Part shown: one piece after another, positions 1 through 45,949 of the stretch
How the letters are laid out: the number at the start of each line of letters is the position of its first letter
How positions within the stretch are numbered: position 1 is the stretch's first letter
DNA from: Candidatus Eiseniibacteriota bacterium
Lineage (GTDB): Bacteria; Eisenbacteria; RBG-16-71-46
Reading direction: 5' to 3'
Assembly: GCA_023249845.1 (NCBI GenBank)
Contig: JAHFBW010000003.1
Coordinates: forward strand, 1 to 45,949
DNA: 45,949 nucleotides
Notes under the pieces: model-generated
What the model was told of the DNA's origin: nothing
The model's input: the letters and a program-made list of their open reading frames with translations, nothing else
The model's database searches: none
Translations under genes and position numbers: made by a program

Positions 1-2258
1 GTGAACATCCAGCCGCGCGCCACCTGCGCGACGCGGCCGTGCGCGACGAGGTCGCAATCGCCCGCCGCAGCGCGCTGCGTGAGCGTGTCCATGCGCGCCA
101 CGCGCCCGGCGCCGGCGCCGCCGTCGAACGTCACCTGCGCGCCGACCGCGGGCGCCATGCCGGTGTCGAACGCGAGCAGGTACGCTTCGAGATCGCGCCG
201 CTGCGCGTCACCCGCCGCCCCGGCCGCGAAGTTGAACCCGGGGAAATGCAGGAAGTCGAACAGGTTGTCGGTCGAGCCGTCGTGGATGAATCCGGCGCCG
301 CGCTTGTTCACCACGCCGGTCGCGTCGGTGAAGCCGGTCTTCTGGTAGAGGTTCCGGAGCTGCGGCACCTTGACGTCCTGCGTCGACTGCAGCGCGAAGC
401 GGTCGATGAGCTGGCGGTTCGTTCCCGTCGGCAAGCTGTGACAGAACGCGCACGGCTGGCCCCCGTCCACGGGTGTCCCGACGAAGAACGCGCGCCCGCG
501 CTCGGCGCTCGGCTGGCCCGCGGGCGCATCGCGGAACGTGCGGTCGAGGAACTGGTTCGGGTTGGGCGGATAGACGAGCGGCAGCACGAACTGCGACATC
601 GCCACCATCTCGCTGTCCGGGATCGGCGCGGCGAGCCCGAGCAGCCCTTGCGTGGCGCCCCGGAACGCGAAGAAGTCCGCGCGGTCTCCGCGCCAGTGGA
701 GCAAGCCAGTGTTCGGGAGCCCGCGAAGACTCTGCGTCGTCATGGGTCCCTTCATCGGGTGCATGGGAGTGAGTAGCGGGTCCAGCATGCCCGGCGGTAC
801 CGGCGTCATGGAGCCCGTAGGGTCGCCCAGGTCCCACGCGAGGTTGTCGAGGTCGCCGAAGAAATGACAGCTCGCGCACGCCTCATCGCCATGCCCCGAC
901 GTGAAGCCGCCGTAGAAGAAACGCCGGCCGTTCACGATGTCGTCAGGCGTCGGATCGAACCCGATCGAGGCGACGCCCAGGCTGTGGATCGTGGCCGCGG
1001 ACAGCGTCTGCAATTCGCCTCTGAAGCGGCCGAGCACGTACACGCGTTGGCGCGCGCCGTCCACCACGATCCCGGTAGGGCCGGCCACGGTCGGCACCCT
1101 CGCGAGCAGCGCGCCTTCCGCGCTCAGCACACCGAGCCTGCCGGAACCCATCGCAGACACGTAGAGCCGCTCCCCGTCCGGCGACCACGCGGCGCCCATG
1201 GGGAGTGCCAGCGACGAGTCGCGCTCGGAGGCCGGCCCGTTCGGCACCGCGTAGTTGATGTGCGGGTTCAATCCCACGACGGTGGCCGGGCCCACGGGCG
1301 GCACGAGCGCGACGCGCGACTCGGTCGCGTGGCCGCGCACGTTCGGCTCGAAGCGGACCTCGCTCATGGCCTCGGTGCCCACGCTCGCGCACACGCCGCT
1401 CACCGGGTTGATACCGGTAGCGAACATCGAGCTGGCGAGATCGCCGTACGTCGAGAGCGTGCCCAGGCTCGTGACGTCCAGCCGCACGAGTTCCACGCGC
1501 GGCACCGTGTAGGGCACCTTCGAGTCCCAGAGCTTGCCCGCGACGTCTCGCCAGTGACCGCTCACGAAGTGCACGATGAGCCCGGTCTTGGGCGCCGGCG
1601 GCAGGGCCGCGCTCTTGGGCGGCTGCGGCGCCGGCAGCGAATCACCAGCCTCGGTCTGCGATAGAACCGTGGCGCCGTCGTTTCCATTGAACACCGCCGC
1701 CATCACCGACAGGCCATCCGCGCTCACCGAGAGCGAGCGCGGCTTGCGTGCGGGGATCGCGATCACCAGCGGCGATGCCGCAAGGTCCGCGGGGTCGTAG
1801 AGCTTGACCGCGTCCTCCTGCGACACGCTCACCCACGCTCGAGACGGCGTGCTCGCGAACACCACGTCGCTGGGCTCGTCGCCCACGTACAGCGTGGCGC
1901 GCACGTTTCGCGTGACCAGGTTCACGATGCTGATGTCGTCCGAGAGCTGGTTCACGACCCAGGCCTCGTCGTTCGAGCGCACCGCGACCGAGACGGGCTC
2001 GAGTCCCACCGGAATGTCCGCGACGCGCACCGGGAGCGCGCCGGTGAGGCTCAGTACGGTGAGCGTGCCGGCGGCGGTGTTGACGGCGAGGAGTCGGGTG
2101 CCATCCGGAGTCATGGCAAGCGGATGCACATGGCCGCTCTCGAAATGGGCGAAGTCGGCGACGGCCTGGGTCCGCGTCACCGCCGGATGAGGGGAGAGCG
2201 CAGTGACCGCTGCGGCGAGGCTCGAGCCAGCGAGCAGCAGGGCCAGCGACCGGCGCAT
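1..2258 (-). CDS. Secreted beta-propeller repeat / di-haem cytochrome c (peroxidase-like) protein, C-terminus cut by window edge
   Basis: Absent from the ORF track because it has no stop inside the window. Read on the reverse complement, ATG at 2258-2256 has GGAGG about 7 nt upstream, and the frame stays open to base 1 (752 codons + 2 nt). Translation starts MRRSLALLLAGSSLAAAVTA (signal peptide). Propeller-like repeats follow (..MTPDGTRLLAVNTAAGTLTVLSL.., ..WSPDGERLYVSAMGSGRLGVL..). Two haem-c motifs are present: DEACASCHFFGD and GQPCAFCHSLP. Confidence 0.75.
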   Translation of the reverse strand, partial: MRRSLALLLAGSSLAAAVTALSPHPAVTRTQAVADFAHFESGHVHPLAMTPDGTRLLAVNTAAGTLTVLSLTGALPVRVADIPVGLEPVSVAVRSNDEAWVVNQLSDDISIVNLVTRNVRATLYVGDEPSDVVFASTPSRAWVSVSQEDAVKLYDPADLAASPLVIAIPARKPRSLSVSADGLSVMAAVFNGNDGATVLSQTEAGDSLPAPQPPKSAALPPAPKTGLIVHFVSGHWRDVAGKLWDSKVPYTVPRVELVRLDVTSLGTLSTYGDLASSMFATGINPVSGVCASVGTEAMSEVRFEPNVRGHATESRVALVPPVGPATVVGLNPHINYAVPNGPASERDSSLALPMGAAWSPDGERLYVSAMGSGRLGVLSAEGALLARVPTVAGPTGIVVDGARQRVYVLGRFRGELQTLSAATIHSLGVASIGFDPTPDDIVNGRRFFYGGFTSGHGDEACASCHFFGDLDNLAWDLGDPTGSMTPVPPGMLDPLLTPMHPMKGPMTTQSLRGLPNTGLLHWRGDRADFFAFRGATQGLLGLAAPIPDSEMVAMSQFVLPLVYPPNPNQFLDRTFRDAPAGQPSAERGRAFFVGTPVDGGQPCAFCHSLPTGTNRQLIDRFALQSTQDVKVPQLRNLYQKTGFTDATGVVNKRGAGFIHDGSTDNLFDFLHFPGFNFAAGAAGDAQRRDLEAYLLAFDTGMAPAVGAQVTFDGGAGAGRVARMDTLTQRAAAGDCDLVAHGRVAQVARGWMF

Positions 2259-2482
2259 GACTTCCCCTCCAGGTTCGGGAGCGTGGCAGTGGAACCGCCA
2301 CATCATATGGAATCCCACGCGGGGTTGGTCAGGCAACGGGTTTCTGCCCGCCGCGCCATCTGCTGACGCGTGCGGCCAGTGCACACGGCGAGATGCACTT
2401 GCGGCCGTGTCCTCATCGGCCGCTCGACACCCTGGACCTCGGCCCCGCCAGGAACCGATCGGGAGCGGGGTCCCGACGAGCG

Positions 2483-2511
2483 TTGACCGGCCGAAGCGGA
2501 CCCCCTTACAC
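2483..2511 (+). promoter_or_regulatory. Putative sigma70-type promoter for the rib leader (TTGACC - 17 nt - TTACAC)
   Basis: TTGACC at 2483-2488 and TTACAC at 2506-2511 with a 17-nt spacer, just upstream of the riboswitch P1 helix. The -10 element is weak. Confidence 0.3.
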
Positions 2512-2517
2512 TTCTCC

Positions 2518-2655
2518 CCACTTTTTCCTTCGGGGCGGGGTGCAAAGTCCCCACCGGCGGTAAAGCCCGCGAGCCTCGGCGCGCAAGCGCTTTTGGCAGA
2601 CCCGGTGAGATTCCGGGGCCGACCGTGACAGTCGGGATGAGAGAAGGAAGAGCGC
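2518..2655 (+). promoter_or_regulatory. FMN riboswitch (RFN element) leader of the rib genes
   Basis: Matches the conserved RFN core: ..ttccttCGGGGCGGGGTGCAAAGTCCCCACCGGCGGTAAAGCCCGCGAGC..GGCAGACCCGGTGAGATTCCGGGGCCGACCGTGACAGTCGGGATGAGAGAAGGAA.. P1 pairs ttcctt (2525-2530) with aaggaa (2644-2649). It lies directly upstream of ribD. No intrinsic terminator follows, so the expression platform is unresolved. Confidence 0.85.
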
Positions 2656-2740
2656 AGCGGACGCCGAACGGCCGGGACACCGGTCGATCGAGGCGGTGCC
2701 GTGCGATCGTCCGCGCCCCGCGTGTTCCTCCGGGGCTCCC

Positions 2741-3850
2741 ATGGCTAGTGCCTCTCGCCGAAACCTCGAAGCCGATCGCCTCATGCGTCGCGCGCTGAGT
2801 CTCGCGGAGCGCGGACGCGGACGCACGGCGCCCAATCCGATCGTGGGCGCTGTGGTCGTTCGTGATGGGCGCGTCGTGGGAGAGGGTTGGCATCGTGCGG
2901 TCGGCCTCGAGCACGCCGAGATCGAAGCGCTGCGCCGGGCGGGACGCCTGGCGCGTGGCGCCACGATGTACGTGACGCTCGAGCCATGTGCGCACTGGGG
3001 TCGGACACCCCCCTGCGCCGAGGCGTTGATCGAGGCGGGTATCGCGCGCTGCGTCGTGGCGCAACGCGATCCCGATCCGCGCGTGAACGGCCGCGGGCTC
3101 CGCCGGCTCCGCGCCGCGGGTGTGAAGGTGGAACTGGGCCTGTTCGCCGCCCAAGCGCGTGCGCAGCTCGCCGGCTACCTGCGTTCGCGACGGCTCGGCG
3201 AACCTCGCGTGACCTGGAAGGTGGCAGCCACGCTCGATGGCCGCATCAACGACGCCCGCGGGCGTTCGCGCTGGATCACGGGTCCCGCCGCGCGTGCCGA
3301 CGCACACCGGTTGCGCGCCGCGAGCGACGCCATCGTGGTGGGGGCGGGCACGGCTCGCGCCGACGACCCGCGGCTCACGGTGCGCGGAGTCGCAAACGCC
3401 CCGTCGCCGCTTCGCGTTGTCGTGGACTCGGGGCTCAAGCTGGCGCTTGAGCTCAAGCTCTTCTCGGCAGCACTCGCACGCGGAACGGTCGTGGCCTGCA
3501 CGAGAGCTGCACCGGGCTCGCGCGAGCGCGCGCTCACCGCGCGGGGTGTGACGGTGTGGCGGGTCGCGGCGCAGCGCGGCCGCGTCTCCCCCCGCGCACT
3601 CGTCCAGCGGCTCGCGCGCGAGGGCCGTCACGAGGTGCTGCTCGAGGGGGGCGCCTCGCTCGGCTCGGCGTTCCTCAAGGCCGGGCTCGTCCAGCGTGTC
3701 GTGCTCTACACCGCGCCGCTCGTCTTGGGCGGCGGGCTCGCGTGGTGCGAAGGACTGAACCTCGCGCTCGCGGACGCGACGCGAGGTCGCGTCCACTCCC
3801 TGACGCGCCTCGGCGACGACTCGAAGCTCGTCGTGGAACTGGAGGGCTGA
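2741..3850 (+). CDS. ribD: Bifunctional diaminohydroxyphosphoribosylaminopyrimidine deaminase / 5-amino-6-(5-phosphoribosylamino)uracil reductase
   Basis: Zinc deaminase motifs HAEIEAL and PCAHWGRTPPC, then a reductase domain (KVAATLDGRI.., LLEGGASLGSAFL). The N-terminus LMRRALSLAERGRGRTAPNPIVG aligns with the start of E. coli RibD. I trimmed the ORF-track GTG 2696 to ATG 2741, so the start is uncertain by about 45 nt. Confidence 0.9.
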   Translation: MASASRRNLEADRLMRRALSLAERGRGRTAPNPIVGAVVVRDGRVVGEGWHRAVGLEHAEIEALRRAGRLARGATMYVTLEPCAHWGRTPPCAEALIEAGIARCVVAQRDPDPRVNGRGLRRLRAAGVKVELGLFAAQARAQLAGYLRSRRLGEPRVTWKVAATLDGRINDARGRSRWITGPAARADAHRLRAASDAIVVGAGTARADDPRLTVRGVANAPSPLRVVVDSGLKLALELKLFSAALARGTVVACTRAAPGSRERALTARGVTVWRVAAQRGRVSPRALVQRLAREGRHEVLLEGGASLGSAFLKAGLVQRVVLYTAPLVLGGGLAWCEGLNLALADATRGRVHSLTRLGDDSKLVVELEG

Positions 3851-3852
3851 GC

Positions 3853-4461
3853 GTGTTCACCGGATTGATCGAGGAACTGGGACGTGTGCAGCGCGTCGAG
3901 TCGCGACCCGACGGACGGCGATTCTGGATCGCGGCGCGCGACGTCCTCGAAGACACGCGCGTCGGCGACAGCATCGCCTGTTCGGGCTGCTGCCTCACTG
4001 CGGTGGCGGTCGAGCCGGGACGGTTCGCGGTGGAGGTGGTACCGGAGACACTGCGACGCACGACCCTCGGCGAGTGGCGGGAGGATACCGCCGTCAACCT
4101 CGAACGCTCGCTGCGCGTCGGGGATCGGCTCGGCGGGCATTGGGTGCAGGGTCACGTGGACTCGGTGGGTGAGGTGCGCGCGAGCGTGCCCGAGGGCGAC
4201 GGCCGACGCGTGATACTCGAGCTCCCCACAGCGCTCCGGCGTTATGTGGCGCTCAAGGGCTCGCTCGCCGTGGATGGCGTGAGTCTCACGGTCGCGGCGC
4301 TCACCGACAGCGGATGCGAAATCGCGTACATTCCCCATACACTCGCAGTCACCTCGGCGGGAACCTACGAGCCGGGCACGCGAGTGAACCTCGAAGTGGA
4401 CCTACTGGCCCGCTACCTCGCGCGCATGCTCGAGGCTCCGGGCGAAGGATACGCACCGTGA
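3853..4461 (+). CDS. ribE: Riboflavin synthase (alpha chain)
   Basis: GTG 3853 gives the canonical N-terminus (M)[11 protein letters not shown]. The internal duplicated lumazine-binding repeat is visible (..[12 protein letters not shown].. / ..[12 protein letters not shown]..). The long upstream extension in the ORF track (from 3556) overlaps ribD and was rejected. Confidence 0.9.
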
Positions 4462-5738
4462 CTCCCGTGACGAAGACCCCGCGTCGTCCGGCCGCGACCG
4501 CTCGCCGACGCGCCGCGCCGGACGAGGTTCTGCTCACCGTGGACGAGGCGCTCCGCCGCATCAAGGCCGGGCGCATGGTCATCGTGGTGGATGACGCCGA
4601 CCGCGAGAACGAGGGCGACATCGTGTTCGCCGCTGAGCACGCGAGCCCGGCGCTCGTGAATTTCGCGGTCAAGCACTGCCGCGGAATCTTGTGCGCCCCG
4701 ATGGCACCAGAGATCTCGGATCGGCTCGGGCTCAAGCTGCTCGTCTCGGATAACACCTCAAAGTTCGGCACGCCGTTCACCGAGTCCGTGGACGCGAAGC
4801 GTGGAACCACGACGGGCACATCGGCATTCGACCGCGCCCGCACGCTGCGAGCGCTGGCCCGTCCGGCCGCCGTCGCGGGCGACTTCGTCCGACCGGGCCA
4901 CGTGTTCCCGCTGCGCGCGGTGCCCGGCGGCGTGCTGCGCCGCGCCGGCCACACCGAGGCCGCGCCGGATCTCTGCCGACTCGCCGGCCTGCAGCCGGTT
5001 GCGGCGGTGTGCGAGATCCTGGACGAGGAAGGCCACATGATGCGGCTGCCCGAGCTGCGCTTGTTCGCGCGGAGGCACGAGCTTGGCATCCTCACGATTC
5101 GCGATCTCATTGAATGGCGCCGCCAGCGCGAGCAGCTCGTGCGGCCCGTCGTCCAGGTGCCGCTGCCCACCGCGGAGGGCGTGTTCCAGCTCCACCTCTA
5201 CGAGAGCGTGCTCGAGGGGGATCACCACATCGCCCTCGTCAAGGGGCGCATCTCGCCCAAGGCGCCGGCCCTCGTGCGCGTGCACTCGCAGTGCCTGACC
5301 GGCGACGTGTTCGGGTCCCAGCGCTGTGACTGCGGGCCGCAGCTCCACGCGGCGCTGCGCGCGATCGCGAAGCACGGCTCCGGAGTGCTGCTCTACCTGC
5401 GTCAGGAGGGCCGCGGCATCGGTCTCGAGAACAAGCTGCGCGCCTACAAGCTCCAGGACAAGGGCTTCGACACTGTGACCGCGAACCTGAAGCTCGGTTT
5501 CGCCGCGGACCTACGCGACTACGGCATCGGCGCGCAGATCCTCGTGGACCTGGGCGTGCGCCGCATCCGGCTGCTCACGAACAATCCCCGGAAGGTGGTG
5601 GGACTCGAGGCGTACGGCCTCACCATCGAGAGCCGGGTGCCGGTGCAGGTGGCTCCGAACCGCCACAACCGTCGCTATCTCTCGACCAAGCGCGACAAGC
5701 TCGGTCACCTGCTCGAGCTGGCACAGGAGGACGCGTGA
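4458..5738 (+). CDS. ribBA: Bifunctional 3,4-dihydroxy-2-butanone-4-phosphate synthase / GTP cyclohydrolase II
   Basis: DHBP synthase motif [21 protein letters not shown] cyclohydrolase II zinc motif [26 protein letters not shown] start 4458 overlaps the ribE stop (GTGA). Confidence 0.9.
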
Positions 5739-6187
5739 GCGTGGCCGGACTCCGATTCGCGGTGGTCGCGGCGCGCTGGAACGAGACGTTCGTGCGCCGC
5801 CTGGTGGACGCGGCGCTCGACACGTTGCGGCGCTCGGGCGTACGCGAGGAGGACGTCGAGCTGACGTGGGTGCCCGGCAGCCACGAGCTGCCGGTGGCGG
5901 CGTCGTGGGCGGCGGACTCGGGCCGGTTCGAGGCCGTCCTGGCGTTCGGCGTGGTGATCCGCGGTGAGACCGAGCACTTCCGCATCGTCGCGGACGGCGC
6001 GGCGTCAGGACTGCAGCGCGTCGCGCTCGACACGGGCGTGCCGGTGATGAACGGCGTGCTGGCGGTGAACGACGCCGCGCAGGCCGAGGCGCGCTGCGGC
6101 GGAAGCCACGGCAACTCCGGCTCGCAGGTGGCACTCGCCGGAATCGCGATGGCCGAACTCTACGCGGCCGCGCGGGGGAGTGCGTGA
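5735..6187 (+). CDS. ribH: 6,7-dimethyl-8-ribityllumazine synthase
   Basis: [52 protein letters not shown] are typical RibH blocks. The GTGA start overlaps the ribBA stop. Confidence 0.9.
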
Positions 6188-6621
6188 GCCCGGCCACGGG
6201 CGCGCGCCGGCGCGCGCGCGAGGTGGCGTTCCGCGTGGCGTACCAGGCCGACATCGCGGGGGACGCCTATCCGGTGGCGTGGGGACTGCGCCGCGAACAG
6301 GAGGAGAAGCTCACGCAGGACCAGCTTCGACTCGTCGAGGATCTCGTGGCGGCGCTCGAGACTCGCGGCGGCGAGGTGGACGAGCAGCTTCAGTCAGCAC
6401 TTGCGGAACGCTGGCCGGTGGCGCGTCTCGCGGCCACCGATCGCGCCGTGTTGCGCGTCGCGATCGCCGAGCTCTTGACGCGGCCGGGCTCGCCGGCGCG
6501 GGTGGTGTTGGACGAAGCCATCGAGATCGCGCGCACGTTCGGCAGCGAGGAGTCCGGCGGGTTCGTGAACGGCGTGCTCGACCAGGCGGCACGCCGCCTG
6601 CGGCCGGCGGAGTTCGCATGA
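6184..6621 (+). CDS. nusB: Transcription antitermination factor NusB
   Basis: About 145 aa. RRRAREVAFRVAYQADI.. and ..RVVLDEAIEIARTFGSEESGGFVNGVLD are NusB signatures. It sits in the conserved ribH-nusB position. GTGA overlap. Confidence 0.85.
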   Translation: MSPATGARRRAREVAFRVAYQADIAGDAYPVAWGLRREQEEKLTQDQLRLVEDLVAALETRGGEVDEQLQSALAERWPVARLAATDRAVLRVAIAELLTRPGSPARVVLDEAIEIARTFGSEESGGFVNGVLDQAARRLRPAEFA

Positions 6622-7343
6622 AGCACGCCGTGCTGAGCGACGTGCACGCGAACGTCGAGGCGCTGGACGCCGTGCTCGCGAGCGCCACCGAGCGCGGCGC
6701 CGAAGACTTGGTCTGCCTGGGTGACTTCGTGGGCTACGGTGCGTCGCCGAACGAATGCGTCGAGCGGCTTCGCCCGCGCATCGAGACCGCCGTGCTCGGG
6801 AACCACGACCAGGCCGTGTTCGATCCCTCGTGGCTCGAGAACTTCAACGAAGAGGCCGCCGCCGCCGCGCGCTGGACCGCGACCACGTTGAGCCACGAGC
6901 ACCTGGACTACCTGCGCGCGCTGCCGTTCTCGGTGCCGTGGCGCGGCGCGCGCCTCGTGCACGCCTCGCCGGCCGAGCCCGGAGCGTGGAACTACGTGTT
7001 CACGCCGCACGAGGCCGTTGTGGAGATGGACGCGTGCGAGGAGCCGGTGTGTCTCGTTGGGCATTCACACTACCCGGGTACATTCGAGGTGAACGGCCGG
7101 CGTGCCGCGTACACGCGCGACGCGCGCATCGCGGGCCGGCGCGACCGGCGCTACTTGGTGGTCGTGCCGAGCGTCGGCCAGCCGCGCGACGGCGATCCGC
7201 GCGCCGGCTACCTGCTGTGGGACGACGAGGCATGGACGTTCGAGCACGTGCGGTTGGAGTACGACCTGGAGCGTGCCATCGAACGCATCGAACGGGCGGG
7301 CTTGCCGAGCGCGCTGGGCGAGCGCCTGCGCTGGGGGGAATAG
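6618..7343 (+). CDS. Metallophosphoesterase family protein
   Basis: Calcineurin-like motifs in order: SDVH, GDFVGYG, GNHD, GHSH. ATG 6618 overlaps the nusB stop (ATGA). The ORF-track N-terminal extension from 6180 overlaps nusB and was rejected. Confidence 0.8.
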   Translation: MKHAVLSDVHANVEALDAVLASATERGAEDLVCLGDFVGYGASPNECVERLRPRIETAVLGNHDQAVFDPSWLENFNEEAAAAARWTATTLSHEHLDYLRALPFSVPWRGARLVHASPAEPGAWNYVFTPHEAVVEMDACEEPVCLVGHSHYPGTFEVNGRRAAYTRDARIAGRRDRRYLVVVPSVGQPRDGDPRAGYLLWDDEAWTFEHVRLEYDLERAIERIERAGLPSALGERLRWGE

Positions 7344-8119
7344 TGACGCGCGCCTCGACACTCGACCACTGGGAGTCCTACTGGAAGGGACACCGCCAGG
7401 ACATTCACGACACCTATTCCACCGGAGGACGTCTGGTGCGCGAGGTACTGGCGGACGGTCCCGTGGAGGGCCGGCTCGTGCTCGAGATCGGCGCCGGCTC
7501 GGGGCGCGATCTGCTCGAGCTGGCGCGCCAGGGCGCGCGCGGAATCGTGCTCGACTATTCGCCGGCAGCGCTGGTACTCGTGAGGCAGCAGGCGGACTCC
7601 CTCGGCATCCCGGTGATGCTCGTCCAGGCGGACGCCACACGCATGCCGTTTCGCGACTGCGCCATCGACGTGTCGTTCCACCAGGGCCTGCTCGAGCATT
7701 TCCGCGACCCGCGGCGGCTGCTCGCCGAGAACACGCGCATCACGCGGCCGGGGGGCCGCGTGCTCGTGGACGTGCCGCAGGCCTGGCATCTCTACACGGT
7801 CATGAAGCAGGTGCTCATCCTGATCAATCGCTGGTTCGCGGGCTGGGAGACCCAGTTCAACGTGCCGCAGCTCGAGCGTCTGATTCGCGAGTCCGGGCTC
7901 GAGGTGGTGCGCACGTACGGCGACTGGATGGTGCCCGGGTTGTGGTATCGCGTGACGCGCGAGGTGCTGAAGCGCGGATTCGGCGTAAGGTTGCCGCTCC
8001 ACCCGCGCGGCCCCGCAGCGTGGTCTCGCGCCTGGGAGCGCTGGCGCTCGTGGCTTCGCGGCAGGCGCTGGGCGCTCCACAGCTGTCACGTCATCGGGAC
8101 GGTCGGGCGCAGACCGTGA
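7343..8119 (+). CDS. Class I SAM-dependent methyltransferase
   Basis: SAM motif I VLEIGAGSGRDLLELA, followed by ..VLDYSP.., ..DVSFHQGLLEHF.. and ..RPGGRVLVDVP. GTG 7343 shares 1 nt with the upstream TAG. Confidence 0.8.
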   Translation: MTRASTLDHWESYWKGHRQDIHDTYSTGGRLVREVLADGPVEGRLVLEIGAGSGRDLLELARQGARGIVLDYSPAALVLVRQQADSLGIPVMLVQADATRMPFRDCAIDVSFHQGLLEHFRDPRRLLAENTRITRPGGRVLVDVPQAWHLYTVMKQVLILINRWFAGWETQFNVPQLERLIRESGLEVVRTYGDWMVPGLWYRVTREVLKRGFGVRLPLHPRGPAAWSRAWERWRSWLRGRRWALHSCHVIGTVGRRP

Positions 8120-8126
8120 CCCGCCG

Positions 8127-9245
8127 ATGACGCGTCGCCTGCTGGCGATCAACTTCCGCGATCCGGCGCACCCCGAGGCGGGGGGCGCCGAACTGCATCT
8201 GGAGCACGTGCTCGCGGAGGCCGTGCGACGCGGGTGGGACGTGACCTGGCTTGCCGCGGGATACGCGGGCGGAGCGCCTGCGGGGGAGCACCGCGGGATG
8301 CGCATCGTTCGTCGCGGCACGTGGTGGAACTTCAATCTGATCGTGCCGGGTGTGCTACGCCGCGAGTTCTCCGGAGCCATGCGGCCCGACCTCGTGGTGG
8401 AGGACGTCAACAAGGTGCCGTGCCTCGCGCCGTGGTTCACGCAGGCTCCAGTGGTGGTCGTGGTGCCGCACCTGTTCGGCACCACGGCATTCCGCGAAGC
8501 GAACGCGCTCATCGCGTGCTACGTCCTGACACTGGAGGCGCTGATCCCGGCTGCGTACCGGAAGTGCCGCTTCGTCGTCATCTCGGAGAGCACACGTGAC
8601 GACGTGGTCGCGCGCGGCATCCCCGCGCCGCAGGTCACCGTCGTGCACTGCGGTCTCGACCACGATCGCTATCACGCCGATCCCGCGACACCGAAGGCCG
8701 CGCGGCCCACGCTCACGTTCGTGGGGCGTCTGCGACGCTACAAGGGACTCGACTGGGTCTTGCGAGCACTCCCGGCGGTACTCGCCCGTGTGCCAGACGC
8801 GCGGCTCGAGATCATCGGGGACGGACCGCACATGGAGGCGCTTCGCCACGAGGTCGGGCGCATGAAGCTCGAGGCGAGCGTCACGTTCCTGGGGTTCCTT
8901 CCCGGTGAGCGCAAGGTGCAGCAACTGCGCTCGTCATGGGCCGTGCTGCAGCCTTCGCCCAAGGAGGGATGGGGGCTCACCGTCGTAGAGGCCTCGGCGT
9001 GTGGCACCGCGGTGATCGCGAGCGACGCGGCGGGCCTGCGCGATTCCGTCCGGCGCGACGAGACGGGACTGCTCGTGCCGTACGGCGACGTGGGGCGGCT
9101 CGCAGATGCCATGGTGCGCGTGCTCACGGACGCGCCGCTCCGCGAACGCCTCGAGCGCGGGGGACTCGAGTGGGCGGCACGGTTCCAGTGGCCGGAGTGT
9201 GGCCGGCGTTCGATGGATGCCCTCCTCGGGGAGGCATCCGCGTGA
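8127..9245 (+). CDS. Glycosyltransferase family 4 (GT-B)
   Basis: The C-terminal GT4 signature EGWGLTVVEASACGTAVIASDAAGLRDSVRRDETGLLVPYGD (E-x7-E type) is present, with a Rossmann-like N-domain. Confidence 0.85.
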   Translation: MTRRLLAINFRDPAHPEAGGAELHLEHVLAEAVRRGWDVTWLAAGYAGGAPAGEHRGMRIVRRGTWWNFNLIVPGVLRREFSGAMRPDLVVEDVNKVPCLAPWFTQAPVVVVVPHLFGTTAFREANALIACYVLTLEALIPAAYRKCRFVVISESTRDDVVARGIPAPQVTVVHCGLDHDRYHADPATPKAARPTLTFVGRLRRYKGLDWVLRALPAVLARVPDARLEIIGDGPHMEALRHEVGRMKLEASVTFLGFLPGERKVQQLRSSWAVLQPSPKEGWGLTVVEASACGTAVIASDAAGLRDSVRRDETGLLVPYGDVGRLADAMVRVLTDAPLRERLERGGLEWAARFQWPECGRRSMDALLGEASA

Positions 9246-10237
9246 GCCCGCGTCGTTCGCCGCGCGCGGTGTCACTCCTCGCCGTCAAGGTGCTGGTGAG
9301 CGTGCTGCTGTTCGCGTGGGCCTTCCGCCGCGTGCGCTGGGACGCGATCGGGCCTGTGCTCGAGCACGCGGCGCCGTTCTGGATCGCGGCCGCCGCGATG
9401 CTGCTGCTCGCCAGTCACCTGCTCGCCTCGTACCAGTGGAGCCGGCTGCTGCGCGCCGCGGGCGTGAAGCTGCCGTTGTGGAAAGTCATCGCCTACTACC
9501 ACGTCGGATTGTTCTTCAACAATTTCCTGCCCGCGAACGTGGGCGGCGATCTCGCGCGCACCCTCGACATCGCGCGCTCGGGCTCGTCGCGGCCGACGGC
9601 GCTCGCCACCGTGCTGCTCGATCGCCTGATTGGCACCGTGGCGCTCGGGGTGGTGGCGGTCGTGAGCACGATCCCCGCGATCGATCATTTCCATCTCGCC
9701 GCCGCCTACGCCGGCGTGGTGACGTTCCTGGCAGCCGCAGTGCTCATGCTGCGCGCCGTACTCGAGCCGCGCGTTCTCGCCGCGCTCGACCGCGTGCTCG
9801 CCGCGATCGGCCTGTCGCGGCTGGCGCCGGCCCTGGACGAGCTGTCGGCGAGGCTCGCCGCGTTCCGCGGCAAGCGCCGGCTGTTGCTCGAACTGCTGTG
9901 CGTGGCGCTCGTCGTGCAGATCATGCGCATCGGCGTACACGTGCTGTTCGCGCGCGCGCTCGGGCTCCACGTGCCCGCGGCCTACTTCTTCCTTTTCGTG
10001 CCGCTGCTGGCGGTGATAGTCTCCCTGCCCATCTCATTGAACGGCATCGGGGTACGCGAAGGCGCCGGCATCCTCCTGTTCGGCCTCGTCGGGCTCGACA
10101 AGAGCAGTGCGTTCGCGCTCCAGTTCGGCACTTACCTCATCGCCGTGGGCGTCAGCCTGCTGGGCGGGCTGGTGTTCCTGGTGCGCATCCCGAGCCGTCG
10201 GGCGAAGGCCCGGAATCCACGGAGGTCCACCGAATGA
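9242..10237 (+). CDS. UPF0104 / lysyl-phosphatidylglycerol-synthase-TM-like membrane protein (flippase-like)
   Basis: Polytopic membrane protein with the family-typical block YHVGLFFNNFLPANVGGDLARTLDIAR. GTG 9242 overlaps the upstream stop (GTGA). Confidence 0.75.
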   Translation: MSPRRSPRAVSLLAVKVLVSVLLFAWAFRRVRWDAIGPVLEHAAPFWIAAAAMLLLASHLLASYQWSRLLRAAGVKLPLWKVIAYYHVGLFFNNFLPANVGGDLARTLDIARSGSSRPTALATVLLDRLIGTVALGVVAVVSTIPAIDHFHLAAAYAGVVTFLAAAVLMLRAVLEPRVLAALDRVLAAIGLSRLAPALDELSARLAAFRGKRRLLLELLCVALVVQIMRIGVHVLFARALGLHVPAAYFFLFVPLLAVIVSLPISLNGIGVREGAGILLFGLVGLDKSSAFALQFGTYLIAVGVSLLGGLVFLVRIPSRRAKARNPRRSTE

Positions 10238-12930
10238 TCCCGACCCAGCGCATGGCCGCGCTGATCTCGGTGCTCGTCTTCATCTTCGCTGCGGCTGTCT
10301 ACCTCCTCACGCTCACGCCCACCGTCCCGTTCTGGGACTCCGGCGAATACATCGCGGTGGCCACCATCCTCGGCGTACCCCACCCCCCGGGCACACCGTT
10401 CTACGTGCTGCTCGGTCGCATCGCGACGCTCGTGCCGTTGGGAAACATCGCGCAGCGCGTGAATGCCCTGTCAGCGATCCCGGCGGCGCTCGCGGTGATG
10501 TTCACCTACCTGTCGGCGCTCCGGCTCATCCGCCTATCACAGGGCTCCGATCGGAAGCCCTGGCACGAGGGCGTCGCGATCGCGGCCGCCGCGACGGGTG
10601 CGCTGCTGCTCGCGTTCTCGGACGCATTCTGGGAGAACTCGGTCGAGGCCGAGGTCTACCAGCTCATGAGCCTGGCGCAGATCCTGGTGTTCTGGCTCGG
10701 ATTGCGATGGTGGGAGGCGCACGACCGGAAGCCGACGGTAGGCCCGCTGCTGCTCGCAACCTACATCATGTGGCTGTGTGTCGGGCTTCACCTGGGCGTC
10801 GGCATCATGGGCGCGCCGCTGATCGTGCTCGTGTTCCTCGTGGACCGGCCGGTGGCGTTCCTGTTCCTGATGCCGTTCCTGACGTTGCTGCGCGTCCCGG
10901 CCGGGCTCGAGCACATGGCCGGGGCGGTCATCCTGCTGTCCGCGATCACGTCGGCGACCTTGGCCTGGCGCAAGAAGCTGAACGGGTGGGTGGCGCTCGC
11001 GGGCGCCGCGTTCTCGTTGCCCGGGCTCGGTGTCGCCAGCTCGGACGCGAACTTCACTCCAGGGCTGGCGTTGCTCACGCTGGCGGCGGTCGTGGGGCCC
11101 ATGGTGTGGCTCGCGCGCCGGCACCGGGAGGGCCGCGTGCTGCTGCTCGCGTTGTTCCTCATGGTCGCGGGCTACTCGACGCACCTCTACCTGCCGATCC
11201 GCGCCGCGCAGCACCCCGCCGTGAACGAGGGCGCGCCTGCGACGTGGGACAAGATGCGCGACCTGCTCGAACGCAAGCAGTACGGCGAGATGAACCCGTT
11301 CACGCGCCGCGCGCCGCTCGGCACCCAGCTCGACAAGGAGTTCTTCCGCTACTTCCGGCGACAGTGGACGCTCGTCGGCGCCGACGACTACCCGCGCCTC
11401 CAGCTGTCGCGCGCCGCGCACTTCGACGCGCAGCCGCCGACGTCCTGGTTCTGGAACCTCGTCCACAACCTGTGGCTCATGTTCCCACCCGGCGCGCTGT
11501 TGCCCTTGGCACTCGGCCTGCTCGGCGGGTGGTGGCAGCTGCAGCGGGAGAAGCGCTCGTTCATGTTCACGTTCTCGTTCCTGGGACTGTCCACGGTCGG
11601 CATGATCGTGTTCCTGAATTTCTCGGCGAGCGAGGTGCGCGATCGCGACTACTTCTTCCAGAGCGGATTCCACGCGTTCGCGCTGTGGATCGGGCTGGGC
11701 ACGGCCAGGCTCGTCCAGTGGGTACGCGATTCGTTCGAAGAAGGCGCCGGGCAGGGCCTCGCGACCGTCACGGCGAGCGGCCTGCTCGCGCTGCAGCCGC
11801 TCATGCTCATGACGAACCTGTGGCACATGCACGACCGAAGCGGCAACTACATCGCGCGCGACTACGCCTACAACATGCTGGCGACACTCAAGCCCAACTC
11901 ATTCATGTTCACGAACGGCGACAACGACACGTTCCCGCTCTGGTACATCCAGGAGGTCGAGGGGTTCCGCAAGGACGTGCGCATCGTGAACCTGAGTCTG
12001 CTCAACACGGACTGGTACATCCGGCAACTCCGCGACGACCAGCCGAAGGTGCCGATCACGCTCGACGACCGCACCATCGACATGCTCGGAGCCGGCGCGT
12101 TCCAGGACGACCAGGGGCGCATCATCTACACGAACGAGTTCATGGTGCACCACATGCTGGAGCAGGCGAAGCGCGACACCGGCTGGGTCAAGCAGCCGTA
12201 CTTTGCCGTCACCGTTCCGAACGACTTCGGTTTCAGCCCGTACTTCCGCCAGGAGGGCATCGTGCAGGAGGTCATGCGCGATAGCCTGCAGGGCGGCTTC
12301 GACGAACCCACCACGCACAAGGCGCTGTACGAGACGTTCCGCTATCGCGGCTTGATCACCGCCAACGGCTCGTGGGACCCGAACGTGTTCAAGGACGAGA
12401 ACGCGCAGAACCTGTCCAAGAACTACGCGTTCGCGCACATGCAGCTGGCGCTCCACTACCGGCGGCAGCGCGACTTCCCGCGCGCCATCGCCGAGATGGA
12501 GCGCGTCGAGCGTATGTTCCCGGAGTGGGTCGAGATCCAGCTCCCGTTGGGGGGCATCTACCTCTCGGCCGGCGATACGCTCAAGGCATGGCAGTTCTAC
12601 GACCGGCTGGCGGAGCGCGTGCCGATGAGCGCGGAGGCGCAGTATTACCGCGGCGCCTCGCTCGCGTATCGCGGCCGCAGTGAAGAGGCGCTCGGCGCGT
12701 TCCGCCGCTCGCGCCAGCTCGACCCGAACTACGCGTACCCGTACTTCGACGAGTTCGCCACGCTGTGGGAGATGGGCCAGCGCGAGGCCGCCGTTCAGGT
12801 GATGCAGCGCTGGGTTCAGCTGCATCCCAACGACCAGGAAGGCAAGGCCCGGCTGCAGGAGGCTCGACTCCGCCTGAGCGGCGGGAACGGCTCCTCGCCA
12901 CTGGGCACGCCACCGCCGAGACCGAACTGA
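10234..12930 (+). CDS. DUF2723 / TMEM260-like GT-C membrane glycosyltransferase with C-terminal TPR domain
   Basis: N-terminus LTLTPTVPFWDSGEYIAVATILGVPHPPGTPFY is the DUF2723 hallmark (acidic D..E in the first outer loop). Many TM helices follow. The C-terminal roughly 200 aa contain TPR-like repeats (..AIAEMERVERMFPEW.., ..EALGAFRRSRQLDPNYAYPY..). ATG 10234 has GGAGG 9 nt upstream and an ATGA overlap. Confidence 0.8.
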   Translation: MIPTQRMAALISVLVFIFAAAVYLLTLTPTVPFWDSGEYIAVATILGVPHPPGTPFYVLLGRIATLVPLGNIAQRVNALSAIPAALAVMFTYLSALRLIRLSQGSDRKPWHEGVAIAAAATGALLLAFSDAFWENSVEAEVYQLMSLAQILVFWLGLRWWEAHDRKPTVGPLLLATYIMWLCVGLHLGVGIMGAPLIVLVFLVDRPVAFLFLMPFLTLLRVPAGLEHMAGAVILLSAITSATLAWRKKLNGWVALAGAAFSLPGLGVASSDANFTPGLALLTLAAVVGPMVWLARRHREGRVLLLALFLMVAGYSTHLYLPIRAAQHPAVNEGAPATWDKMRDLLERKQYGEMNPFTRRAPLGTQLDKEFFRYFRRQWTLVGADDYPRLQLSRAAHFDAQPPTSWFWNLVHNLWLMFPPGALLPLALGLLGGWWQLQREKRSFMFTFSFLGLSTVGMIVFLNFSASEVRDRDYFFQSGFHAFALWIGLGTARLVQWVRDSFEEGAGQGLATVTASGLLALQPLMLMTNLWHMHDRSGNYIARDYAYNMLATLKPNSFMFTNGDNDTFPLWYIQEVEGFRKDVRIVNLSLLNTDWYIRQLRDDQPKVPITLDDRTIDMLGAGAFQDDQGRIIYTNEFMVHHMLEQAKRDTGWVKQPYFAVTVPNDFGFSPYFRQEGIVQEVMRDSLQGGFDEPTTHKALYETFRYRGLITANGSWDPNVFKDENAQNLSKNYAFAHMQLALHYRRQRDFPRAIAEMERVERMFPEWVEIQLPLGGIYLSAGDTLKAWQFYDRLAERVPMSAEAQYYRGASLAYRGRSEEALGAFRRSRQLDPNYAYPYFDEFATLWEMGQREAAVQVMQRWVQLHPNDQEGKARLQEARLRLSGGNGSSPLGTPPPRPN

Positions 12931-12943
12931 GGAGACAGGCCGC

Positions 12944-13894
12944 ATGACGCACGCACTCGTCACCGGGTCCGCGGGATTCATCGGTTCGACGCTCACCGAC
13001 CGGCTGCTCGCCGACGGCGTCCGCGTCACCGGCGTGGACCTGTTCACGGACTACTACGACCAGGCGCTCAAGCGACGCAACCTTGAGGGTGCTGCGAAGC
13101 ACGCGAACTTCTCACTGCTCGAGCTGGACCTGGGCGAGGCCGATCTCTCGCGCCTGCCCGACGTGGACGTGGTCTTCCACCAGGCCGCGCAGCCCGGCGT
13201 GCGCGCATCGTGGGGACGGGAGTTCGCGGCCTACACGCACCACAACGTGCTCGCCACACAGCGGCTTCTCGAACGCTACAAGCAGACCAAGCTCGAGCGG
13301 TTCGTGTATGCATCGTCCTCGAGTGTCTACGGCGACGCCGAGAGCTACCCGACGAGCGAGACCGTGCTGCCGCGCCCGTTCTCGCCCTACGGCGTCACGA
13401 AACTCGCGGGCGAGCACCTGACACTGCTCTATGGCCGCAACTTCGGATTGCCCGTCGCGGCGCTTCGCTACTTCACCGTCTACGGGCCGCGCCAGCGACC
13501 GGACATGGCGTTCCATCGCTTCTGCCGCGCCATGCTCGCGGGCGAGCCGATCACCGTGTACGGGGACGGCCGCCAGTCGCGCGACTTCACGTTCGTCGCT
13601 GACGCCATCGAGGCGAACGTACGCGCCTGGAAGGGCGCGAAGCCGCAAGGCGTCTACAACATCGGGGGCGGCTCGCAGGTCGAGGTCATGGAGGCTATTG
13701 CCCTGCTGGAAAAGAGCTTGGAGGTGAAGGCTCGCGTGAACTTCGAACCTCGGCCCGCGGGGGATCCGTTGCGCACGCGCGCCGACGCCTCGCGGCTCGC
13801 GCAAGACCTCGGCTACCGGACGACCGTGGGGATCGCGGACGGACTCGCCGCCGAGGCCGAGTGGGCGCGCTCTTTGTATGGGCGGGTTCGATGA
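12944..13894 (+). CDS. NAD-dependent epimerase/dehydratase, UDP-glucuronate 4-epimerase-like SDR
   Basis: VTGSAGFIGS Rossmann motif, DYYD..LKRRNL, ASSSSVYGD, catalytic YGVTKLAGE, and FTVYGPRQRPDMAF typical of the uronate 4-epimerase subgroup. Confidence 0.85.
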   Translation: MTHALVTGSAGFIGSTLTDRLLADGVRVTGVDLFTDYYDQALKRRNLEGAAKHANFSLLELDLGEADLSRLPDVDVVFHQAAQPGVRASWGREFAAYTHHNVLATQRLLERYKQTKLERFVYASSSSVYGDAESYPTSETVLPRPFSPYGVTKLAGEHLTLLYGRNFGLPVAALRYFTVYGPRQRPDMAFHRFCRAMLAGEPITVYGDGRQSRDFTFVADAIEANVRAWKGAKPQGVYNIGGGSQVEVMEAIALLEKSLEVKARVNFEPRPAGDPLRTRADASRLAQDLGYRTTVGIADGLAAEAEWARSLYGRVR

Positions 13895-14856
13895 GCGAGA
13901 TGACGGCCCGCGGAAGCAGCGATCCGCGTCTGTCCGTCGTCGTGCCGGCGTACAACGAGGCGGAGAGCCTTCCCGAGCTGCACCGCGAGTTGCTCGAGGC
14001 CTTGAACGCGCTCGGCATGAGCTGGGAGATCCTCTACGTGGACGACGGTTCGCGTGATGGAAGCGACCGCGTCATCGAGGACCTGTGCCGCTCGGAGCCG
14101 CGCGCGCGCGGCATCCTGCTATCGCGGAACTTCGGCAAGAGCGCAGCACTTGCGACCGGGTTCCAGGCGGTGCGCGGCGAGTTCGTGTGCACGCTCGACG
14201 CGGACCTCCAGGACGACCCACATGAGATGCCGCGCCTGTTCGCGGCGCTCGAGGGCGGGCTCGACCTGGTCTCGGGCTGGAAGCAGAAGCGCCGCGATCC
14301 GGTCACGAAGCGCTGGCCCAGCAAGCTGTTCAACAGGGTCACGAGCATGGTCGCCGGCGTGCGGCTGCACGACTTCAACTGTGGCTACAAGCTCTACCGC
14401 CGCGAGGTCGTGGACGCGCTCGAGGTGTACGGCGAGTTGCACCGCTTCCTGCCCGCGCTCGCGCATTGGCGAGGGTTCCGCGTCGGCGAAGTGGGAGTGA
14501 ACCATCGCGCTCGCCGATTCGGCCAGTCCAAGTTCGGTGCGGCGCGATTCGTGAACGGATTCCTCGACCTCCTGACCGCCGCGTTCATCTCCACGTCCGC
14601 ATTGAAGCCGCTGCACGTGTTCGGTCGCATCGGGCTCGGATTCTTCCTGCTCGGTAGCGGCCTCGCGGTGTGGTTCGTCGTGCAGTGGCTGCAGGGCGAG
14701 CCGCTGCGCGTCCGCCCGCTCATGCTGGCCGGTGCGGCGTGCGTGCTGCTCGGCATCCAGTTCATCCTGATGGGGCTCCTGGGCGAGATGATCGCGCACC
14801 AGTCCGCTCGCGACGAATATCCGGTGCGCCGCCGGTTCAACCTCGACCGTTCATGA
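13891..14856 (+). CDS. GT2 polyprenol-phosphate glycosyltransferase (GtrB/ArnC/CsbB-like, membrane-anchored)
   Basis: LSVVVPAYNEAESL, YVDDGSRDGS and LDADLQDDP are GT-A DXD blocks. The C-terminus carries two TM helices (..HVFGRIGLGFFLLGSGLAVWFVV.., ..LMLAGAACVLLGIQFILMGLLGEMI), as in GtrB/ArnC. ATGA overlap. Confidence 0.85.
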   Translation: MSEMTARGSSDPRLSVVVPAYNEAESLPELHRELLEALNALGMSWEILYVDDGSRDGSDRVIEDLCRSEPRARGILLSRNFGKSAALATGFQAVRGEFVCTLDADLQDDPHEMPRLFAALEGGLDLVSGWKQKRRDPVTKRWPSKLFNRVTSMVAGVRLHDFNCGYKLYRREVVDALEVYGELHRFLPALAHWRGFRVGEVGVNHRARRFGQSKFGAARFVNGFLDLLTAAFISTSALKPLHVFGRIGLGFFLLGSGLAVWFVVQWLQGEPLRVRPLMLAGAACVLLGIQFILMGLLGEMIAHQSARDEYPVRRRFNLDRS

Positions 14857-15542
14857 AGGCGTTCGTCCTTGCCGGCGGGCTCGGGACGCGGTTGAAGCCG
14901 CGCTTCGGTGATCTGCCGAAGTCGCTGGCACCGCTCGGCGGTAAACCGTTCCTCGTGCGCCAGCTGGAATGGCTCGCGGGCCACGGCGTCCATGACGCCG
15001 TGCTGCTCGCCGGCCATGGCGCAGACTCGCTGCGCGAGCTGCTCGGCACGCGCGTCGCGGGCGTGTCGCTCGAATGGTCGGTGGAGGAGCAGCCGCTCGG
15101 TACAGGGGGCGCGCTCAAGCTGGCGTCTCGCTTCGTGGACGGGCCCGCGTGGGTCTTGAACGGCGACACGCTCGCCGAGGGCGACCCGTGGGCGCTCGAG
15201 CGCGACCGCTGGGAGGCGGGTGCCACGGGCGCCGTGGCGCTCTACCATGTGGCCGATGCGCGCTCGCGCGGCCGCGTCGAGCTGAGCGACGACGGTCTCC
15301 TCTCGCGATTCGTCGAGAAGGACGATCACTGGGCGGGTGCTGCGTGGGTGAACGGCGGCGCCTATGCGTTCCTACCGGCGCTCTGGCGCGAGCTCCCGGA
15401 GGGCGCGTCGTCGCTCGAGCGCGACGTGCTGCCGCGACTCGCGGCGCGCGGCCGCCTCGTGGGCCGGCGCTGCCCGGGGCGGTTCTGGGACATCGGCACG
15501 CCCGAGGACTGGGAACGCGCCGAGCGGGAGCTCGCGCGATGA
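14853..15542 (+). CDS. Sugar-1-phosphate nucleotidyltransferase (HddC-like)
   Basis: N-terminal MKAFVLAGGLGTRLKP..PKSLAPLGGKPFL pyrophosphorylase signature. About 230 aa. ATGA overlaps on both sides. Confidence 0.8.
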   Translation: MKAFVLAGGLGTRLKPRFGDLPKSLAPLGGKPFLVRQLEWLAGHGVHDAVLLAGHGADSLRELLGTRVAGVSLEWSVEEQPLGTGGALKLASRFVDGPAWVLNGDTLAEGDPWALERDRWEAGATGAVALYHVADARSRGRVELSDDGLLSRFVEKDDHWAGAAWVNGGAYAFLPALWRELPEGASSLERDVLPRLAARGRLVGRRCPGRFWDIGTPEDWERAERELAR

Positions 15543-16570
15543 AGCCGGTGATCCGCTACTACCGGGCGCGCGCTCCGCTGCGGCTGTCGTTCTGCGGCGG
15601 CGGGACCGACGTATCGCCCTATCCCGAGGAGCATGGGGGTTGCGTGCTCTCGGCGACGATCAATCACTACGCGTACGCCTCGCTCCGTCCCCGCCGCGAC
15701 CCGAAACTCACGCTGGCGTCACTCGACTACGACGTGGTGGCGAAGTACGAGCACGCTCGCCGCGTGAAGTTCGACGGTCAGCTGGATCTGCTCAAAGCCG
15801 CGATTCGTGCGCTGAAGGTGCGTCGTGGCGCTGACCTGTGGACGCACTCCGATGCACCGCCCGGGTCGGGGCTTGGCGCGTCGAGCACGCTCATGGTGGC
15901 GCTGCTCGCCGTGCTGCGCGAATGGCTCAAGTTGGATCTCTCGCCCTACGACCTCGCCGAGCTGGCCTACCGGGTGGAACGCGTGGACCTGAAACTCGCG
16001 GGCGGGCGGCAGGACCAGTACGCGGCGTCGTTCGGCGGATTCAACTTCATCGAATTCGGCCGCGACGGCACGGTGGTGACGCCGCTCCGGCTGCGCCGCG
16101 ACACGCTCGAGGAGCTCGAATACCGGCTGCTGCTCTGCTACATGGGGCAGACGCGGCAGAGCGCGCACATCATCGAGCGGCAGACGAAGAGCTATCGGGC
16201 CGGGCGCTCCGCCACGGTGAAGGCGCTGCACGCGCTCAAGCTCCAGACCGCCGAGATGAAGCGCGCATTGCTGCTCGGTCACGTGGACGGATTCGGCGAA
16301 CTCCTGCACGCGGCCTGGCTGCACAAGAAACAGCTGGCCGAGGGCATCTCGACGCCGCAGGTGGACAAGATGTATGCCGTCGCCAGGCGCGAGGGCGCTC
16401 TCGGCGGCAAGATGACGGGCGCCGGCGGCGGCGGCTACTTCCTGTTCCTCACGCGCTTCGACCGGCGCCACCGCGTGGCCGCGGCGCTCGAGAAGCTGGG
16501 CGGGCAGGTCGTGCCGTTCCAGTTCGAGCCGCGCGGCGTGCAGTCGTGGCCGGTGGCGCGCGAGCGCTGA
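15539..16570 (+). CDS. GHMP-family sugar kinase (HddA-like, D-glycero-D-manno-heptose-7-phosphate kinase type)
   Basis: RAPLRLSFCGGGTDVSPYPEEHGGCVLSATINHYAY and GHMP motif PPGSGLGASSTLMVALL. A late GAGGGGY block is also present. Confidence 0.8.
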   Translation: MKPVIRYYRARAPLRLSFCGGGTDVSPYPEEHGGCVLSATINHYAYASLRPRRDPKLTLASLDYDVVAKYEHARRVKFDGQLDLLKAAIRALKVRRGADLWTHSDAPPGSGLGASSTLMVALLAVLREWLKLDLSPYDLAELAYRVERVDLKLAGGRQDQYAASFGGFNFIEFGRDGTVVTPLRLRRDTLEELEYRLLLCYMGQTRQSAHIIERQTKSYRAGRSATVKALHALKLQTAEMKRALLLGHVDGFGELLHAAWLHKKQLAEGISTPQVDKMYAVARREGALGGKMTGAGGGGYFLFLTRFDRRHRVAAALEKLGGQVVPFQFEPRGVQSWPVARER

Positions 16571-16580
16571 GCCGCGCCGC

Positions 16581-17744
16581 ATGAGCGAAGCGGCCACGCC
16601 GCGAGCGCGACGGCTCGGACTCGTGGGCCCGCTCCACCCGTGGCGGGGAGGACTGGCCCAGTACCTGCAGCTGTTGGGCGAGGCGCTCGAGCGGCACGCC
16701 GAGGTGCGCGCCGTGACGTTCACGCGTCAGTACCCGGGCTTCCTGTTCCCCGGCACGAGCCAGTTCGATCCCGACACGCCGCGCCCGCGTTTCCCGACGG
16801 CGGCGTTGCTCGATTCGATCGGACCGCTGAGCTGGCGCCGAAGTGCCGCGCACCTCGAGCGGTGGGCGCCCGGCGCCGTGGTGCTCAAGTGGTGGATGCC
16901 GTTCTTCGCGCCGTCGTTCGCGAGCACGGTGGGTCCACTCCGCCGGCGAGGCACTCGCGTCGTGCTCGTGTGCGACAATCTCCTACCGCATGAGCCCCGC
17001 TTCTACGACCGCGCGTTCTCGGACTGGATGATGCGCAACTCCGACGGCTACCTCGTCATGAGCGACTCAGTGGAGCGCGACCTCGAAACGCTGAAGCCCG
17101 GTGCGCCGCGGCGCCGCGTCCCGCACCCGTTCTACGCACAGTTCGATCGCGGTCGCTGGACGCGCGAGACCGCGCGCCAGTCGCTGAATCTCTCGGGCGA
17201 CGTGGCACTGTTCTTCGGCTACGTGCGCCACTACAAGGGACTCGACACGCTGCTCACCGCGTGGAAACAGGTGCGCGCCGAACGCCCCGCCGCCACGCTC
17301 GTCGTGGCGGGGGAGTTCTACGAGAAGCCCGAGCCCTACGAGGCCCTCGCCCAGGCAGCGGGTGGCGTTCGGATCCTGAACCGCTACATCGCCGACGTCG
17401 AGGTGGAAGCGCTGTTCCGCGCCGCTGACGTGACCGTGTTGCCCTACCGCTCGGCGACCCAGAGCGGTGTGACACATGTGGCATACGCGCTCGGATCCCC
17501 GGTCATCGCGACGCGCACCGGCGGCATCACGGAGACCGTGCGCGACGGCGAGACTGGTCTCATCTGTCCGCCCGAGGATCCCGAGGCGCTGGCGGCGACC
17601 GTGGTGCGGTTCTTCGCCGAGGGCCTGGGCGAGCATATGGCGGCGCCGATCGCGGCGCTGCGCCGGGAACACTCGTGGGAGGCCCTCGCACGCTCGACGA
17701 TCTCGCTCGTGGACGAGCTCGCGCCGACGCGGGGCTGGGCGTGA
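16581..17744 (+). CDS. Glycosyltransferase family 4 (GT-B)
   Basis: C-terminal domain ..LFFGYVRHYKGLD..VVAGE..TVLPYRSATQSGVTHVAYALGSPVIATRTGGITETVRDGETGLI. Confidence 0.8.
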   Translation: MSEAATPRARRLGLVGPLHPWRGGLAQYLQLLGEALERHAEVRAVTFTRQYPGFLFPGTSQFDPDTPRPRFPTAALLDSIGPLSWRRSAAHLERWAPGAVVLKWWMPFFAPSFASTVGPLRRRGTRVVLVCDNLLPHEPRFYDRAFSDWMMRNSDGYLVMSDSVERDLETLKPGAPRRRVPHPFYAQFDRGRWTRETARQSLNLSGDVALFFGYVRHYKGLDTLLTAWKQVRAERPAATLVVAGEFYEKPEPYEALAQAAGGVRILNRYIADVEVEALFRAADVTVLPYRSATQSGVTHVAYALGSPVIATRTGGITETVRDGETGLICPPEDPEALAATVVRFFAEGLGEHMAAPIAALRREHSWEALARSTISLVDELAPTRGWA

Positions 17745-19282
17745 GGCGCGCGCCGTTCGCGGTGGCGCTCGCCGCGTTCCTCACGTTCCTCGTGACCGGC
17801 GGCGGACGCATCGTGGGCAGCGACGAACTCACCATGTTCGAGCTCGCTCGGGCGATGGCGCACGGCGGCATCGCGGTGCCGGCTGGGGCCACGCTCGACG
17901 GTCCCGACGGCAGGCACTACAGCAAGAACACCGCGGGCCAGGGGGTGCTGGCGCTGCCGTTCGTCGTGGCGGGGGACCTGGCCGCGAGGGCCGCGGGATT
18001 CTCGGGCGCACGGGCCGAGCTCGCGGCGCGCTGCGTGGCCTCGACGTTCAATGCGTTCGTGACCGCCTTGCTGCTGGCGGTTCTGTTCGTGGCGCTGCGG
18101 CGATTCCGCGCCGGCCCGGGACCGACGTTCGCGGCGGTGGTGCTGCTCGGCTTCACGACACCGCTGTGGATCTACGCGAAATCGTTCATGGCCGAGCCGC
18201 TCGAGGGGCTCGGACTCCTGCTTGCACTCACGGGCGCGGCGCGCGCCGGCGCGGCGCCCGCGCCGGCTGACGCGAGCCAGGGCCGCTGGGAGGCGGCGCT
18301 CGGCGCGTGTCTCGCGGTGTCGGTCAAGCTCGGCATGTTGCCCCTCGTGCTCGCCGCGCTCACCGCCGCGGGGTTCCGCCGGCTCGCGGCCTGGCGCCTG
18401 CCGCTCGCGGGGGTGGCGGTGGCGCTCGCCGGACATGCGTTCTACAACGCGGCGCGATTCGGAACGCCGTTCGAGACCGGCTACGGAGCGCAGGCGTCGC
18501 TCACCGCGTTCACGACACCGCTCGCGGTGGGCGTCTACGGCCTGCTGTTGTCGTCGGGAAAGGGGATCGCGTGGTTCGCGCCGTTCGTCTGGCTCGTGCC
18601 GGCGGGACTCACGGCAATGCTTCGCTCGCGCCAGCACTCGAGTGCTGCCCGTCATGGCGATGACGTGCGCCGCGCCGGCTGGGCGTCGCTCGCGGTATGG
18701 GCCGTGGGACTGACGCTCTACGGACGCTTTCAGCACTGGGGCGGGGACGGCTCGTGGGGCCCGCGCTACCTGGTGCCACTGCTGCCGCTCGCCGCGATCC
18801 CGGTGGCGTTCGCGCTCGAGGGCGCGTCGCGGCTGCGTCGCCGCATCGCGTGGCTCGTGGGAGCAATCGGGTTCGTCGTGACGCTCGGCGGTGTGGGCAT
18901 CTATTTCGGCGCCCAGATGCGCGAGGCGGGGGATTTCCCGTACACGTTGGCACTCGAGGACCCGCACTTCATGGAGGCCAGCCACTGGAACCCGCGTTTC
19001 ACACCGATCGCGGCCCATTGGCGGATGCTCGCGCGCAACCTCGCCGAGCACGCGCGCGGCGAGACGCCGAGGCTCGGGACGGGCGGCGAGGTTGACCCGC
19101 GCACGGGATTGACACACGAGGAGCAGCACACACTGCTCCATGCCATCGATGTGTGGTGGCTCTACGCGACCTACGCCGGTCTGCCGCGCGCGCCGCTGCT
19201 GGCCGTGGCGCTGGGATTGGCGGTCGCCGCGGCTTGGGGCTGGTCGCGCGCCTGGCGGAGCGCTCGCGAGGACACCGCTTGA
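17741..19282 (+). CDS. Polytopic membrane glycosyltransferase, GT-C fold (ArnT/PMT-like)
   Basis: More than 10 hydrophobic helices. Acidic first-loop motif GSDELTMFE. Blocks LLSSGKGIAWFAPFV and HWGGDGSWGPRYLVPLLPL recur in ArnT/PMT_2-type proteins. GTG 17741 overlaps the upstream stop. The family call is by eye only. Confidence 0.6.
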   Translation: MRRAPFAVALAAFLTFLVTGGGRIVGSDELTMFELARAMAHGGIAVPAGATLDGPDGRHYSKNTAGQGVLALPFVVAGDLAARAAGFSGARAELAARCVASTFNAFVTALLLAVLFVALRRFRAGPGPTFAAVVLLGFTTPLWIYAKSFMAEPLEGLGLLLALTGAARAGAAPAPADASQGRWEAALGACLAVSVKLGMLPLVLAALTAAGFRRLAAWRLPLAGVAVALAGHAFYNAARFGTPFETGYGAQASLTAFTTPLAVGVYGLLLSSGKGIAWFAPFVWLVPAGLTAMLRSRQHSSAARHGDDVRRAGWASLAVWAVGLTLYGRFQHWGGDGSWGPRYLVPLLPLAAIPVAFALEGASRLRRRIAWLVGAIGFVVTLGGVGIYFGAQMREAGDFPYTLALEDPHFMEASHWNPRFTPIAAHWRMLARNLAEHARGETPRLGTGGEVDPRTGLTHEEQHTLLHAIDVWWLYATYAGLPRAPLLAVALGLAVAAAWGWSRAWRSAREDTA

Positions 19283-20190
19283 AGACGCTCGCCGTGATCG
19301 TGCTGTCGTGGAACGGCCGTGACCTGACCCGCGACACGCTGCGCTCCCTCCAAGCCTGCCGGCTGCCCGAGGGCTGGAGTCTCCACACGCTCGTCGTGGA
19401 CAACGCCTCGAGCGACGATTCGCCGCGGATGGTGCGAGACGAGTTCCCCGGCGTGGAGCTCATCGCACTCGCCGAGAACCGGCGTTTCGCGGGCGGCAAC
19501 AATGCTGGGCTCGAACAAGCACTCGCCGGCGGCGCCGACGCGGTGATGCTCTTGAACAACGACGTGGTAGCCGACCCGGCGCTGCTCGAGAAACTGCTCT
19601 TGGCACTCTTCGAGGACCCCGCCGCGGGAGCAGCGGCGCCGCTCATCTATTTCACGCCGCCCACCGACCGAATCTGGTACGCAGGCGGCCGGTGCGAGCC
19701 ATGGCTCGCGCACAGCTCGCACCGCGCCATCCGCGAAAAGGACCACGGGCAGTACCGCTCGATCGAGGAGACCGGATACCTTACGGGCTGCTGCCTGCTC
19801 GCCACCGCGACGGCATGGAGAAAGGTGGGGCTCCTGGACGAGCGCTACTTCATCTATGCCGAGGACGCCGACTGGTGCCTGCGTGCGCGCGCCGTGGGAT
19901 TCCACCTGCTGTTCGTTCCGACGGCGCGGCTCTGGCACCGGGTGAGCGCCAGCTCGGGAGGGGCGATGAACGCCTGGAAGGTGTACCAGCGCTTGCGCGC
20001 GAACGTGACGCTGTGGTCGCGCCACGCGCGCGGGCTGGCACGCCTCACCTGGCTGCCGTCGCTCCTGGCGCAGCAGGCCGTCTACGCGCTGCTGCTGCTC
20101 GCGCGCGGCCACGCGGCCGCGGCAGGCGCCGTGCCCCGAGCGCTGCTCGACGCGGCAGCTGGGAAGAGTCCCGCGGAGGTGAGGCTTTGA
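19279..20190 (+). CDS. Glycosyltransferase family 2 (soluble GT-A, rhamnosyltransferase-like)
   Basis: LAVIVLSWNGRDLT, VVDNASSDDS, NRRFAGGNNAG and YAEDADWCLRA are classic GT2 blocks. The only in-frame start adjacent to these is TTG 19279 (TTGA overlap with the upstream stop). Confidence 0.8.
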   Translation: MKTLAVIVLSWNGRDLTRDTLRSLQACRLPEGWSLHTLVVDNASSDDSPRMVRDEFPGVELIALAENRRFAGGNNAGLEQALAGGADAVMLLNNDVVADPALLEKLLLALFEDPAAGAAAPLIYFTPPTDRIWYAGGRCEPWLAHSSHRAIREKDHGQYRSIEETGYLTGCCLLATATAWRKVGLLDERYFIYAEDADWCLRARAVGFHLLFVPTARLWHRVSASSGGAMNAWKVYQRLRANVTLWSRHARGLARLTWLPSLLAQQAVYALLLLARGHAAAAGAVPRALLDAAAGKSPAEVRL

Positions 20191-20192
20191 GC

Positions 20193-21017
20193 GTGCCGCG
20201 CGCCGAGGTGCCGAAGCGCGGCCCTCGCGACCGAGCCGTGTTCCTGCGCGAACTCATCGCCGCGCTGCCCGAGGGCGCGCGAGCGCTGGACGCCGGCTGC
20301 GGACCGGGCTCCTGGCCGTACGCGCTTCGACCCGATCTCGACGTCACCAGTTTCGATATCAAGTTCCCGCCGGGTCCGCCGCCGCGGAGCGAGCGCGTGC
20401 GCGTGTTTCGCGGCGATCTCGCGCGACTCCCGCTTCGAGCCGACACGTTTGACTTCACCGTCTGCCACTACGTGCTCGAGCATGTCACGGAACTCCACGA
20501 GTGCTGCGACGAACTGGCCCGCGTGACGCGGCCGGGGGGCACGGTCTACGTGTCGGTGCCGCGCGCGGCCGCATTCGACGACCGTCTCTACCGGTTCGCG
20601 GGGTTGTTCGCGAAATACGCGTTGATGAAGTTCAGGAAGCGCCTCGAGCATCAGCAGCGATTCGACTTCCACTCGTTGATCGACCTCTTCTACGCGCGCG
20701 GCTTGCGACTCACCGCGACGGCGCGTGTCCCGGCGGGGTTCAGCTGGATGAACGACCCGCGCACGAAGGCGCTCCAGGGCGCGTTCACCGCCGCGCTCGC
20801 CGGGCTGTTTGCCCTGACGGGCGTGGACCTCGCGCGCGACGCGAACTTCGTGCTCACGTTCGAGAAGGTGGGGGACGTGGGCTACCGGAAGGTCACTCAC
20901 GTCTGCCGCGAGTGCGGCGAGCACGCGATCGTGACGCCGTCCGCGAGCGGCGCGACCGGCGGTTCGTGGACGTGCCCGTACTGCGGCAGGCCGAATCCGT
21001 TCGGACGGGCCCGGTGA
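20193..21017 (+). CDS. Class I SAM methyltransferase fused to a C-terminal zinc ribbon
   Basis: ALDAGCGPGSW (motif I), ..FDFTVCHYVLEHV.. and ..RPGGTVYVSVP. C-terminal CRECGEH..(17 aa)..CPYCGRPN is a CxxC...CxxC ribbon. Confidence 0.75.
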   Translation: MPRAEVPKRGPRDRAVFLRELIAALPEGARALDAGCGPGSWPYALRPDLDVTSFDIKFPPGPPPRSERVRVFRGDLARLPLRADTFDFTVCHYVLEHVTELHECCDELARVTRPGGTVYVSVPRAAAFDDRLYRFAGLFAKYALMKFRKRLEHQQRFDFHSLIDLFYARGLRLTATARVPAGFSWMNDPRTKALQGAFTAALAGLFALTGVDLARDANFVLTFEKVGDVGYRKVTHVCRECGEHAIVTPSASGATGGSWTCPYCGRPNPFGRAR

Positions 21018-21024
21018 GGGATTG

Positions 21025-22035
21025 ATGCGCGTTCTCCATGCCCCGTCGGAGATCGCCGGGCAACCGAGCATCCTGGCGCGTGCGCTGCGCGAGCTCGGCG
21101 TCGAGGCGTGGTCGCTCGCGACCAATCCAACATTCGCGCAATACATGCCCGACGAGAGCCCGCCGCTCGACACGATGGCGCCGCTGCCACGCTACGCGGG
21201 CTACGCCGGTCTCGTCGTCAAGCACTTGCTGCGACACGACGTGTTCCACTTTCATTTCGGACGCACGCTGATCCCGCCACACAACCTGGACCTGCCGCTC
21301 TATCGCGCGCTCGGTAAGAAGCTCGTGTTCCACTACCATGGCTGCGACGTGCGCAACAAGGCGCACATGCGCGCCACGCACGCTTGGTCCACGTGCACGG
21401 AGTGCCAGCCATTCTGCATTCCGCGGCGGCAGGAGCGCATCCTGCGCGAGGCACGCCAATACGCGCATGCCGAGCTGGTGTCCACGCCCGACCTCTTGGA
21501 GAGCGTGCCCACGGCGCGGCAAGTGAACGTCGCGGCGTGGCTCCCGGACTACGTGCCGCGGCCGGTTCGAGAGTCGCCGCGGCTCGTGCTACACGCGCCC
21601 ACGAACCGGCTCATCAAGGGGACCCCGCACATCGAGGCGGTATTCGAACGGCTGCGCGCACGATTCCCCGGCGTCGAGTTCCGCACCGTCGAGAAGGTGC
21701 CCTTGCTCGAGCTTCGGGACATGCTCGCGCGGTGCGACGTGCTGGTGGACCAGATGTTCATGGGCTGGTACGGCATGGTCGCAGTGGAGGCAATGGCGTT
21801 CGCGCGTCCGGCGCTCGCGTACGTGCGGCCCGAGTTCGAGCCGCGCGCCGCCGGTTGCCCGGTCGTGCGCGTGAACGTCGAGACGCTCGAGAACGAGCTC
21901 GCCGCGTTGCTCGGGGACGCGCCCCGCCGCCGCGTGCTCGGCGAGGCCGGTCGCGTCTGGGTCGAGCGCGAGCACGACGCGAACGTCATCGCGCGCCGGC
22001 TCGTGGAGCTCTATCACGAGATCGGCGCCACGTGA
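21025..22035 (+). CDS. GT-B-like glycosyltransferase (divergent) with Cys/His cluster
   Basis: The C-terminal half looks GT-B (..LVLHAPTNRLIKGTPHIE.., ..WYGMVAVEAMAFARPALAYV..). The N-terminal half has HYHGCDVRNK..STCTECQPFC. No exact family was recognised. Confidence 0.55.
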   Translation: MRVLHAPSEIAGQPSILARALRELGVEAWSLATNPTFAQYMPDESPPLDTMAPLPRYAGYAGLVVKHLLRHDVFHFHFGRTLIPPHNLDLPLYRALGKKLVFHYHGCDVRNKAHMRATHAWSTCTECQPFCIPRRQERILREARQYAHAELVSTPDLLESVPTARQVNVAAWLPDYVPRPVRESPRLVLHAPTNRLIKGTPHIEAVFERLRARFPGVEFRTVEKVPLLELRDMLARCDVLVDQMFMGWYGMVAVEAMAFARPALAYVRPEFEPRAAGCPVVRVNVETLENELAALLGDAPRRRVLGEAGRVWVEREHDANVIARRLVELYHEIGAT

Positions 22036-23474
22036 GCGTTCGCGACTCGCTGCGGCGGCTCTCCAGCGAAGCGGTGATCTACGGCGTGGGCCAGGTGAGT
22101 GGCCGCGCGGTCAACCTGTTGCTCGTGCCTGTGCTCACGCGCGCGCTGCTCAAACAGCAGTACGGCGTCACGGAACTCGTGGCCGGCTACTCCGCGAGCG
22201 TGTTGCTGCTGCTCGTGTTCGGCATGGATGGCGCGCTGGCGCGGTTCTTCTACCAGCAGGAGGACCGGGCCGCGCGCGTGCGCATGACGTCGTCGTCGTT
22301 CGCGTTCCGGGTCGTGACGGGTTGCGCGGTGGCGCTCGTGCTCGCCACGGCCGCCCAGCCGCTCGCGCACGGCATGCTCGGGAGCGACGTCTACACCAAG
22401 TACCTGCGCCTGGGTGCCATCACGCTGCCGTTCACGCTCGTGACGCTGTGGTGCAACGACCTGCTCCGGGTCACGTTCCAGCCCTGGAAGTTCGTCGCCT
22501 TGAACGTGTCGCAGTTGACCCTCGTGGGCGGTCTCACGCTCACGTTCGTGCTCGGCCGCGGACTCGGGGTGGCCGGCGTGCTCTACGGCAAGCTCGTCGG
22601 CGACGCGCTCGCGGCCGTGTTCGGCCTCGTGCTGTGCCGGCACCACCTTCGCCCGCGCTTCGACGCCTCGATTCTACGACGCATGCTCGGCTATGGTCTG
22701 CCGCTCGTGCCGGTGGCGTTCGCCTATGGCGTCATCGGCGCCATGGATCGCTGGGCGCTCCAGCGGTTCGCGACGCTGGACGACGTCGGCACCTACGCGC
22801 TCGCGCTCAAGTTCTTCGCCGTGGTCACCATGGGCGTCTCGGCGTTCCAGCTCGCGTTCATGCCGATGGCGTTCGCGCGCGCACAGGATCCCGACGCGCC
22901 GCGCTTCTACGCGCGCGTGCTCGGGCTCTACGTGGCGGCGGCCACGGCGGGCGCGCTCGCGTGCGGGCTTGGGGCACCGCTCGCGATCCGGCTGCTCGCG
23001 ACGCGCGACTACGCCGATGCGGCACGCCCCGCGCTGTGGCTGGCCTTTGCCGCGGTCGCGCAGGGCGCCTACTATGTCTCCGCTCTGGGCATCAATCTCT
23101 CGCTCCGGAACGGCTGGCTCGCGGTCTCGACCGGCGGCGCAGCGCTCGTCGCGGCGATCGCCAACCTGGTGCTCGTTCCACGGCTCGGGGCCGAGGGCGC
23201 AGCCGCCGCCACGTTCGCGGCGTACACGTCGTCGGCGGTGCTCACCTACGCAATCGCGCAACGGCTCCATCCGCTGCCCTACCGGGGCGCGAGGCTCGCG
23301 GCGCTGTTCGCGATGGGCGTCCTGCTCGGGTTGGCTGTGGTGCGCGCGGCTCCGGCGGGGGCGTGGGGGTGGGGCTGGCGCCTCGCCACGCTCGTGGCAT
23401 TCTTGGCGCTGGCTTGGAAGAGCGACGTCTGGAAAGAGCGAGGCGCGATCCGGCACCGGCCGGCGGCGCCCTGA
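22032..23474 (+). CDS. Wzx-like oligosaccharide/polysaccharide flippase (MOP superfamily)
   Basis: About 480 aa and about 12-14 TM helices. N-terminus SEAVIYGVGQVSGRAVNLLLVPVLTRAL..YGV is typical of PST/Wzx proteins. GTGA overlap. Confidence 0.75.
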   Translation: MSVRDSLRRLSSEAVIYGVGQVSGRAVNLLLVPVLTRALLKQQYGVTELVAGYSASVLLLLVFGMDGALARFFYQQEDRAARVRMTSSSFAFRVVTGCAVALVLATAAQPLAHGMLGSDVYTKYLRLGAITLPFTLVTLWCNDLLRVTFQPWKFVALNVSQLTLVGGLTLTFVLGRGLGVAGVLYGKLVGDALAAVFGLVLCRHHLRPRFDASILRRMLGYGLPLVPVAFAYGVIGAMDRWALQRFATLDDVGTYALALKFFAVVTMGVSAFQLAFMPMAFARAQDPDAPRFYARVLGLYVAAATAGALACGLGAPLAIRLLATRDYADAARPALWLAFAAVAQGAYYVSALGINLSLRNGWLAVSTGGAALVAAIANLVLVPRLGAEGAAAATFAAYTSSAVLTYAIAQRLHPLPYRGARLAALFAMGVLLGLAVVRAAPAGAWGWGWRLATLVAFLALAWKSDVWKERGAIRHRPAAP

Positions 23475-23495
23475 ACCACACGAAAGGCGGCAGTC

Positions 23496-25571
23496 ATGTG
23501 CGGCATCGCCGGACTCTACGACCGATACGGGCGCGCGGATCTCGGCCGGGTGCAGGCCATGTCCCAACTGTTGCGCCATCGCGGCCCCGATGATGAGGGG
23601 CTGGTGCTGCTGGATCCCGTGAGCGGGCAGTGGAGCACGCACGGCGGCGCCGACACGCCGGCGGCCGTGTTCCGCTCCGGGTTGCCCTGGGCGCCGGCCC
23701 GCTCGCACGGGGCGCAGGCCATCGCGCGTCATGGGGTGGCCCTCGCGCATCGCCGTCTCGCGATCGTGGACCTGGAGCCCACGGGGCACCAGCCCTTGTG
23801 CGACTCCGCGCAGCGCGTGTGGATCGTCTACAACGGCGAGATCTACAACCACGTCGAACTGCGTGCCGAACTTGAGCACGCCGGGCACCGGTTCCTGGGC
23901 ACGAGCGACACCGAGGTGCTCGTGGCCGCGTATCGCACCTGGGGCGAGCGCTGCCTCGATCGCTTGAACGGCATGTTCGCATTCGCGCTGTGGGACGCCG
24001 ACCGCCAGCGATTGTTCTGCGCGCGCGACCGCTTCGGCGTCAAGCCGTTCTACTACCAGTACGACGGCAGCCGGTTCGCGTTCGCCTCCGAGGCCCGCGC
24101 CCTAGCCCTCACCCAAGCGTGGCGGCTGAAGCCCCAGCTCTCGGCCGTGCGCGACCTGCTGGCGCTCGACTGGGTGGACCACGAGTCGCAGACGTTCTTC
24201 GACGGACTGCGCCAGCTCCCGGCCGGACACTGGCTGTCCGTCGGCGAGGAGGGCTTCCGCGTCGAGCGCTGGTGGACGCTGTCTTCAGAAGGCCCGGCGA
24301 GCGGAAGCGCCGAGGACCACGCACACGAGTTCGCCGAGCTGTTCACCGATGCCGTTCGATTGCGCCTCCGCGCCGACGTTCAGGTGGGCTCCTGCCTCTC
24401 GGGCGGACTCGATTCGAGCGCCGTGGTGACCACTGCCGCCAGGCTCCAGAACGCGGGACTCCACGCGTTCACGTGCGCGTACGACGAGGGCCCGGCGTTC
24501 GATGAACGGCCCTACGTCCGAGCCGTGGCGCAGGCGAGTGGCGCCACGTCGCACGTCGTCGTGCCGGATGGGAGCGACCTGTGGACCGTCTTCGACGCGC
24601 TCGCGGACCTGCAGGGCGAACCCACGGCGGGGCCGGGAGTCTATTCGCAGTGGCAGGTCATGAAGCTTGCGCATGCGAATGGGCTCAAGGTTCTGCTCGA
24701 CGGCCAGGGCGGTGACGAGACGCTGGCCGGCTACTTCCGCTACCTGCCGACGCGACTGCGAGACCTCGCCGAAGCGGGCCAGTGGTCGAGACTCGCGACG
24801 CTGTTCGGACCCGTGTCGGATCGCCTCGGGCTCGGGACGACGCTGCTCCACACGTTCGAACCGTGGCTTCCGGAGGTACTCGTCTCAACGCTTCGCCGGC
24901 GCTTCGGCCAGGGCAAAGACCGCGTGCTCTCGAGCCGCCTCCGCCGCGAACCCTCGCAGGCGCCGCGCGCGGCGCGCGGCGCGCGCTCGGGACTTTGGGA
25001 CCAGCTCGCGTTCGACACGCTGGTGCGGCAGCTCCCGAGCCTGCTCCGCTACGAGGACCGGAGCAGCATGGCGTTCGCGATCGAGACACGGCTGCCCTTC
25101 CTCGACTATCGCCTCGTGGAGTTTGCGTTCTCGCTCCCCGACACTGAACGGCTGGACGGGATCACGACCAAGGCGATCGCGCGGCGGGCGCTGGGCGACC
25201 GGGTGCCCGCGAGCGTGCTCGAGCGCCGCGACAAGATGGGCTTCGAGACGCCGACCGACCTGTGGTTCCGCGGGCGTCACGCGGCCGAGGCGCGTCGCCG
25301 GCTCGCGCGCCCGGGCCCGTTCCAGGAATGGGTGGATCCGGCCCTTGTGCAGTCGTCGCTCGACGAGTATCTCGCCGGTCGCCGCGAGATCGGGCTCCAG
25401 ATCTGGCGCTGGATGTCGCTCGAGGCGTGGTCGCACCACTACCTCGCGCGCGACCCGCGCGTGCTCGGGCGCCCGGCGGATCCCGCTGTCTCTGCAGGGC
25501 GGCACTTGGGCTACAGCGACGCGATCGAGCATCACGAGTCGGAGCTCACGGCGGGCACCGCGGCCGGCTGA
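23496..25571 (+). CDS. Asparagine synthase (glutamine-hydrolysing)-family amidotransferase (AsnB/WbpS-like)
   Basis: N-terminal nucleophile MCGIAG, ..HRGPDDEG.., ..IVYNGEIYNH.. and the PP-loop SCLSGGLDSS. Its location inside a glycan cluster suggests sugar carboxylate amidation rather than Asn synthesis. Confidence 0.88.
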   Translation: MCGIAGLYDRYGRADLGRVQAMSQLLRHRGPDDEGLVLLDPVSGQWSTHGGADTPAAVFRSGLPWAPARSHGAQAIARHGVALAHRRLAIVDLEPTGHQPLCDSAQRVWIVYNGEIYNHVELRAELEHAGHRFLGTSDTEVLVAAYRTWGERCLDRLNGMFAFALWDADRQRLFCARDRFGVKPFYYQYDGSRFAFASEARALALTQAWRLKPQLSAVRDLLALDWVDHESQTFFDGLRQLPAGHWLSVGEEGFRVERWWTLSSEGPASGSAEDHAHEFAELFTDAVRLRLRADVQVGSCLSGGLDSSAVVTTAARLQNAGLHAFTCAYDEGPAFDERPYVRAVAQASGATSHVVVPDGSDLWTVFDALADLQGEPTAGPGVYSQWQVMKLAHANGLKVLLDGQGGDETLAGYFRYLPTRLRDLAEAGQWSRLATLFGPVSDRLGLGTTLLHTFEPWLPEVLVSTLRRRFGQGKDRVLSSRLRREPSQAPRAARGARSGLWDQLAFDTLVRQLPSLLRYEDRSSMAFAIETRLPFLDYRLVEFAFSLPDTERLDGITTKAIARRALGDRVPASVLERRDKMGFETPTDLWFRGRHAAEARRRLARPGPFQEWVDPALVQSSLDEYLAGRREIGLQIWRWMSLEAWSHHYLARDPRVLGRPADPAVSAGRHLGYSDAIEHHESELTAGTAAG

Positions 25572-25575
25572 CGCC

Positions 25576-26700
25576 TTGGACCTGCTCGTCCTCTCCGAGG
25601 TCCGCTGGGGATACTTCCGAACGCGGAAGCAGTTCCTGCTGTCGCGTTTCCCCGACCCGTGGCGCGTGTTCTTCGCTCAACCGCCCGCGCTGGGCGCGGA
25701 CGACCCGTGGCAGCCCAGGCGGGACGGGCGCGTGACCGTGTTCACGGTGCCGTTCCTGAAACCGGGCACGACGAGCGCGCTCTACAACGCCGTCGCCGCC
25801 ACCACGCCGGGCCGGGCCGCGATCGAGCTGGGCGCCGAGCTCTACTTGAGGCGAATGCTGGGCCGGCTGGGCGTGGACCCCGAACCGGTCGTCCTGGCCT
25901 CGAACATCTACGCGCCAGCGTTGCTTTCTCGGCTCCGCAAGAAGCTGTTACTCTACGACTTCAACGACCACCCCCTGCAGTTCTCGGCCACTCCGCCGTG
26001 GGCGAGTCCCTACCTGCGGCGCACGCTCTCGCAGGCGCAGGGGGTGTTCGTCGTTTCGGAGCACTACCGCCGGATGCTGGCCTCGGAGACCGACCGCCCC
26101 TTGATCCTGCTCGGGAACGGAGTGGAGATGGCTCACTTCGAGACGCCGCGCGTCCTGCCGGCCGACCTCGCGGTGCTGCCTGCGCCCCGCATCGGCTACG
26201 TGGGGCTGCTCTCGCATTTCCTCGACTTCGACGTGCTCGAGGCGCTGCGCCGGAACCGGCGCGGGGGCACGGTGGTATTGGTGGGGCCGGGCACGCCCGC
26301 GACCGACGCGGACGTGGCCGAGTTCGGCCGCCGCGAGGGCGTGGCGGTCCTGGGACCCAGATCCTACGCCGACGTGCCCGCGTACATGCAGGGTCTCGAT
26401 GTGGGCGTCATCCCGTTCAGGGCCGATGACCCGTACGTGAGGGGGATCAACCCGAACAAGATCTACCAATACCTGGCCGCCGGCATCCCCGTTCTCACCA
26501 CTCCGCTGCTCGACCTTTCGCCGAGTCCGCCCGACCTGCTGTACGCCTCCACCGCAGCCGAGTTCGTTCGCTCGCTCGAACAGGCGCTCGGGGCGGCCAG
26601 AGACGCCGCTCGTCGCCGTTCACTCGCGCGTCCCTACGACTGGGACGCGCTCGCCCGGCGCATGGTGGCCGAGATCGACTCGCGGCTGGCGATCGCGTGA
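25576..26700 (+). CDS. GT-B glycosyltransferase (GT4/TuaH-like)
   Basis: N-terminus LSEVRWGYFRTRKQFLLSRF resembles the TuaH-like GT1/4 subgroup. C-terminus ..IGYVGLLSHFLDFD.., ..GVIPF..INPNKIYQYLAAGIPVLTT. The start is taken as TTG 25576, the first in-frame start-like codon after the asnB-like stop, so it is uncertain. Confidence 0.65.
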   Translation: MDLLVLSEVRWGYFRTRKQFLLSRFPDPWRVFFAQPPALGADDPWQPRRDGRVTVFTVPFLKPGTTSALYNAVAATTPGRAAIELGAELYLRRMLGRLGVDPEPVVLASNIYAPALLSRLRKKLLLYDFNDHPLQFSATPPWASPYLRRTLSQAQGVFVVSEHYRRMLASETDRPLILLGNGVEMAHFETPRVLPADLAVLPAPRIGYVGLLSHFLDFDVLEALRRNRRGGTVVLVGPGTPATDADVAEFGRREGVAVLGPRSYADVPAYMQGLDVGVIPFRADDPYVRGINPNKIYQYLAAGIPVLTTPLLDLSPSPPDLLYASTAAEFVRSLEQALGAARDAARRRSLARPYDWDALARRMVAEIDSRLAIA

Positions 26701-26716
26701 ACCGAGGAGACTCCGC

Positions 26717-29158
26717 ATGAGCCAGAAGCCCGCCAGCAAGGGCAGGAGCCGGGGATTCACGCTCACGACCGCGTGGGCGGCGGTGGTCATCGCGCTGCTC
26801 ACCGTGGTGTTCTTCCACGAGGTGTCGCTCGAGGGACGCACGTTTCTCTCGCCCGACGCCACCGCGCCCGCGGGCTTCGTGCGTATGGGCGAGCAGTCGC
26901 TGTGGAAGGACAAGGTCTACCCGCTGTGGAACCCGTACGTGTTCCTCGGCATGCCGTCGTTCGGCTCGGGCGCCTACAACCCGCTCATCTACCCGCCCGA
27001 CTGGCCGGTGGCGCTCGTGCAGAAGCTGCTGCCGCTTCCGGATCTCACCTGGCTGCTCCTCTACTACTTCCTCGCCGGCCTGTTCGCGTTCCTGTTGGCG
27101 CGAGAATGGGGCGCGCGGCCGGAGGGCGCGCTGCTGGGCGCGGTGGCGTTCGTGTTCCAGCCGAACCTGGTCGCCGTGGGTGCGCACGGGCACGGCAGCC
27201 AGCTCGTGGACTCGGCCTACCTGCCGCTCATGTTGTGGCTCGCGACGCGCTGGCTCCGCCGCGGGACGCTCGCCGAACTCGGATGGCTGGCGCTCGCGGG
27301 CGGATTCCAGCTGCTGCGCGGACACGTGCAGATCTGCTTCTACACGTGGCTCGCGATCGGGTTCTACGTGCTCGTCGTGCTCGGCGCGTCGTTCCGGCGG
27401 CCGGGTGAGCTTGCCAGGCTCGCGCTGCGCGCCGCAGCGATCGCGGGCGCGGCGGCGCTGGCGTTCGGCGTCGCCGGCATCTACAACCTGCCGTTGCGCG
27501 ACTACGCCGCGCACTCCATCCGAGGCGCTGCGGCGGGTGGCGGCGTGGCGCTGGACTACGCGACGTCGTGGAGCATGGGGCTCTACGAGCTGCCGAGCAT
27601 CGTGTTCCCGAACTTCGTGGGGTTCGGGGGGCAAAGCTACTGGGGCGCGATGCCGTTCACGGACTACCCGAACGGCTATCTCGGCGTCATCGTGGTCCTG
27701 CTCGCGGCATGCGGCTTCGTGGGGCGGAGCGGCGCCGACGGCGCGGCCCGGTTGTTCGCAGGCGTGCTCACGCTGTTCGCGCTGCTCGTGGCGCTGGGCC
27801 GGCACTTCCCACTCTATGGTGTGCTCTACGAATACCTGCCGCTGTTCAACAAGTTCCGCATCCCGGTCATGGTGCTCGTCCTGTTCCAACTCGGCATGGC
27901 AATGGCGGCCGCGTGGGGCTGGGGAGCGCTCGTCGTGGTGAGCCGCGAGAAGGGCCGGCTCGACACGGTGGATCGCATCCTCGCAGGCGTGGCGATCGCG
28001 CTGGCGCTGCTCGGGCTGTTCGCGCTGTTCGGCACCGAGTCGTTCCGTGGCGGCTACGTCACGATGGCGCTCGAGCACCAGCCGCGACTCGGCGCGGACG
28101 CGGCGCGCGCCGCGTTCGCGGCGTTCACGGGCGACCTCGGCAAGGTTTCGTTCTTGGGGCTCGTCGTCGTGGGCGTCGCGTGGTTCGCGCGCCGTGGCAA
28201 ACTCCCGGTGGCGCTGGCGTCGGTGAGCGTCCTCGTGCTGCTCATGGTGGAATTGTGGCCGGTGAGCCGCTCGGTCATGCAACCCACGATCGGCGATCCC
28301 GTCGCTCGCGACATGGACACCGGGCGCGACGACGTCGTCGAGTTCCTGGAGAAGGCCGGGCCCGCGGGCTCGTTCCGCGTGTTCTTCCCCGAGTCCGAGC
28401 TGTTCCGGGACAACCGCGTCGCGGGCTTCGGCATCGCCACGCTGGGCGGCTATCACGCCGCGAAGCCCAAGCTGTTCCAGGACCTGGTGGACGGCAACGC
28501 GCTCACCCAGTTGCCGTGGCTGGCGCTCCTGAACGTGCGCTACTGCGTATTCTCGCGGCCGGTGGCGCCCACGGACATCCCGACGACGTTGTACCAGACG
28601 CTGCGCCTGGTGCACTCCGGACCGGGCGGCGCAGTCTACGAATACGCGCTCGCCCTGCCGCGCGCCATGCTCGTGGGTTCGTGGGAAGTGGTGCCCGATA
28701 CCGGACGCAGCGTGCTGGATTCCGTGAGCGCAGTGGTGCGGAACCCCGCCGTGTTCACCTGGCTCACGTCGGATCCCGGCATCGCATCGGGCCCCGCGGA
28801 CTCCGTGGGCTCCGCCACGATCACGCGCTATCGGCTGCACGAGGTGGACATCGACGTGGACGCCTCGCGCCCCGTCCTGCTGCGACTCGCCGATCTGTGG
28901 TACCCGGATTGGAAGGTCACGGTGGACGGCAAGCCCGCGAGACTCCTGCGCGCCGACCACGCGCTGCGCGCGGTCGTCGTGCCCGCCGGCCGTCACCAGG
29001 TCGTGTTCAAGTTCGAGTCCGGGGCATTCACGATGGGACTGTGGCTCTCGATCGGCAGCTCACTCCTGGCACTGCTGCTGCTCGCCGCGGGATGGTGGTG
29101 GTCTCGCCGCCCGCCCGCCATGGTGGAACCGCCAGCCGAGGAGGGAGCGCGGGCCTGA
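26717..29158 (+). CDS. YfhO-family polytopic membrane protein (GT-C-like glycosyltransferase)
   Basis: 814 aa. The N-terminal half is polytopic, with YPLWNPYVFLGMPSFGSGAYNPLIYPPDW and ..GHGSQLVDSAYLPLMLW.. The C-terminal roughly 250 aa is extracytoplasmic with a final TM helix, which is the YfhO architecture. GAGGAG lies upstream of ATG 26717. Confidence 0.7.
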   Translation: MSQKPASKGRSRGFTLTTAWAAVVIALLTVVFFHEVSLEGRTFLSPDATAPAGFVRMGEQSLWKDKVYPLWNPYVFLGMPSFGSGAYNPLIYPPDWPVALVQKLLPLPDLTWLLLYYFLAGLFAFLLAREWGARPEGALLGAVAFVFQPNLVAVGAHGHGSQLVDSAYLPLMLWLATRWLRRGTLAELGWLALAGGFQLLRGHVQICFYTWLAIGFYVLVVLGASFRRPGELARLALRAAAIAGAAALAFGVAGIYNLPLRDYAAHSIRGAAAGGGVALDYATSWSMGLYELPSIVFPNFVGFGGQSYWGAMPFTDYPNGYLGVIVVLLAACGFVGRSGADGAARLFAGVLTLFALLVALGRHFPLYGVLYEYLPLFNKFRIPVMVLVLFQLGMAMAAAWGWGALVVVSREKGRLDTVDRILAGVAIALALLGLFALFGTESFRGGYVTMALEHQPRLGADAARAAFAAFTGDLGKVSFLGLVVVGVAWFARRGKLPVALASVSVLVLLMVELWPVSRSVMQPTIGDPVARDMDTGRDDVVEFLEKAGPAGSFRVFFPESELFRDNRVAGFGIATLGGYHAAKPKLFQDLVDGNALTQLPWLALLNVRYCVFSRPVAPTDIPTTLYQTLRLVHSGPGGAVYEYALALPRAMLVGSWEVVPDTGRSVLDSVSAVVRNPAVFTWLTSDPGIASGPADSVGSATITRYRLHEVDIDVDASRPVLLRLADLWYPDWKVTVDGKPARLLRADHALRAVVVPAGRHQVVFKFESGAFTMGLWLSIGSSLLALLLLAAGWWWSRRPPAMVEPPAEEGARA

Positions 29159-29874
29159 TGGAGAAGCTCGTCATCATCCCCACCTACAACGAGCGCGAGA
29201 ACATCGATCCTCTGATCGAAAGCCTGCTCGCGCTCCCGTACGGGCTCGAGGTGCTGGTGGTGGACGACGGCTCGCCAGACGGCACGGCGGCGAGCGTGAA
29301 GGCGTGGACAGCGCGCGACCCGCGTGTCCACCTGCTCGAGCGGCCGGGCAAGCTGGGGCTCGGCTCGGCCTACCGCGACGGCTTCCGTTACGCGCTCGCG
29401 AACGGTGTCGAATACGTGTTCGAGATGGACGCGGATTTCTCGCATGACCCGGTCGCGATCGGTGACTTCCTCGAGGCCGCGAAGGACGCGGACATCGTGC
29501 TGGGCTCGCGCTACCTGCATGGCGTTACCGTTGTGAACTGGCCACTCTCGCGCCTCATCCTGTCGTTCTCGGCGAATCTCTACTCGCGCATCGTCACCGG
29601 TATGCCGGTGGCCGACGCCACGGGCGGGTTCAAGTGCTTCCGTCGCCGGGCGCTCGAAGGTATCCGCCTGGACCGGGTGAAGACCGAGGGCTACGGCTTC
29701 CAGATCGAGATGACGTTCCGCTGTTGGAAGCGCGGCTTCCGCATCAAGGAGATCCCGATCGTGTTCGTGGACCGTCGCGCGGGGATCTCCAAGATGAACC
29801 GGCGGATCATCCTCGAGGCCGCGGGCCTGGTGTGGAAGTTGCGGTTGCTCGACCTCCTGGGGCGTCTCGAATGA
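29158..29874 (+). CDS. Polyprenol-monophosphomannose synthase (Ppm1/DPM1-like GT2)
   Basis: LVIIPTYNERENI, VVDDGSPDGT, LGLGSAYRDGF, EMDADFSHDP and DATGGFKCFRR are nearly diagnostic DPM1/Ppm1 blocks. It has no TM segment. The ATG shares 1 nt with the YfhO stop. Confidence 0.85.
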   Translation: MEKLVIIPTYNERENIDPLIESLLALPYGLEVLVVDDGSPDGTAASVKAWTARDPRVHLLERPGKLGLGSAYRDGFRYALANGVEYVFEMDADFSHDPVAIGDFLEAAKDADIVLGSRYLHGVTVVNWPLSRLILSFSANLYSRIVTGMPVADATGGFKCFRRRALEGIRLDRVKTEGYGFQIEMTFRCWKRGFRIKEIPIVFVDRRAGISKMNRRIILEAAGLVWKLRLLDLLGRLE

Positions 29875-32168
29875 TCCGCATGAGATGGGTGAAAGCCGCG
29901 CTCGTCGCGGCAGCGCTGCTCGCCGCGCCCGTGGCGCGCGCGGAAGGACTGTGGTCCACGTACCTGCACGCCAGCTCCTGCAACGACATCCTGGCGCTGC
30001 GGGACACCGTGTGGATGGCGACCGGCGACGCCGGGCTCCTGCGCTACCACCGTTCGACCGACTCGTGGAGCACGATCACGCGTGAGCCGGACGGGCTCGC
30101 GGGTAACGACGTTCAGGCGATCACGTTCGACCGCTCGGGGAACCTGTTCGCCGCCGTACCGGGCAAGGGCGTGAGCCGGCTGGACACCGATGGTCATTGG
30201 TCACTGATCAACGCGTTCGACGGCCTGCCCTCGGATACCGTGCTCGTGCTCCACGCCGATGGCGATACGGTGTGGATCGGCACCACGCGCGGCCTGGCGC
30301 TGTGGGACGGCAAGACCGTTGCGGGCTCGGTGCCGGACCTCGGCACCCCGTCGCCGTTCTCGAACAACAACATCAACGGCCTCGCCGTGACAGGCGACAC
30401 GCTGGTCGTGAGCACGCCGGAGGGGATCTACGTCGCGCGAATTTCGCAGCGCCTCGCGACGTGGAATCTCATCAACGGAACGTTGCCGCTACTGAACCAG
30501 GATATCCGGGGCATCGCGAGCGACGGGCGAGTGCTCCTCGCGCTCGTGAAAGGTAACCCCATCAGCAATCCCACAGGGGTCATCTTCACCAGCTTCCGCT
30601 GGTCGCCATCCACGAATTCGTGGCCGACCGAAACCCCGGGGTCCGGTTTGGGGCAATCGGTTCGAAGGCTGCGGGACGACCACGGCATCATCGTCGCGAC
30701 GACGCTGGCTGGAACCCACCTGCGCACCGCGAGCGGAGTGTGGATCCAGAGCCCGAATTCGCCGGCAACGGACAACGGCGACGTCGCGGCGCTCGAGCCC
30801 GCGGCGGATCCGGACGGAGTGTTGTTCACGTCCACGGCAGGCAAGCTTGCGCAGGAACCGTCCTGGACCGCGCTCGCGCCGCCCGGTCCCGTGGGCAACA
30901 CGTCGCGCAACGTCGCGTGGGTGAACGGCACGGTGTACGTGTGTTACGCGGGCGAGGGCATCGGGCGGTTGCGCGACGGCGTCTGGCGCAACTACCCGGC
31001 GAGTGGGACCAACTGCGTGGGGGCCGAGTGCGACACGACGTTCACGAATTCGGTCTTCCCCGCCGGCATGCTTGTGGATCCGCTCGGGTCCCGCTGGATC
31101 GCGATGTGGGGCGGTCCGCTCACGCGGTTCTCGGACGAGACCTCGCCGCCCGTGTTCCAGAACATCTTCTACGCGAGCAGCAATGCGGACAGCGCCCACC
31201 TCCATTCGACTATCCACGCCGCTGCCGCGGACTCCACGAATGGGACGCAGGCCGGTCGCTGGTTCGGCCTCGACTCCGACCGCATCGGCAATGACATCGG
31301 CAATCCGCTGGGACTCGACCTCTACGACCAGGACGGCCGTTTCATTCGCAACTACGACACAACCTATCCCGGTCTCAGGAACGGCCTCATCCGTGCGCTC
31401 GTGTGCGACCGCTCCAACAAGATGTGGGTGGGCTACAAGGGCAGCTCGAGCGCCGGGCTGTCCACATTCCAGGTGCCAGAGAACCTGCAGGTCGGAATCG
31501 AGCTCACGGACGTGCTGTCCACGAACCGGCTCGACGTGTTCGGCCTCGCCACCGTCGGGGATTCCGTGTGGGTGCTGGCCACGGACGGCCTCTACCGCTA
31601 CCGCCAGAGCACGGCCGCGTTCGTCTCTAAGCTGGAGATCGCCGGCCCGCCCGCGCTCGCGAGCATGCATCCCCTCGCCGTGGCGCCCAACGGCACCGTG
31701 TTCGTGGGTACGACAGGCGGAATGCGCGTGCATCGCCGTGGCCGCCTGCCGATGGACTACACGCCCGACAACTCGCCGATCGCCGACGTCGAAGTGCGCG
31801 GCTTGTACTGCGAGCCCTCGGGTGCGGTGTGGATCGCGACGGCGAGCGGGGTCAATCGGTTCGATCCGGAGTACATCCCACCACCCGAGCCGAAGTTGCC
31901 GTCGCTCACCGTCAAGCTCTACCCGAATCCGGCATGGCTCACCGGCGCCGGATTCGAGCTCCGTCTCGCGGGCCAGGCCACCTCCTACGTCGGCGAGGTC
32001 TTCGACTTGAACGGCCGGGTCGTGCACCGCTTCAGCATCGGAGGCAACGGGAGCGTATTCTGGGGCGGACGCAACCTGGACCAGCAATGGGTCGGCCCCG
32101 GAGTCTATTTCGTTCGCGTCCGGGGCGGCGGGGCCGAGGCGACGTCGCGCGTCGTCGTGCTGCGCTAG
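29871..32168 (+). CDS. Secreted beta-propeller (two-component-regulator-propeller-like repeats) protein with T9SS/FlgD-Ig-type C-terminal sorting domain
   Basis: Signal peptide MIRMRWVKAALVAAALLAAPVARA/EG. There are many repeats of the type ..V(W/L)xxTxxGLxxY/W.. (VWMATGDAGLLRY, VWIGTTRGLALWDG, VWVLATDGLYRY, VWIATASGVNRFD). The last roughly 85 aa are KLYPNPAW..VFDLNGRVVHRF..WGGRNLDQQWVGPGVYFVRVRGGG..SRVVVLR. ATGA overlap with the Ppm1-like gene. Confidence 0.75.
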   Translation: MIRMRWVKAALVAAALLAAPVARAEGLWSTYLHASSCNDILALRDTVWMATGDAGLLRYHRSTDSWSTITREPDGLAGNDVQAITFDRSGNLFAAVPGKGVSRLDTDGHWSLINAFDGLPSDTVLVLHADGDTVWIGTTRGLALWDGKTVAGSVPDLGTPSPFSNNNINGLAVTGDTLVVSTPEGIYVARISQRLATWNLINGTLPLLNQDIRGIASDGRVLLALVKGNPISNPTGVIFTSFRWSPSTNSWPTETPGSGLGQSVRRLRDDHGIIVATTLAGTHLRTASGVWIQSPNSPATDNGDVAALEPAADPDGVLFTSTAGKLAQEPSWTALAPPGPVGNTSRNVAWVNGTVYVCYAGEGIGRLRDGVWRNYPASGTNCVGAECDTTFTNSVFPAGMLVDPLGSRWIAMWGGPLTRFSDETSPPVFQNIFYASSNADSAHLHSTIHAAAADSTNGTQAGRWFGLDSDRIGNDIGNPLGLDLYDQDGRFIRNYDTTYPGLRNGLIRALVCDRSNKMWVGYKGSSSAGLSTFQVPENLQVGIELTDVLSTNRLDVFGLATVGDSVWVLATDGLYRYRQSTAAFVSKLEIAGPPALASMHPLAVAPNGTVFVGTTGGMRVHRRGRLPMDYTPDNSPIADVEVRGLYCEPSGAVWIATASGVNRFDPEYIPPPEPKLPSLTVKLYPNPAWLTGAGFELRLAGQATSYVGEVFDLNGRVVHRFSIGGNGSVFWGGRNLDQQWVGPGVYFVRVRGGGAEATSRVVVLR

Positions 32169-32243
32169 CGTGTCCCGAACGCCGGCGGGGGGCCCTCGCA
32201 GGCCGCGAGCCCGAGCCGTGTCCACGAGGAGCGACCCGCGAGG

Positions 32244-33284
32244 GTGCTGCCGTTGACCGAATCCACCACCCGGGTCTTGACCACCGTGCCCGAGGGCTGG
32301 GGCGCGTTGCTCGACGCGGATCCCTCCGCGTCCCCGTCACACCGGCCCGAGCTCTGGGAAGCGATGGCCGCCGCGGTGCCAGCCTTCGAATGGCGCGTGC
32401 TCGAGCTGCGGGACGGAGGCCTCGCGGGCGGGGCTCCGCTCGTGATCTCGCGGCGCGGGCCGTTCCGCTGGCTCCACGCGCTGCCGTGGCTCCTGCCCGC
32501 GCCCCCGCTCGCTCGCGCGGGCCAGCACGCGCGTGCGGACGACGCGCTGTGCGCAGCGTTCGCGGACCTCGCGGCCGTGGAGCGCGCGGTGGGAGGGGAG
32601 TGGTCGTTCTACCGTCCGGAAGGTCCCGACCCAGCCGCGAGCGCGCTCTCGTTGGTTCCGGGGGAGACGCGTCGGTTCGCGGCCGCCATCTTGCCGCTCG
32701 CCGCGGGGATCGATTCCGTTCGATCGGGTGTACACCGGAAGCAGCGCCAGGCGCTCGACCAAGCGATCGCACAACCGTTCATGTTCGCGGAGGAAGCTTC
32801 TGCGCTGGAGGAGGCGCAGGCACTGCACCTCGCCCAGTCGCGGCACTGGCCCGGTCATCGGCCGGTGCCGCTCGAACTCTGCCATCGGCTGCTGCGCGCG
32901 GGGCCCGCGGAGGCGCGCGTCGGGAGGCTGTTCACGCTGCGTTCGCGCCACGATCTCGTCTCGGCGACGTTCGCGCTCGACGGCCCGCACGAGACGTTCG
33001 TGTGGTGGAGCGGCACCCGCCCCGAGGGCCGGCGTGCGAACGCGTTCCTCCGCCTGCTGTGGGGAGTGGCGGAATGGGCCGCCGCACGCGGCCGGCGGCG
33101 ATTGAACCTGGGCGCGAGCGGCGGGCTCTCGCAGGTGGGGGCGTTCAAGTCGGCGCTGGGAGCGACGCTCGTGGACTATCCCGTGCGCTGGCTCGACGCG
33201 CGACATGCTTCGCTTGCGGGCCGCGGACTCGCGCTGGTACAGGCGTTCCGACGGCGCGGCCGAGCGCGCGGCGAGGCCACGTGA
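32244..33284 (+). CDS. FemAB/CelD-like GNAT-fold acyl(aminoacyl)transferase
   Basis: The C-terminal block ..FVWWSGTRPEGRRANAFLRLLWGVAEWAAARGRRRLNLGASGGLSQVGAFKSALGATLVDYP resembles FemAB / Acetyltransf_6 family proteins. GTG start after a 75-nt gap. The call is by eye. Confidence 0.6.
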   Translation: MLPLTESTTRVLTTVPEGWGALLDADPSASPSHRPELWEAMAAAVPAFEWRVLELRDGGLAGGAPLVISRRGPFRWLHALPWLLPAPPLARAGQHARADDALCAAFADLAAVERAVGGEWSFYRPEGPDPAASALSLVPGETRRFAAAILPLAAGIDSVRSGVHRKQRQALDQAIAQPFMFAEEASALEEAQALHLAQSRHWPGHRPVPLELCHRLLRAGPAEARVGRLFTLRSRHDLVSATFALDGPHETFVWWSGTRPEGRRANAFLRLLWGVAEWAAARGRRRLNLGASGGLSQVGAFKSALGATLVDYPVRWLDARHASLAGRGLALVQAFRRRGRARGEAT

Positions 33285-34357
33285 GAATCGCGACGCTCGC
33301 GAACGCCTCCGTCGTGCATACGCGGCGCTGGGTGGAGCACTTCCGATCACGCGGACACGAGGTCCGCCTGTTCTCGCTGGAGGAGCCGCCCGCTGGATTC
33401 GCGACGACGGCGCTGCCGTGGGTTCCGCTGCCCGGTGTGATCCGCTACCCGCTCGCGGTCCCCGCGCTCAAGCGCGAACTTCGTGCGTTCGCGCCCGACC
33501 TCGTGGATGCGCACTACGTGCCGAACTACGGCGTCATGGCGGCGCTCGCAGGGCGGCGCCCCTATTCGATCACGGCGTGGGGCAGCGACCTGCTGCTCGC
33601 GGCCGGCCGCGACCCGTGGCAACGCATGCGCGCGCGGTTCGCGCTCGAAGGCGCCGCTCTCGTGCTGTGTGACGCCGAGAACCTCGCCGCGGCCGCCCGC
33701 CGCGCCGGCGCGCCGGCCGAGCGCGTGCGTGCGATCCCCTGGGGTGTGGACCGCGAGCTCTACCGTCCCGGCGGCACACGCGAGCGCGGGCTCATCCTGT
33801 CTGCGCGCATGCACGAGAGTGTCTACGACTTGCCCACCGTGATCGAGGGTGCTGCGCGGGTGCTCGAGACTCTGCCGCACGCGCATGTCGTGTTCGCGGG
33901 AGATGGAATGCTGCGGCCCGAGCTCGAGCGCCGCGCGGCGGCGCGGCTCCCGGCCGGGCGCTACCGATTCGTGGGCCGGGTCGGCGCGGCCGAGCTGGCG
34001 TCCTGGCTCTCGCGAGCCGAAGTCTACGTGTCCGCGTCGCGCTCCGATTCCACGTCGCAATCCCTGCTCGAGGCCATGGCCGCTGGGGCGGTCCCGGTGG
34101 TGAGCGATATCGAGGGGAATCGCGAGTGGGTGCGCCCGGGCGAGAGCGCGCGGCTCTTCCCGGTGGGCGACGCCCCGGTACTGGCGCGCGAGCTGCGTGT
34201 GGTACTCGAGGATCCGGCCTGGGCAGCGTCCGCGCGAGACGCCGCGGCGCGGGTGATCGCCGCGCGCGGGGACTGGCGCGTGAACCTCGCGCGCATCGAG
34301 CGCTGTTTCGAGGCGGTGGTGGCCAGGCGGCCGCTGCCCGAGGAGCCGCCTCTGTGA
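33281..34357 (+). CDS. Glycosyltransferase family 4 (GT-B)
   Basis: IATLANASVVHTRRWVEHFRSRGHEV (GT4 N-domain). C-terminus ..VYVSASRSDSTSQSLLEAMAAGAVPVVSDIEGNREWVRPGESARLF. GTGA overlap. Confidence 0.8.
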   Translation: MRIATLANASVVHTRRWVEHFRSRGHEVRLFSLEEPPAGFATTALPWVPLPGVIRYPLAVPALKRELRAFAPDLVDAHYVPNYGVMAALAGRRPYSITAWGSDLLLAAGRDPWQRMRARFALEGAALVLCDAENLAAAARRAGAPAERVRAIPWGVDRELYRPGGTRERGLILSARMHESVYDLPTVIEGAARVLETLPHAHVVFAGDGMLRPELERRAAARLPAGRYRFVGRVGAAELASWLSRAEVYVSASRSDSTSQSLLEAMAAGAVPVVSDIEGNREWVRPGESARLFPVGDAPVLARELRVVLEDPAWAASARDAAARVIAARGDWRVNLARIERCFEAVVARRPLPEEPPL

Positions 34358-35631
34358 GGCGCGTGCTCGTGCTCACGCCGTTCTTCCCGCCGCTCGCGGG
34401 GGGAGGGGTTCACCGCGTGCTCTCGTTCGTGCGCCACCTGCCGGCGCGCGGCTGGGCATGTACCGTCGTGTGCGCGGGCGAGCACGACTACTGGGTGCGC
34501 GACGAATCACTGCTCAAGCAGGTGCCACCCGCGACCGAGGTGCTGCGCGTCGCGGGCGGCAGCGCGCTCGCGGCGTGGTTGCGCGTGCGCGGGAAGGCGG
34601 ACTCGGGCCGGCGCTCGGGAGGCGCGTTCGCACCGCTTCGTTCACTCGCGGATTGGTGGCTGCTGCCGGATTCCTACGCCGGCTGGTCGCGACGCGCGCG
34701 CAGTGTGGCAGCGGCGCGCGCATCGCGCGGCGACGTTCACGCCGTGCTCTCGAGCTCGCCGCCCGACAGCGCCCACCTCGCCGCGCTCGACGTGACGCGT
34801 ACCGCCCGGCTGCCGTGGGTGGCGGACTTTCGTGATCCCTGGGTGGGGCTCCACTTCCGCAAGCCCCCGACGCCGTGGCACGCGGCGCGACATGCCGCGA
34901 TGGAGGCGAGCGTCACGGGTAGCGCAGACCTGGTGCTCACTGCGTCCCGGACGCACGAACGTGAGCTTGCATCACGCGCGGTCGGCAAGCCACGACGGCT
35001 GTTGCACCTGCCGAACGGCTTCGAACCCTCCACGAGCACGACCCAGGTCGTGGACCGATCGCGGTTCCGGCTGGCGTTCACGGGCACGCTCTCGCTCATG
35101 GACGACATGGGTACGCTGCTCGATGCGCTCGAGCGCCTGCAAGGCATCGAACCGCGAGCGCGCGACGCGCTGCGCGTGGAGCTGGTGGGGCCGTACGATT
35201 CCGATTGGGAGGCGCGCACGAACGCGCGCGGCCTCGGAAGTCTCGTGCGCTTCAGCGGACCGCGGTCGCACGCGGAGACGCGCGCGCTCCAGCGTTCGGC
35301 GGACGCGCTGCTGCTGTGGAAACCCCGCGGGGACGGCTATCGCACCATGGTGCCCGGCAAACTCTACGAGTATCTGGACAGCGAGCGGCCGATCCTGGCG
35401 CTGCTTCCCGAGCATGATGAGGCCGCGGAGCTGGTGACACAAGCGGGCGGGAGCGTGCTTCCGCCGGGAGACGCCGAAGCGCTGGCGGTCGAGCTCGCCG
35501 CGCGTCTCGCGCGCTGGCGCGAGGCGGGACGACTTCCGGATGCCCGGCCGGCGTGGCTCGGTGAGTACGCGCGCGAGCGTCTCGCCGGCGAGCTCGCACG
35601 CGCGCTCGACTCGCTCGTGGAACGGGCATGA
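34354..35631 (+). CDS. GT-B glycosyltransferase (GT4-like)
   Basis: VLVLTPFFPPLAGGGVHRVLSFVRHL (N-domain). ..FTGTLS.., ..MVPGKLYEYLDSERPILAL.. (C-domain). GTGA overlap. Confidence 0.7.
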   Translation: MRRVLVLTPFFPPLAGGGVHRVLSFVRHLPARGWACTVVCAGEHDYWVRDESLLKQVPPATEVLRVAGGSALAAWLRVRGKADSGRRSGGAFAPLRSLADWWLLPDSYAGWSRRARSVAAARASRGDVHAVLSSSPPDSAHLAALDVTRTARLPWVADFRDPWVGLHFRKPPTPWHAARHAAMEASVTGSADLVLTASRTHERELASRAVGKPRRLLHLPNGFEPSTSTTQVVDRSRFRLAFTGTLSLMDDMGTLLDALERLQGIEPRARDALRVELVGPYDSDWEARTNARGLGSLVRFSGPRSHAETRALQRSADALLLWKPRGDGYRTMVPGKLYEYLDSERPILALLPEHDEAAELVTQAGGSVLPPGDAEALAVELAARLARWREAGRLPDARPAWLGEYARERLAGELARALDSLVERA

Positions 35632-37205
35632 CGCCGTCGGACCCCGGCGCACGCATCGAACGCGTCGCGCTCGTCGTCGCGGTGCTGCTTTGCGCGGCGC
35701 TCGCGTGGCCGCTGCGTCATTACCTCACGGACGACACGTTCATTCATCTACAGTACGCGCGAAACGTCGCCGAGGGTCGCGGTTTCGTTTTCAACCCGGG
35801 TGAGCGCGTCTACGGCAATACGAGCCCGCTCTGGGTTCTGCTCCTGGCCGACGGCATCGCGCTCGGAGGAGACGGGCTCGTTGTTGCGCGCGTATTGGGA
35901 GCGCTCGCTACGCTCGCGTCACTGCTGCTGTGGGTTGCGCTCATGCGGCAGACTCTCTCGAGCCCGTGGCTCCGCGCCGCGTCCACGTTCGCGTGGGCGG
36001 GGCATGCCTGGATGTCGCGCTGGTCGCTCTCGGGCATGGAGACGCCTGTCGCGGTGGCGCTCGTGCTCGCGGGCTTCGTGGCATTCACCTCCGGCGAGCG
36101 CTGGGGGAGCCGACCGCGCGCGGCGAGCCTGTTGTGGTCGCTCGCCGCGCTCGTTCGGCCCGAGTGCGTGCTGCTCGTGCTGCTGTGGGCCTTGGTTCGC
36201 GTCGTGGAGGAAGGCCCGGTTCGGGGTGCCCGGCGCGCGCTCGCCGAGCTGTGGCCGGCGCTGTTCGTCCAGGGCGGCTGGCTCGTGTTCGCAAGTGTGT
36301 ACTTCGGCGGGGCGTGGCCCAACACGCTCGCGGCCAAGGCGGCGGGAGGGGTGGGGCTTGACTACCACGTCGAGCAGTTCCAACGGCAGGCGGGGATCGT
36401 CGCCGCCACGGATGGCGTTCTGGTCGTCGTGTTGCTCATCCTGCTGGCGCTCCGATTCGCGCGCGCGGGTCGGCCGGCATTGCGGCCGCTGCTCCGCGGG
36501 CTGCCGTGGGCCTGGCTCGCTGCCGTGCCCCTCCTCTATATGCTGCGCGGCGTCCCCGTGTTGTCGCGCTACCTGGTGCCACTTCTGCCGATCGTGGACT
36601 GGCTCGCCTGGCGCACGCTCGACCGTGCGCTCGAGATGCGCCCGGCGAGTACACCCGCCACGGCCACCCCGGCCCGACTCGCGCGCTCGGACGCGCGCGT
36701 CGCCGTGATCGGGCTGGTGCTCGCCGGCGTCGTGCTCGCGCAGAACGTGATCGTGTGGCGGCGGGTCGTGCGGCCCCAGGTGGATTCGTTCAGCGCCGGC
36801 CTGGAAGCGAGTCTGATTCCGTGGGGTCGCTGGTTCCACGACCACGCGCCCGCGGACGCGGTGATCGCCGCCCCCGACATCGGCGCACTCGGCTATTTCT
36901 CGCGACGACGCGTCGTGGACTTGGCCGGGCTCGTCACACCGGAGATGGTGCCGGTCTTGCGGCGCTGGCCGCAGGAGGAAGCGGTGTCGCGGTTCGAATT
37001 CGCGCGATTCTCACGTCCCGGCTTCCTCGTGGACCGCGCCGCGACTGCGTGGGACCTGCAGCGAAGAAGCCCGTGGGCCGTCGCGCTCGTTCCGCTCGGT
37101 TCGGCCTCGGTGCCGAATCTGGGGATCGCCCGCCCCGATGCGGCGGTGTACACCTTCTATCGCATCGACTGGGCCGCGTACGACTCGCTCGCCGCCGCTC
37201 GCTGA
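35628..37205 (+). CDS. Polytopic membrane glycosyltransferase, GT-C-like (DD-motif, arabinofuranosyl/mannosyltransferase-like)
   Basis: First-loop motif YLTDDTFIHLQYARNVAEGRGFVFNPGERVYGNTSPLW, about 10 TM helices, then a soluble C-terminal domain. ATGA overlap. It is the last gene before the terminator. The family assignment is tentative. Confidence 0.6.
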   Translation: MTPSDPGARIERVALVVAVLLCAALAWPLRHYLTDDTFIHLQYARNVAEGRGFVFNPGERVYGNTSPLWVLLLADGIALGGDGLVVARVLGALATLASLLLWVALMRQTLSSPWLRAASTFAWAGHAWMSRWSLSGMETPVAVALVLAGFVAFTSGERWGSRPRAASLLWSLAALVRPECVLLVLLWALVRVVEEGPVRGARRALAELWPALFVQGGWLVFASVYFGGAWPNTLAAKAAGGVGLDYHVEQFQRQAGIVAATDGVLVVVLLILLALRFARAGRPALRPLLRGLPWAWLAAVPLLYMLRGVPVLSRYLVPLLPIVDWLAWRTLDRALEMRPASTPATATPARLARSDARVAVIGLVLAGVVLAQNVIVWRRVVRPQVDSFSAGLEASLIPWGRWFHDHAPADAVIAAPDIGALGYFSRRRVVDLAGLVTPEMVPVLRRWPQEEAVSRFEFARFSRPGFLVDRAATAWDLQRRSPWAVALVPLGSASVPNLGIARPDAAVYTFYRIDWAAYDSLAAAR

Positions 37206-37270
37206 GCGGCGATGGGCCGACTGCACGCCCGTGCAGTCAGGAAACGTCGGACTCGCCGCTTTTTTCTTTT
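37206..37270 (+). terminator. Rho-independent terminator ending the glycan gene array
   Basis: GCGGCGA (37206-37212) pairs with TCGCCGC (37253-37259). Inner pairing options are CCGAC/GTCGG, or the perfect hairpin GACTGCAC-gccc-GTGCAGTC. TTTTTTCTTTT follows at 37260-37270. Confidence 0.6.
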
Positions 37271-37298
37271 GACTCAGGCGAAGCGCAGAGCCTATCTT
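37269..37298 (+). promoter_or_regulatory. Putative sigma70-type dcw/mraZ promoter (TTGACT - 18 nt - TATCTT)
   Basis: TTGACT at 37269-37274 and TATCTT at 37293-37298, in the only AT-richer patch of the region. The -35 element overlaps the terminator T-tract. Confidence 0.5.
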
Positions 37299-37306
37299 GC
37301 GCGGCT

Positions 37307-37366
37307 GTGGGGAGCGGTGGGGAGCCGTGGTAAGTCTTGGGGAGCAGTGGTTCCCCGTGGAGCGCT
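37307..37366 (+). promoter_or_regulatory. Six direct (G/T)TGG boxes at exact 10-bp phasing: candidate MraZ operator
   Basis: The 10-mers starting at 37307, 37317, 37327, 37337, 37347 and 37357 read GTGGGGAGCG, GTGGGGAGCC, GTGGTAAGTC, TTGGGGAGCA, GTGGTTCCCC and GTGGAGCGCT. They lie between the predicted -10 element and the mraZ ATG. E. coli MraZ binds GTGGG-type direct repeats with the same 10-bp periodicity. Confidence 0.65.
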
Positions 37367-37372
37367 CACGCG

Positions 37373-37822
37373 ATGGCGACCTTTCTCGGCACCGAGACGT
37401 ATTCGATCGACGACAAGAATCGCGTCGTGGTGCCGGCCGCGATGCGGCACGTCGGGGGGACGAAGAAGCCGCTCGAGAAGTTCGTGATGATGCGAGGTCT
37501 CGACGGCTGCGTGTGGCTATACGCGCAAGAGGATTGGAAGCGCCTCGAGGAATTGCTCCAGCGACTGTCGACGGGGCCCAAGGATCATCGGGCGTTCGCG
37601 CGGACCGCGCTGGTTGGAGCAAGCAAGGTGACGGTGGATAAGCAAGGACGCATCACGATCTCCCCGTCACTCATGGGCCATGCAGGTCTCGGCAAGGAAG
37701 CCGTGCTGCATGGCCAAGTCGGACGCATCGAGCTCTGGGCGCCGGCGCGGTTCCAGAGCGGTCTGGTCACCGAGGCGGCGGACTACGATGCCCTGGCGGA
37801 GAAGGTGCTGGGAGGCGAGTGA
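37373..37822 (+). CDS. mraZ: Transcriptional regulator MraZ
   Basis: (M)ATFLGTETYSIDDKNRVVVPAAMR.. plus a second half ..KVTVDKQGRITISPSLMGHAGL.. give the duplicated SpoVT-AbrB/MraZ repeat. ATG 37373 was chosen over the ORF-track start 37337, which lies inside the repeat boxes. Confidence 0.9.
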   Translation: MATFLGTETYSIDDKNRVVVPAAMRHVGGTKKPLEKFVMMRGLDGCVWLYAQEDWKRLEELLQRLSTGPKDHRAFARTALVGASKVTVDKQGRITISPSLMGHAGLGKEAVLHGQVGRIELWAPARFQSGLVTEAADYDALAEKVLGGE

Positions 37823-38280
37823 TGGTGACGCGGGCCGGATCGAGCGAGGATCGCACGTCCGTGACGATGAACCTCCAGTTCACGCGCGGCCGCCACGGCG
37901 CTGCCGCGCGGCTCGAGGTGCACGAGCGGCCCGCCGGCCGGGTCGGGCTGCTCGCGCTGCGTGGCTGGGTGGACCTGTCGGCCGCGCGCGGCATCGAGCG
38001 GGCGCTGGACGACCTCGCGGCGCGCGGCGTGACACGTCTGGTCGTGGACTGCTCGCAGCTCCTGCACATCGACTATCGGCTGGTGCCGCGGCTCGCGAAC
38101 GCGCTCGTCCGGTTCGAGGCGCATGCCGGCGCAGTGGGACTATGCGGCCTGTCCCGATACCTCCGCGATCTGTTCCGGCTCACGGGCTCCGACGCCAAGC
38201 TCGCCTGCTGGCCTTCGGCGACGGAGCTGCTGGAGGCGGCTCCCGGTGACCCCGGACGAGAACGTGAGCGCGCTTCATGA
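37819..38280 (+). CDS. STAS-domain protein (anti-sigma-antagonist fold), inserted between mraZ and rsmH
   Basis: ..GLLALRGWVDLSAARGIERALDDLAARGVTRLVVDCSQLLHIDYRLVPRLANALVRFEAHAGAVGLCGLSRYLRDLFRLTGSDAKL aligns by eye with SpoIIAA/STAS topology. Third-codon-position GC looks high, like the flanking genes. The GTGATG start region overlaps the mraZ stop. An alternative start is ATG 37867 (MNLQF..). Confidence 0.65.
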   Translation: MMVTRAGSSEDRTSVTMNLQFTRGRHGAAARLEVHERPAGRVGLLALRGWVDLSAARGIERALDDLAARGVTRLVVDCSQLLHIDYRLVPRLANALVRFEAHAGAVGLCGLSRYLRDLFRLTGSDAKLACWPSATELLEAAPGDPGRERERAS

Positions 38281-39184
38281 GCCGGTTCTCGTGCGCGAGA
38301 CGCTTGCTTTCTTGGAACCGCGGCCGGGCCTGTTCCTCGACGCCACGCTCGGTGACGCCGGTCACGCCGAAGCCCTGTTGCTGGCCGACCCCGGCGTGCG
38401 TCTGCTCGGGAGCGATCGCGACCCGGCATCGCTCGCGTTTGCTCGCCAGCGCCTGGTGCGTTTCGGAGGTCGGGTGACGCTCGTGCACGGGACGTTTCGC
38501 GACCTGCCCGCGAGCCACGCGGCCAGCGGAGGCGAACGTCTCGCGGGAGCGCTCTTCGACTACGGCCTCTCGTCGCGCCAGATCAGCGATCCCGCGCGTG
38601 GCATGAGCTACCGGCAGGAGGGACCGCTCGACCTGCGCATGGACACGAGCCGGGGCGAGACGCTCGCCGAGAAACTTCTGCACGCGGACGAGGACGAACT
38701 GACGAGCGTGCTGCGCACGCACGGTGACGTGCGTCCGGCCCGCGCGATGGCGCGTGCGATCCTGGTCGCGACTCGCGCCGGCGAACTCACGAGCACGCGG
38801 CAGCTTGCGGGTCTCGCGAGCCGAGTGCTTCACGACACGCGGCCGGGCGCGGTCGCTCCCGTGTTCCAGGCGCTGCGTGTCTGGGTGAACGACGAGATGG
38901 CGGACCTGGAAGCGGGCCTGGCGTGGCTCAGAGACGTCATGGCCGACGACGGCGTGGTGGTGACGTTGTCCTACCACTCGGGCGAGGACCGGCGCGTGAA
39001 GCAGGCGCTGCGCGGCGTCCCGCGCGCGGGCTCGCGCCGCCTTCCCCCCGCGGCCGACGAGCCCGCGCCGGGCCCCTGGCATGAACTCACCAAGCGTGTG
39101 GTCACCCCGTCGGAGCAGGAACAGGAGTCGAACCCGCGCGCGCGGAGCGCGCGCCTCAGGGCCTTCCGGAGGAATCCGAGATGA
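38246..39184 (+). CDS. rsmH: 16S rRNA (cytosine1402-N4)-methyltransferase RsmH (MraW)
   Basis: HEPVLVRETLAFL..GLFLDATLGDAGHAE.., ..DLRMD.. and ..SYHSGEDRRVK are RsmH blocks. The start is GTG 38246 or GTG 38264, and both overlap the end of the STAS ORF. Confidence 0.85.
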   Translation: MTPDENVSALHEPVLVRETLAFLEPRPGLFLDATLGDAGHAEALLLADPGVRLLGSDRDPASLAFARQRLVRFGGRVTLVHGTFRDLPASHAASGGERLAGALFDYGLSSRQISDPARGMSYRQEGPLDLRMDTSRGETLAEKLLHADEDELTSVLRTHGDVRPARAMARAILVATRAGELTSTRQLAGLASRVLHDTRPGAVAPVFQALRVWVNDEMADLEAGLAWLRDVMADDGVVVTLSYHSGEDRRVKQALRGVPRAGSRRLPPAADEPAPGPWHELTKRVVTPSEQEQESNPRARSARLRAFRRNPR

Positions 39185-39618
39185 GACGTGCAGGGAAGCG
39201 AACCGCCCCCTCATGGCGCATGACCGACGCCCGCGCGCTCCAGCCGGGTTGGTTGTTGGGCGCCCTCCTGCTGCTCGCCATCCTGCTGCTCGAAGTCTGG
39301 CAGCAGTCCGCCGTCGCCAGCCTGTCCCTGCGCGCCGGCCGTGCGAACGAACAGCTGCAGCGCGCCAGTAACGACCTCGAGTGGACCCGCGCACAACTCG
39401 ACCAGAACACGCGGCGCTCCGAGGTGGGCTCGCTCGCGTTCAGCGCCGGCGTGCGTCCCGCGGACGCCACGCAGGTCGTGTGGCTGCCCGCGGATTACCT
39501 CGAGGAGGACGGGGCCGCGGCGGACCCGAAGGGCTCGCCCGCGCTGCTCGCCGCGGCGGGTCGCGCGCTCCAGTCTCTCGTGCCGGAAGCGAAGGCACGG
39601 GGCCGCCACGTGAACTGA
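39181..39618 (+). CDS. ftsL: FtsL-like cell-division protein (single TM + coiled coil)
   Basis: It sits in the ftsL position. One TM helix (WLLGALLLLAILLLEVW) is followed by a helical segment (..ANEQLQRASNDLEWTRAQLDQ..). There is no sequence-specific motif. ATGA overlap with rsmH. Confidence 0.6.
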   Translation: MRRAGKRTAPSWRMTDARALQPGWLLGALLLLAILLLEVWQQSAVASLSLRAGRANEQLQRASNDLEWTRAQLDQNTRRSEVGSLAFSAGVRPADATQVVWLPADYLEEDGAAADPKGSPALLAAAGRALQSLVPEAKARGRHVN

Positions 39619-39722
39619 CCGAATCGCCGATCCGGCGAGCGAGCTGTCGTACCGGCCGCGTCACAGCACCGCGCAAGTGGGGCCGGCGGTCTGCGTGAAC
39701 CGCCGTTCCATGGAGGGAACTG

Positions 39723-41888
39723 TTGGCCCACAAGGAGATGCGCAAGAGTCGGGTGCTGCTGGCTGCGGCCGGTCTTTTTCTGGGGCTCACGTGCCTGTGG
39801 GTGCGCGTCGCGGTGCTGCAGACCGCGATGCACGGCCACTATGCCGCACGCGCCCGCGAGAACCAGCAACACCACCGGAAGATCCTGCCGCGACGGGGCG
39901 TCCTCACGGACCGGCAGGGCAAGGTGCTCGCGCACGACCTCGGCGTGAGCCAGGTCGCCGTGTACCCGCCGCAGCTCACGGACCCCATGGCCGTGGCGCG
40001 CGTCCTCGCGCCGGTGACGCACGACTCGCCCGTCAAACTCGCGAAGCGGTTGCGCTCGCTCAAGACCTACACGTGGATCGCGCGCGACCTGCCGCCCGAG
40101 GAGGGAGAGCGCATCCGCGAGGCGAAGCTCGAAGGCGTCGTGGTGGAAGACGAGTCGCGCCGCTTCTATCGCCTGGGTGAGGCCGCAGCCGAGATCCTGG
40201 GCCGCACGAATCGCGACAATGTCGGCGTGGACGGCCTCGAGTACCAGTTCGAGAACCTGCTCGGCGGCCGCACCGGCTGGGTGACGATGGTGCCGACGGG
40301 TTCGTCGCAGATGAGCCTGCTGCTGCCCGGCGCCGAGGGCCGTCCCGCACGCGACGGCGCCTCGGTCGAACTCACGCTCGACGGCGATCTCCAGAGCATC
40401 GTCGAGCACCACCTCGCCGAGGCTGTGGACTCGCTCCACGCGCAGCGCGGGTTCGCGGTGTTCCTGGACCCGTGGACAGGAGAGATCCTCGCCTCCGCAT
40501 GCGTGCCGCACCTTCCGCCGGGCAAGTCGCGCAACTGGACGTTCACCGACCAGTACGAACCGGGCTCGACGTTCAAGGTCGTGGTGAGCGGCGCGGTGCT
40601 CGAGGAACACCTCGCTCGCCCGAGCGACCGGTTCGAGGCGTCCGCGAGCGGCGAGGCCGAGCTCGTGCCGGGCTGTGTCATCCACGATACGCACGAGGCC
40701 GCCTCGTTCACGTTCTTCGGTGCCATGCAGATGTCGAGCAACATCGTCATGGGCCGGCTGGGGTTGAAGCTCGGCGCCGAACGGCTGCACCGCTACGCCT
40801 CGGCGCTGGGCTTCGGCGGCATGACGGGCGTGGAGTTCCCGGGCGAGACCGCGGGCCGGCTGCGCCCGGTCTCGGCGTGGCAGTCGCGCTCCACGCCGAC
40901 GATCGCGATCGGCCACGAGATCACGGTGACGCCGCTGCAGCTGGCGCTCGCGTACGCCGCGGTGGCGAACGGCGGCGTGCTCATGCAGCCCATGCTCGTG
41001 CGCTCGATCAAGGACGCGGATGGACGCGAACTGCGGCGCGGCACGCCCCAGCCATCGCACCGCGTGTTCAGCGCCGGCACGAGCGGCACGCTTCTCGACA
41101 TGCTGTGCGCCGTGGTGGACAGCGGCACCGCCACGTCGGCGCGCCTGCCCGGCCTGCGCATCGCGGGGAAGACGGGGACGGCTCAGAAGTACGACGCGAA
41201 CGTCGGCACCTACGGCCGCGGGATGTACGTGGCGTCGTTTGCGGGCATCGCGCCCGCCGACCGGCCGCGACTCGTGGGCGTCGTGGTGATTGACGAGCCG
41301 CGCGGGGCGCGCTACTACGGCGGCCAGGTCGCGGCACCGGTGTTTCGCGAGGTGCTCCTGGACCTGCAGCGTATGGCATGGCCCGGGTTCGACCCCGTGA
41401 ACGCCTCGGTGGCGATGCGTCCTCCGAGCGTGCCCGCCGTGACTGCGCCCGACCTTCGGCTCCTGCCGCCGCGGCACGCCGAGCGCCGCCTCGCCGACTA
41501 CGGCCTGCACGCTCGCTTCGAGGGTACGGGTCCGCGCGTCCTGTCGCAGGTGCCCGCGGCCGGACAGCCGGTCGAACGCGGTTCGATCGTGCTCGCATAC
41601 CTCGCCGCGCCACAGGACTCGGTCAGCCGCGCGCTTCCCGATCTCGTCGGACTGCCGGTGCGCGAAGCGATGCGCCGGCTGACGCAGCGCGCCGTGCCCG
41701 TGCGCATCTCCGGGAGCGGATTCGTGACGCGGCAGTCGCCGGCGCCCGGCACGCGGCTCCCGCTCGCGGGCCCCTGCCGGCTCTGGTGCTCGCCCTTGGG
41801 TCCCGACGACGCGGGCTCCGCGTCACGACCGTCCACGCCCGCCTCGCCCGCGAGCGGCCCGCTCGCCGTACGGCTGCGCCGCCCGTGA
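39723..41888 (+). CDS. ftsI: Peptidoglycan D,D-transpeptidase FtsI (class B PBP) with two C-terminal PASTA domains
   Basis: N-terminal TM helix. Catalytic motifs STFK, SSN and KTGTAQK. The C-terminus carries two PASTA-like units (see finding). TTG 39723 has GGAGG 6 nt upstream. An alternative start is ATG 39738. Confidence 0.9.
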   Translation: MAHKEMRKSRVLLAAAGLFLGLTCLWVRVAVLQTAMHGHYAARARENQQHHRKILPRRGVLTDRQGKVLAHDLGVSQVAVYPPQLTDPMAVARVLAPVTHDSPVKLAKRLRSLKTYTWIARDLPPEEGERIREAKLEGVVVEDESRRFYRLGEAAAEILGRTNRDNVGVDGLEYQFENLLGGRTGWVTMVPTGSSQMSLLLPGAEGRPARDGASVELTLDGDLQSIVEHHLAEAVDSLHAQRGFAVFLDPWTGEILASACVPHLPPGKSRNWTFTDQYEPGSTFKVVVSGAVLEEHLARPSDRFEASASGEAELVPGCVIHDTHEAASFTFFGAMQMSSNIVMGRLGLKLGAERLHRYASALGFGGMTGVEFPGETAGRLRPVSAWQSRSTPTIAIGHEITVTPLQLALAYAAVANGGVLMQPMLVRSIKDADGRELRRGTPQPSHRVFSAGTSGTLLDMLCAVVDSGTATSARLPGLRIAGKTGTAQKYDANVGTYGRGMYVASFAGIAPADRPRLVGVVVIDEPRGARYYGGQVAAPVFREVLLDLQRMAWPGFDPVNASVAMRPPSVPAVTAPDLRLLPPRHAERRLADYGLHARFEGTGPRVLSQVPAAGQPVERGSIVLAYLAAPQDSVSRALPDLVGLPVREAMRRLTQRAVPVRISGSGFVTRQSPAPGTRLPLAGPCRLWCSPLGPDDAGSASRPSTPASPASGPLAVRLRRP

Positions 41889-43384
41889 TGCTGCACCAGC
41901 TCCTCGCCGGCGTGGAAACGCTCGCCGTGCACGGCACCACCGACCTCGACATTCGCCGTCTCGTGCTGGACTCGCGGCAGGTGCAGCCGGGTGACGCTTT
42001 CTTCGCGCTCCCCGGTGTCCGCGCGGACGGCGTCCGGTTCGCGGCAAGCGCGGCGGCCGCGGGCGCCGCCGCGGTGTTCGGACCGCGCGGCCTTGCGGCC
42101 GCGGGGTGTACGCTCGTCGAGGTCGCGGAGCCCCGGCTGGCGCTCGCCCAGGCCGCCGGCACGTTCCACGGTCATCCGTCCCGCGCGCTGCGCGTCGTGG
42201 GCGTGACGGGGACGAACGGCAAGACCACGACGACCTGGCTGCTCGAGGCGATCGCCGCCGCCGCGGGCTGGAGCACCGGCGTCATCGGCACCACGGGCGT
42301 CCGCATCGGCGGAACGGAGCGGCCCTCGGCGTTCACAACGCCCGAGGCGCCCGAGCTCCAGTCGCTGCTCGCGGACATGGGCGCCAAGGGTGTCCAGTGC
42401 GTCGCGTTCGAAGCGAGCAGCCACGCGCTCGCGCAGCGCCGCACGTGGGGCACGGCGTGCGACGCCTGTGTGTTCACGAATCTGACGCAGGACCACCTCG
42501 ACTACCACGGCACGATGGAAGCCTACCTCGACGCGAAGCTCATGCTGTTCGACGGGCGAAACGGCGGCCGCGAGAAGCCGTGCACCGCGGTGGTGAACGC
42601 CGACGACCGGCATGCGGCCACGGTGGTCTCCGCCGCCTCGAAGGGCGGCATGCGCGTCACGCGCTTCGGATCGGTCGCGAACGTGGCCGGTCAGGACGGC
42701 GTGTCCCTGGTCGAGGTCTCGGCACGTCCGAGCGGCCTCGACCTGCGCCTACGAGAGACCGGAGATGGCGCCGAGCACGAGCTGTTACTGCCGCTGCTCG
42801 GGCGGTTCAACGCGTGGAACGCGGCGGGCGCCTTCACCGCCGCGCGCGCGCTCGGCGTGCCCGCGCGCACCTGTGTGCGCGGGCTCGAGGCGGCACCGGG
42901 CGTGCCGGGACGCCTCGAACGCGTGCCAGCCGGACAGGACTTCGGCGTGGCGGTGGACTACGCGCACACGCCCGACGCGCTCGAGCGTTCGCTCGCCGCC
43001 TGCCGCGAGCACGCGAGCGGACGCGTGCTGGTCGTGTTCGGATGTGGCGGCGACCGTGACCGCGGCAAGCGGCCGCTCATGGGTGCGGTCGCCGCAACGG
43101 GCGCCGATCGCGCCTGGGTCACGAACGACAACCCGCGGTCGGAAGATCCGGCCGCGATCGCCGCCGAGATCGTGGCGGGTGACCCCACCGGCCGGCTCAT
43201 CGTGGTCCTGGATCGCCGCGCCGCCATGGCCGCCGCGTTCGCCGAGGCGCGGGCGGGCGACTGGGTGCTGGTCGCGGGCAAGGGTCACGAGACCACGCAG
43301 ACCATCGGGACCGAAGTGAAGCCCTTCGACGACCGCGCCGTCGCACGCGAGCTCTTGGCCCTTGCACGGGGGGGACGCACGTGA
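41885..43384 (+). CDS. murE: UDP-N-acetylmuramoyl-L-alanyl-D-glutamate--2,6-diaminopimelate ligase
   Basis: GVTGTNGKTTT P-loop. DNPR motif (WVTNDNPRSEDP) indicating meso-DAP specificity. GKGHE near the C-terminus. GTG 41885 / ATG 41888 overlap the ftsI stop. Confidence 0.9.
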   Translation: MMLHQLLAGVETLAVHGTTDLDIRRLVLDSRQVQPGDAFFALPGVRADGVRFAASAAAAGAAAVFGPRGLAAAGCTLVEVAEPRLALAQAAGTFHGHPSRALRVVGVTGTNGKTTTTWLLEAIAAAAGWSTGVIGTTGVRIGGTERPSAFTTPEAPELQSLLADMGAKGVQCVAFEASSHALAQRRTWGTACDACVFTNLTQDHLDYHGTMEAYLDAKLMLFDGRNGGREKPCTAVVNADDRHAATVVSAASKGGMRVTRFGSVANVAGQDGVSLVEVSARPSGLDLRLRETGDGAEHELLLPLLGRFNAWNAAGAFTAARALGVPARTCVRGLEAAPGVPGRLERVPAGQDFGVAVDYAHTPDALERSLAACREHASGRVLVVFGCGGDRDRGKRPLMGAVAATGADRAWVTNDNPRSEDPAAIAAEIVAGDPTGRLIVVLDRRAAMAAAFAEARAGDWVLVAGKGHETTQTIGTEVKPFDDRAVARELLALARGGRT

Positions 43385-44793
43385 ACGGCCCGCGTCCAGC
43401 GCACGTGACGCTCGTCCAGCTCGCACAATGGGCGGCCGGCGATCTGGTCGTGAACGACGTGCCCGCCGACGCCACCGCGCGCGAAGCGCTGCTTCGCGAC
43501 GGCGTCTCCGGGGCCACGCTCGACACGCGCGCGATCGAGCCCGGCATGCTGTTCGTGCCTCTCCCCGGGAGCCGCACTGACGGCCACGCGTACATGGACG
43601 AGGCGTTCGCGCGCGGCGCGGGCGCCGCGCTGTGCGCGCGCGCGGTGCACGCGCGCATCGCCGAGCTGCCGCTGGGTCCGCTCGTGCTGGTCGAGGACGT
43701 CACCGCGGCGCTCCAGCGCCTTGCCGGGCGATTGCGCGAGCTGTGGCCAGGCTGGATGGTGGCGGTGACGGGCAGCGCCGGCAAGACCACGACCAAGGAG
43801 CTGGTCGCCTCCGCTCTCGCCACGGCGGGTCCCGTGCTCCGCACCGAGGGGAATCTCAACAACCATTGGGGCGTGCCGCTCACGCTCATGGGGCTGGCGC
43901 CCGAACATCACGCGGCGGTGATCGAGATGGGCATGAATCACGCCGGCGAGATCGCGGCGCTGGCGGCGATCGCCCGGCCCGACGCCTGTGTCATCACCAA
44001 CGCCGGCTCCGCCCACCTCGAGAACCTGGGATCGCTCGAAGGCATCGCGCGCGAGAAAGCGTCGCTCGCATGGGCGCTCCACCGCGGCGCGCCCGCGTTC
44101 GTGGGCGCGGACTCGCCGCGGCTCCTCGAAGCCGTGAAGGGCGCACCAGCCGAGGTCATCACGTACGGCCTCGCCGCGCGTGCTGCGGTGCGCCCCGAGC
44201 GATGGGAGGACCTGGGCGAGGCCGGCTCGCGCCTGCATGTCGCGGGATTTCCACCGCTCCATCTCCAGTTGATCGGGCAACATCAGGTCTGCAACGCGCT
44301 CGCGGCGCTCGCCGTGGCGCGCTATCGCAAGCTCGATCCCGTCGCGGTGGTGGACGCGCTCGCCGCGAAGAGGCCGCTCAAGGGCCGCATGCAAGTGCAG
44401 CACGTCGCTGGCGCGACGCTGCTCGTGGACCACTACAACGCGAACCCCGACTCGATGCACGCGGCGCTCGCGACACTCGAGCGCTGGCCGCGCGCGAAAC
44501 GCCGCATCGCGGTGCTCGGCGACATGAAGGAACTGGGTCACACCGCGGCTGATCTGCATCGCGAGGTGGGCGGCGCCGTGCGCGGCGCCGAGCTGTGGGT
44601 GGTGGGTGTGCACGCCTCGGACTACGAGGCCGGCGCGCGTGCCGCCGGAGTACATGTGCTCACGTTTCCCGACAAGCCCGCGCTCGCCGCCGCGCTTCGC
44701 GAGCAGTTGGCACCGGGGGTGGTCGTGCTGCTCAAGGCTTCACGCGGGGCAGCGCTCGAGGACATCCTGGCCGGGCTCCCGGTCGAAGCCTGA
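43381..44793 (+). CDS. murF: UDP-N-acetylmuramoyl-tripeptide--D-alanyl-D-alanine ligase
   Basis: DTRAIEPGMLFVPLPGSRTDGH, P-loop VTGSAGKTTTKE, NNHWGVPLTL, ..DHYNANPDSM.. and ..VLLKASRG. GTGA overlap with murE. Confidence 0.9.
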   Translation: MNGPRPAHVTLVQLAQWAAGDLVVNDVPADATAREALLRDGVSGATLDTRAIEPGMLFVPLPGSRTDGHAYMDEAFARGAGAALCARAVHARIAELPLGPLVLVEDVTAALQRLAGRLRELWPGWMVAVTGSAGKTTTKELVASALATAGPVLRTEGNLNNHWGVPLTLMGLAPEHHAAVIEMGMNHAGEIAALAAIARPDACVITNAGSAHLENLGSLEGIAREKASLAWALHRGAPAFVGADSPRLLEAVKGAPAEVITYGLAARAAVRPERWEDLGEAGSRLHVAGFPPLHLQLIGQHQVCNALAALAVARYRKLDPVAVVDALAAKRPLKGRMQVQHVAGATLLVDHYNANPDSMHAALATLERWPRAKRRIAVLGDMKELGHTAADLHREVGGAVRGAELWVVGVHASDYEAGARAAGVHVLTFPDKPALAAALREQLAPGVVVLLKASRGAALEDILAGLPVEA

Positions 44794-44806
44794 GGAGATC
44801 TCCCGC

Positions 44807-45898
44807 GTGTTCTACGAGTGGCTCTACCCACTACACACGGTTCACGGGCTGTCGTTCCTTAACCTGTTCAAGTACATCACGGTGCGCGCGGCGCTCGCGG
44901 CCGTGCTCGCGCTTGGCATCAGCTTCCTGCTCGGGCCGCCCATGATCGAGTGGCTGCGCCGGGTGAAGCTCGGACAGAAGGTGCGCGAGGAGGGGCCGCA
45001 GTCGCACTACGTGAAGGCCGGCACCCCCACGATGGGCGGCCTGCTCATGCTGGCGGCGATCGGCATCCCGGTCCTGTTGTGCGGCAACTTTCACAATCGC
45101 CAGGTGTGGCTGGCACTCGGCACGACGCTGTGGCTGGGCGGCATCGGGTTGCTGGACGACTGGCTGCGCGTCGTGAAGAAGCTGCCGAAGGGACTGCTCG
45201 GCCGCTACAAGCTCGCGGGGCAGTTCGTCATCGGTGCGATCGTCGGGATATGCGTGCTGTCCTGGCCCGAGCCCGGCAGCTCGCCCACGCTCACGCACGT
45301 GCCATTCTTGAAATCGTTCTACTTCGACCTCGGCTGGCTGTTCGTGCCGTTCGTGATCGTCGTCATCACGGGCGCGTCGAACGCGGTGAACTTGACCGAC
45401 GGCCTGGACGGGCTGGCCTCGGGGCTCGTGGCGATCGCGGCCATCGCGTTCGCCGGCATGTGCTACCTGACGGGCCACGCCAAATTCAGCGCCTACCTGA
45501 ACACCGGCTACTTGCCGTTCGCGGGTGAACTCACCGTGTTCTGCGCCGCGGTGCTGGGCGCCGCGCTGGGTTTCCTCTGGTACAACTGCCACCCCGCCGA
45601 CGTCTTCATGGGCGACACGGGCTCACTGTCGCTGGGCGGCGCGCTCGGCGTGGTCGCGGTGCTCATCAAGCGCGAGTTCTGGCTCGTGCTGGTGGGCGGC
45701 GTGTTCGTGGCCGAGGCGCTGTCCGTGATGCTGCAGGTGACGTCGTTCAAGCTCACCGGCAAGCGCGTCCTTCGCATGTCACCACTCCATCACCACTTCG
45801 AACTCATCGGCTGGCCCGAATCTCGGGTCGTCCTGCGCTTCTACATCGCCGGGGCGCTCTTGGCACTCCTGTCGCTGTCCACGTTCAAGCTCCAGTGA
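44807..45898 (+). CDS. mraY: Phospho-N-acetylmuramoyl-pentapeptide transferase
   Basis: ..FKYITVRA.., ..HYVKAGTPTMGG.., ..GLLDDWLRV.., ..NAVNLTDGLDGLA.., ..VFMGDTGSLSLGG.. and ..PLHHHFEL are canonical MraY blocks. GTG 44807 has GAGGAG 9 nt upstream. Confidence 0.95.
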   Translation: MFYEWLYPLHTVHGLSFLNLFKYITVRAALAAVLALGISFLLGPPMIEWLRRVKLGQKVREEGPQSHYVKAGTPTMGGLLMLAAIGIPVLLCGNFHNRQVWLALGTTLWLGGIGLLDDWLRVVKKLPKGLLGRYKLAGQFVIGAIVGICVLSWPEPGSSPTLTHVPFLKSFYFDLGWLFVPFVIVVITGASNAVNLTDGLDGLASGLVAIAAIAFAGMCYLTGHAKFSAYLNTGYLPFAGELTVFCAAVLGAALGFLWYNCHPADVFMGDTGSLSLGGALGVVAVLIKREFWLVLVGGVFVAEALSVMLQVTSFKLTGKRVLRMSPLHHHFELIGWPESRVVLRFYIAGALLALLSLSTFKLQ

Positions 45899-45949
45899 GC
45901 CTCGATCCTCGCCATCCGCTTCCCGGCACGCGTGCCCTGGTCGTGGGCG
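45895..45949 (+). CDS. murD: UDP-N-acetylmuramoylalanine--D-glutamate ligase, first 18 codons only (runs off window)
   Basis: GTG 45895 overlaps the mraY stop (GTGA). The translation VSLDPRHPLPGTRALVVG ends in the start of the MurD Rossmann motif. The call rests mainly on conserved gene order. Confidence 0.45.
   Translation, partial: MSLDPRHPLPGTRALVVG

Follow-up and report, generated by a model that had tools for sequence, protein, structure and literature searches.

Gene content and borders of the locus

The window, that is the whole 45,949-nt stretch of Candidatus Eisenbacteria DNA analysed here, contains 23 tightly packed genes on one strand between positions 7343 and 37205 (g06 to g28, Table 1). 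This count comes from third-codon-position GC frame analysis and is one lower than the 24 co-directional genes of a first-pass annotation. Independent gene calls on a near-identical contig (L087) agree with ours from the C-terminal part of g16 on, which is as far back as the locus of that contig reaches. Neighbouring genes overlap by 1 or 4 nt at 14 of the 22 junctions, the widest internal gap is about 80 bp, and no promoter or terminator signal inside the block rises above chance level. The overlapping junctions and the lack of internal signals suggest that the 23 genes may be co-expressed.

Both borders of the block fall inside the window. On the left lie the riboflavin (rib) operon and a metallophosphoesterase gene, which shares 1 nt with the start of g06 and is located between ribH and g06 in all metagenome loci (37 of 37) whose sequence upstream of g07 spans 2.5 kb or more. 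On the right, behind a promoter-like site at 37269-37298, begins the dcw operon with mraZ, a STAS gene, rsmH, an ftsL-like gene, a PBP gene (FtsI with PASTA), murE, murF, and mraY, in an order identical in loci L006-L008 and L087.

Table 1. Genes of the block and its borders with their coordinates in the window
Gene	Product or feature	Coordinates	Strand	Basis
	FMN riboswitch + ribD-ribE-ribBA-ribH (left border, context only)	2522..6187	+	Rfam RF00050 112 bits; Pfam
	Metallophosphoesterase, calcineurin-like, possible accessory gene	6180..7343	+	Pfam Metallophos_2 E 5e-14
g06	SAM-dependent methyltransferase	7343..8119	+	Pfam Methyltransf_11 E 2e-19
g07	GT4 (GT-B) glycosyltransferase	8127..9245	+	Pfam Glycos_transf_1 E 1e-35
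g08	Polytopic LPG_synthase_TM/UPF0104 protein	9242..10237	+	Pfam PF03706 E 3e-38; TIGR00374 above cut-off
g09	TMEM260/DUF2723-family GT-C with C-terminal TPR repeats	10234..12930	+	Pfam TMEM260-like E 4e-41, TPR
g10	NAD-dependent sugar-nucleotide epimerase/dehydratase	12944..13894	+	Pfam Epimerase E 4e-55
g11	Polyprenol-P-sugar synthase (GT2, ArnC/GtrB/PgfS type)	13891..14856	+	Pfam Glycos_transf_2 E 2e-33
g12	Sugar-1-phosphate nucleotidyltransferase, ManC/HddC-like	14853..15542	+	Pfam NTP_transferase E 7e-21
g13	GHMP-family anomeric sugar kinase, HddA-like	15539..16570	+	Pfam GHMP_kinases_N and _C
g14	GT4 glycosyltransferase	16581..17744	+	Pfam Glyco_trans_1_4 E 8e-28
g15	GT-C, ALG9/ALG12/ArnT-like fold	17741..19282	+	AF2 model + Foldseek
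g16	GT2, rhamnosyltransferase/GlfT1/MftF-like	19279..20190	+	Pfam Glycos_transf_2, Glyco_tranf_2_3
g17	SAM-dependent methyltransferase	20187..21017	+	Pfam Methyltransf_23 E 8e-16
g18	Divergent GT-B-like transferase	21022..22035	+	Pfam Glycos_transf_1 E 2.5e-4, below cut-off
g19	Wzx-type (MOP family) lipid-linked oligosaccharide flippase	22032..23474	+	Pfam Polysacc_synt_3 E 3e-15, Polysacc_synt E 4e-11
g20	Glutamine-dependent AsnB-type amidotransferase, WbpS/eps_aminotran_1-like	23496..25571	+	Asn_synthase E 6e-74 + GATase_7
g21	GT4-like, TuaH-like	25576..26700	+	Pfam Glyco_trans_1_4 35 bits, above cut-off
g22	YfhO-family GT-C	26717..29158	+	Pfam YfhO via family
g23	Soluble DPM1/AglJ/PpgS-type polyprenol-P-sugar synthase (GT2)	29158..29874	+	Pfam Glycos_transf_2 E 3e-33
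g24	PorZ-like secreted protein	29871..32168	+	AF2 model, fold match to PorZ 5m11; NCBIfam T9SS_PorZ, TIGR04183
g25	FemAB/GNAT-fold acyl- or aminoacyl-transferase, VimA/pepcterm_femAB-like	32244..33284	+	Pfam Acetyltransf_6 E 1e-11
g26	GT4 glycosyltransferase	33281..34357	+	Pfam Glyco_trans_1_4 E 2e-21, Glyco_transf_4 E 2e-17
g27	Divergent GT4-like	34354..35631	+	Pfam Glyco_transf_4 E 8e-5, below cut-off
g28	AftB-like GT-C with DD motif	35628..37205	+	NCBIfam AftB E 4e-10, N-terminal part only
	dcw operon (right border, context only)	37337..45898	+	Pfam

Glycosyltransferases and their partners

Pfam and NCBIfam bear out the 13 glycosyltransferases predicted earlier: six are GT-B/GT4-like (g07, g14, g18, g21, g26, g27), three belong to GT2 (g11, g16, g23), and four are GT-C enzymes (g09, g15, g22, g28). 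The weakest of these predictions is g18, which aligns with the g26 GT4 family at 91.5% probability over 287 columns (hhalign) and is patchy in relatives, being present in some and missing from many loci. By the same method g27 aligns with the g26 family at 97.4%, and its homologues give stronger GT4 matches than g27 does. The NCBIfam matches of g07 (PEP-CTERM stp3/stp2 and EpsE-like), g16, and g21 (TuaH, 83 bits) all lie below cut-off. In Krumholzibacteriota loci g14 is part of the minimal set retained.

All four large membrane proteins are confirmed as GT-C enzymes, and the acidic motifs quoted for them are present and conserved. The TMEM260-like g09, with its WDSGEY motif after TM1, matches the solved TMEM260 structure 9rql (E 1e-22). 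No Pfam match was found for g15 itself, although some of its homologues match Pfam PMT. Its AF2 model (pLDDT 86, pTM 0.90) finds GT-C enzymes as nine of the ten best Foldseek matches in the PDB (probability 1.0, TM 0.41-0.51; ALG9, ALG12, ArnT, EmbB, PglB, Pmt4), with the C-mannosyltransferase DPY19 at rank 8 (probability 0.97, TM 0.35). The gene is restricted to the main Eisenbacteria group, and D28/E29 are invariant in the family. The window protein g22, with about 12-13 hydrophobic segments, is borderline against Pfam YfhO (28.1 bits, cut-off 28.5); its family matches YfhO in 19 of 19 members, down to 28% identity (best E 6e-21), and D47 is invariant. A search for a solved structural relative of g22 found none. 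The family profile of g28 matches solved AftB (9dlf, E 5e-8) over about 240 residues that include the DD motif, and D35/D36 are invariant.

The two predicted polyprenol-P-sugar synthases also stood, each with a GT-C gene beside it. g11 has two C-terminal TM helices (247-265 and 279-297) and matches ArnC (194 bits) and PgfS (148 bits) below cut-off. g23 adjoins g22 in every case and is the most conserved protein of the block, with 70-90% identity over the main Eisenbacteria group; its AglJ, PpgS, and Dol-P-hexose transferase matches are all below cut-off. Family matches likewise agree with the earlier assignment of the UPF0104 protein g08, the Wzx protein g19 (HfsF-like in NCBIfam), two methyltransferases, an AsnB-type amidotransferase, an Acetyltransf_6/FemAB-type enzyme, and an epimerase. 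With at least 6-8 hydrophobic segments (a scan flagged 11 stretches, several overlapping) and a position beside g09-g11 kept even in deep relatives, g08 is a candidate flippase, whose substrate would be a polyprenol-P-sugar.

Missing from the first-pass annotation were the nucleotidyltransferase (14853), the GHMP sugar kinase (15539), and the PorZ-like secreted protein (29871). The first scores 119 bits against man1P_GTase and 101 bits against HddC, both under cut-off, and the kinase reaches 284 bits against HddA, whose cut-off is 600. RmlB- and GalE-like matches of g10 are also below cut-off. The best NCBIfam match of g06, MftM, is far under cut-off, and this protein is a probable sugar O-methyltransferase.

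Conservation across relatives

Is this a variable O-antigen or capsule island? We rejected this option, since gene content and order are kept across the phylum. The order of riboflavin operon, phosphoesterase, 23 genes, and mraZ operon is preserved gene for gene across Candidatus Eisenbacteria, as a check of gene neighbourhoods proposed earlier brought out, and the block is retained phylum-wide at 50-90% identity. The links g08-g09-g10-g11 and g22-g23 persist even in relatives at 28-40% identity. Deep relatives are without g12, g13, g15, g17-g20, and g28. Their PorZ-like and FemAB-like genes are retained but have diverged beyond the reach of the tblastn matrix. Among the deep Eisenbacteria, the PorZ-like gene keeps its position, with the FemAB-like gene and a pair of GT4 genes alongside. 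It is also present in a Krumholzibacteriia locus (L072), and a core set of g11, g14, g16, g22, g23, and the PorZ-like gene moves jointly into another candidate phylum. Since synteny is just as strong in the rib and dcw operons on either side, the co-linearity of the 23 genes is not in itself proof of a single functional unit.

The PorZ-like protein and type IX context

The most informative gene of the block is g24. Its product consists of two beta-propellers followed by a type IX secretion type-A C-terminal sorting domain, and the best PDB fold match of its AF2 model (pLDDT 90) is PorZ 5m11 (E 6e-27, TM 0.59/0.60), whereas sensor-kinase propellers reach about 0.34. Every one of the 42 family members matches NCBIfam T9SS_PorZ (best E 2.5e-31), though none reaches the equivalog cut-off, and 40 of them match the sorting-domain model TIGR04183, on which the window protein scores 35 bits against a cut-off of 23. 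The g24 product is a structural PorZ homologue and, by its sorting domain, a predicted type IX substrate itself. PorZ, a type IX secretion protein, passes anionic LPS (A-LPS) to the PorU sortase (PMC8545088). Alternatively, g24 could be a plain glycan-binding type IX cargo protein. Further ORFs with type IX sorting domains are present on Eisenbacteria contigs.

The neighbours of g24 belong to the same context. Adjoining it is the VimA-type g25, whose family matches TIGR03019 in 17 of 17 members (best E 5e-16; window protein only E 0.024), a match set to which VimA belongs (PMC7468200). Nearby lie Wzx g19 and the WbpS-type g20, a candidate uronamide-forming enzyme that scores 391 bits against TIGR03108, below cut-off. 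This model includes asparagine synthases that PEP-CTERM loci encode beside vimA-like genes; by PSI-BLAST they match Porphyromonas gingivalis WbpS (PGN_1234) (PMC7468200). The PorZ, VimA-family, and WbpS-family matches are all under curated equivalog cut-offs.

Possible function of the locus

What does such a set of genes make? Four GT-C enzymes, two synthases beside GT-C genes, the absence of Wzy, PCP, OPX, and ABC genes within the 46 kb window and directly beside the block, and the fact that no characterised cluster matches it (it had been called undescribed as a unit) make an extracytoplasmic decoration stage very likely, as proposed before. The general protein-glycosylation machine proposed along with it is not favoured: the PorZ-, VimA-, and WbpS-like proteins and Wzx point to a type IX anchor glycan instead.

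Pfam and NCBIfam gave no match to Bac_transf, Wzy_C, Wzz, Poly_export, or ABC transporters anywhere in the window, and none to WecA-type enzymes except mraY of the dcw operon (44807), in agreement with the earlier reading. Its use of the missing primer as a sign of a non-standard pathway was overstated. The absence says little in favour of an unusual mechanism because deep relatives have a GT2+CoA_binding_3+Bac_transf fusion inside the block, just upstream of the PorZ-like gene; the phosphoglycosyl-transferase part is possibly degenerate. Priming enzymes and ligases are commonly encoded apart from glycan clusters, as are wecA and waaL in E. coli.

The most likely reading, to which we give about an even chance, is a surface glycoconjugate built in two compartments and used as an anchor or linker for type IX cargo. 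In the cytoplasm, the kinase and nucleotidyltransferase pair and the epimerase would provide activated sugars, from which seven GT-A/GT-B transferases would put together a lipid-linked oligosaccharide, tailored by the two methyltransferases, the AsnB-type amidotransferase, and the FemAB-type (VimA-like) transferase. Wzx would move it out, and as no polymerase is present it would remain a single, non-repeating unit. In parallel, g11 and g23 would charge polyprenol phosphate with sugars, these donors would be flipped, with g08 as the candidate flippase, and the four GT-C enzymes would attach the sugars on the outside of the membrane. As a side branch, g09 may O-glycosylate proteins directly. The finished glycan would covalently tether cargo, with the priming transferase, ligase, and type IX core machinery presumably encoded elsewhere in the genome. 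This role resembles that of the A-LPS linking saccharide of P. gingivalis, a single non-polymerised oligosaccharide built on Und-PP (PMC13086638), which is consistent with a Wzx flippase without Wzy. In contrast to the P. gingivalis Wbp/Vim pathway, the cluster has no counterparts of WbpA/B/D/E or the VimE-like CE4 deacetylase. WaaL and PorU/PorV are not in the cluster, and its GT-C half has no counterpart in A-LPS synthesis, which needs no GT-C enzymes.

A general protein O-glycosylation machine is rather unlikely. Here the GT-C enzymes would modify many envelope proteins, with oligosaccharide and/or polyprenol-P-monosaccharides transferred, and the PorZ-like protein would be just one glycosylated or glycan-binding substrate. 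TPR repeats such as those of g09 are typical of protein-directed GT-C enzymes (TMTC1-4), g10, g11, and g22 resemble PgfE, PgfS, and PgfM of the Streptococcus mutans Pgf system below cut-off, and Wzx without Wzy also suits a single-unit glycan. TMEM260 is a protein-specific O-mannosyltransferase (PMC10214176), which makes g09 a candidate protein O-glycosyltransferase; however, no characterised bacterial DUF2723 protein was found in the literature searched. PglB-, PglL-, and PglS-type oligosaccharyltransferases are absent, and the retention of PorZ-, VimA-, and WbpS-like genes is left unexplained. This explanation partly overlaps with the type IX anchor, and the two are not mutually exclusive.

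We consider it equally doubtful that independent modules, each with its own envelope target (LPS, another polysaccharide, or proteins), are mere neighbours joined by phylum-wide synteny, for example g08-g11 as a three-component system, g22-g23, and g19-g20 with g24-g27 as the type IX anchor part. The equal synteny of the unrelated rib and dcw operons, the stepwise build-up of the block seen from deep relatives, the coming and going of g18, and a block that terminates after the amidotransferase gene (L003) agree with this, but the suggested co-expression and the joint presence of the core set in another candidate phylum speak against it.

An ordinary Wzx/Wzy O-antigen or exopolysaccharide locus, its primer, polymerase, chain-length regulator, and exporter lying elsewhere or unrecognised, is improbable. 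Wzx, the many GT2/GT4 genes, weak likeness to XrtA/PEP-CTERM exopolysaccharide families (stp2/stp3, TIGR03108, TIGR03019), and the Bac_transf fusion of relatives would fit it, and Wzy proteins are difficult to recognise from sequence. However, the only unassigned polytopic proteins proved to be GT-C rather than Wzy/WaaL-like (fold of g15, AftB likeness of g28, YfhO likeness of g22), export genes are lacking as described, housekeeping operons form the borders, and gene content is conserved phylum-wide, unlike that of serotype-variable loci. Least probable is a pathway to a lipoglycan of the LM/LAM or arabinogalactan kind known from mycobacteria (GT4 action on a membrane lipid or polyprenol primer, GT-C elongation outside, and possible peptidoglycan attachment given the adjoining dcw operon): AftB-like g28, PpgS/Ppm1-like g23, GlfT1/rhamnosyltransferase-like g16, weak GT4 matches to GlcNAc-phosphatidylglycerol synthase and MshA/PimA-like models, the kinship of g08 with a phospholipid flippase domain, and the fact that a lipid-anchored glycan requires no phosphoglycosyl transferase recall it, but every match is far under family cut-offs, decaprenyl-phospho-arabinose synthesis genes (UbiA-type, DprE1/2) and an Lcp ligase are missing, dcw adjacency is shared with the unrelated rib operon, and the PorZ-like gene is left unexplained.

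We return, then, to the type IX anchor. The block counts among the conserved housekeeping loci of Candidatus Eisenbacteria, and its GT-C modules may differ in their targets; since it encodes a PorZ homologue that would itself be a type IX substrate, its finished glycan is most likely the anchor or linker of type IX cargo proteins.

Gene Content and Borders of the Cluster

Because the G+C content of the window is ~70%, plain ORF lists were full of false frames; frames and starts were chosen by third-codon-position GC, and all predicted proteins were scanned against Pfam and NCBIfam. From the end of g16 onward our calls match the public gene calls of L087, a near-identical contig, as far as it reaches. 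Every gene from 2696 to 45898 lies on the forward strand.

Features of the window and of homologous loci from relatives (L numbers), with positions in the respective contig
Feature	Contig	Position	Strand	Remark
Beta-propeller (YVTN-repeat) protein gene	window	1-2384	-	runs off the window
FMN riboswitch (Rfam RF00050, 112 bits)	window	2522-2652	+	upstream of ribD
ribD-ribE-ribBA-ribH	window	between FMN riboswitch and metallophosphoesterase	+
Metallophosphoesterase	window	6180-7343	+	only C-terminal ~240 residues well conserved
23 glycan-related genes, g06-g28	window	7343-37205	+
g09, GT-C	window	10234	+
g15, GT-C	window	17741	+
g22, GT-C	window	26717	+
g24, PorZ-like	window	29871-32168	+
g28, GT-C	window	35628	+
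Sigma-70-like promoter match	window	37269-37298	+	167-bp gap between g28 and mraZ
dcw operon: mraZ, STAS gene, rsmH, ftsL-like, PASTA-bearing PBP, murE, murF, mraY	window	downstream of g28	+
STAS-domain gene	window	37819-38280	+	between mraZ and rsmH; position kept in L006-L008 and L087
FtsI-type penicillin-binding protein	window	39723-41888	+	carries PASTA domains
Homologue of left-end propeller gene	L091	1396-4794	-	75% identical
Tandem TMEM260-like GT-C genes with TPR repeats	L077	534-3053 and 3304-5886		window has one
Fusion gene	L077	13132-15207		GT2 + CoA_binding_3 + Bac_transf
Variant Eisenbacteria locus	L003	12014-18768		glycan block stops right after amidotransferase

Within the cluster (g06-g28), 14 of the 22 internal junctions overlap by 1 or 4 nt, the largest internal gap is ~80 bp, and scans for promoters and terminators gave nothing above chance. 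The sole sigma-70-like promoter match in the interval 5.5-40 kb has the location expected of a dcw promoter. Downstream of the FMN riboswitch, the rib operon, phosphoesterase and glycan genes run along one strand almost without gaps, and read-through from a riboswitch-regulated start is therefore conceivable. The phosphoesterase could itself belong to the glycan pathway. The G+C content dips to ~0.67 at 10000-14000 (g09-g11) and 29000-31000 (the PorZ-like gene), against 0.70-0.72 elsewhere.

In the dcw operon, the STAS-domain gene (anti-sigma-factor antagonist-like) occupies a position that is unusual for dcw clusters. PASTA domains, here part of the penicillin-binding protein, are more familiar from Gram-positive proteins of the PBP2x and PknB types.

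Glycosyltransferases and Accompanying Enzymes

The first-pass annotation had counted 13 glycosyltransferases in the cluster, and this count holds by Pfam and NCBIfam matches, with profile-profile comparison for g18 and g27. Six are GT-B/GT4-like (g07, g14, g18, g21, g26, g27), three belong to GT2 (g11, g16, g23), and four to GT-C (g09, g15, g22, g28). The g18 and g27 proteins lie under the Pfam thresholds and are linked to the GT4 family of g26 with 91.5% and 97.4% probability, respectively.

The four GT-C proteins, also proposed earlier, were judged by their N-terminal membrane module (polytopic, at least 8 TM helices), by conserved acidic residues in the first extracytoplasmic loop after TM1, and by fold or family; all four belong to the superfamily on these grounds. 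Hydropathy scans gave roughly 8-13 segments in each, some of the flagged stretches overlapping. The loop acids are invariant in g15 (D28/E29, 36 sequences), g28 (D35/D36, 35 sequences, aligned to the DD motif of AftB) and g22 (D47, 19 sequences), while g09 has WDSGEY within its TMEM260-like domain. These acidic residues are candidate catalytic ones.

The g09 protein matches the Pfam TMEM260-like model (E 4e-41), carries TPR repeats, and finds the solved TMEM260 structure 9rql with E 1e-22. The other three polytopic proteins, which have no clear Pfam assignment, are also GT-C enzymes. Searching the PDB by sequence had no result for g15, g22 and g25 and returned only sensor-kinase propellers for g24, so AF2 models and Foldseek were needed for g15 and g24. 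The g15 protein has no Pfam match; its model is all-helical and membrane-like (pLDDT 86, pTM 0.90), and its best PDB matches are ALG9, ALG12, ArnT, EmbB, PglB and Pmt4 (probability 1.0). By itself g22 is borderline for Pfam YfhO, a model matched by 19/19 members of its family (down to 28% identity, best E 6e-21); since there is no solved YfhO structure, its GT-C fold is deduced from family membership. The family profile of g28 matches AftB (9dlf) with E 5e-8 over ~240 residues, covering only the membrane and DD-motif part and leaving the C-terminal domain of AftB unmatched. The possibility that g15 or g28 is an unrecognised Wzy or WaaL was rejected, given the matches of g15 to ALG9, ALG12, ArnT and EmbB and the alignment of g28 with AftB through the DD motif.

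The two polyprenol-phosphate-sugar synthases named in the first-pass annotation correspond to g11 and g23, by family matches that are all below equivalog cut-offs. The former is an ArnC/PgfS-like GT2 with two C-terminal TM helices, the latter a soluble GT2 resembling AglJ, PpgS, DPM and Dol-P-hexose transferases, and both are predicted to be such synthases. A GT-C gene lies beside each of them, and the adjacencies g09-g10-g11 and g22-g23 are conserved down to ~30% identity. Pfam and NCBIfam likewise bear out the flippase-like g08, the Wzx g19 (Polysacc_synt_3 and Polysacc_synt), the methyltransferases, the amidotransferase, the FemAB/GNAT enzyme and the epimerase. Three genes had gone unmentioned: g12 (nucleotidyltransferase), g13 (HddA-like GHMP kinase) and g24.

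A PorZ-Like Protein within the Cluster

The g24 gene encodes 765 aa with Reg_prop propeller repeats and a C-terminal type IX type-A sorting domain (TIGR04183, above the curated cut-off). Its AF2 model (pLDDT 90) has PorZ, 5m11, as best PDB fold match (E 6e-27, TM 0.59/0.60), while the double propellers of Bacteroides sensor kinases reach TM ~0.34. The NCBIfam PorZ model is matched by 42/42 members of the g24 family, with a best E of 2.5e-31 and below the equivalog cut-off of 260 bits; g24 itself scores 52 bits. The sorting-domain model is matched by 40/42. The modelled fold thus points to a PorZ homologue, with two beta-propellers and a C-terminal sorting domain (PorZ structure: PMC5121618). 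Proteins in the same position in the deep group (more diverged Eisenbacteria loci) and in Krumholzibacteriia score 67-92 bits on the PorZ model. The family also includes P0241, the g24 homologue on L087. At 33-44% identity, against 50-80% for its neighbours, g24 is the least conserved gene of the cluster.

In Porphyromonas gingivalis PorZ delivers anionic LPS (A-LPS) to PorU, the sortase by which type IX cargo becomes attached to the cell surface (PMC8545088). Of the enzymes involved, VimA, which attaches the linking sugar's amino acid, matches TIGR03019; the asparagine synthases beside vimA-like genes match TIGR03108, and WbpS (PGN_1234), which makes the uronamide of the linking sugar, was connected with them by PSI-BLAST (Veith et al., PMC7468200). 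Here, TIGR03019 is matched by 17/17 members of the g25 family (best E 5e-16; g25 itself only E 0.024), and g20, which adjoins the Wzx gene g19, scores 391 bits on TIGR03108 against a cut-off of 817. By family assignment these three neighbours would fit the same picture as g24, with the caveat that every PorZ, VimA-family and WbpS-family match is below its curated cut-off. The group of Veith et al. has also shown that the P. gingivalis linker is a single pentasaccharide built on Und-PP, not a polymer (PMC13086638), which fits Wzx without Wzy.

Other ORFs with type-A sorting domains are present on Eisenbacteria contigs, in the loci within ~10 kb of the queried genes, and give indirect support to a type IX core and sortase in these genomes. 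The left-end propeller protein of the window is probably type IX cargo, because its homologue in L091 has a type IX sorting-domain-like end (by our own HMM). In the variant locus L003, the amidotransferase gene is followed by genes for two proteins with sorting-domain-like C-termini, an FG-GAP protein and, on the reverse strand, a propeller protein.

Conservation of the Cluster

How far does the arrangement extend among relatives? Homologues of g15, g28 and g24 are almost only metagenomic, with Candidatus Eisenbacteria as the named sources, and a scan of species-representative genomes gave 78 loci, nearly all labelled Eisenbacteria (closest 96% identity). The order g06-g23 is identical in L001, L004 and L005, and the order g21-g28 followed by mraZ through murD in L006-L008. 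In a tblastn matrix of 86 loci, g14-g28 and mraZ are kept in nearly all. In the metagenome scan ribD-ribE-ribBA-ribH, the phosphoesterase and g06 onward were found in all 37 loci that reach far enough upstream, the order extending up to g13 where the contig allows. The cluster is a vertically inherited housekeeping locus and not a variable serotype island.

The deep group (L065, L066, L070, L071, L077) has a shorter block, in which g22 is ~39% identical and g12, g13, g15, g17-g20 and g28 are lacking. In L066 the order is g08-g09-g10-g11-g14-g16, an opposite-strand GT4, g21-g22-g23, a fusion gene, the PorZ-like gene, the FemAB-like gene, g26-g27 and mraZ. Krumholzibacteriota loci keep g11-g14-g16-g22-g23, and one of them, L072, carries the fusion gene and a PorZ-like gene as well. 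The fusion gene, which occurs in L071, L072 and L077 too, is flanked by the DPM-like GT2 on one side and the PorZ-like gene on the other; homologues of it are absent from the window and from every locus fetched from the main group (the closer Eisenbacteria). Its Bac_transf match in L077 (33.9 bits, cut-off 27) covers only the C-terminal half of the domain, and it reads GDFVKP at what we take to be the site of the motif carrying the Asp-Glu dyad; phosphoglycosyl-transferase activity is therefore doubtful. As proof of a normal primer, the fusion gene was reduced to a hint by this half-domain match and degenerate-looking motif.

Proposed Pathway and Alternatives

From the families, folds, gene order and conservation we infer the following chemistry and order of steps. 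Activated sugars would be supplied by g12/g13 and g10, and the seven cytoplasmic transferases would build an oligosaccharide on a lipid carrier, primed by an enzyme encoded elsewhere or possibly by a GT2. After tailoring by g06, g17, g20 and g25, it would be flipped by g19. Polyprenol-P-sugars made by g11 and g23 would be flipped separately, perhaps by g08, and used outside the membrane by g09, g15, g22 and g28, although the TPR-bearing g09 may instead glycosylate proteins directly, as does its human relative TMEM260 (PMC10214176). The PorZ-like g24 would then present the finished glycan for attachment to cargo. We give about even chances to the whole of this reading, two-compartment glycan assembly together with PorZ-like presentation for type IX cargo; the two-compartment part alone stands on a much more secure footing. 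The first-pass annotation had argued from missing genes to multi-step extracytoplasmic decoration or protein glycosylation; its observations are solid, and that inference was only partly right.

With the A-LPS/PorZ/PorU pathway (PMC7468200, PMC13086638, PMC8545088) the cluster shares a PorZ-fold protein with a type IX sorting domain, GT4 transferases and, by implication, a single non-polymerised oligosaccharide; a FemAB-type transferase, putatively of the VimA family, and an AsnB-type amidotransferase adjoining Wzx, putatively of the WbpS family, may be further common features; this likeness spans different phyla, and the family matches are all below equivalog thresholds. In contrast to P. gingivalis, the PorZ-like gene lies inside the glycan cluster, and nothing in the A-LPS pathway corresponds to its four GT-C enzymes and two polyprenol-P-sugar synthases. 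The window also lacks WbpA/B/D/E, VimE and WbaP (the scans showed no CE4 domain, no aminotransferase and no dehydrogenase of the Wbp type). Also missing from it are a ligase, the type IX core and the remainder of the Wbp/Vim pathway; the Wbp enzymes and VimE may be encoded elsewhere in the genome.

The three-component systems (GtrA/B/C, CsbB/GtcA/YfhO, ArnC/ArnE-F/ArnT, and PgfS/PgfE/PgfM1/PgfM2 of Streptococcus mutans; PMC5836110, PMC8035078) resemble the cluster in having a GT2 synthase adjoining a GT-C enzyme, an arrangement seen twice here, in the pair g11 and g09 and in the pair g23 and g22 (YfhO family). The epimerase gene adjoins a synthase gene, as PgfE does PgfS. Unlike these systems, the cluster has two synthases for four GT-C enzymes, its modules stand amid seven cytoplasmic transferases and a Wzx, and a UPF0104/MprF-like membrane protein takes the place of a GtrA- or ArnE/F-type flippase. 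No window protein matched GtrA or an SMR-type small flippase, and g08 (UPF0104/TIGR00374) is a possible substitute. This cluster probably belongs to a diderm host in the FCB group (Fibrobacterota-Chlorobiota-Bacteroidota superphylum), whereas the three-component systems belong to Firmicutes or enterobacteria. By analogy, the cluster looks like stacked three-component modules (PMC5836110, PMC8035078) grafted onto an A-LPS-type pathway for type IX anchors, and its division between two compartments is reminiscent of ALG-type assembly.

XrtA/PEP-CTERM exopolysaccharide loci also share the FemAB-like TIGR03019, amidotransferase TIGR03108, GT4 (stp2/stp3) and TPR (PrsT-like) matches, and a gene set of the TIGR03019/TIGR03108 type has already been noted alongside C-terminal protein-sorting systems (PMC7468200). 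They differ in that the cluster has a type IX secretion component and that no exosortase, PEP-CTERM proteins, EpsB-type primer, chain-length or export genes were seen.

Two alternatives are unlikely to a similar degree. One is a general protein O-glycosylation system. The other is that independent modules merely lie side by side, and they might serve different targets. Conserved gene order had been taken as evidence for one functional unit and was downgraded, since the rib and dcw operons are unrelated and yet just as well conserved in their order; adjacency alone is therefore no proof of one pathway.

A bacterial ALG-type pathway is a speculative reading, less probable than either. Here an AglJ/DPM1-like GT2 would start on polyprenol monophosphate without a phosphoglycosyl transferase, GT4 enzymes would extend the glycan in the cytoplasm, a Wzx/Rft1-like protein would flip it, and ALG9/12-, YfhO- and AftB-like GT-C enzymes fed by polyprenol-P-sugars would finish it outside. 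The glycan would end up on the C-termini of type IX cargo (via PorZ/PorU) or, through the TMEM260-like enzyme, on proteins. The cluster does share cytoplasmic GT4/GT2 steps, a MOP-family flippase and polyprenol-P-sugar-fed GT-C enzymes with ALG/DPM1/ALG5/Rft1, AglJ/AglD/AglR/AglS and TMEM260/TMTC: ALG9 and ALG12 are the best structural matches of g15, g23 and g11 match AglJ and Dol-P-hexose transferase models, and g09 belongs to the TMEM260 family. This likeness is at the level of fold or superfamily (TM ~0.5, 13-17% identity), at which direct descent cannot be claimed, and unlike these pathways the window has no STT3/AglB/PglB oligosaccharyltransferase and no ALG7-type primer. If true, bacteria would have a previously undescribed route to a glycan that anchors proteins.

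It is very unlikely that this is an ordinary Wzx/Wzy locus, some of whose parts are encoded elsewhere. The cluster has a Wzx, and the absences reported earlier were reproduced, no priming transferase, Wzy, Wzz, Wza or ABC exporter being detectable in 46 kb: no window protein matched Bac_transf or the Wzy, Wzz/PCP and Wza/OPX families, and the sole Glycos_transf_4 match is mraY of the dcw operon. A mycobacterial-style lipoglycan is hardly credible, for although g28 aligns with AftB over ~240 residues including the catalytic DD motif and g23 is PpgS/Ppm1-like, the window has no decaprenyl-phospho-arabinose pathway (UbiA-type transferase, DprE1/DprE2), ABC exporter or Lcp ligase as in arabinogalactan and LAM synthesis, whose GT-C enzymes are AftB, Emb and AftD.

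Having no GtrA/ArnEF, Wbp enzymes or VimE, oligosaccharyltransferase or arabinose-donor pathway, the cluster is not a member of any system compared. In the library searched, no paper dealt with glycans or type IX secretion of Eisenbacteria or with a bacterial DUF2723 enzyme, and none was informative about type IX secretion elsewhere in the FCB phyla.

Significance

The literature that we found treats type IX secretion and glycolipid anchoring of cargo as a Bacteroidota matter, mostly of oral pathogens. Of the new leads, the conserved PorZ homologue g24 is the most useful; it is fixed in a large glycan cluster that is conserved across the phylum Candidatus Eisenbacteria and present also in Krumholzibacteriota relatives. 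If the PorZ link is true, the cluster would provide a candidate gene list for a type IX cargo anchor glycan outside Bacteroidota, and would show that anchors of this kind can be made with GT-C steps in the periplasm, a feature absent from the P. gingivalis model. For biochemical study, the cluster provides bacterial members of the TMEM260/DUF2723 family, an ALG9/12-like GT-C and an AftB-like GT-C within a known gene neighbourhood. Should the secretion link fail, the cluster still clearly exemplifies a conserved bacterial pathway in which cytoplasmic and extracytoplasmic glycan assembly are combined.

Follow-up and report, generated by a model that had tools for sequence, protein, structure and literature searches.

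Described systems related to the locus

The PorZ protein of Porphyromonas gingivalis (PG1604; structure 5M11; NCBIfam NF052228, "T9SS anionic LPS delivery protein PorZ") is a component of the T9SS attachment complex that binds A-LPS at the cell surface and supplies the PorU sortase with it (PMC8545088). The linking sugar of A-LPS is the product of the Wbp/Vim pathway (VimA/E/F, WbpS, WbpA/B/D/E; PMC7468200, PMC13086638), of which VimA matches family TIGR03019, as reported by Veith et al. (PMC7468200). The same authors indicated TIGR03108 as the top match of asparagine synthases encoded next to vimA-related genes, and suggested that PEP-CTERM/exosortase loci provide an amino-acid-modified sugar for sorted proteins (PMC7468200). 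The periplasmic sensor domains of Bacteroides hybrid two-component systems (HTCS) bind sugars, and sugar binding at the faces of propellers is a feature shared with these sensors (PMC5121618). In the literature on PorZ and A-LPS we found no published adjacency of porZ to glycan genes, nor did we find any literature connecting Eisenbacteria with T9SS. In P. gingivalis, porZ is presumably located apart from vimA. Extracytoplasmic glycosylation can involve a pair of a GT2 and a YfhO protein, as in the case of CsbB/YfhO.

Organization of the glycan locus

The window, i.e., the whole 45,949-nt stretch of DNA that was analyzed, comes from an uncultured soil bacterium, Candidatus Eisenbacteria. This lineage was originally described as very different from that of the known T9SS glycan systems, but it belongs to the FCB superphylum and is not so distant from Bacteroidota. 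Genes were called with the use of a GC3 frame plot and the inspection of start codons. All genes called at the locus are in the forward strand, and the glycan genes form one operon-like run that extends from about 7343 to 37205, beyond the end at 34357 proposed in the original prediction, which takes in only the first of two GT4 genes.

7343..22035, + strand: upstream part of the glycan block (Pfam and NCBIfam; genes overlapping or tightly spaced)
22032..23474, + strand: Wzx-type flippase, 480 aa (Pfam Polysacc_synt_3 56.6 bits, Polysacc_synt 43.4 bits)
23496..25571, + strand: AsnB-type glutamine-dependent amidotransferase, 691 aa (Asn_synthase 250 bits, GATase_7 165 bits)
25576..26700, + strand: GT4-type glycosyltransferase, TuaH-like, 374 aa (Glyco_trans_1_4 35 bits; NCBIfam TuaH 83 bits, below cutoff)
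26717..29158, + strand: YfhO-like polytopic membrane protein, 813 aa (Pfam YfhO, C-terminal match, 28.1 bits, cutoff 28.5)
29158..29874, + strand: GT2, polyprenyl-phosphate sugar synthase-like, 238 aa (Glycos_transf_2 115 bits)
29871..32168, + strand: PorZ-like protein, 765 aa (signal peptide, two beta-propellers, T9SS C-terminal domain)
32244..33284, + strand: FemAB-like tandem-GNAT transferase, 346 aa (Pfam Acetyltransf_6 45.2 bits)
33281..34357, + strand: GT4 glycosyltransferase (GT4a), 358 aa (Glyco_trans_1_4 77, Glycos_transf_1 74, Glyco_transf_4 64 bits)
34354..35631, + strand: GT4-like glycosyltransferase (GT4b), 425 aa (Glyco_transf_4 23 bits, weak)
35628..37205, + strand: polytopic membrane protein, GT-C-like (AftB-like), 525 aa (phmmer match to arabinosyltransferase AftB 9dlf, E 4.3e-4, residues 12-274)

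The upstream part of the block encodes methyltransferases, GT4s, a flippase-like protein, a TMEM260-like GT-C with TPR repeats, an epimerase, an ArnC-like GT2, HddC/HddA-like proteins, a 513-aa membrane protein, a GT2 and a GT1-like protein; its last three genes are syntenic among relatives. The AsnB-type protein exceeds the cutoff of TIGR01536 (430 bits, cutoff 267), while its score with TIGR03108, the XrtA/PEP-CTERM amidotransferase family, is below the cutoff (391 bits, cutoff 817). The YfhO-like protein, which matches PgfM1/PgfM2 of NCBIfam weakly, is a probable GT-C glycosyltransferase working outside the cytoplasm. The best NCBIfam matches of the neighboring GT2 (AglJ, PpgS, and dolichyl-phosphate hexose transferase) and a match of the AftB-like protein (beta-arabinofuranosyltransferase, 38 bits) are all below cutoffs. 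With four membrane proteins of the GT-C-like kind and two GT2s resembling ArnC/Ppm, the locus would be equally suited to a general envelope-polymer system or to protein glycosylation.

Matches in Pfam and NCBIfam confirm the predicted position of a gene for a signal-peptide propeller protein with a C-terminal domain (CTD) among Wzx, AsnB, FemAB-like and GT4 genes. Searches of the window with the same databases revealed no recognizable Wzy or WaaL. Enzymes of the Wbp type (dehydrogenase, aminotransferase, acetyltransferase), a CE4 deacetylase like VimE and an initiating phosphoglycosyltransferase of the WbaP type were likewise not found in these searches. Therefore, a uronamide linking sugar of the Wbp/Vim type cannot be claimed for this locus. 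There is also no exosortase or PEP-CTERM protein at the locus.

PorZ-like protein

Results of our analysis suggest that the 29871-32168 gene encodes a PorZ-family protein, though a divergent one. It comprises the following parts:

29871..29942, + strand: signal peptide, residues 1-24 (read from the translation, N-terminus MIRMRWVKAALVAAALLAAPVARA/EG; ends ...PVARA/EG)
29943..31880, + strand: double beta-propeller, residues 25-670 (Reg_prop repeats; resembles HTCS sensor propellers and PorZ)
31917..32165, + strand: T9SS type A C-terminal domain, residues 683-765 (TIGR04183 35 bits, cutoff 23)

In the AlphaFold2 (AF2) model of this protein (pLDDT 90.1, pTM 0.80), the signal-peptide region contains a helix of low pLDDT at residues 5-16, the 54 strands (of at least three residues) of the propeller region fit 14 four-stranded blades, and the CTD is a seven-stranded beta-sandwich. 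An alternative ATG of the gene is at 29880. The ATGA overlap with the GT2 gene (29871-29874), from which translational coupling had been predicted, is real but is replaced in relatives by gaps of 5-79 nt. The motifs quoted as CTD marks (KLYPNPAW, GVYFVRV, VVVLR) are all present in the translation, and the assignment of the CTD holds for TIGR04183 but not for the Pfam models, as the last 89 aa score 23.5 bits with Por_Secre_tail and 19.4 bits with FlgD_ig (cutoff 27 in both cases). The CTD is the best conserved domain of the family (0.69 vs. 0.59-0.63 elsewhere), as would be expected if the CTD stays on the protein and is functional, which has been published for PorZ (PMC5121618).

The kinship with PorZ is indicated by both structural and profile comparisons. 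The best PDB match of the model in Foldseek is PorZ 5M11 (E 9.1e-28, TM 0.59/0.60), while HTCS sensor domains reach a TM of just 0.31-0.36. In NCBIfam the protein has only two matches, TIGR04183 and PorZ (E 4.7e-14), the latter with 51.8 bits, below the cutoff of 260, and limited to residues 630-750. The A1 profile matches 5M11 with an E of 8.7e-23, colinearly across the last blades and the CTD. When sequence alone is considered, HTCS Reg_prop sensors outscore PorZ (129 vs. 83.5 bits). A profile search against 1.84 billion representatives yielded full-length relatives of about 700-770 aa. Some relatives bear the JGI label "ligand-binding sensor domain-containing protein". PorZ is the top NCBIfam family in all ten distant full-length relatives tested (64-231 bits); two of the ten cover the PorZ model end to end, and one of those, P0367, matches 5M11 directly (E 2e-17).

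Similarly to PorZ, whose NCBIfam model (NF052228) is its top family in that database, the PorZ-like protein has a signal peptide, two propellers and a seven-strand CTD of about 83 aa, and is of similar size (765 aa vs. 776 aa; PMC5121618). It differs from PorZ in sequence (16% identity) and in its host, which is a member of Candidatus Eisenbacteria and not of Bacteroidota. The HTCS sensors BT4663, BT4673 and BT3049, which are its strongest PDB sequence matches, share with it the Reg_prop double seven-bladed propellers but differ in domain arrangement. Neither a transmembrane segment after the propellers nor kinase, receiver or Y_Y_Y domains were found in the PorZ-like protein with Pfam, NCBIfam and the AF2 model.

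FemAB-like enzyme

The top Foldseek matches of the FemAB-like protein model (pLDDT 92.7) are the Sba18/Sbb17 peptide synthases, followed by FemX/FemA (E 7e-17 to 1e-13, TM 0.64-0.79). All of them are aminoacyl-tRNA-dependent enzymes of the tandem-GNAT fold, although their identity to the protein of the window is 9-17%. The Sba18/Sbb17 structures contain the ligand streptothrisamine. These two enzymes aminoacylate an amino sugar, a reaction of the type proposed for VimA and for the FemAB-like enzyme of the window. The latter scores just 13.7 bits on TIGR03019, its positional orthologs 37-80 bits, and its Latescibacteria homolog (L032; E 9e-15) 79.9 bits. On the basis of its predicted structure, the FemAB-like protein may be considered a candidate aminoacyl-tRNA-dependent aminoacyl transferase, analogous to VimA.

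Conservation of the gene order

The order methyltransferase-GT1-Wzx-AsnB-GT4-YfhO-GT2-PorZ-like-FemAB-GT4-GT4-GT-C-mraZ, which in the window starts with the methyltransferase gene at 20187, is kept in all 28 Eisenbacteria-type loci (L001-L030 minus one duplicate record) within the reach of each contig. The TuaH-like GT4 is 63-86% identical across these loci, and the small GT2 71-90%. The AsnB gene is syntenic in every locus whose contig extends to it, the position of Wzx is kept also in L085, L087 and L089, and the YfhO-like gene is paired with the following GT2 gene in every locus compared. The PorZ-like gene is a single-copy positional ortholog across the phylum, with divergent relatives in the same place. 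In the loci compared, the glycan cluster always adjoins the dcw (cell-division/cell-wall) operon.

The PorZ-like/FemAB-like core is not limited to Eisenbacteria, as it occurs in one MAG of Latescibacteria and also in metagenome contigs without taxonomic assignment. The order in the Latescibacteria locus L032 is Bac_transf-PorZ-like-PglF-like-FemAB-GT4b-GT-C; L085 shares it and has Wzx-AsnB-GT4-YfhO-GT2 upstream. In L083, homologs of GT4a and GT4b follow the PorZ-like gene. A GT4a homolog (40-45% identity) is downstream of the PorZ-like genes of L082 and L083, GT4b homologs adjoin those of L032 (38%) and L083 (32%), and homologs of the AftB-like GT-C are present in L032 and L082. In L084, the FemAB-like gene overlaps the PorZ-like gene, and the only other glycan-related signal is a weak, sub-cutoff GT-like match two genes further. 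Altogether, the FemAB-like gene is at most two genes downstream of the PorZ-like gene in seven of the nine informative non-core contexts. The presence of a PorZ-like gene inside an operon of sugar enzymes in many species and in a second phylum suggests that the operon makes the anchor.

Possible role of the locus

The comparisons described above show directly which genes the locus contains, how their products fold and to which families they are related, and that the linkage of the genes is conserved. We consider it modestly probable that this conserved, dcw-adjoining operon makes an envelope glycan, and that its divergent PorZ-family protein binds this glycan, the probable acceptor of T9SS cargo. 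The predicted cargo gene would thus encode a protein that carries a T9SS CTD but represents the PorZ family rather than generic cargo. As the embedded gene is of this family, the link of the locus to a T9SS anchoring glycan, based now on PorZ kinship and linkage, is stronger than originally proposed.

Several observations would also suit a conserved polysaccharide or glycolipid of the envelope with a general function, similar to an O-antigen or a capsule or associated with the wall, with the propeller protein acting as a surface binder for its assembly or retention and not in cargo attachment. The cluster is large, rich in generic polysaccharide genes, includes four GT-C-like proteins and GDP-heptose genes, and is constantly located beside the dcw operon; the Wbp and VimE enzymes peculiar to the linking sugar already known are missing from the window, and sugar binding by propeller faces is a common feature of HTCS sensors. 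We regard this explanation as doubtful, since the nearest structural and family relative of the propeller protein is PorZ, with its published role in A-LPS delivery to the sortase (PMC8545088), the tightest conserved partner is the TIGR03019/VimA-type FemAB-like enzyme instead of polymerase or export genes, and the pair of L084 occurs without other clear glycan genes.

The propeller protein could also be ordinary T9SS cargo, e.g., a surface lectin, O-glycosylated by the adjacent GT2 and GT-C enzymes; glycosylation of this protein by the locus was the alternative given in the original prediction. Its CTD passes TIGR04183, the Pgf machinery of protein glycosylation is among the known pairs of a GT2 and a YfhO protein, the GT2 and YfhO-like proteins here show weak PgfS/PgfM matches, and the upstream TMEM260-like GT-C is of the protein O-mannosyltransferase type. 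The single-copy, positionally conserved state of the gene across the phylum, its graded link to PorZ, the conservation of the CTD (expected of a retained domain rather than of a cleaved signal) and the partner left in L084, a cytoplasmic FemAB-like enzyme and no GT-C, make such a role quite improbable. An HTCS-type periplasmic or extracytoplasmic sugar sensor regulating the glycan operon, as might be suggested by the strongest PDB sequence matches and the JGI name of some relatives, is extremely improbable; it is largely refuted by the domain architecture, in which a T9SS CTD replaces Y_Y_Y and the membrane and signaling parts are missing, and by the global TM, about half of the 0.6 obtained with PorZ.

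For the glycan-binding, cargo-anchoring role that we favor, we infer every biochemical step, the surface location of the PorZ-like protein and the link to cargo anchoring. The GT4/GT2 enzymes would build a lipid-linked oligosaccharide in the cytoplasm, where the FemAB-like enzyme may use aminoacyl-tRNA to attach an amino acid to an amino sugar, providing a free amine, and the AsnB-type enzyme may amidate a carboxyl group. The unit would be flipped by Wzx and decorated outside the cytoplasm by the YfhO-like and AftB-like GT-C enzymes with the use of a polyprenyl-phosphate sugar made by the small GT2. The PorZ-like protein would leave the cell via T9SS by means of its CTD, remain on the surface, bind the glycan and pass it to a PorU-type sortase, which would attach the glycan to CTD cargo at the C-terminus.

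Comparison with known systems

The co-occurrence of FemAB-type, AsnB-type, GT4 and Wzx genes is shared by the locus with the Wbp/Vim pathway, and the FemAB-like orthologs match TIGR03019, as VimA does. Apart from the Wbp, VimE and initiator genes missing in the window, the difference concerns the YfhO-like and AftB-like GT-C proteins and the Ppm-like GT2, which are absent from the list of eleven A-LPS-specific genes of P. gingivalis. Because of these differences in enzymes, the sugar chemistry is probably different.

The GT2 and YfhO pairs, such as CsbB/YfhO and PgfS/PgfM1 of Streptococcus mutans, resemble the locus in the presence of a small GT2 beside a large YfhO-like protein, but the matches here are weak, with the YfhO match covering only the C-terminal 50 residues and PgfM1 scoring 19.6 bits. 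The PEP-CTERM/exosortase EPS loci likewise combine FemAB-family (TIGR03019) and AsnB-type (TIGR03108) proteins with glycosyltransferases and are tied to protein sorting. In the locus described here, both family scores are under the equivalog cutoffs, and the sorting component is a PorZ-like protein of T9SS.

Gene content of the glycan-synthesis block

The G+C content of the window is ~70%, and its genes were therefore called from third-position GC, with subsequent checking of start codons. From about position 2741 to the window end, all genes are carried by the forward strand.

Gene features of the window
2741-6621, +, riboflavin operon and nusB
about 7343-37205, +, long glycan-synthesis gene block
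22032-23474, +, Wzx (Pfam)
23496-25571, +, AsnB-type amidotransferase (TIGR01536, 430 bits)
25576-26700, +, TuaH-like GT4
26717-29158, +, YfhO-like membrane protein
29158-29874, +, small GT2 of the polyprenyl-phosphate sugar synthase type
29871-32168, +, propeller protein (PorZ-like)
32244-33284, +, Acetyltransf_6/FemAB-like protein (Pfam)
33281-34357, +, GT4 (GT4a; Pfam)
34354-35631, +, second GT4-like gene (GT4b)
35628-37205, +, 525 aa membrane protein resembling the GT-C arabinosyltransferase AftB (E 4.3e-4)
3' of the glycan block, +, mraZ and the dcw cell-division operon (synteny with annotated relatives)

This annotation confirms the earlier observation that a gene for a protein with a type IX secretion system (T9SS) C-terminal domain (CTD) lies among Wzx, AsnB, FemAB-like and GT4 genes; GT4b and the gene of the AftB-like protein are located just beyond the span first described. 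Neighboring genes of the operon mostly overlap by 1-4 bases or are separated by gaps of less than 25 bases. The ATGA overlap noted upstream of the propeller protein gene exists in the window, but is not conserved among its relatives. The scan of region 21000-37500 revealed no internal promoter or terminator signals above chance, and the sole promoter-like site of this region precedes mraZ.

The upstream part of the block contains, at 9242-14856, what appears to be an ArnT-style module, possibly for the extracytoplasmic glycosylation of proteins or lipids. It encodes a flippase-like LPG_synthase_TM protein, an 898 aa TMEM260-like GT-C of the protein O-mannosyltransferase type with C-terminal TPR repeats, a NAD-dependent epimerase/dehydratase, and an ArnC-like GT2 whose score with the ArnC model (194 bits) is under the cutoff. 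The HddC-like nucleotidyltransferase and the HddA-like kinase (284 bits, cutoff 600) encoded at 14853-16570 suggest that GDP-glycero-manno-heptose or a related activated sugar is supplied to the cluster. A 513 aa membrane protein (17741-19282) is without a Pfam family and gives only a weak match, of 21 bits, to the LA_3751/LA_3752 family of putative glycosyltransferases; it could represent the polymerase or ligase that is otherwise missing. Its assignment as a paralogue of the 525 aa membrane protein was rejected, as the two are unrelated on comparison. A truncated gene of the minus strand (3-2288), which runs off the window start, encodes a secreted protein that carries the signal peptide MRRSLALLLAGSSLAAAVTALS, repeats of the YVTN beta-propeller type and two haem-binding CxxCH motifs, and that has no Pfam match. 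Its consideration as a second CTD cargo that would argue for a T9SS was dropped, as it is a YVTN propeller with two CxxCH motifs and its C-terminus lies beyond the window.

The propeller protein as a divergent PorZ-family member

The signal peptide and the C-terminal peptide motifs reported originally are present in the translation of the propeller protein gene. Of the three curated CTD models, only TIGR04183 recognizes the protein above its cutoff (35 bits vs. 23), while the scores of Pfam PF18962 (Por_Secre_tail; 18.2 bits, or 23.5 bits with the last 89 residues) and PF13860 (FlgD_ig; 19.4 bits with the last 89 residues) are below the cutoff of 27. In the predicted structure, residues 681-764 form a seven-strand sandwich. 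The CTD is the most conserved domain within the family of this protein, and matches of the profile search include other CTD-bearing proteins, which have no lineage label.

Besides the CTD model, the only NCBIfam match of the propeller protein is PorZ, annotated as an anionic LPS delivery protein (NF052228, E 4.7e-14), although it is a partial match restricted to residues 630-750 (51.8 bits vs. the equivalog cutoff of 260). We collected homologues of the protein, aligned 40 of them to build a profile (A1), and predicted its structure with AF2 (pLDDT 90.1, pTM 0.80). The model contains 54 propeller strands, which fit two seven-bladed propellers, followed by the seven-strand CTD; a signal peptide, two beta-propellers, a C-terminal beta-sandwich CTD and a length of about 770 aa, all of them features of the PorZ family, are thus present. 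PorZ has been described as a protein of 776 aa with two seven-bladed propellers and an 85-residue CTD, which resembles BT4663 (PMC5121618), and this description fits the protein of the window. The best Foldseek match of the model in PDB is the crystal structure of PorZ, 5M11 (E 9.1e-28), with TM-scores of 0.59/0.60 over the whole three-domain chain. The next matches by E-value, Bacteroides hybrid two-component sensor (HTCS) domains, have TM-scores of only 0.31-0.36 because their domain arrangement is different.

The A1 profile also matches 5M11 (E 8.7e-23), colinearly across the last blades and the CTD, although HTCS sensors outscore it through their repeated Reg_prop motifs. The search of PDB sequences with the single sequence of the propeller protein did not detect PorZ at E<=1, and returned HTCS sensors only. 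The link to PorZ thus required the profile, the fold and intermediate sequences. The latter were obtained by searching 1.84 billion representative proteins with a profile; Eisenbacteria-type orthologues came first and were followed by a tier of full-length relatives of about 700-770 aa, each matched in a single stretch. PorZ was the top NCBIfam family of all ten relatives tested from this lower tier. Two of them, P0367 and P0344, match the whole 757-position PorZ model with 231 and 179 bits, respectively, and the remaining eight score 114, 101, 97, 84, 81, 81, 70 and 64 bits. P0367 additionally matches 5M11 directly (E 2e-17, residues 283-742). As the protein of the window and all ten relatives score below the curated cutoff of 260 bits, we assign it as a divergent member of the PorZ family and not as an NCBI-grade equivalog. 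Its original designation as a generic T9SS cargo has to be replaced, on the basis of NCBIfam, the fold and the intermediates, by that of a PorZ-family component.

Conservation of the operon in Eisenbacteria and beyond

PorZ-like orthologues number 160-odd in the database, and the named relatives of the propeller protein come from Candidatus Eisenbacteria. A scan of one genome per species identified a clear relative in 27 loci (L004-L030), one of which duplicates an earlier contig and three of which have other bin labels. Together with three earlier loci, they make up 28 distinct Eisenbacteria-type loci, one of them on a complete 3.62-Mb chromosome, and one duplicate record. As far as the contigs reach, the gene order is the same in all these loci: methyltransferase, GT1-like, Wzx, AsnB, GT4, YfhO-like, GT2, PorZ-like, FemAB-like, GT4, GT4, GT-C, mraZ, STAS gene, rsmH, ftsL and PBP. 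The PorZ-like protein is the least conserved product of the operon (34-74% identity vs. about 45-90% for most neighbors), which would suit an exposed protein. Another Eisenbacteria MAG (L087) has the order Wzx, AsnB, GT4, YfhO, GT2, GT2, PorZ-like, FemAB and GT4 upstream of mraZ. The arrangement is similar in L089 and L090, and in L088 the PorZ-like gene is followed by GT4 and mraZ. No sign of a second PorZ-like paralogue was found among the loci examined; the relative P0379, considered as such, was rejected, as its gene is found upstream of mraZ at the equivalent place of the same cluster.

Three loci labelled Methylomirabilota (L013), Verrucomicrobiia (L018) and Acidiferrales (L027) share the gene order of Eisenbacteria. 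Their PorZ-like proteins show 54%, 54% and 40-41% identity, respectively, and the three are probably mis-binned Eisenbacteria contigs. The STAS-domain (anti-sigma-antagonist-like) gene that separates mraZ from rsmH at the start of the dcw operon (37822-38280 in the window; L001 17877-18335, L002 17810-18262, L087 21340-21687, L088 4294-4614, L090 6113-6649), is kept in every Eisenbacteria-type locus that reaches this point, and the mraZ-rsmH interval seems an unusual site for such a gene. The 1387 aa protein P0318 (MDI6807394.1) of a Candidatus Eisenbacteria MAG, annotated as glycosyltransferase, consists of GT2, Bac_transf and a complete PorZ-like protein, which retains a signal-peptide-like segment, RRRIVPLSIIPLLFLFSQKSEA, at the junction. 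Either a stop codon has been lost here, or an initiating transferase is genuinely fused to a PorZ-like protein.

The linkage of the PorZ-like, FemAB-like and glycan genes is still seen where the PorZ-like protein shares only 22-24% identity. A locus of a Latescibacteria MAG (L032) encodes an initiating sugar transferase, a PorZ-like protein (split into two ORFs, with the CTD present), a PglF-like 4,6-dehydratase, a FemAB-like protein, and proteins homologous to GT4b and to the GT-C protein. L085 combines a core of this type with Wzx, AsnB, GT4, YfhO and GT2 genes upstream, and L086 contains the start of a similar locus. In L084, which encodes the 179-bit relative, the FemAB-like gene overlaps the PorZ-like gene, and the next genes are unrelated to glycan synthesis, save one weak, sub-cutoff GT-like match. 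In L083 the gene of the 231-bit relative P0367 is followed by homologues of GT4a (40% identical) and GT4b (32%), and no FemAB-like gene was detected at this locus. In total, a FemAB-like gene lies at most two genes downstream of the PorZ-like gene in seven of the nine informative contexts outside the core Eisenbacteria set, and this pair of genes is therefore the conserved core.

Region 1-6580 of L083, near P0367, also encodes seryl-tRNA synthetase, a GT4, an initiating transferase in which Glycos_transf_4 and Bac_transf are fused, and a C5-epimerase-domain protein with a T9SS CTD at its end. The synthetase is of note since the known linking sugar carries serine, but the position of serS may be a coincidence.

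The FemAB-like and AsnB-type proteins

In Pfam, the FemAB-like protein matches Acetyltransf_6 only. Its predicted structure (pLDDT 92.7) is most similar to aminoacyl-tRNA-dependent transferases (E 7e-17 to 1e-9, TM up to 0.79), namely to Sba18/Sbb17, whose PDB entries describe aminoacyl-tRNA-dependent peptide synthases bound to streptothrisamine, then to FemX and FemA, and then to the aminoacyl-phosphatidylglycerol synthase domain of MprF. The search of PDB sequences with this protein gave nothing meaningful, and its homologue search reached close Eisenbacteria orthologues only (at least 53% identity) and not VimA. VimA matches the TIGR03019 family and has been argued by Veith et al. to attach serine or glycine to the linking sugar at its 2-amine (PMC7468200). 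The protein of the window scores 13.7 bits on TIGR03019, and six of its seven positional orthologues tested match this model over the full length with 37-80 bits. It also shows homology to the Latescibacteria protein over its entire length (E 9e-15). FemAB/AsnB pairs occur in exosortase loci (PMC7468200), and with TIGR03108, the amidotransferase family of these loci, the AsnB-type protein scores 391 bits.

Possible function of the operon

PorZ binds an A-LPS-type glycan, interacts with PorU, keeps its CTD after secretion and is anchored via PorQ (PMC8545088, PMC5121618). For the protein of the window, the strong conservation of the CTD is an indirect hint at such properties. On balance, we think that a conserved envelope glycan is the product of the operon, and that the PorZ-like protein would bind it and present it for the attachment of T9SS cargo. 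The original interpretation of the locus as a source of a T9SS-related glycan is partly supported, and sharpened by the assignment of its CTD gene to the PorZ family; the linking-sugar enzymes of Wbp/VimE type are absent from the window. The main alternative, which retains the envelope glycan and its binding by the PorZ-like protein and dispenses with cargo attachment, we regard as rather unlikely. That the propeller protein is itself the substrate of glycosylation, as proposed originally as a second option, we consider quite improbable. The HTCS matches of the propellers would point to a sensor role. However, HTCS periplasmic sensors combine Reg_prop, Y_Y_Y and kinase domains, while the propeller protein ends in the CTD at residue 765, and no Y_Y_Y domain, transmembrane helix, histidine kinase or receiver was found after its propellers. 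Such architecture essentially excludes this role.

It is conceivable, and we propose it tentatively, that in Eisenbacteria, Latescibacteria and related FCB lineages T9SS attachment is firmly coupled, at the genetic level, to production of the very glycan that serves as its anchor, with the PorZ-family and VimA-like genes as the core of an attachment-glycan operon. Such an operon would also recruit enzymes absent from the Porphyromonas pathway (YfhO-like and AftB-like GT-C enzymes and a Ppm-like GT2). The anchor may not be LPS at all, because the operon always abuts the cell-wall dcw operon. The arrangement could be ancestral, and the scattered por/vim/wbp genes of Bacteroidota could be derived from it.

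Detailed knowledge of how T9SS cargo is fastened to the cell surface is limited to Porphyromonas and Tannerella, whose genes for PorZ, the sortase and the linking sugar are dispersed and were discovered individually in genetic studies. Our literature search found no paper linking Eisenbacteria with T9SS and nothing usable on T9SS in Latescibacteria, Gemmatimonadetes or Fibrobacteres. Indirect arguments for a T9SS in the Eisenbacteria genomes are the TIGR04183 match above its cutoff, the strong conservation of the CTD, the additional CTD-bearing proteins among the profile matches, and the homology to a dedicated T9SS component. The locking of a PorZ-family gene to an operon of FemAB-like, AsnB-like and glycosyltransferase genes in the sampled Eisenbacteria-type loci and the Latescibacteria MAG is independent comparative evidence that the function of PorZ goes together with an aminoacylated anchor glycan, and that T9SS cargo anchoring probably operates outside Bacteroidota. 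Support is also lent to the idea of Veith et al. that, in protein-sorting loci, FemAB/AsnB pairs produce sugars that bear an amino acid and serve for attachment. The arrangement matters for T9SS and envelope biology, and the operon provides a ready list of candidate anchor-glycan enzymes, including GT-C enzymes without a counterpart in the known pathway. As the organisms are uncultured, its value is that of a testable hypothesis and not of a demonstrated mechanism.

Comparison with the A-LPS pathway

In the A-LPS model, the O-polysaccharide is capped by one pentasaccharide ending in a seryl-uronamide linking sugar, and eleven genes are specific to A-LPS (PMC13086638). The WbpA/B/E/D enzymes make a 2,3-diacetamido uronic acid. 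The scanned genes (2741-37205) include neither a UDP-sugar dehydrogenase nor an oxidoreductase/aminotransferase pair nor an acetyltransferase of this type, and these could lie elsewhere in the genome. No VimE-type CE4 (polysaccharide deacetylase domain) was found in the cluster genes or the related loci inspected, and the window contains no initiating phosphoglycosyltransferase and no recognisable Wzy or WaaL. The enzyme classes of WbpS (AsnB), VimF (GT4) and Wzx are all present in the operon, although these classes are generic and the match is at class level only. In contrast to P. gingivalis with its eleven A-LPS-specific genes, the window represents only three or four of their enzyme classes, while the Ppm-like GT2, the YfhO-like protein and the AftB-like GT-C of the Eisenbacteria operon have no counterpart among the eleven. 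The Eisenbacteria glycan, if it is an anchor, is therefore probably different in its chemistry.

Follow-up and report, generated by a model that had tools for sequence, protein, structure and literature searches.

The gene order mraZ-rsmH-ftsL-ftsI is among the most conserved in bacteria, although the joint role of MraZ and RsmH is poorly understood. [quoted passage not shown] Among single-domain STAS proteins, SpoIIAA and RsbV are partner-switching antagonists carrying a serine phosphorylated by SpoIIAB/RsbW-type kinases, and MlaB, which works without a partner-switching kinase, is an accessory subunit of the MlaFEDB lipid transporter encoded in the operon of its partner. In this study, we analyzed a dcw cluster in which a STAS gene occupies the junction between mraZ and rsmH. 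The window (the whole stretch of DNA analyzed, 45,949 nt) comes from a Candidatus Eiseniibacteriota bacterium. As in other bacteria, mraZ comes first behind an array of GTGG boxes and rsmH precedes ftsL-ftsI-murE-murF-mraY; however, mraZ and rsmH are adjacent in the textbook arrangement, whereas here a third gene lies between them and overlaps both.

All genes of this cluster are on the forward strand. The mraZ gene (37373..37822; 149 aa from ATG 37373) was recognized by both Pfam MraZ (7.6e-27) and TIGR00242 (106.6 bits, cut-off 98.35). The gene for the 16S rRNA m4C1402 methyltransferase, rsmH (38264..39184; 306 aa from GTG 38264), matched Pfam Methyltransf_5 (6.9e-71) and TIGR00006 (217.8 bits, cut-off 154.3). 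Its longest ORF begins at ATG 38123, and the start was placed at GTG 38264 because this is close to where both the Pfam and the TIGR alignments set in and relatives have corresponding gene calls. It is followed by a gene for an ftsL-like small membrane protein of 145 aa (39181..39618), the position and size of which are conserved in relatives; its product had no Pfam match, and the equivalent gene in two related loci (L100 and L103) matches DivIC/FtsL. The PBP3-type transpeptidase gene ftsI (39723..41888) has orthologues with PBP_dimer, Transpeptidase and PASTA domains that are 55-82% identical between loci. Finally, murE, murF and mraY (41885..45898, starts approximate) were identified by two sets of Mur_ligase_M/C matches and by Glycos_transf_4 and MraY_sig1.

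A preliminary description of this DNA had reported a 153-codon ORF filling the mraZ-rsmH junction and overlapping the genes on both sides, and such an ORF is indeed present at 37819..38280 (forward strand). It comprises 153 codons from GTG 37819 or 152 from ATG 37822 and ends at TGA 38278-38280. With the mraZ stop codon TGA at 37820-37822, the overlap amounts to 4 nt for the GTG and 1 nt for the ATG (GTGATG). We consider ATG 37822, which would give a protein of 152 aa, the likelier start, since most orthologues begin with 'MV..' and a TGATG junction was found in 29 loci; a GGAGG sequence lies 6 nt 5' of this codon. The distance from mraZ to the STAS gene was -1 or -4 nt in 56 loci. At the other end, the gene overlaps the GTG start of rsmH by 17 nt (38264..38280, forward strand; GTGAGCGCGCTTCATGA), a length identical in 85 of 97 loci, and its stop codon TGA is formed within the rsmH codons CAT-GAG (His-Glu).

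The window has a G+C content of 70% and contains long overlapping ORFs in all frames; thus, the presence of an ORF by itself proves nothing, and a spurious ORF created by high G+C in an enlarged intergenic spacer had to be considered. This explanation was refuted by several lines of evidence, and we regard its probability as negligible: the product scored above the Pfam thresholds and had 301 homologues at E<=1e-3, the synteny was conserved, and the gene was under purifying selection. The median dN/dS, taken over the full length of the STAS gene with the overlaps left out, was 0.21, compared with 0.27 for mraZ, 0.28 for rsmH and 0.51 for ftsL. In addition, its GC3 (0.85) was within the range of the neighbouring genes (0.80-0.91), in agreement with the similar codon usage noted previously. 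Therefore, based on its homologues, its dN/dS of ~0.2 and its invariant synteny, the ORF is a real gene, the product of which is a STAS protein with a single domain and ~152 aa.

A survey of related dcw clusters, as suggested in the preliminary description, revealed that the STAS ORF was kept between mraZ and rsmH in all 97 related loci with enough flanking sequence. The same order was found around distant members of the family (32-40% identity), and a shorter sister group with an H-x-D-Y-R signature occupied the same position in all eight contexts examined, including Archangium (Myxococcota) and a Latescibacteria-labelled genome. By this conserved position across lineages (97/97 and 8/8), the STAS gene belongs to the dcw cluster. 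The Eisenbacteria-type gene is fixed in the dcw operon of Candidatus Eisenbacteria, and a sister subfamily is present at the same position in Myxococcota, the Latescibacteria-labelled genome and other uncultured lineages. Thus, the arrangement is not peculiar to the source genome, as might have been supposed at first, but occurs in several phyla, which strengthens the case made in the preliminary description. A contig search with the single STAS protein retrieved close relatives and two generic Actinomycetota STAS genes (L007 and L008), both of which were outside any dcw cluster. The metagenome scan was performed with the narrower alignment A3, since alignment A2 was too diverse. Literature searches on STAS proteins with mraZ, myxobacterial mraZ-rsmH, Eisenbacteria division and dcw evolution yielded no account of the dcw-linked STAS gene.

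Both Pfam models confirmed the proposed STAS identity, with 40.3 bits for STAS_2 (PF13466; cut-off 29.2) and 37.2 bits for STAS (PF01740; cut-off 22.6). The protein scored below the cut-offs of TIGR00377 for anti-sigma-factor antagonists (31.5 bits, cut-off 53.45) and TIGR02886 (16.1 bits, cut-off 114.75). Structure prediction agreed with the assignment: the AlphaFold2 model (pLDDT 80.7, pTM 0.76; element order E-E-E-H-E-H-E-H-H) has an alpha/beta STAS fold, which is defined by a central sheet and by helices placed after strands 2, 3 and 4, and Foldseek gave SpoIIAA (1til_B), RsbV (6m36), RsfB (8ih8) and MlaB (6xgz) as the best matches. All 25 PDB matches at E<=1e-3 were STAS proteins or STAS-domain chains, with a probability of 1.00. 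On the basis of the HMM scores above gathering threshold and the predicted fold, the protein is a member of the STAS superfamily. Two motifs could be distinguished besides the signature discussed below. G24-R-H-G-A-A-A-R31 (codons at 37888..37911, forward strand), present only in the Eisenbacteria-type subfamily, forms a turn from an extra N-terminal strand to strand 1, and the model has strands at residues 14-23 and 26-37; in alignment A1, G24, G27, A28 and R31 are invariant and R25, H26 and A30 nearly so, and the search pattern GR[HP]GA[AS]AR was drawn from it. C109-G-L-S-R-Y-L-R-D-L-F-R120 (38143..38178, forward strand) is a conserved strand4/helix3 motif with nine of 12 positions invariant in A1 (C109, G, L, S, Y114, L, D117, L, F and R120 forming its conserved core, R113 and R116 varying), from which the pattern GLSx[YH]LRDL[FM] was drawn. 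The isoelectric point of family members varies widely around a mildly basic median of 8.4 and gives no functional clue. One collected protein (P0412, 214 aa) looked like a STAS-RsmH fusion, but its tail degenerates to nonsense, which indicates a frameshift or assembly artefact and not a Rosetta-stone fusion; another (P0125) is a chimera in which a STAS fragment and a kinase fragment are joined. Both were rejected.

The most distinctive feature of the protein is found at the phospho-acceptor site. Profile alignment to SpoIIAA (1th8_B, and 1tid_B, a Ser-to-Ala mutant) placed H-I-D-Y-R-L-V-P opposite F-M-D-S-S-G-L-G, with Tyr86 on the SpoIIAA phospho-serine; the H83-I-D-Y86-R87 codons are at 38065..38079 (forward strand), in the strand3/helix2 loop. 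Helix 2 does not start with a phosphorylatable Ser/Thr of the D-S-S/T-G type; Tyr86 stands there instead. The H and Y of this signature were at least 90% conserved in both subfamilies. Tyr occurred at the phospho-acceptor position in 330 of the 416 collected STAS proteins and was accompanied by the His in 324, canonical proteins having Y/F and S at the two sites; some family members had Phe, Val, His or Gly in place of Tyr86. Judged by alignment, the serine target of SpoIIAB/RsbW-type kinases is thus swapped for a conserved Tyr, and the aromatic residue three positions earlier for a conserved His, in line with the replaced motif reported in the preliminary description. Its further statement that the protein is non-phosphorylatable holds for SpoIIAB/RsbW-type serine kinases, as the serine is gone, but not in general, because the conserved Tyr86 remains and could in principle be the target of a tyrosine kinase.

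With regard to expression, a sigma-70-like promoter (TTGACT-18-TATCTT; 37269..37298, forward strand; consensus match only) was found 5' of mraZ. It was the single promoter-like site in 37100..39800, where shuffled sequence averaged 0.1, and none was found within the operon part of this region; terminator-like matches within the operon were weak. Downstream of the promoter-like site, six GTGG/TTGG boxes with 6-nt spacers and a 10-nt period are present at 37306..37359 (forward strand; repeat spacing 10,10,10,10 and direct reading). MraZ operators consist of repeated GTG(G/T) boxes with 6-nt spacers (PMC12957436). The six-box array fits this pattern and is a predicted operator; chains of at least three boxes were observed 5' of mraZ in 37 of 69 related loci vs 9 of 1380 shuffles. 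Because its frame overlaps those on both sides and the sole promoter-like site lies upstream with an MraZ-type operator, the STAS gene is, as far as layout can tell, built for co-expression with MraZ and RsmH, which upholds the earlier proposal of co-expression with MraZ at the level of gene arrangement. Moreover, with its first codon overlapping the end of mraZ and its stop codon 17 nt into rsmH, the STAS gene appears to be arranged with these two neighbours for serial translational coupling. A metatranscriptome contig from a relative (~87% identical) was located within the STAS ORF, with its differences at third codon positions, and a near-identical metatranscriptome contig spanned mraZ; these contigs are assembled and fragmentary and may contain DNA, and they hint only weakly at transcription. 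Among three metatranscriptomes of the same groundwater study, two contained nothing from the locus and the third contained mraZ and rsmH/ftsL fragments only.

Compared with SpoIIAA/RsbV, the dcw-linked STAS protein has the same fold and size, finds its best structural matches there (1til_B, 6m36 and 8ih8), and carries conserved motifs at the same places, i.e., the strand3/helix2 loop and the strand4/helix3 motif. However, it differs in having Tyr for the phospho-serine and His for the preceding Phe/Tyr, in remaining below the TIGR00377 cut-off, in being encoded inside the dcw operon with no kinase, phosphatase or sigma gene adjacent, and, in the Eisenbacteria type, in adding an N-terminal strand with a GRHGA[AS]AR turn. 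A scan of the 20 window proteins encoded outside the operon head detected none that was a kinase, phosphatase or sigma factor; the flanks of Eisenbacteria-type relatives contained no partner-switching genes, and none of the sister-group loci had a gene for an anti-sigma kinase, PP2C phosphatase or sigma factor next to the STAS gene. One Myxococcota-like locus (L100) has an ECF-type sigma gene at a distance of 4 kb, upstream and on the opposite strand; the Archangium locus lacks this gene. This search covered window proteins and the flanks of related loci, and a distant RsbW-like partner could lie beyond. MlaB offers another parallel, being a single-domain STAS protein encoded in its partner's operon and a structural match (6xgz_B and 7ch7_E), and one family member is labelled 'MlaB component' by JGI. 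On the other hand, neither the scanned window proteins nor the related loci included mla/ABC-transporter genes, the signature is different, and the structural match is weaker than that of SpoIIAA/RsbV. As for dca and spoVD/spoVE, these are likewise extra genes stably carried inside the conserved cluster, but they are found further along the cluster and do not encode STAS proteins, whereas the dcw-linked STAS gene sits in the regulatory head and occurs in several phyla.

Taken together, these results make the protein a probable adaptor, not switchable by a serine kinase and made together with MraZ and RsmH. With moderate confidence, we favor an explanation in which this dcw adaptor would be controlled not by serine phosphorylation but by its amount, set through MraZ-controlled transcription, so that it would be made in step with its neighbours and would not act as an on/off partner-switching antagonist. 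The HxDYR loop and the GLSxYLRDLFR motif may form the canonical STAS contact face for a binding partner conserved across phyla, the likeliest candidate being a product of the operon head, RsmH or MraZ; such binding might tune the MraZ/RsmH regulatory module and, through it, the expression of division and cell-wall genes. More tentatively, H-x-D-Y-R STAS proteins might constitute a hitherto unrecognized third component of the MraZ-RsmH module in Eisenbacteria, Latescibacteria-like lineages, Myxococcota and others, directly binding MraZ or RsmH and setting the level of division and cell-wall gene expression. The protein could also be a conventional anti-sigma-factor antagonist with an RsbW/SpoIIAB-like partner encoded elsewhere; it would then be always active, as serine phosphorylation is impossible, and sigma release would follow dcw expression. 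The closest structures, which are SpoIIAA, RsbV and RsfB in complex with anti-sigma kinases, the weak NCBIfam match to the anti-sigma antagonist superfamily and the location of conserved residues on the canonical contact motifs agree with such a role. We nevertheless consider it unlikely, given the insufficient TIGR00377 score, the replaced phospho-serine, the lack of anti-sigma kinase, PP2C phosphatase or sigma genes among the scanned window proteins or adjoining the STAS gene at the loci examined, and the fact that only mraZ and rsmH are invariant neighbours across several phyla.

Nucleotides or acyl-ACP are ligands of some STAS domains. The dcw-linked protein might be a small-ligand sensor, with a nucleotide, a lipid or an anion bound at the His/Tyr/Arg loop, that signals the state of metabolism or of the envelope to the division operon. 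The conserved His-x-Asp-Tyr-Arg cluster is located where helix 2 begins, which is the phosphate site in phospho-SpoIIAA, and the mildly basic character of the protein (median pI 8.4) would suit a sensor of this kind, but the signature fits a protein interface equally well, and this role seems rather improbable. It appears more doubtful still that partner-switching logic was kept with Tyr86 as the target of a BY-kinase or eukaryote-like kinase: Tyr stands exactly at the phospho-acceptor position with at least 90% conservation and Myxococcota are rich in eukaryote-like kinases, yet no linked kinase gene was found at any locus examined, and the Phe, Val, His or Gly of some members are easier to reconcile with a role in structure or contacts than with an obligatory site of phosphorylation. 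Finally, the overlaps kept on both sides, including that of 17 nt with rsmH, might suggest that the ORF is chiefly a translational coupling device that delivers mraZ ribosomes to a weak rsmH GTG start, its protein having little function. This is very improbable, because selection acts on the full length outside the overlaps, the conserved STAS fold is predicted with confidence, and the motifs are invariant across phyla, features that a spacer ORF would lose.

That a gene is locked between mraZ and rsmH by overlapping frames in several phyla, cultivable myxobacteria among them, under purifying selection as strong as that on its neighbours, points to an unstudied regulatory partner. If true, the third-component reading would offer a way into the function of the mraZ-rsmH pair, which has long been unclear, and a STAS subfamily with conserved His/Tyr in place of serine phosphorylation widens the known range of the fold. 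As Archangium carries the gene, other myxobacteria probably do so as well, which makes the idea open to ordinary genetics. In a mirror-tree comparison of 37 loci, the correlation was 0.72 for STAS-RsmH (partial 0.62) and 0.46 for STAS-MraZ (partial 0.02); these values were rejected as evidence for a partner, since the phylogeny shared by the genes explains them equally well.

The window had a G+C content of 70% and long ORFs were present in all six frames around 37819..38280 (+), so that the mere existence of an ORF at this position was no evidence of a gene. We found that it is a true gene, and a spurious ORF arising from high G+C was refuted by codon usage, domain matches, homologues, selection and the structural model. 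GC3 was 0.85, similar to that of the neighboring genes, as the preliminary description had stated of codon usage. The predicted protein exceeded both Pfam thresholds (STAS_2, 40.3 bits with a cut-off of 29.2; STAS, 37.2 bits with a cut-off of 22.6), and a search of 5.8 billion proteins at E<=1e-3 returned 301 homologues. Identity was 59-99% throughout the top 120, and every one of these that had an NCBI organism label was assigned to Candidatus Eisenbacteria. The median pairwise dN/dS, computed with overlapping gene ends trimmed, was 0.21 for the STAS gene, compared with 0.27 for mraZ, 0.28 for rsmH and 0.51 for ftsL. An AlphaFold2 model based on 18 sequences had a mean pLDDT of 80.7 and a pTM of 0.76, and its closest PDB structures were SpoIIAA (1til_B), RsbV (6m36), RsfB (8ih8), other anti-sigma antagonists and MlaB. 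Thus, the STAS-domain gene originally read from the sequence between mraZ and rsmH was borne out by both domain models and by structure prediction.

Upstream of this gene lies mraZ (37373..37822, +; Pfam 7.6e-27; TIGR00242, 106.6 bits, above the cut-off), and downstream lies rsmH (+; Methyltransf_5, 6.9e-71; TIGR00006, 217.8 bits, above the cut-off), followed in order by an FtsL-sized gene, ftsI, murE, murF and mraY. The mraZ stop codon TGA (37820-37822) overlaps two possible STAS starts, GTG 37819 by 4 nt and ATG 37822 by 1 nt. The latter, giving 152 aa, appears the likelier start, because STAS orthologues usually begin with 'MV', the same TGATG junction occurs in 29 related loci and a GGAGG sequence is located 6 nt 5' of it. 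For rsmH, the longest available ORF opens at ATG 38123 and would share 158 nt with the STAS gene; on the evidence of homology and of gene calls in relatives, the real start is GTG 38264, which lies 17 nt ahead of the STAS stop. Automatic annotation that favors ORF length could misplace the start of rsmH or suppress the STAS gene in this region (38123-38263).

The position of the gene was conserved at all related loci surveyed. The order mraZ-STAS-rsmH was found in six species-level relatives (GTDB genomes, 80-89% identity) and at the looked-up members of 59-68% identity, and a further 80 loci came from a metagenome scan. Each of the 97 loci with a family member (37-89% identity) had mraZ directly upstream and rsmH directly downstream wherever the contig was long enough, and no other context was seen among them; the survey of related division and cell wall (dcw) clusters proposed in the preliminary description therefore upheld the position. 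The mraZ-to-STAS junction was -1 nt in 29 loci and -4 nt in 27, most of the others being a few nt, and the STAS-rsmH overlap was exactly 17 nt in 85 of the 97. At 38276-38280 in the window, and in 85 related loci, the STAS stop TGA is built from the rsmH codons CAT-GAG, and this stop therefore depends on His being encoded by CAT and not by CAC. This rare codon seems to have been kept against a GC3 bias of approximately 85%, which would point to dual-coding constraint.

When 1.84 billion representatives were searched exhaustively by HMM, about 55 clusters (50% identity) had the N-terminal extension of the Eisenbacteria-type family, and below these ranked a second group of approximately 125-130 aa. 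All eight contexts retrieved for this group or for between-group intermediates had mraZ-STAS-rsmH: L018, L019, L100, L101, L102 (GCA_031552145.1), L103 (the cultured myxobacterium Archangium lipolyticum), L104 (proteins matching Latescibacteria bacterium DG_63) and L105, in which the STAS gene and rsmH follow a tandem pair of mraZ genes (5839-6947; 160 and 146 aa). Their upstream neighborhoods contained glycosyltransferases, PilZ/TPR genes or rpsB-tsf, and therefore these loci represent different lineages, in which the mraZ-STAS-rsmH core was the only constant. At the Myxococcota-like locus L100, a PilZ gene adjoins mraZ, and an ECF-type sigma gene and two small unknown genes (1393-2931, -) lie about 4 kb upstream of mraZ; this sigma gene was absent from the Archangium locus. 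Two other proteins from the deep search (P0165 and P0167; 830 and 836 aa) were unrelated to the dcw family and contain three STAS domains of the canonical kind (Y-I/V-S-S-G-G-W-G motifs) together with long acidic linkers.

With regard to the phospho-site, the family profile placed 'l-r-h-i-d-y-r-l-v-P' opposite 'L-T-F-M-D-S-S-G-L-G' of Geobacillus SpoIIAA, with Tyr86 on the acceptor, the first Ser of this motif as identified from the Ser-to-Ala mutant chain 1tid_B. The alignment of H-I-D-Y-R-L-V-P with this site in the preliminary description was thus correct. The motif D-[FLC]-S-x-V-x-H-x-D-Y-R is common to the two groups, and conservation of its His and Tyr is at least 90%. At the positions of His83 and Tyr86, STAS proteins of the canonical type carry Tyr or Phe and Ser, respectively. 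The two residues occurred together in 324 of the 416 STAS proteins collected, a collection biased by search choices. Conservation within the family was highest in the HxDYR loop and in the CGLSxYLRDLFR motif, both of which belong to the partner-contacting face in SpoIIAA and RsbV (structures such as 1th8 and 6m36).

A sigma-70-like promoter match, TTGACT-18-TATCTT (37269-37298, +), was the sole such site in 37100..39800, and 3' of it are six GTGG/TTGG boxes with an exact 10-nt period (37306-37359, +). Of 69 related loci, 37 had chains of at least three boxes ahead of mraZ, versus 9 of 1380 shuffles, and such chains were also seen in the Archangium and Latescibacteria-like loci. Because of this promoter-like site and box array, the STAS gene looks to be part of an MraZ-autoregulated unit, to which MraZ would bind. 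A 220-nt metatranscriptome contig from the window's own groundwater study matched mraZ with 2 mismatches, and a 260-nt contig from a freshwater-sediment metatranscriptome, from a relative about 87% identical, fell inside the STAS ORF with differences at third codon positions; these contigs, fragmentary and possibly including DNA, hint at transcription.

The protein was not classed as a SpoIIAA/RsbV-type antagonist, because its score was below the anti-sigma-antagonist cut-off and the acceptor serine, present in SpoIIAA and RsbV, is replaced by Tyr86. Of the 20 proteins scanned in the window beyond the operon head, encoded by riboflavin genes, nusB, dcw genes and a large glycosylation cluster, none was an anti-sigma kinase, PP2C phosphatase or sigma factor, and the flanks of Eisenbacteria-type relatives showed none either. 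The best-supported reading is that the protein would be an adaptor not switched by serine phosphorylation, whose dose would follow MraZ-controlled expression and which may bind a partner conserved across its carrier phyla. The products of mraZ and rsmH are the prime candidates, since these are the sole genes always found with the STAS gene. In MlaB, a STAS protein serves as an accessory subunit and is encoded beside its partner. RsmH reportedly relieves the toxicity of MraZ overproduction in E. coli; this unexplained internal antagonism of the MraZ-RsmH module could be mediated by a third component.

Other explanations were a distant RsbW-like partner, ligand sensing by the His/Asp/Tyr/Arg cluster and tyrosine phosphorylation. 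Translational coupling as the sole role of the ORF is contradicted by selection on the protein sequence (median dN/dS 0.21).

Database entries for the family read 'STAS domain-containing protein' or 'anti-anti-sigma factor'; no NCBIfam model reached its cut-off, and the Pfam matches were the two generic STAS models only. The literature searched, with incomplete coverage, gave no account of a STAS gene lying between mraZ and rsmH, and the text of one paper on dcw evolution, when searched, did not mention one. The fold is known; what appears to be new is the signature and the deeply conserved genomic association.

Directly upstream of mraZ lies a gene for a 525-aa protein without a Pfam match (35628-37205, +), which almost every Eisenbacteria-type locus retains at this position (42-80% identity). 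It is accompanied by genes for Reg_prop and Acetyltransf_6 (FemAB-like) proteins and for GT4 glycosyltransferases, and a Reg_prop/Acetyltransf_6/GT set is likewise found ahead of mraZ in L104. FtsI of L009, L011, L017, L100, L103 and L104 carried a C-terminal PASTA domain, better known from Gram-positive PBPs. Elsewhere in the window, an FMN riboswitch (2522-2652, +; RF00050, 112 bits) is followed by a riboflavin operon (~2696-6621) including ribBA (4314-5738) and ribH (5735-6187), after which comes nusB (6184-6621). A 1274-aa protein with a TMEM260-like protein O-mannosyltransferase domain and C-terminal TPR repeats (9106-12930, +) lies in a long glycosylation cluster with an epimerase, GT2 and GT4 enzymes, an asparagine synthase and a YfhO-like protein.
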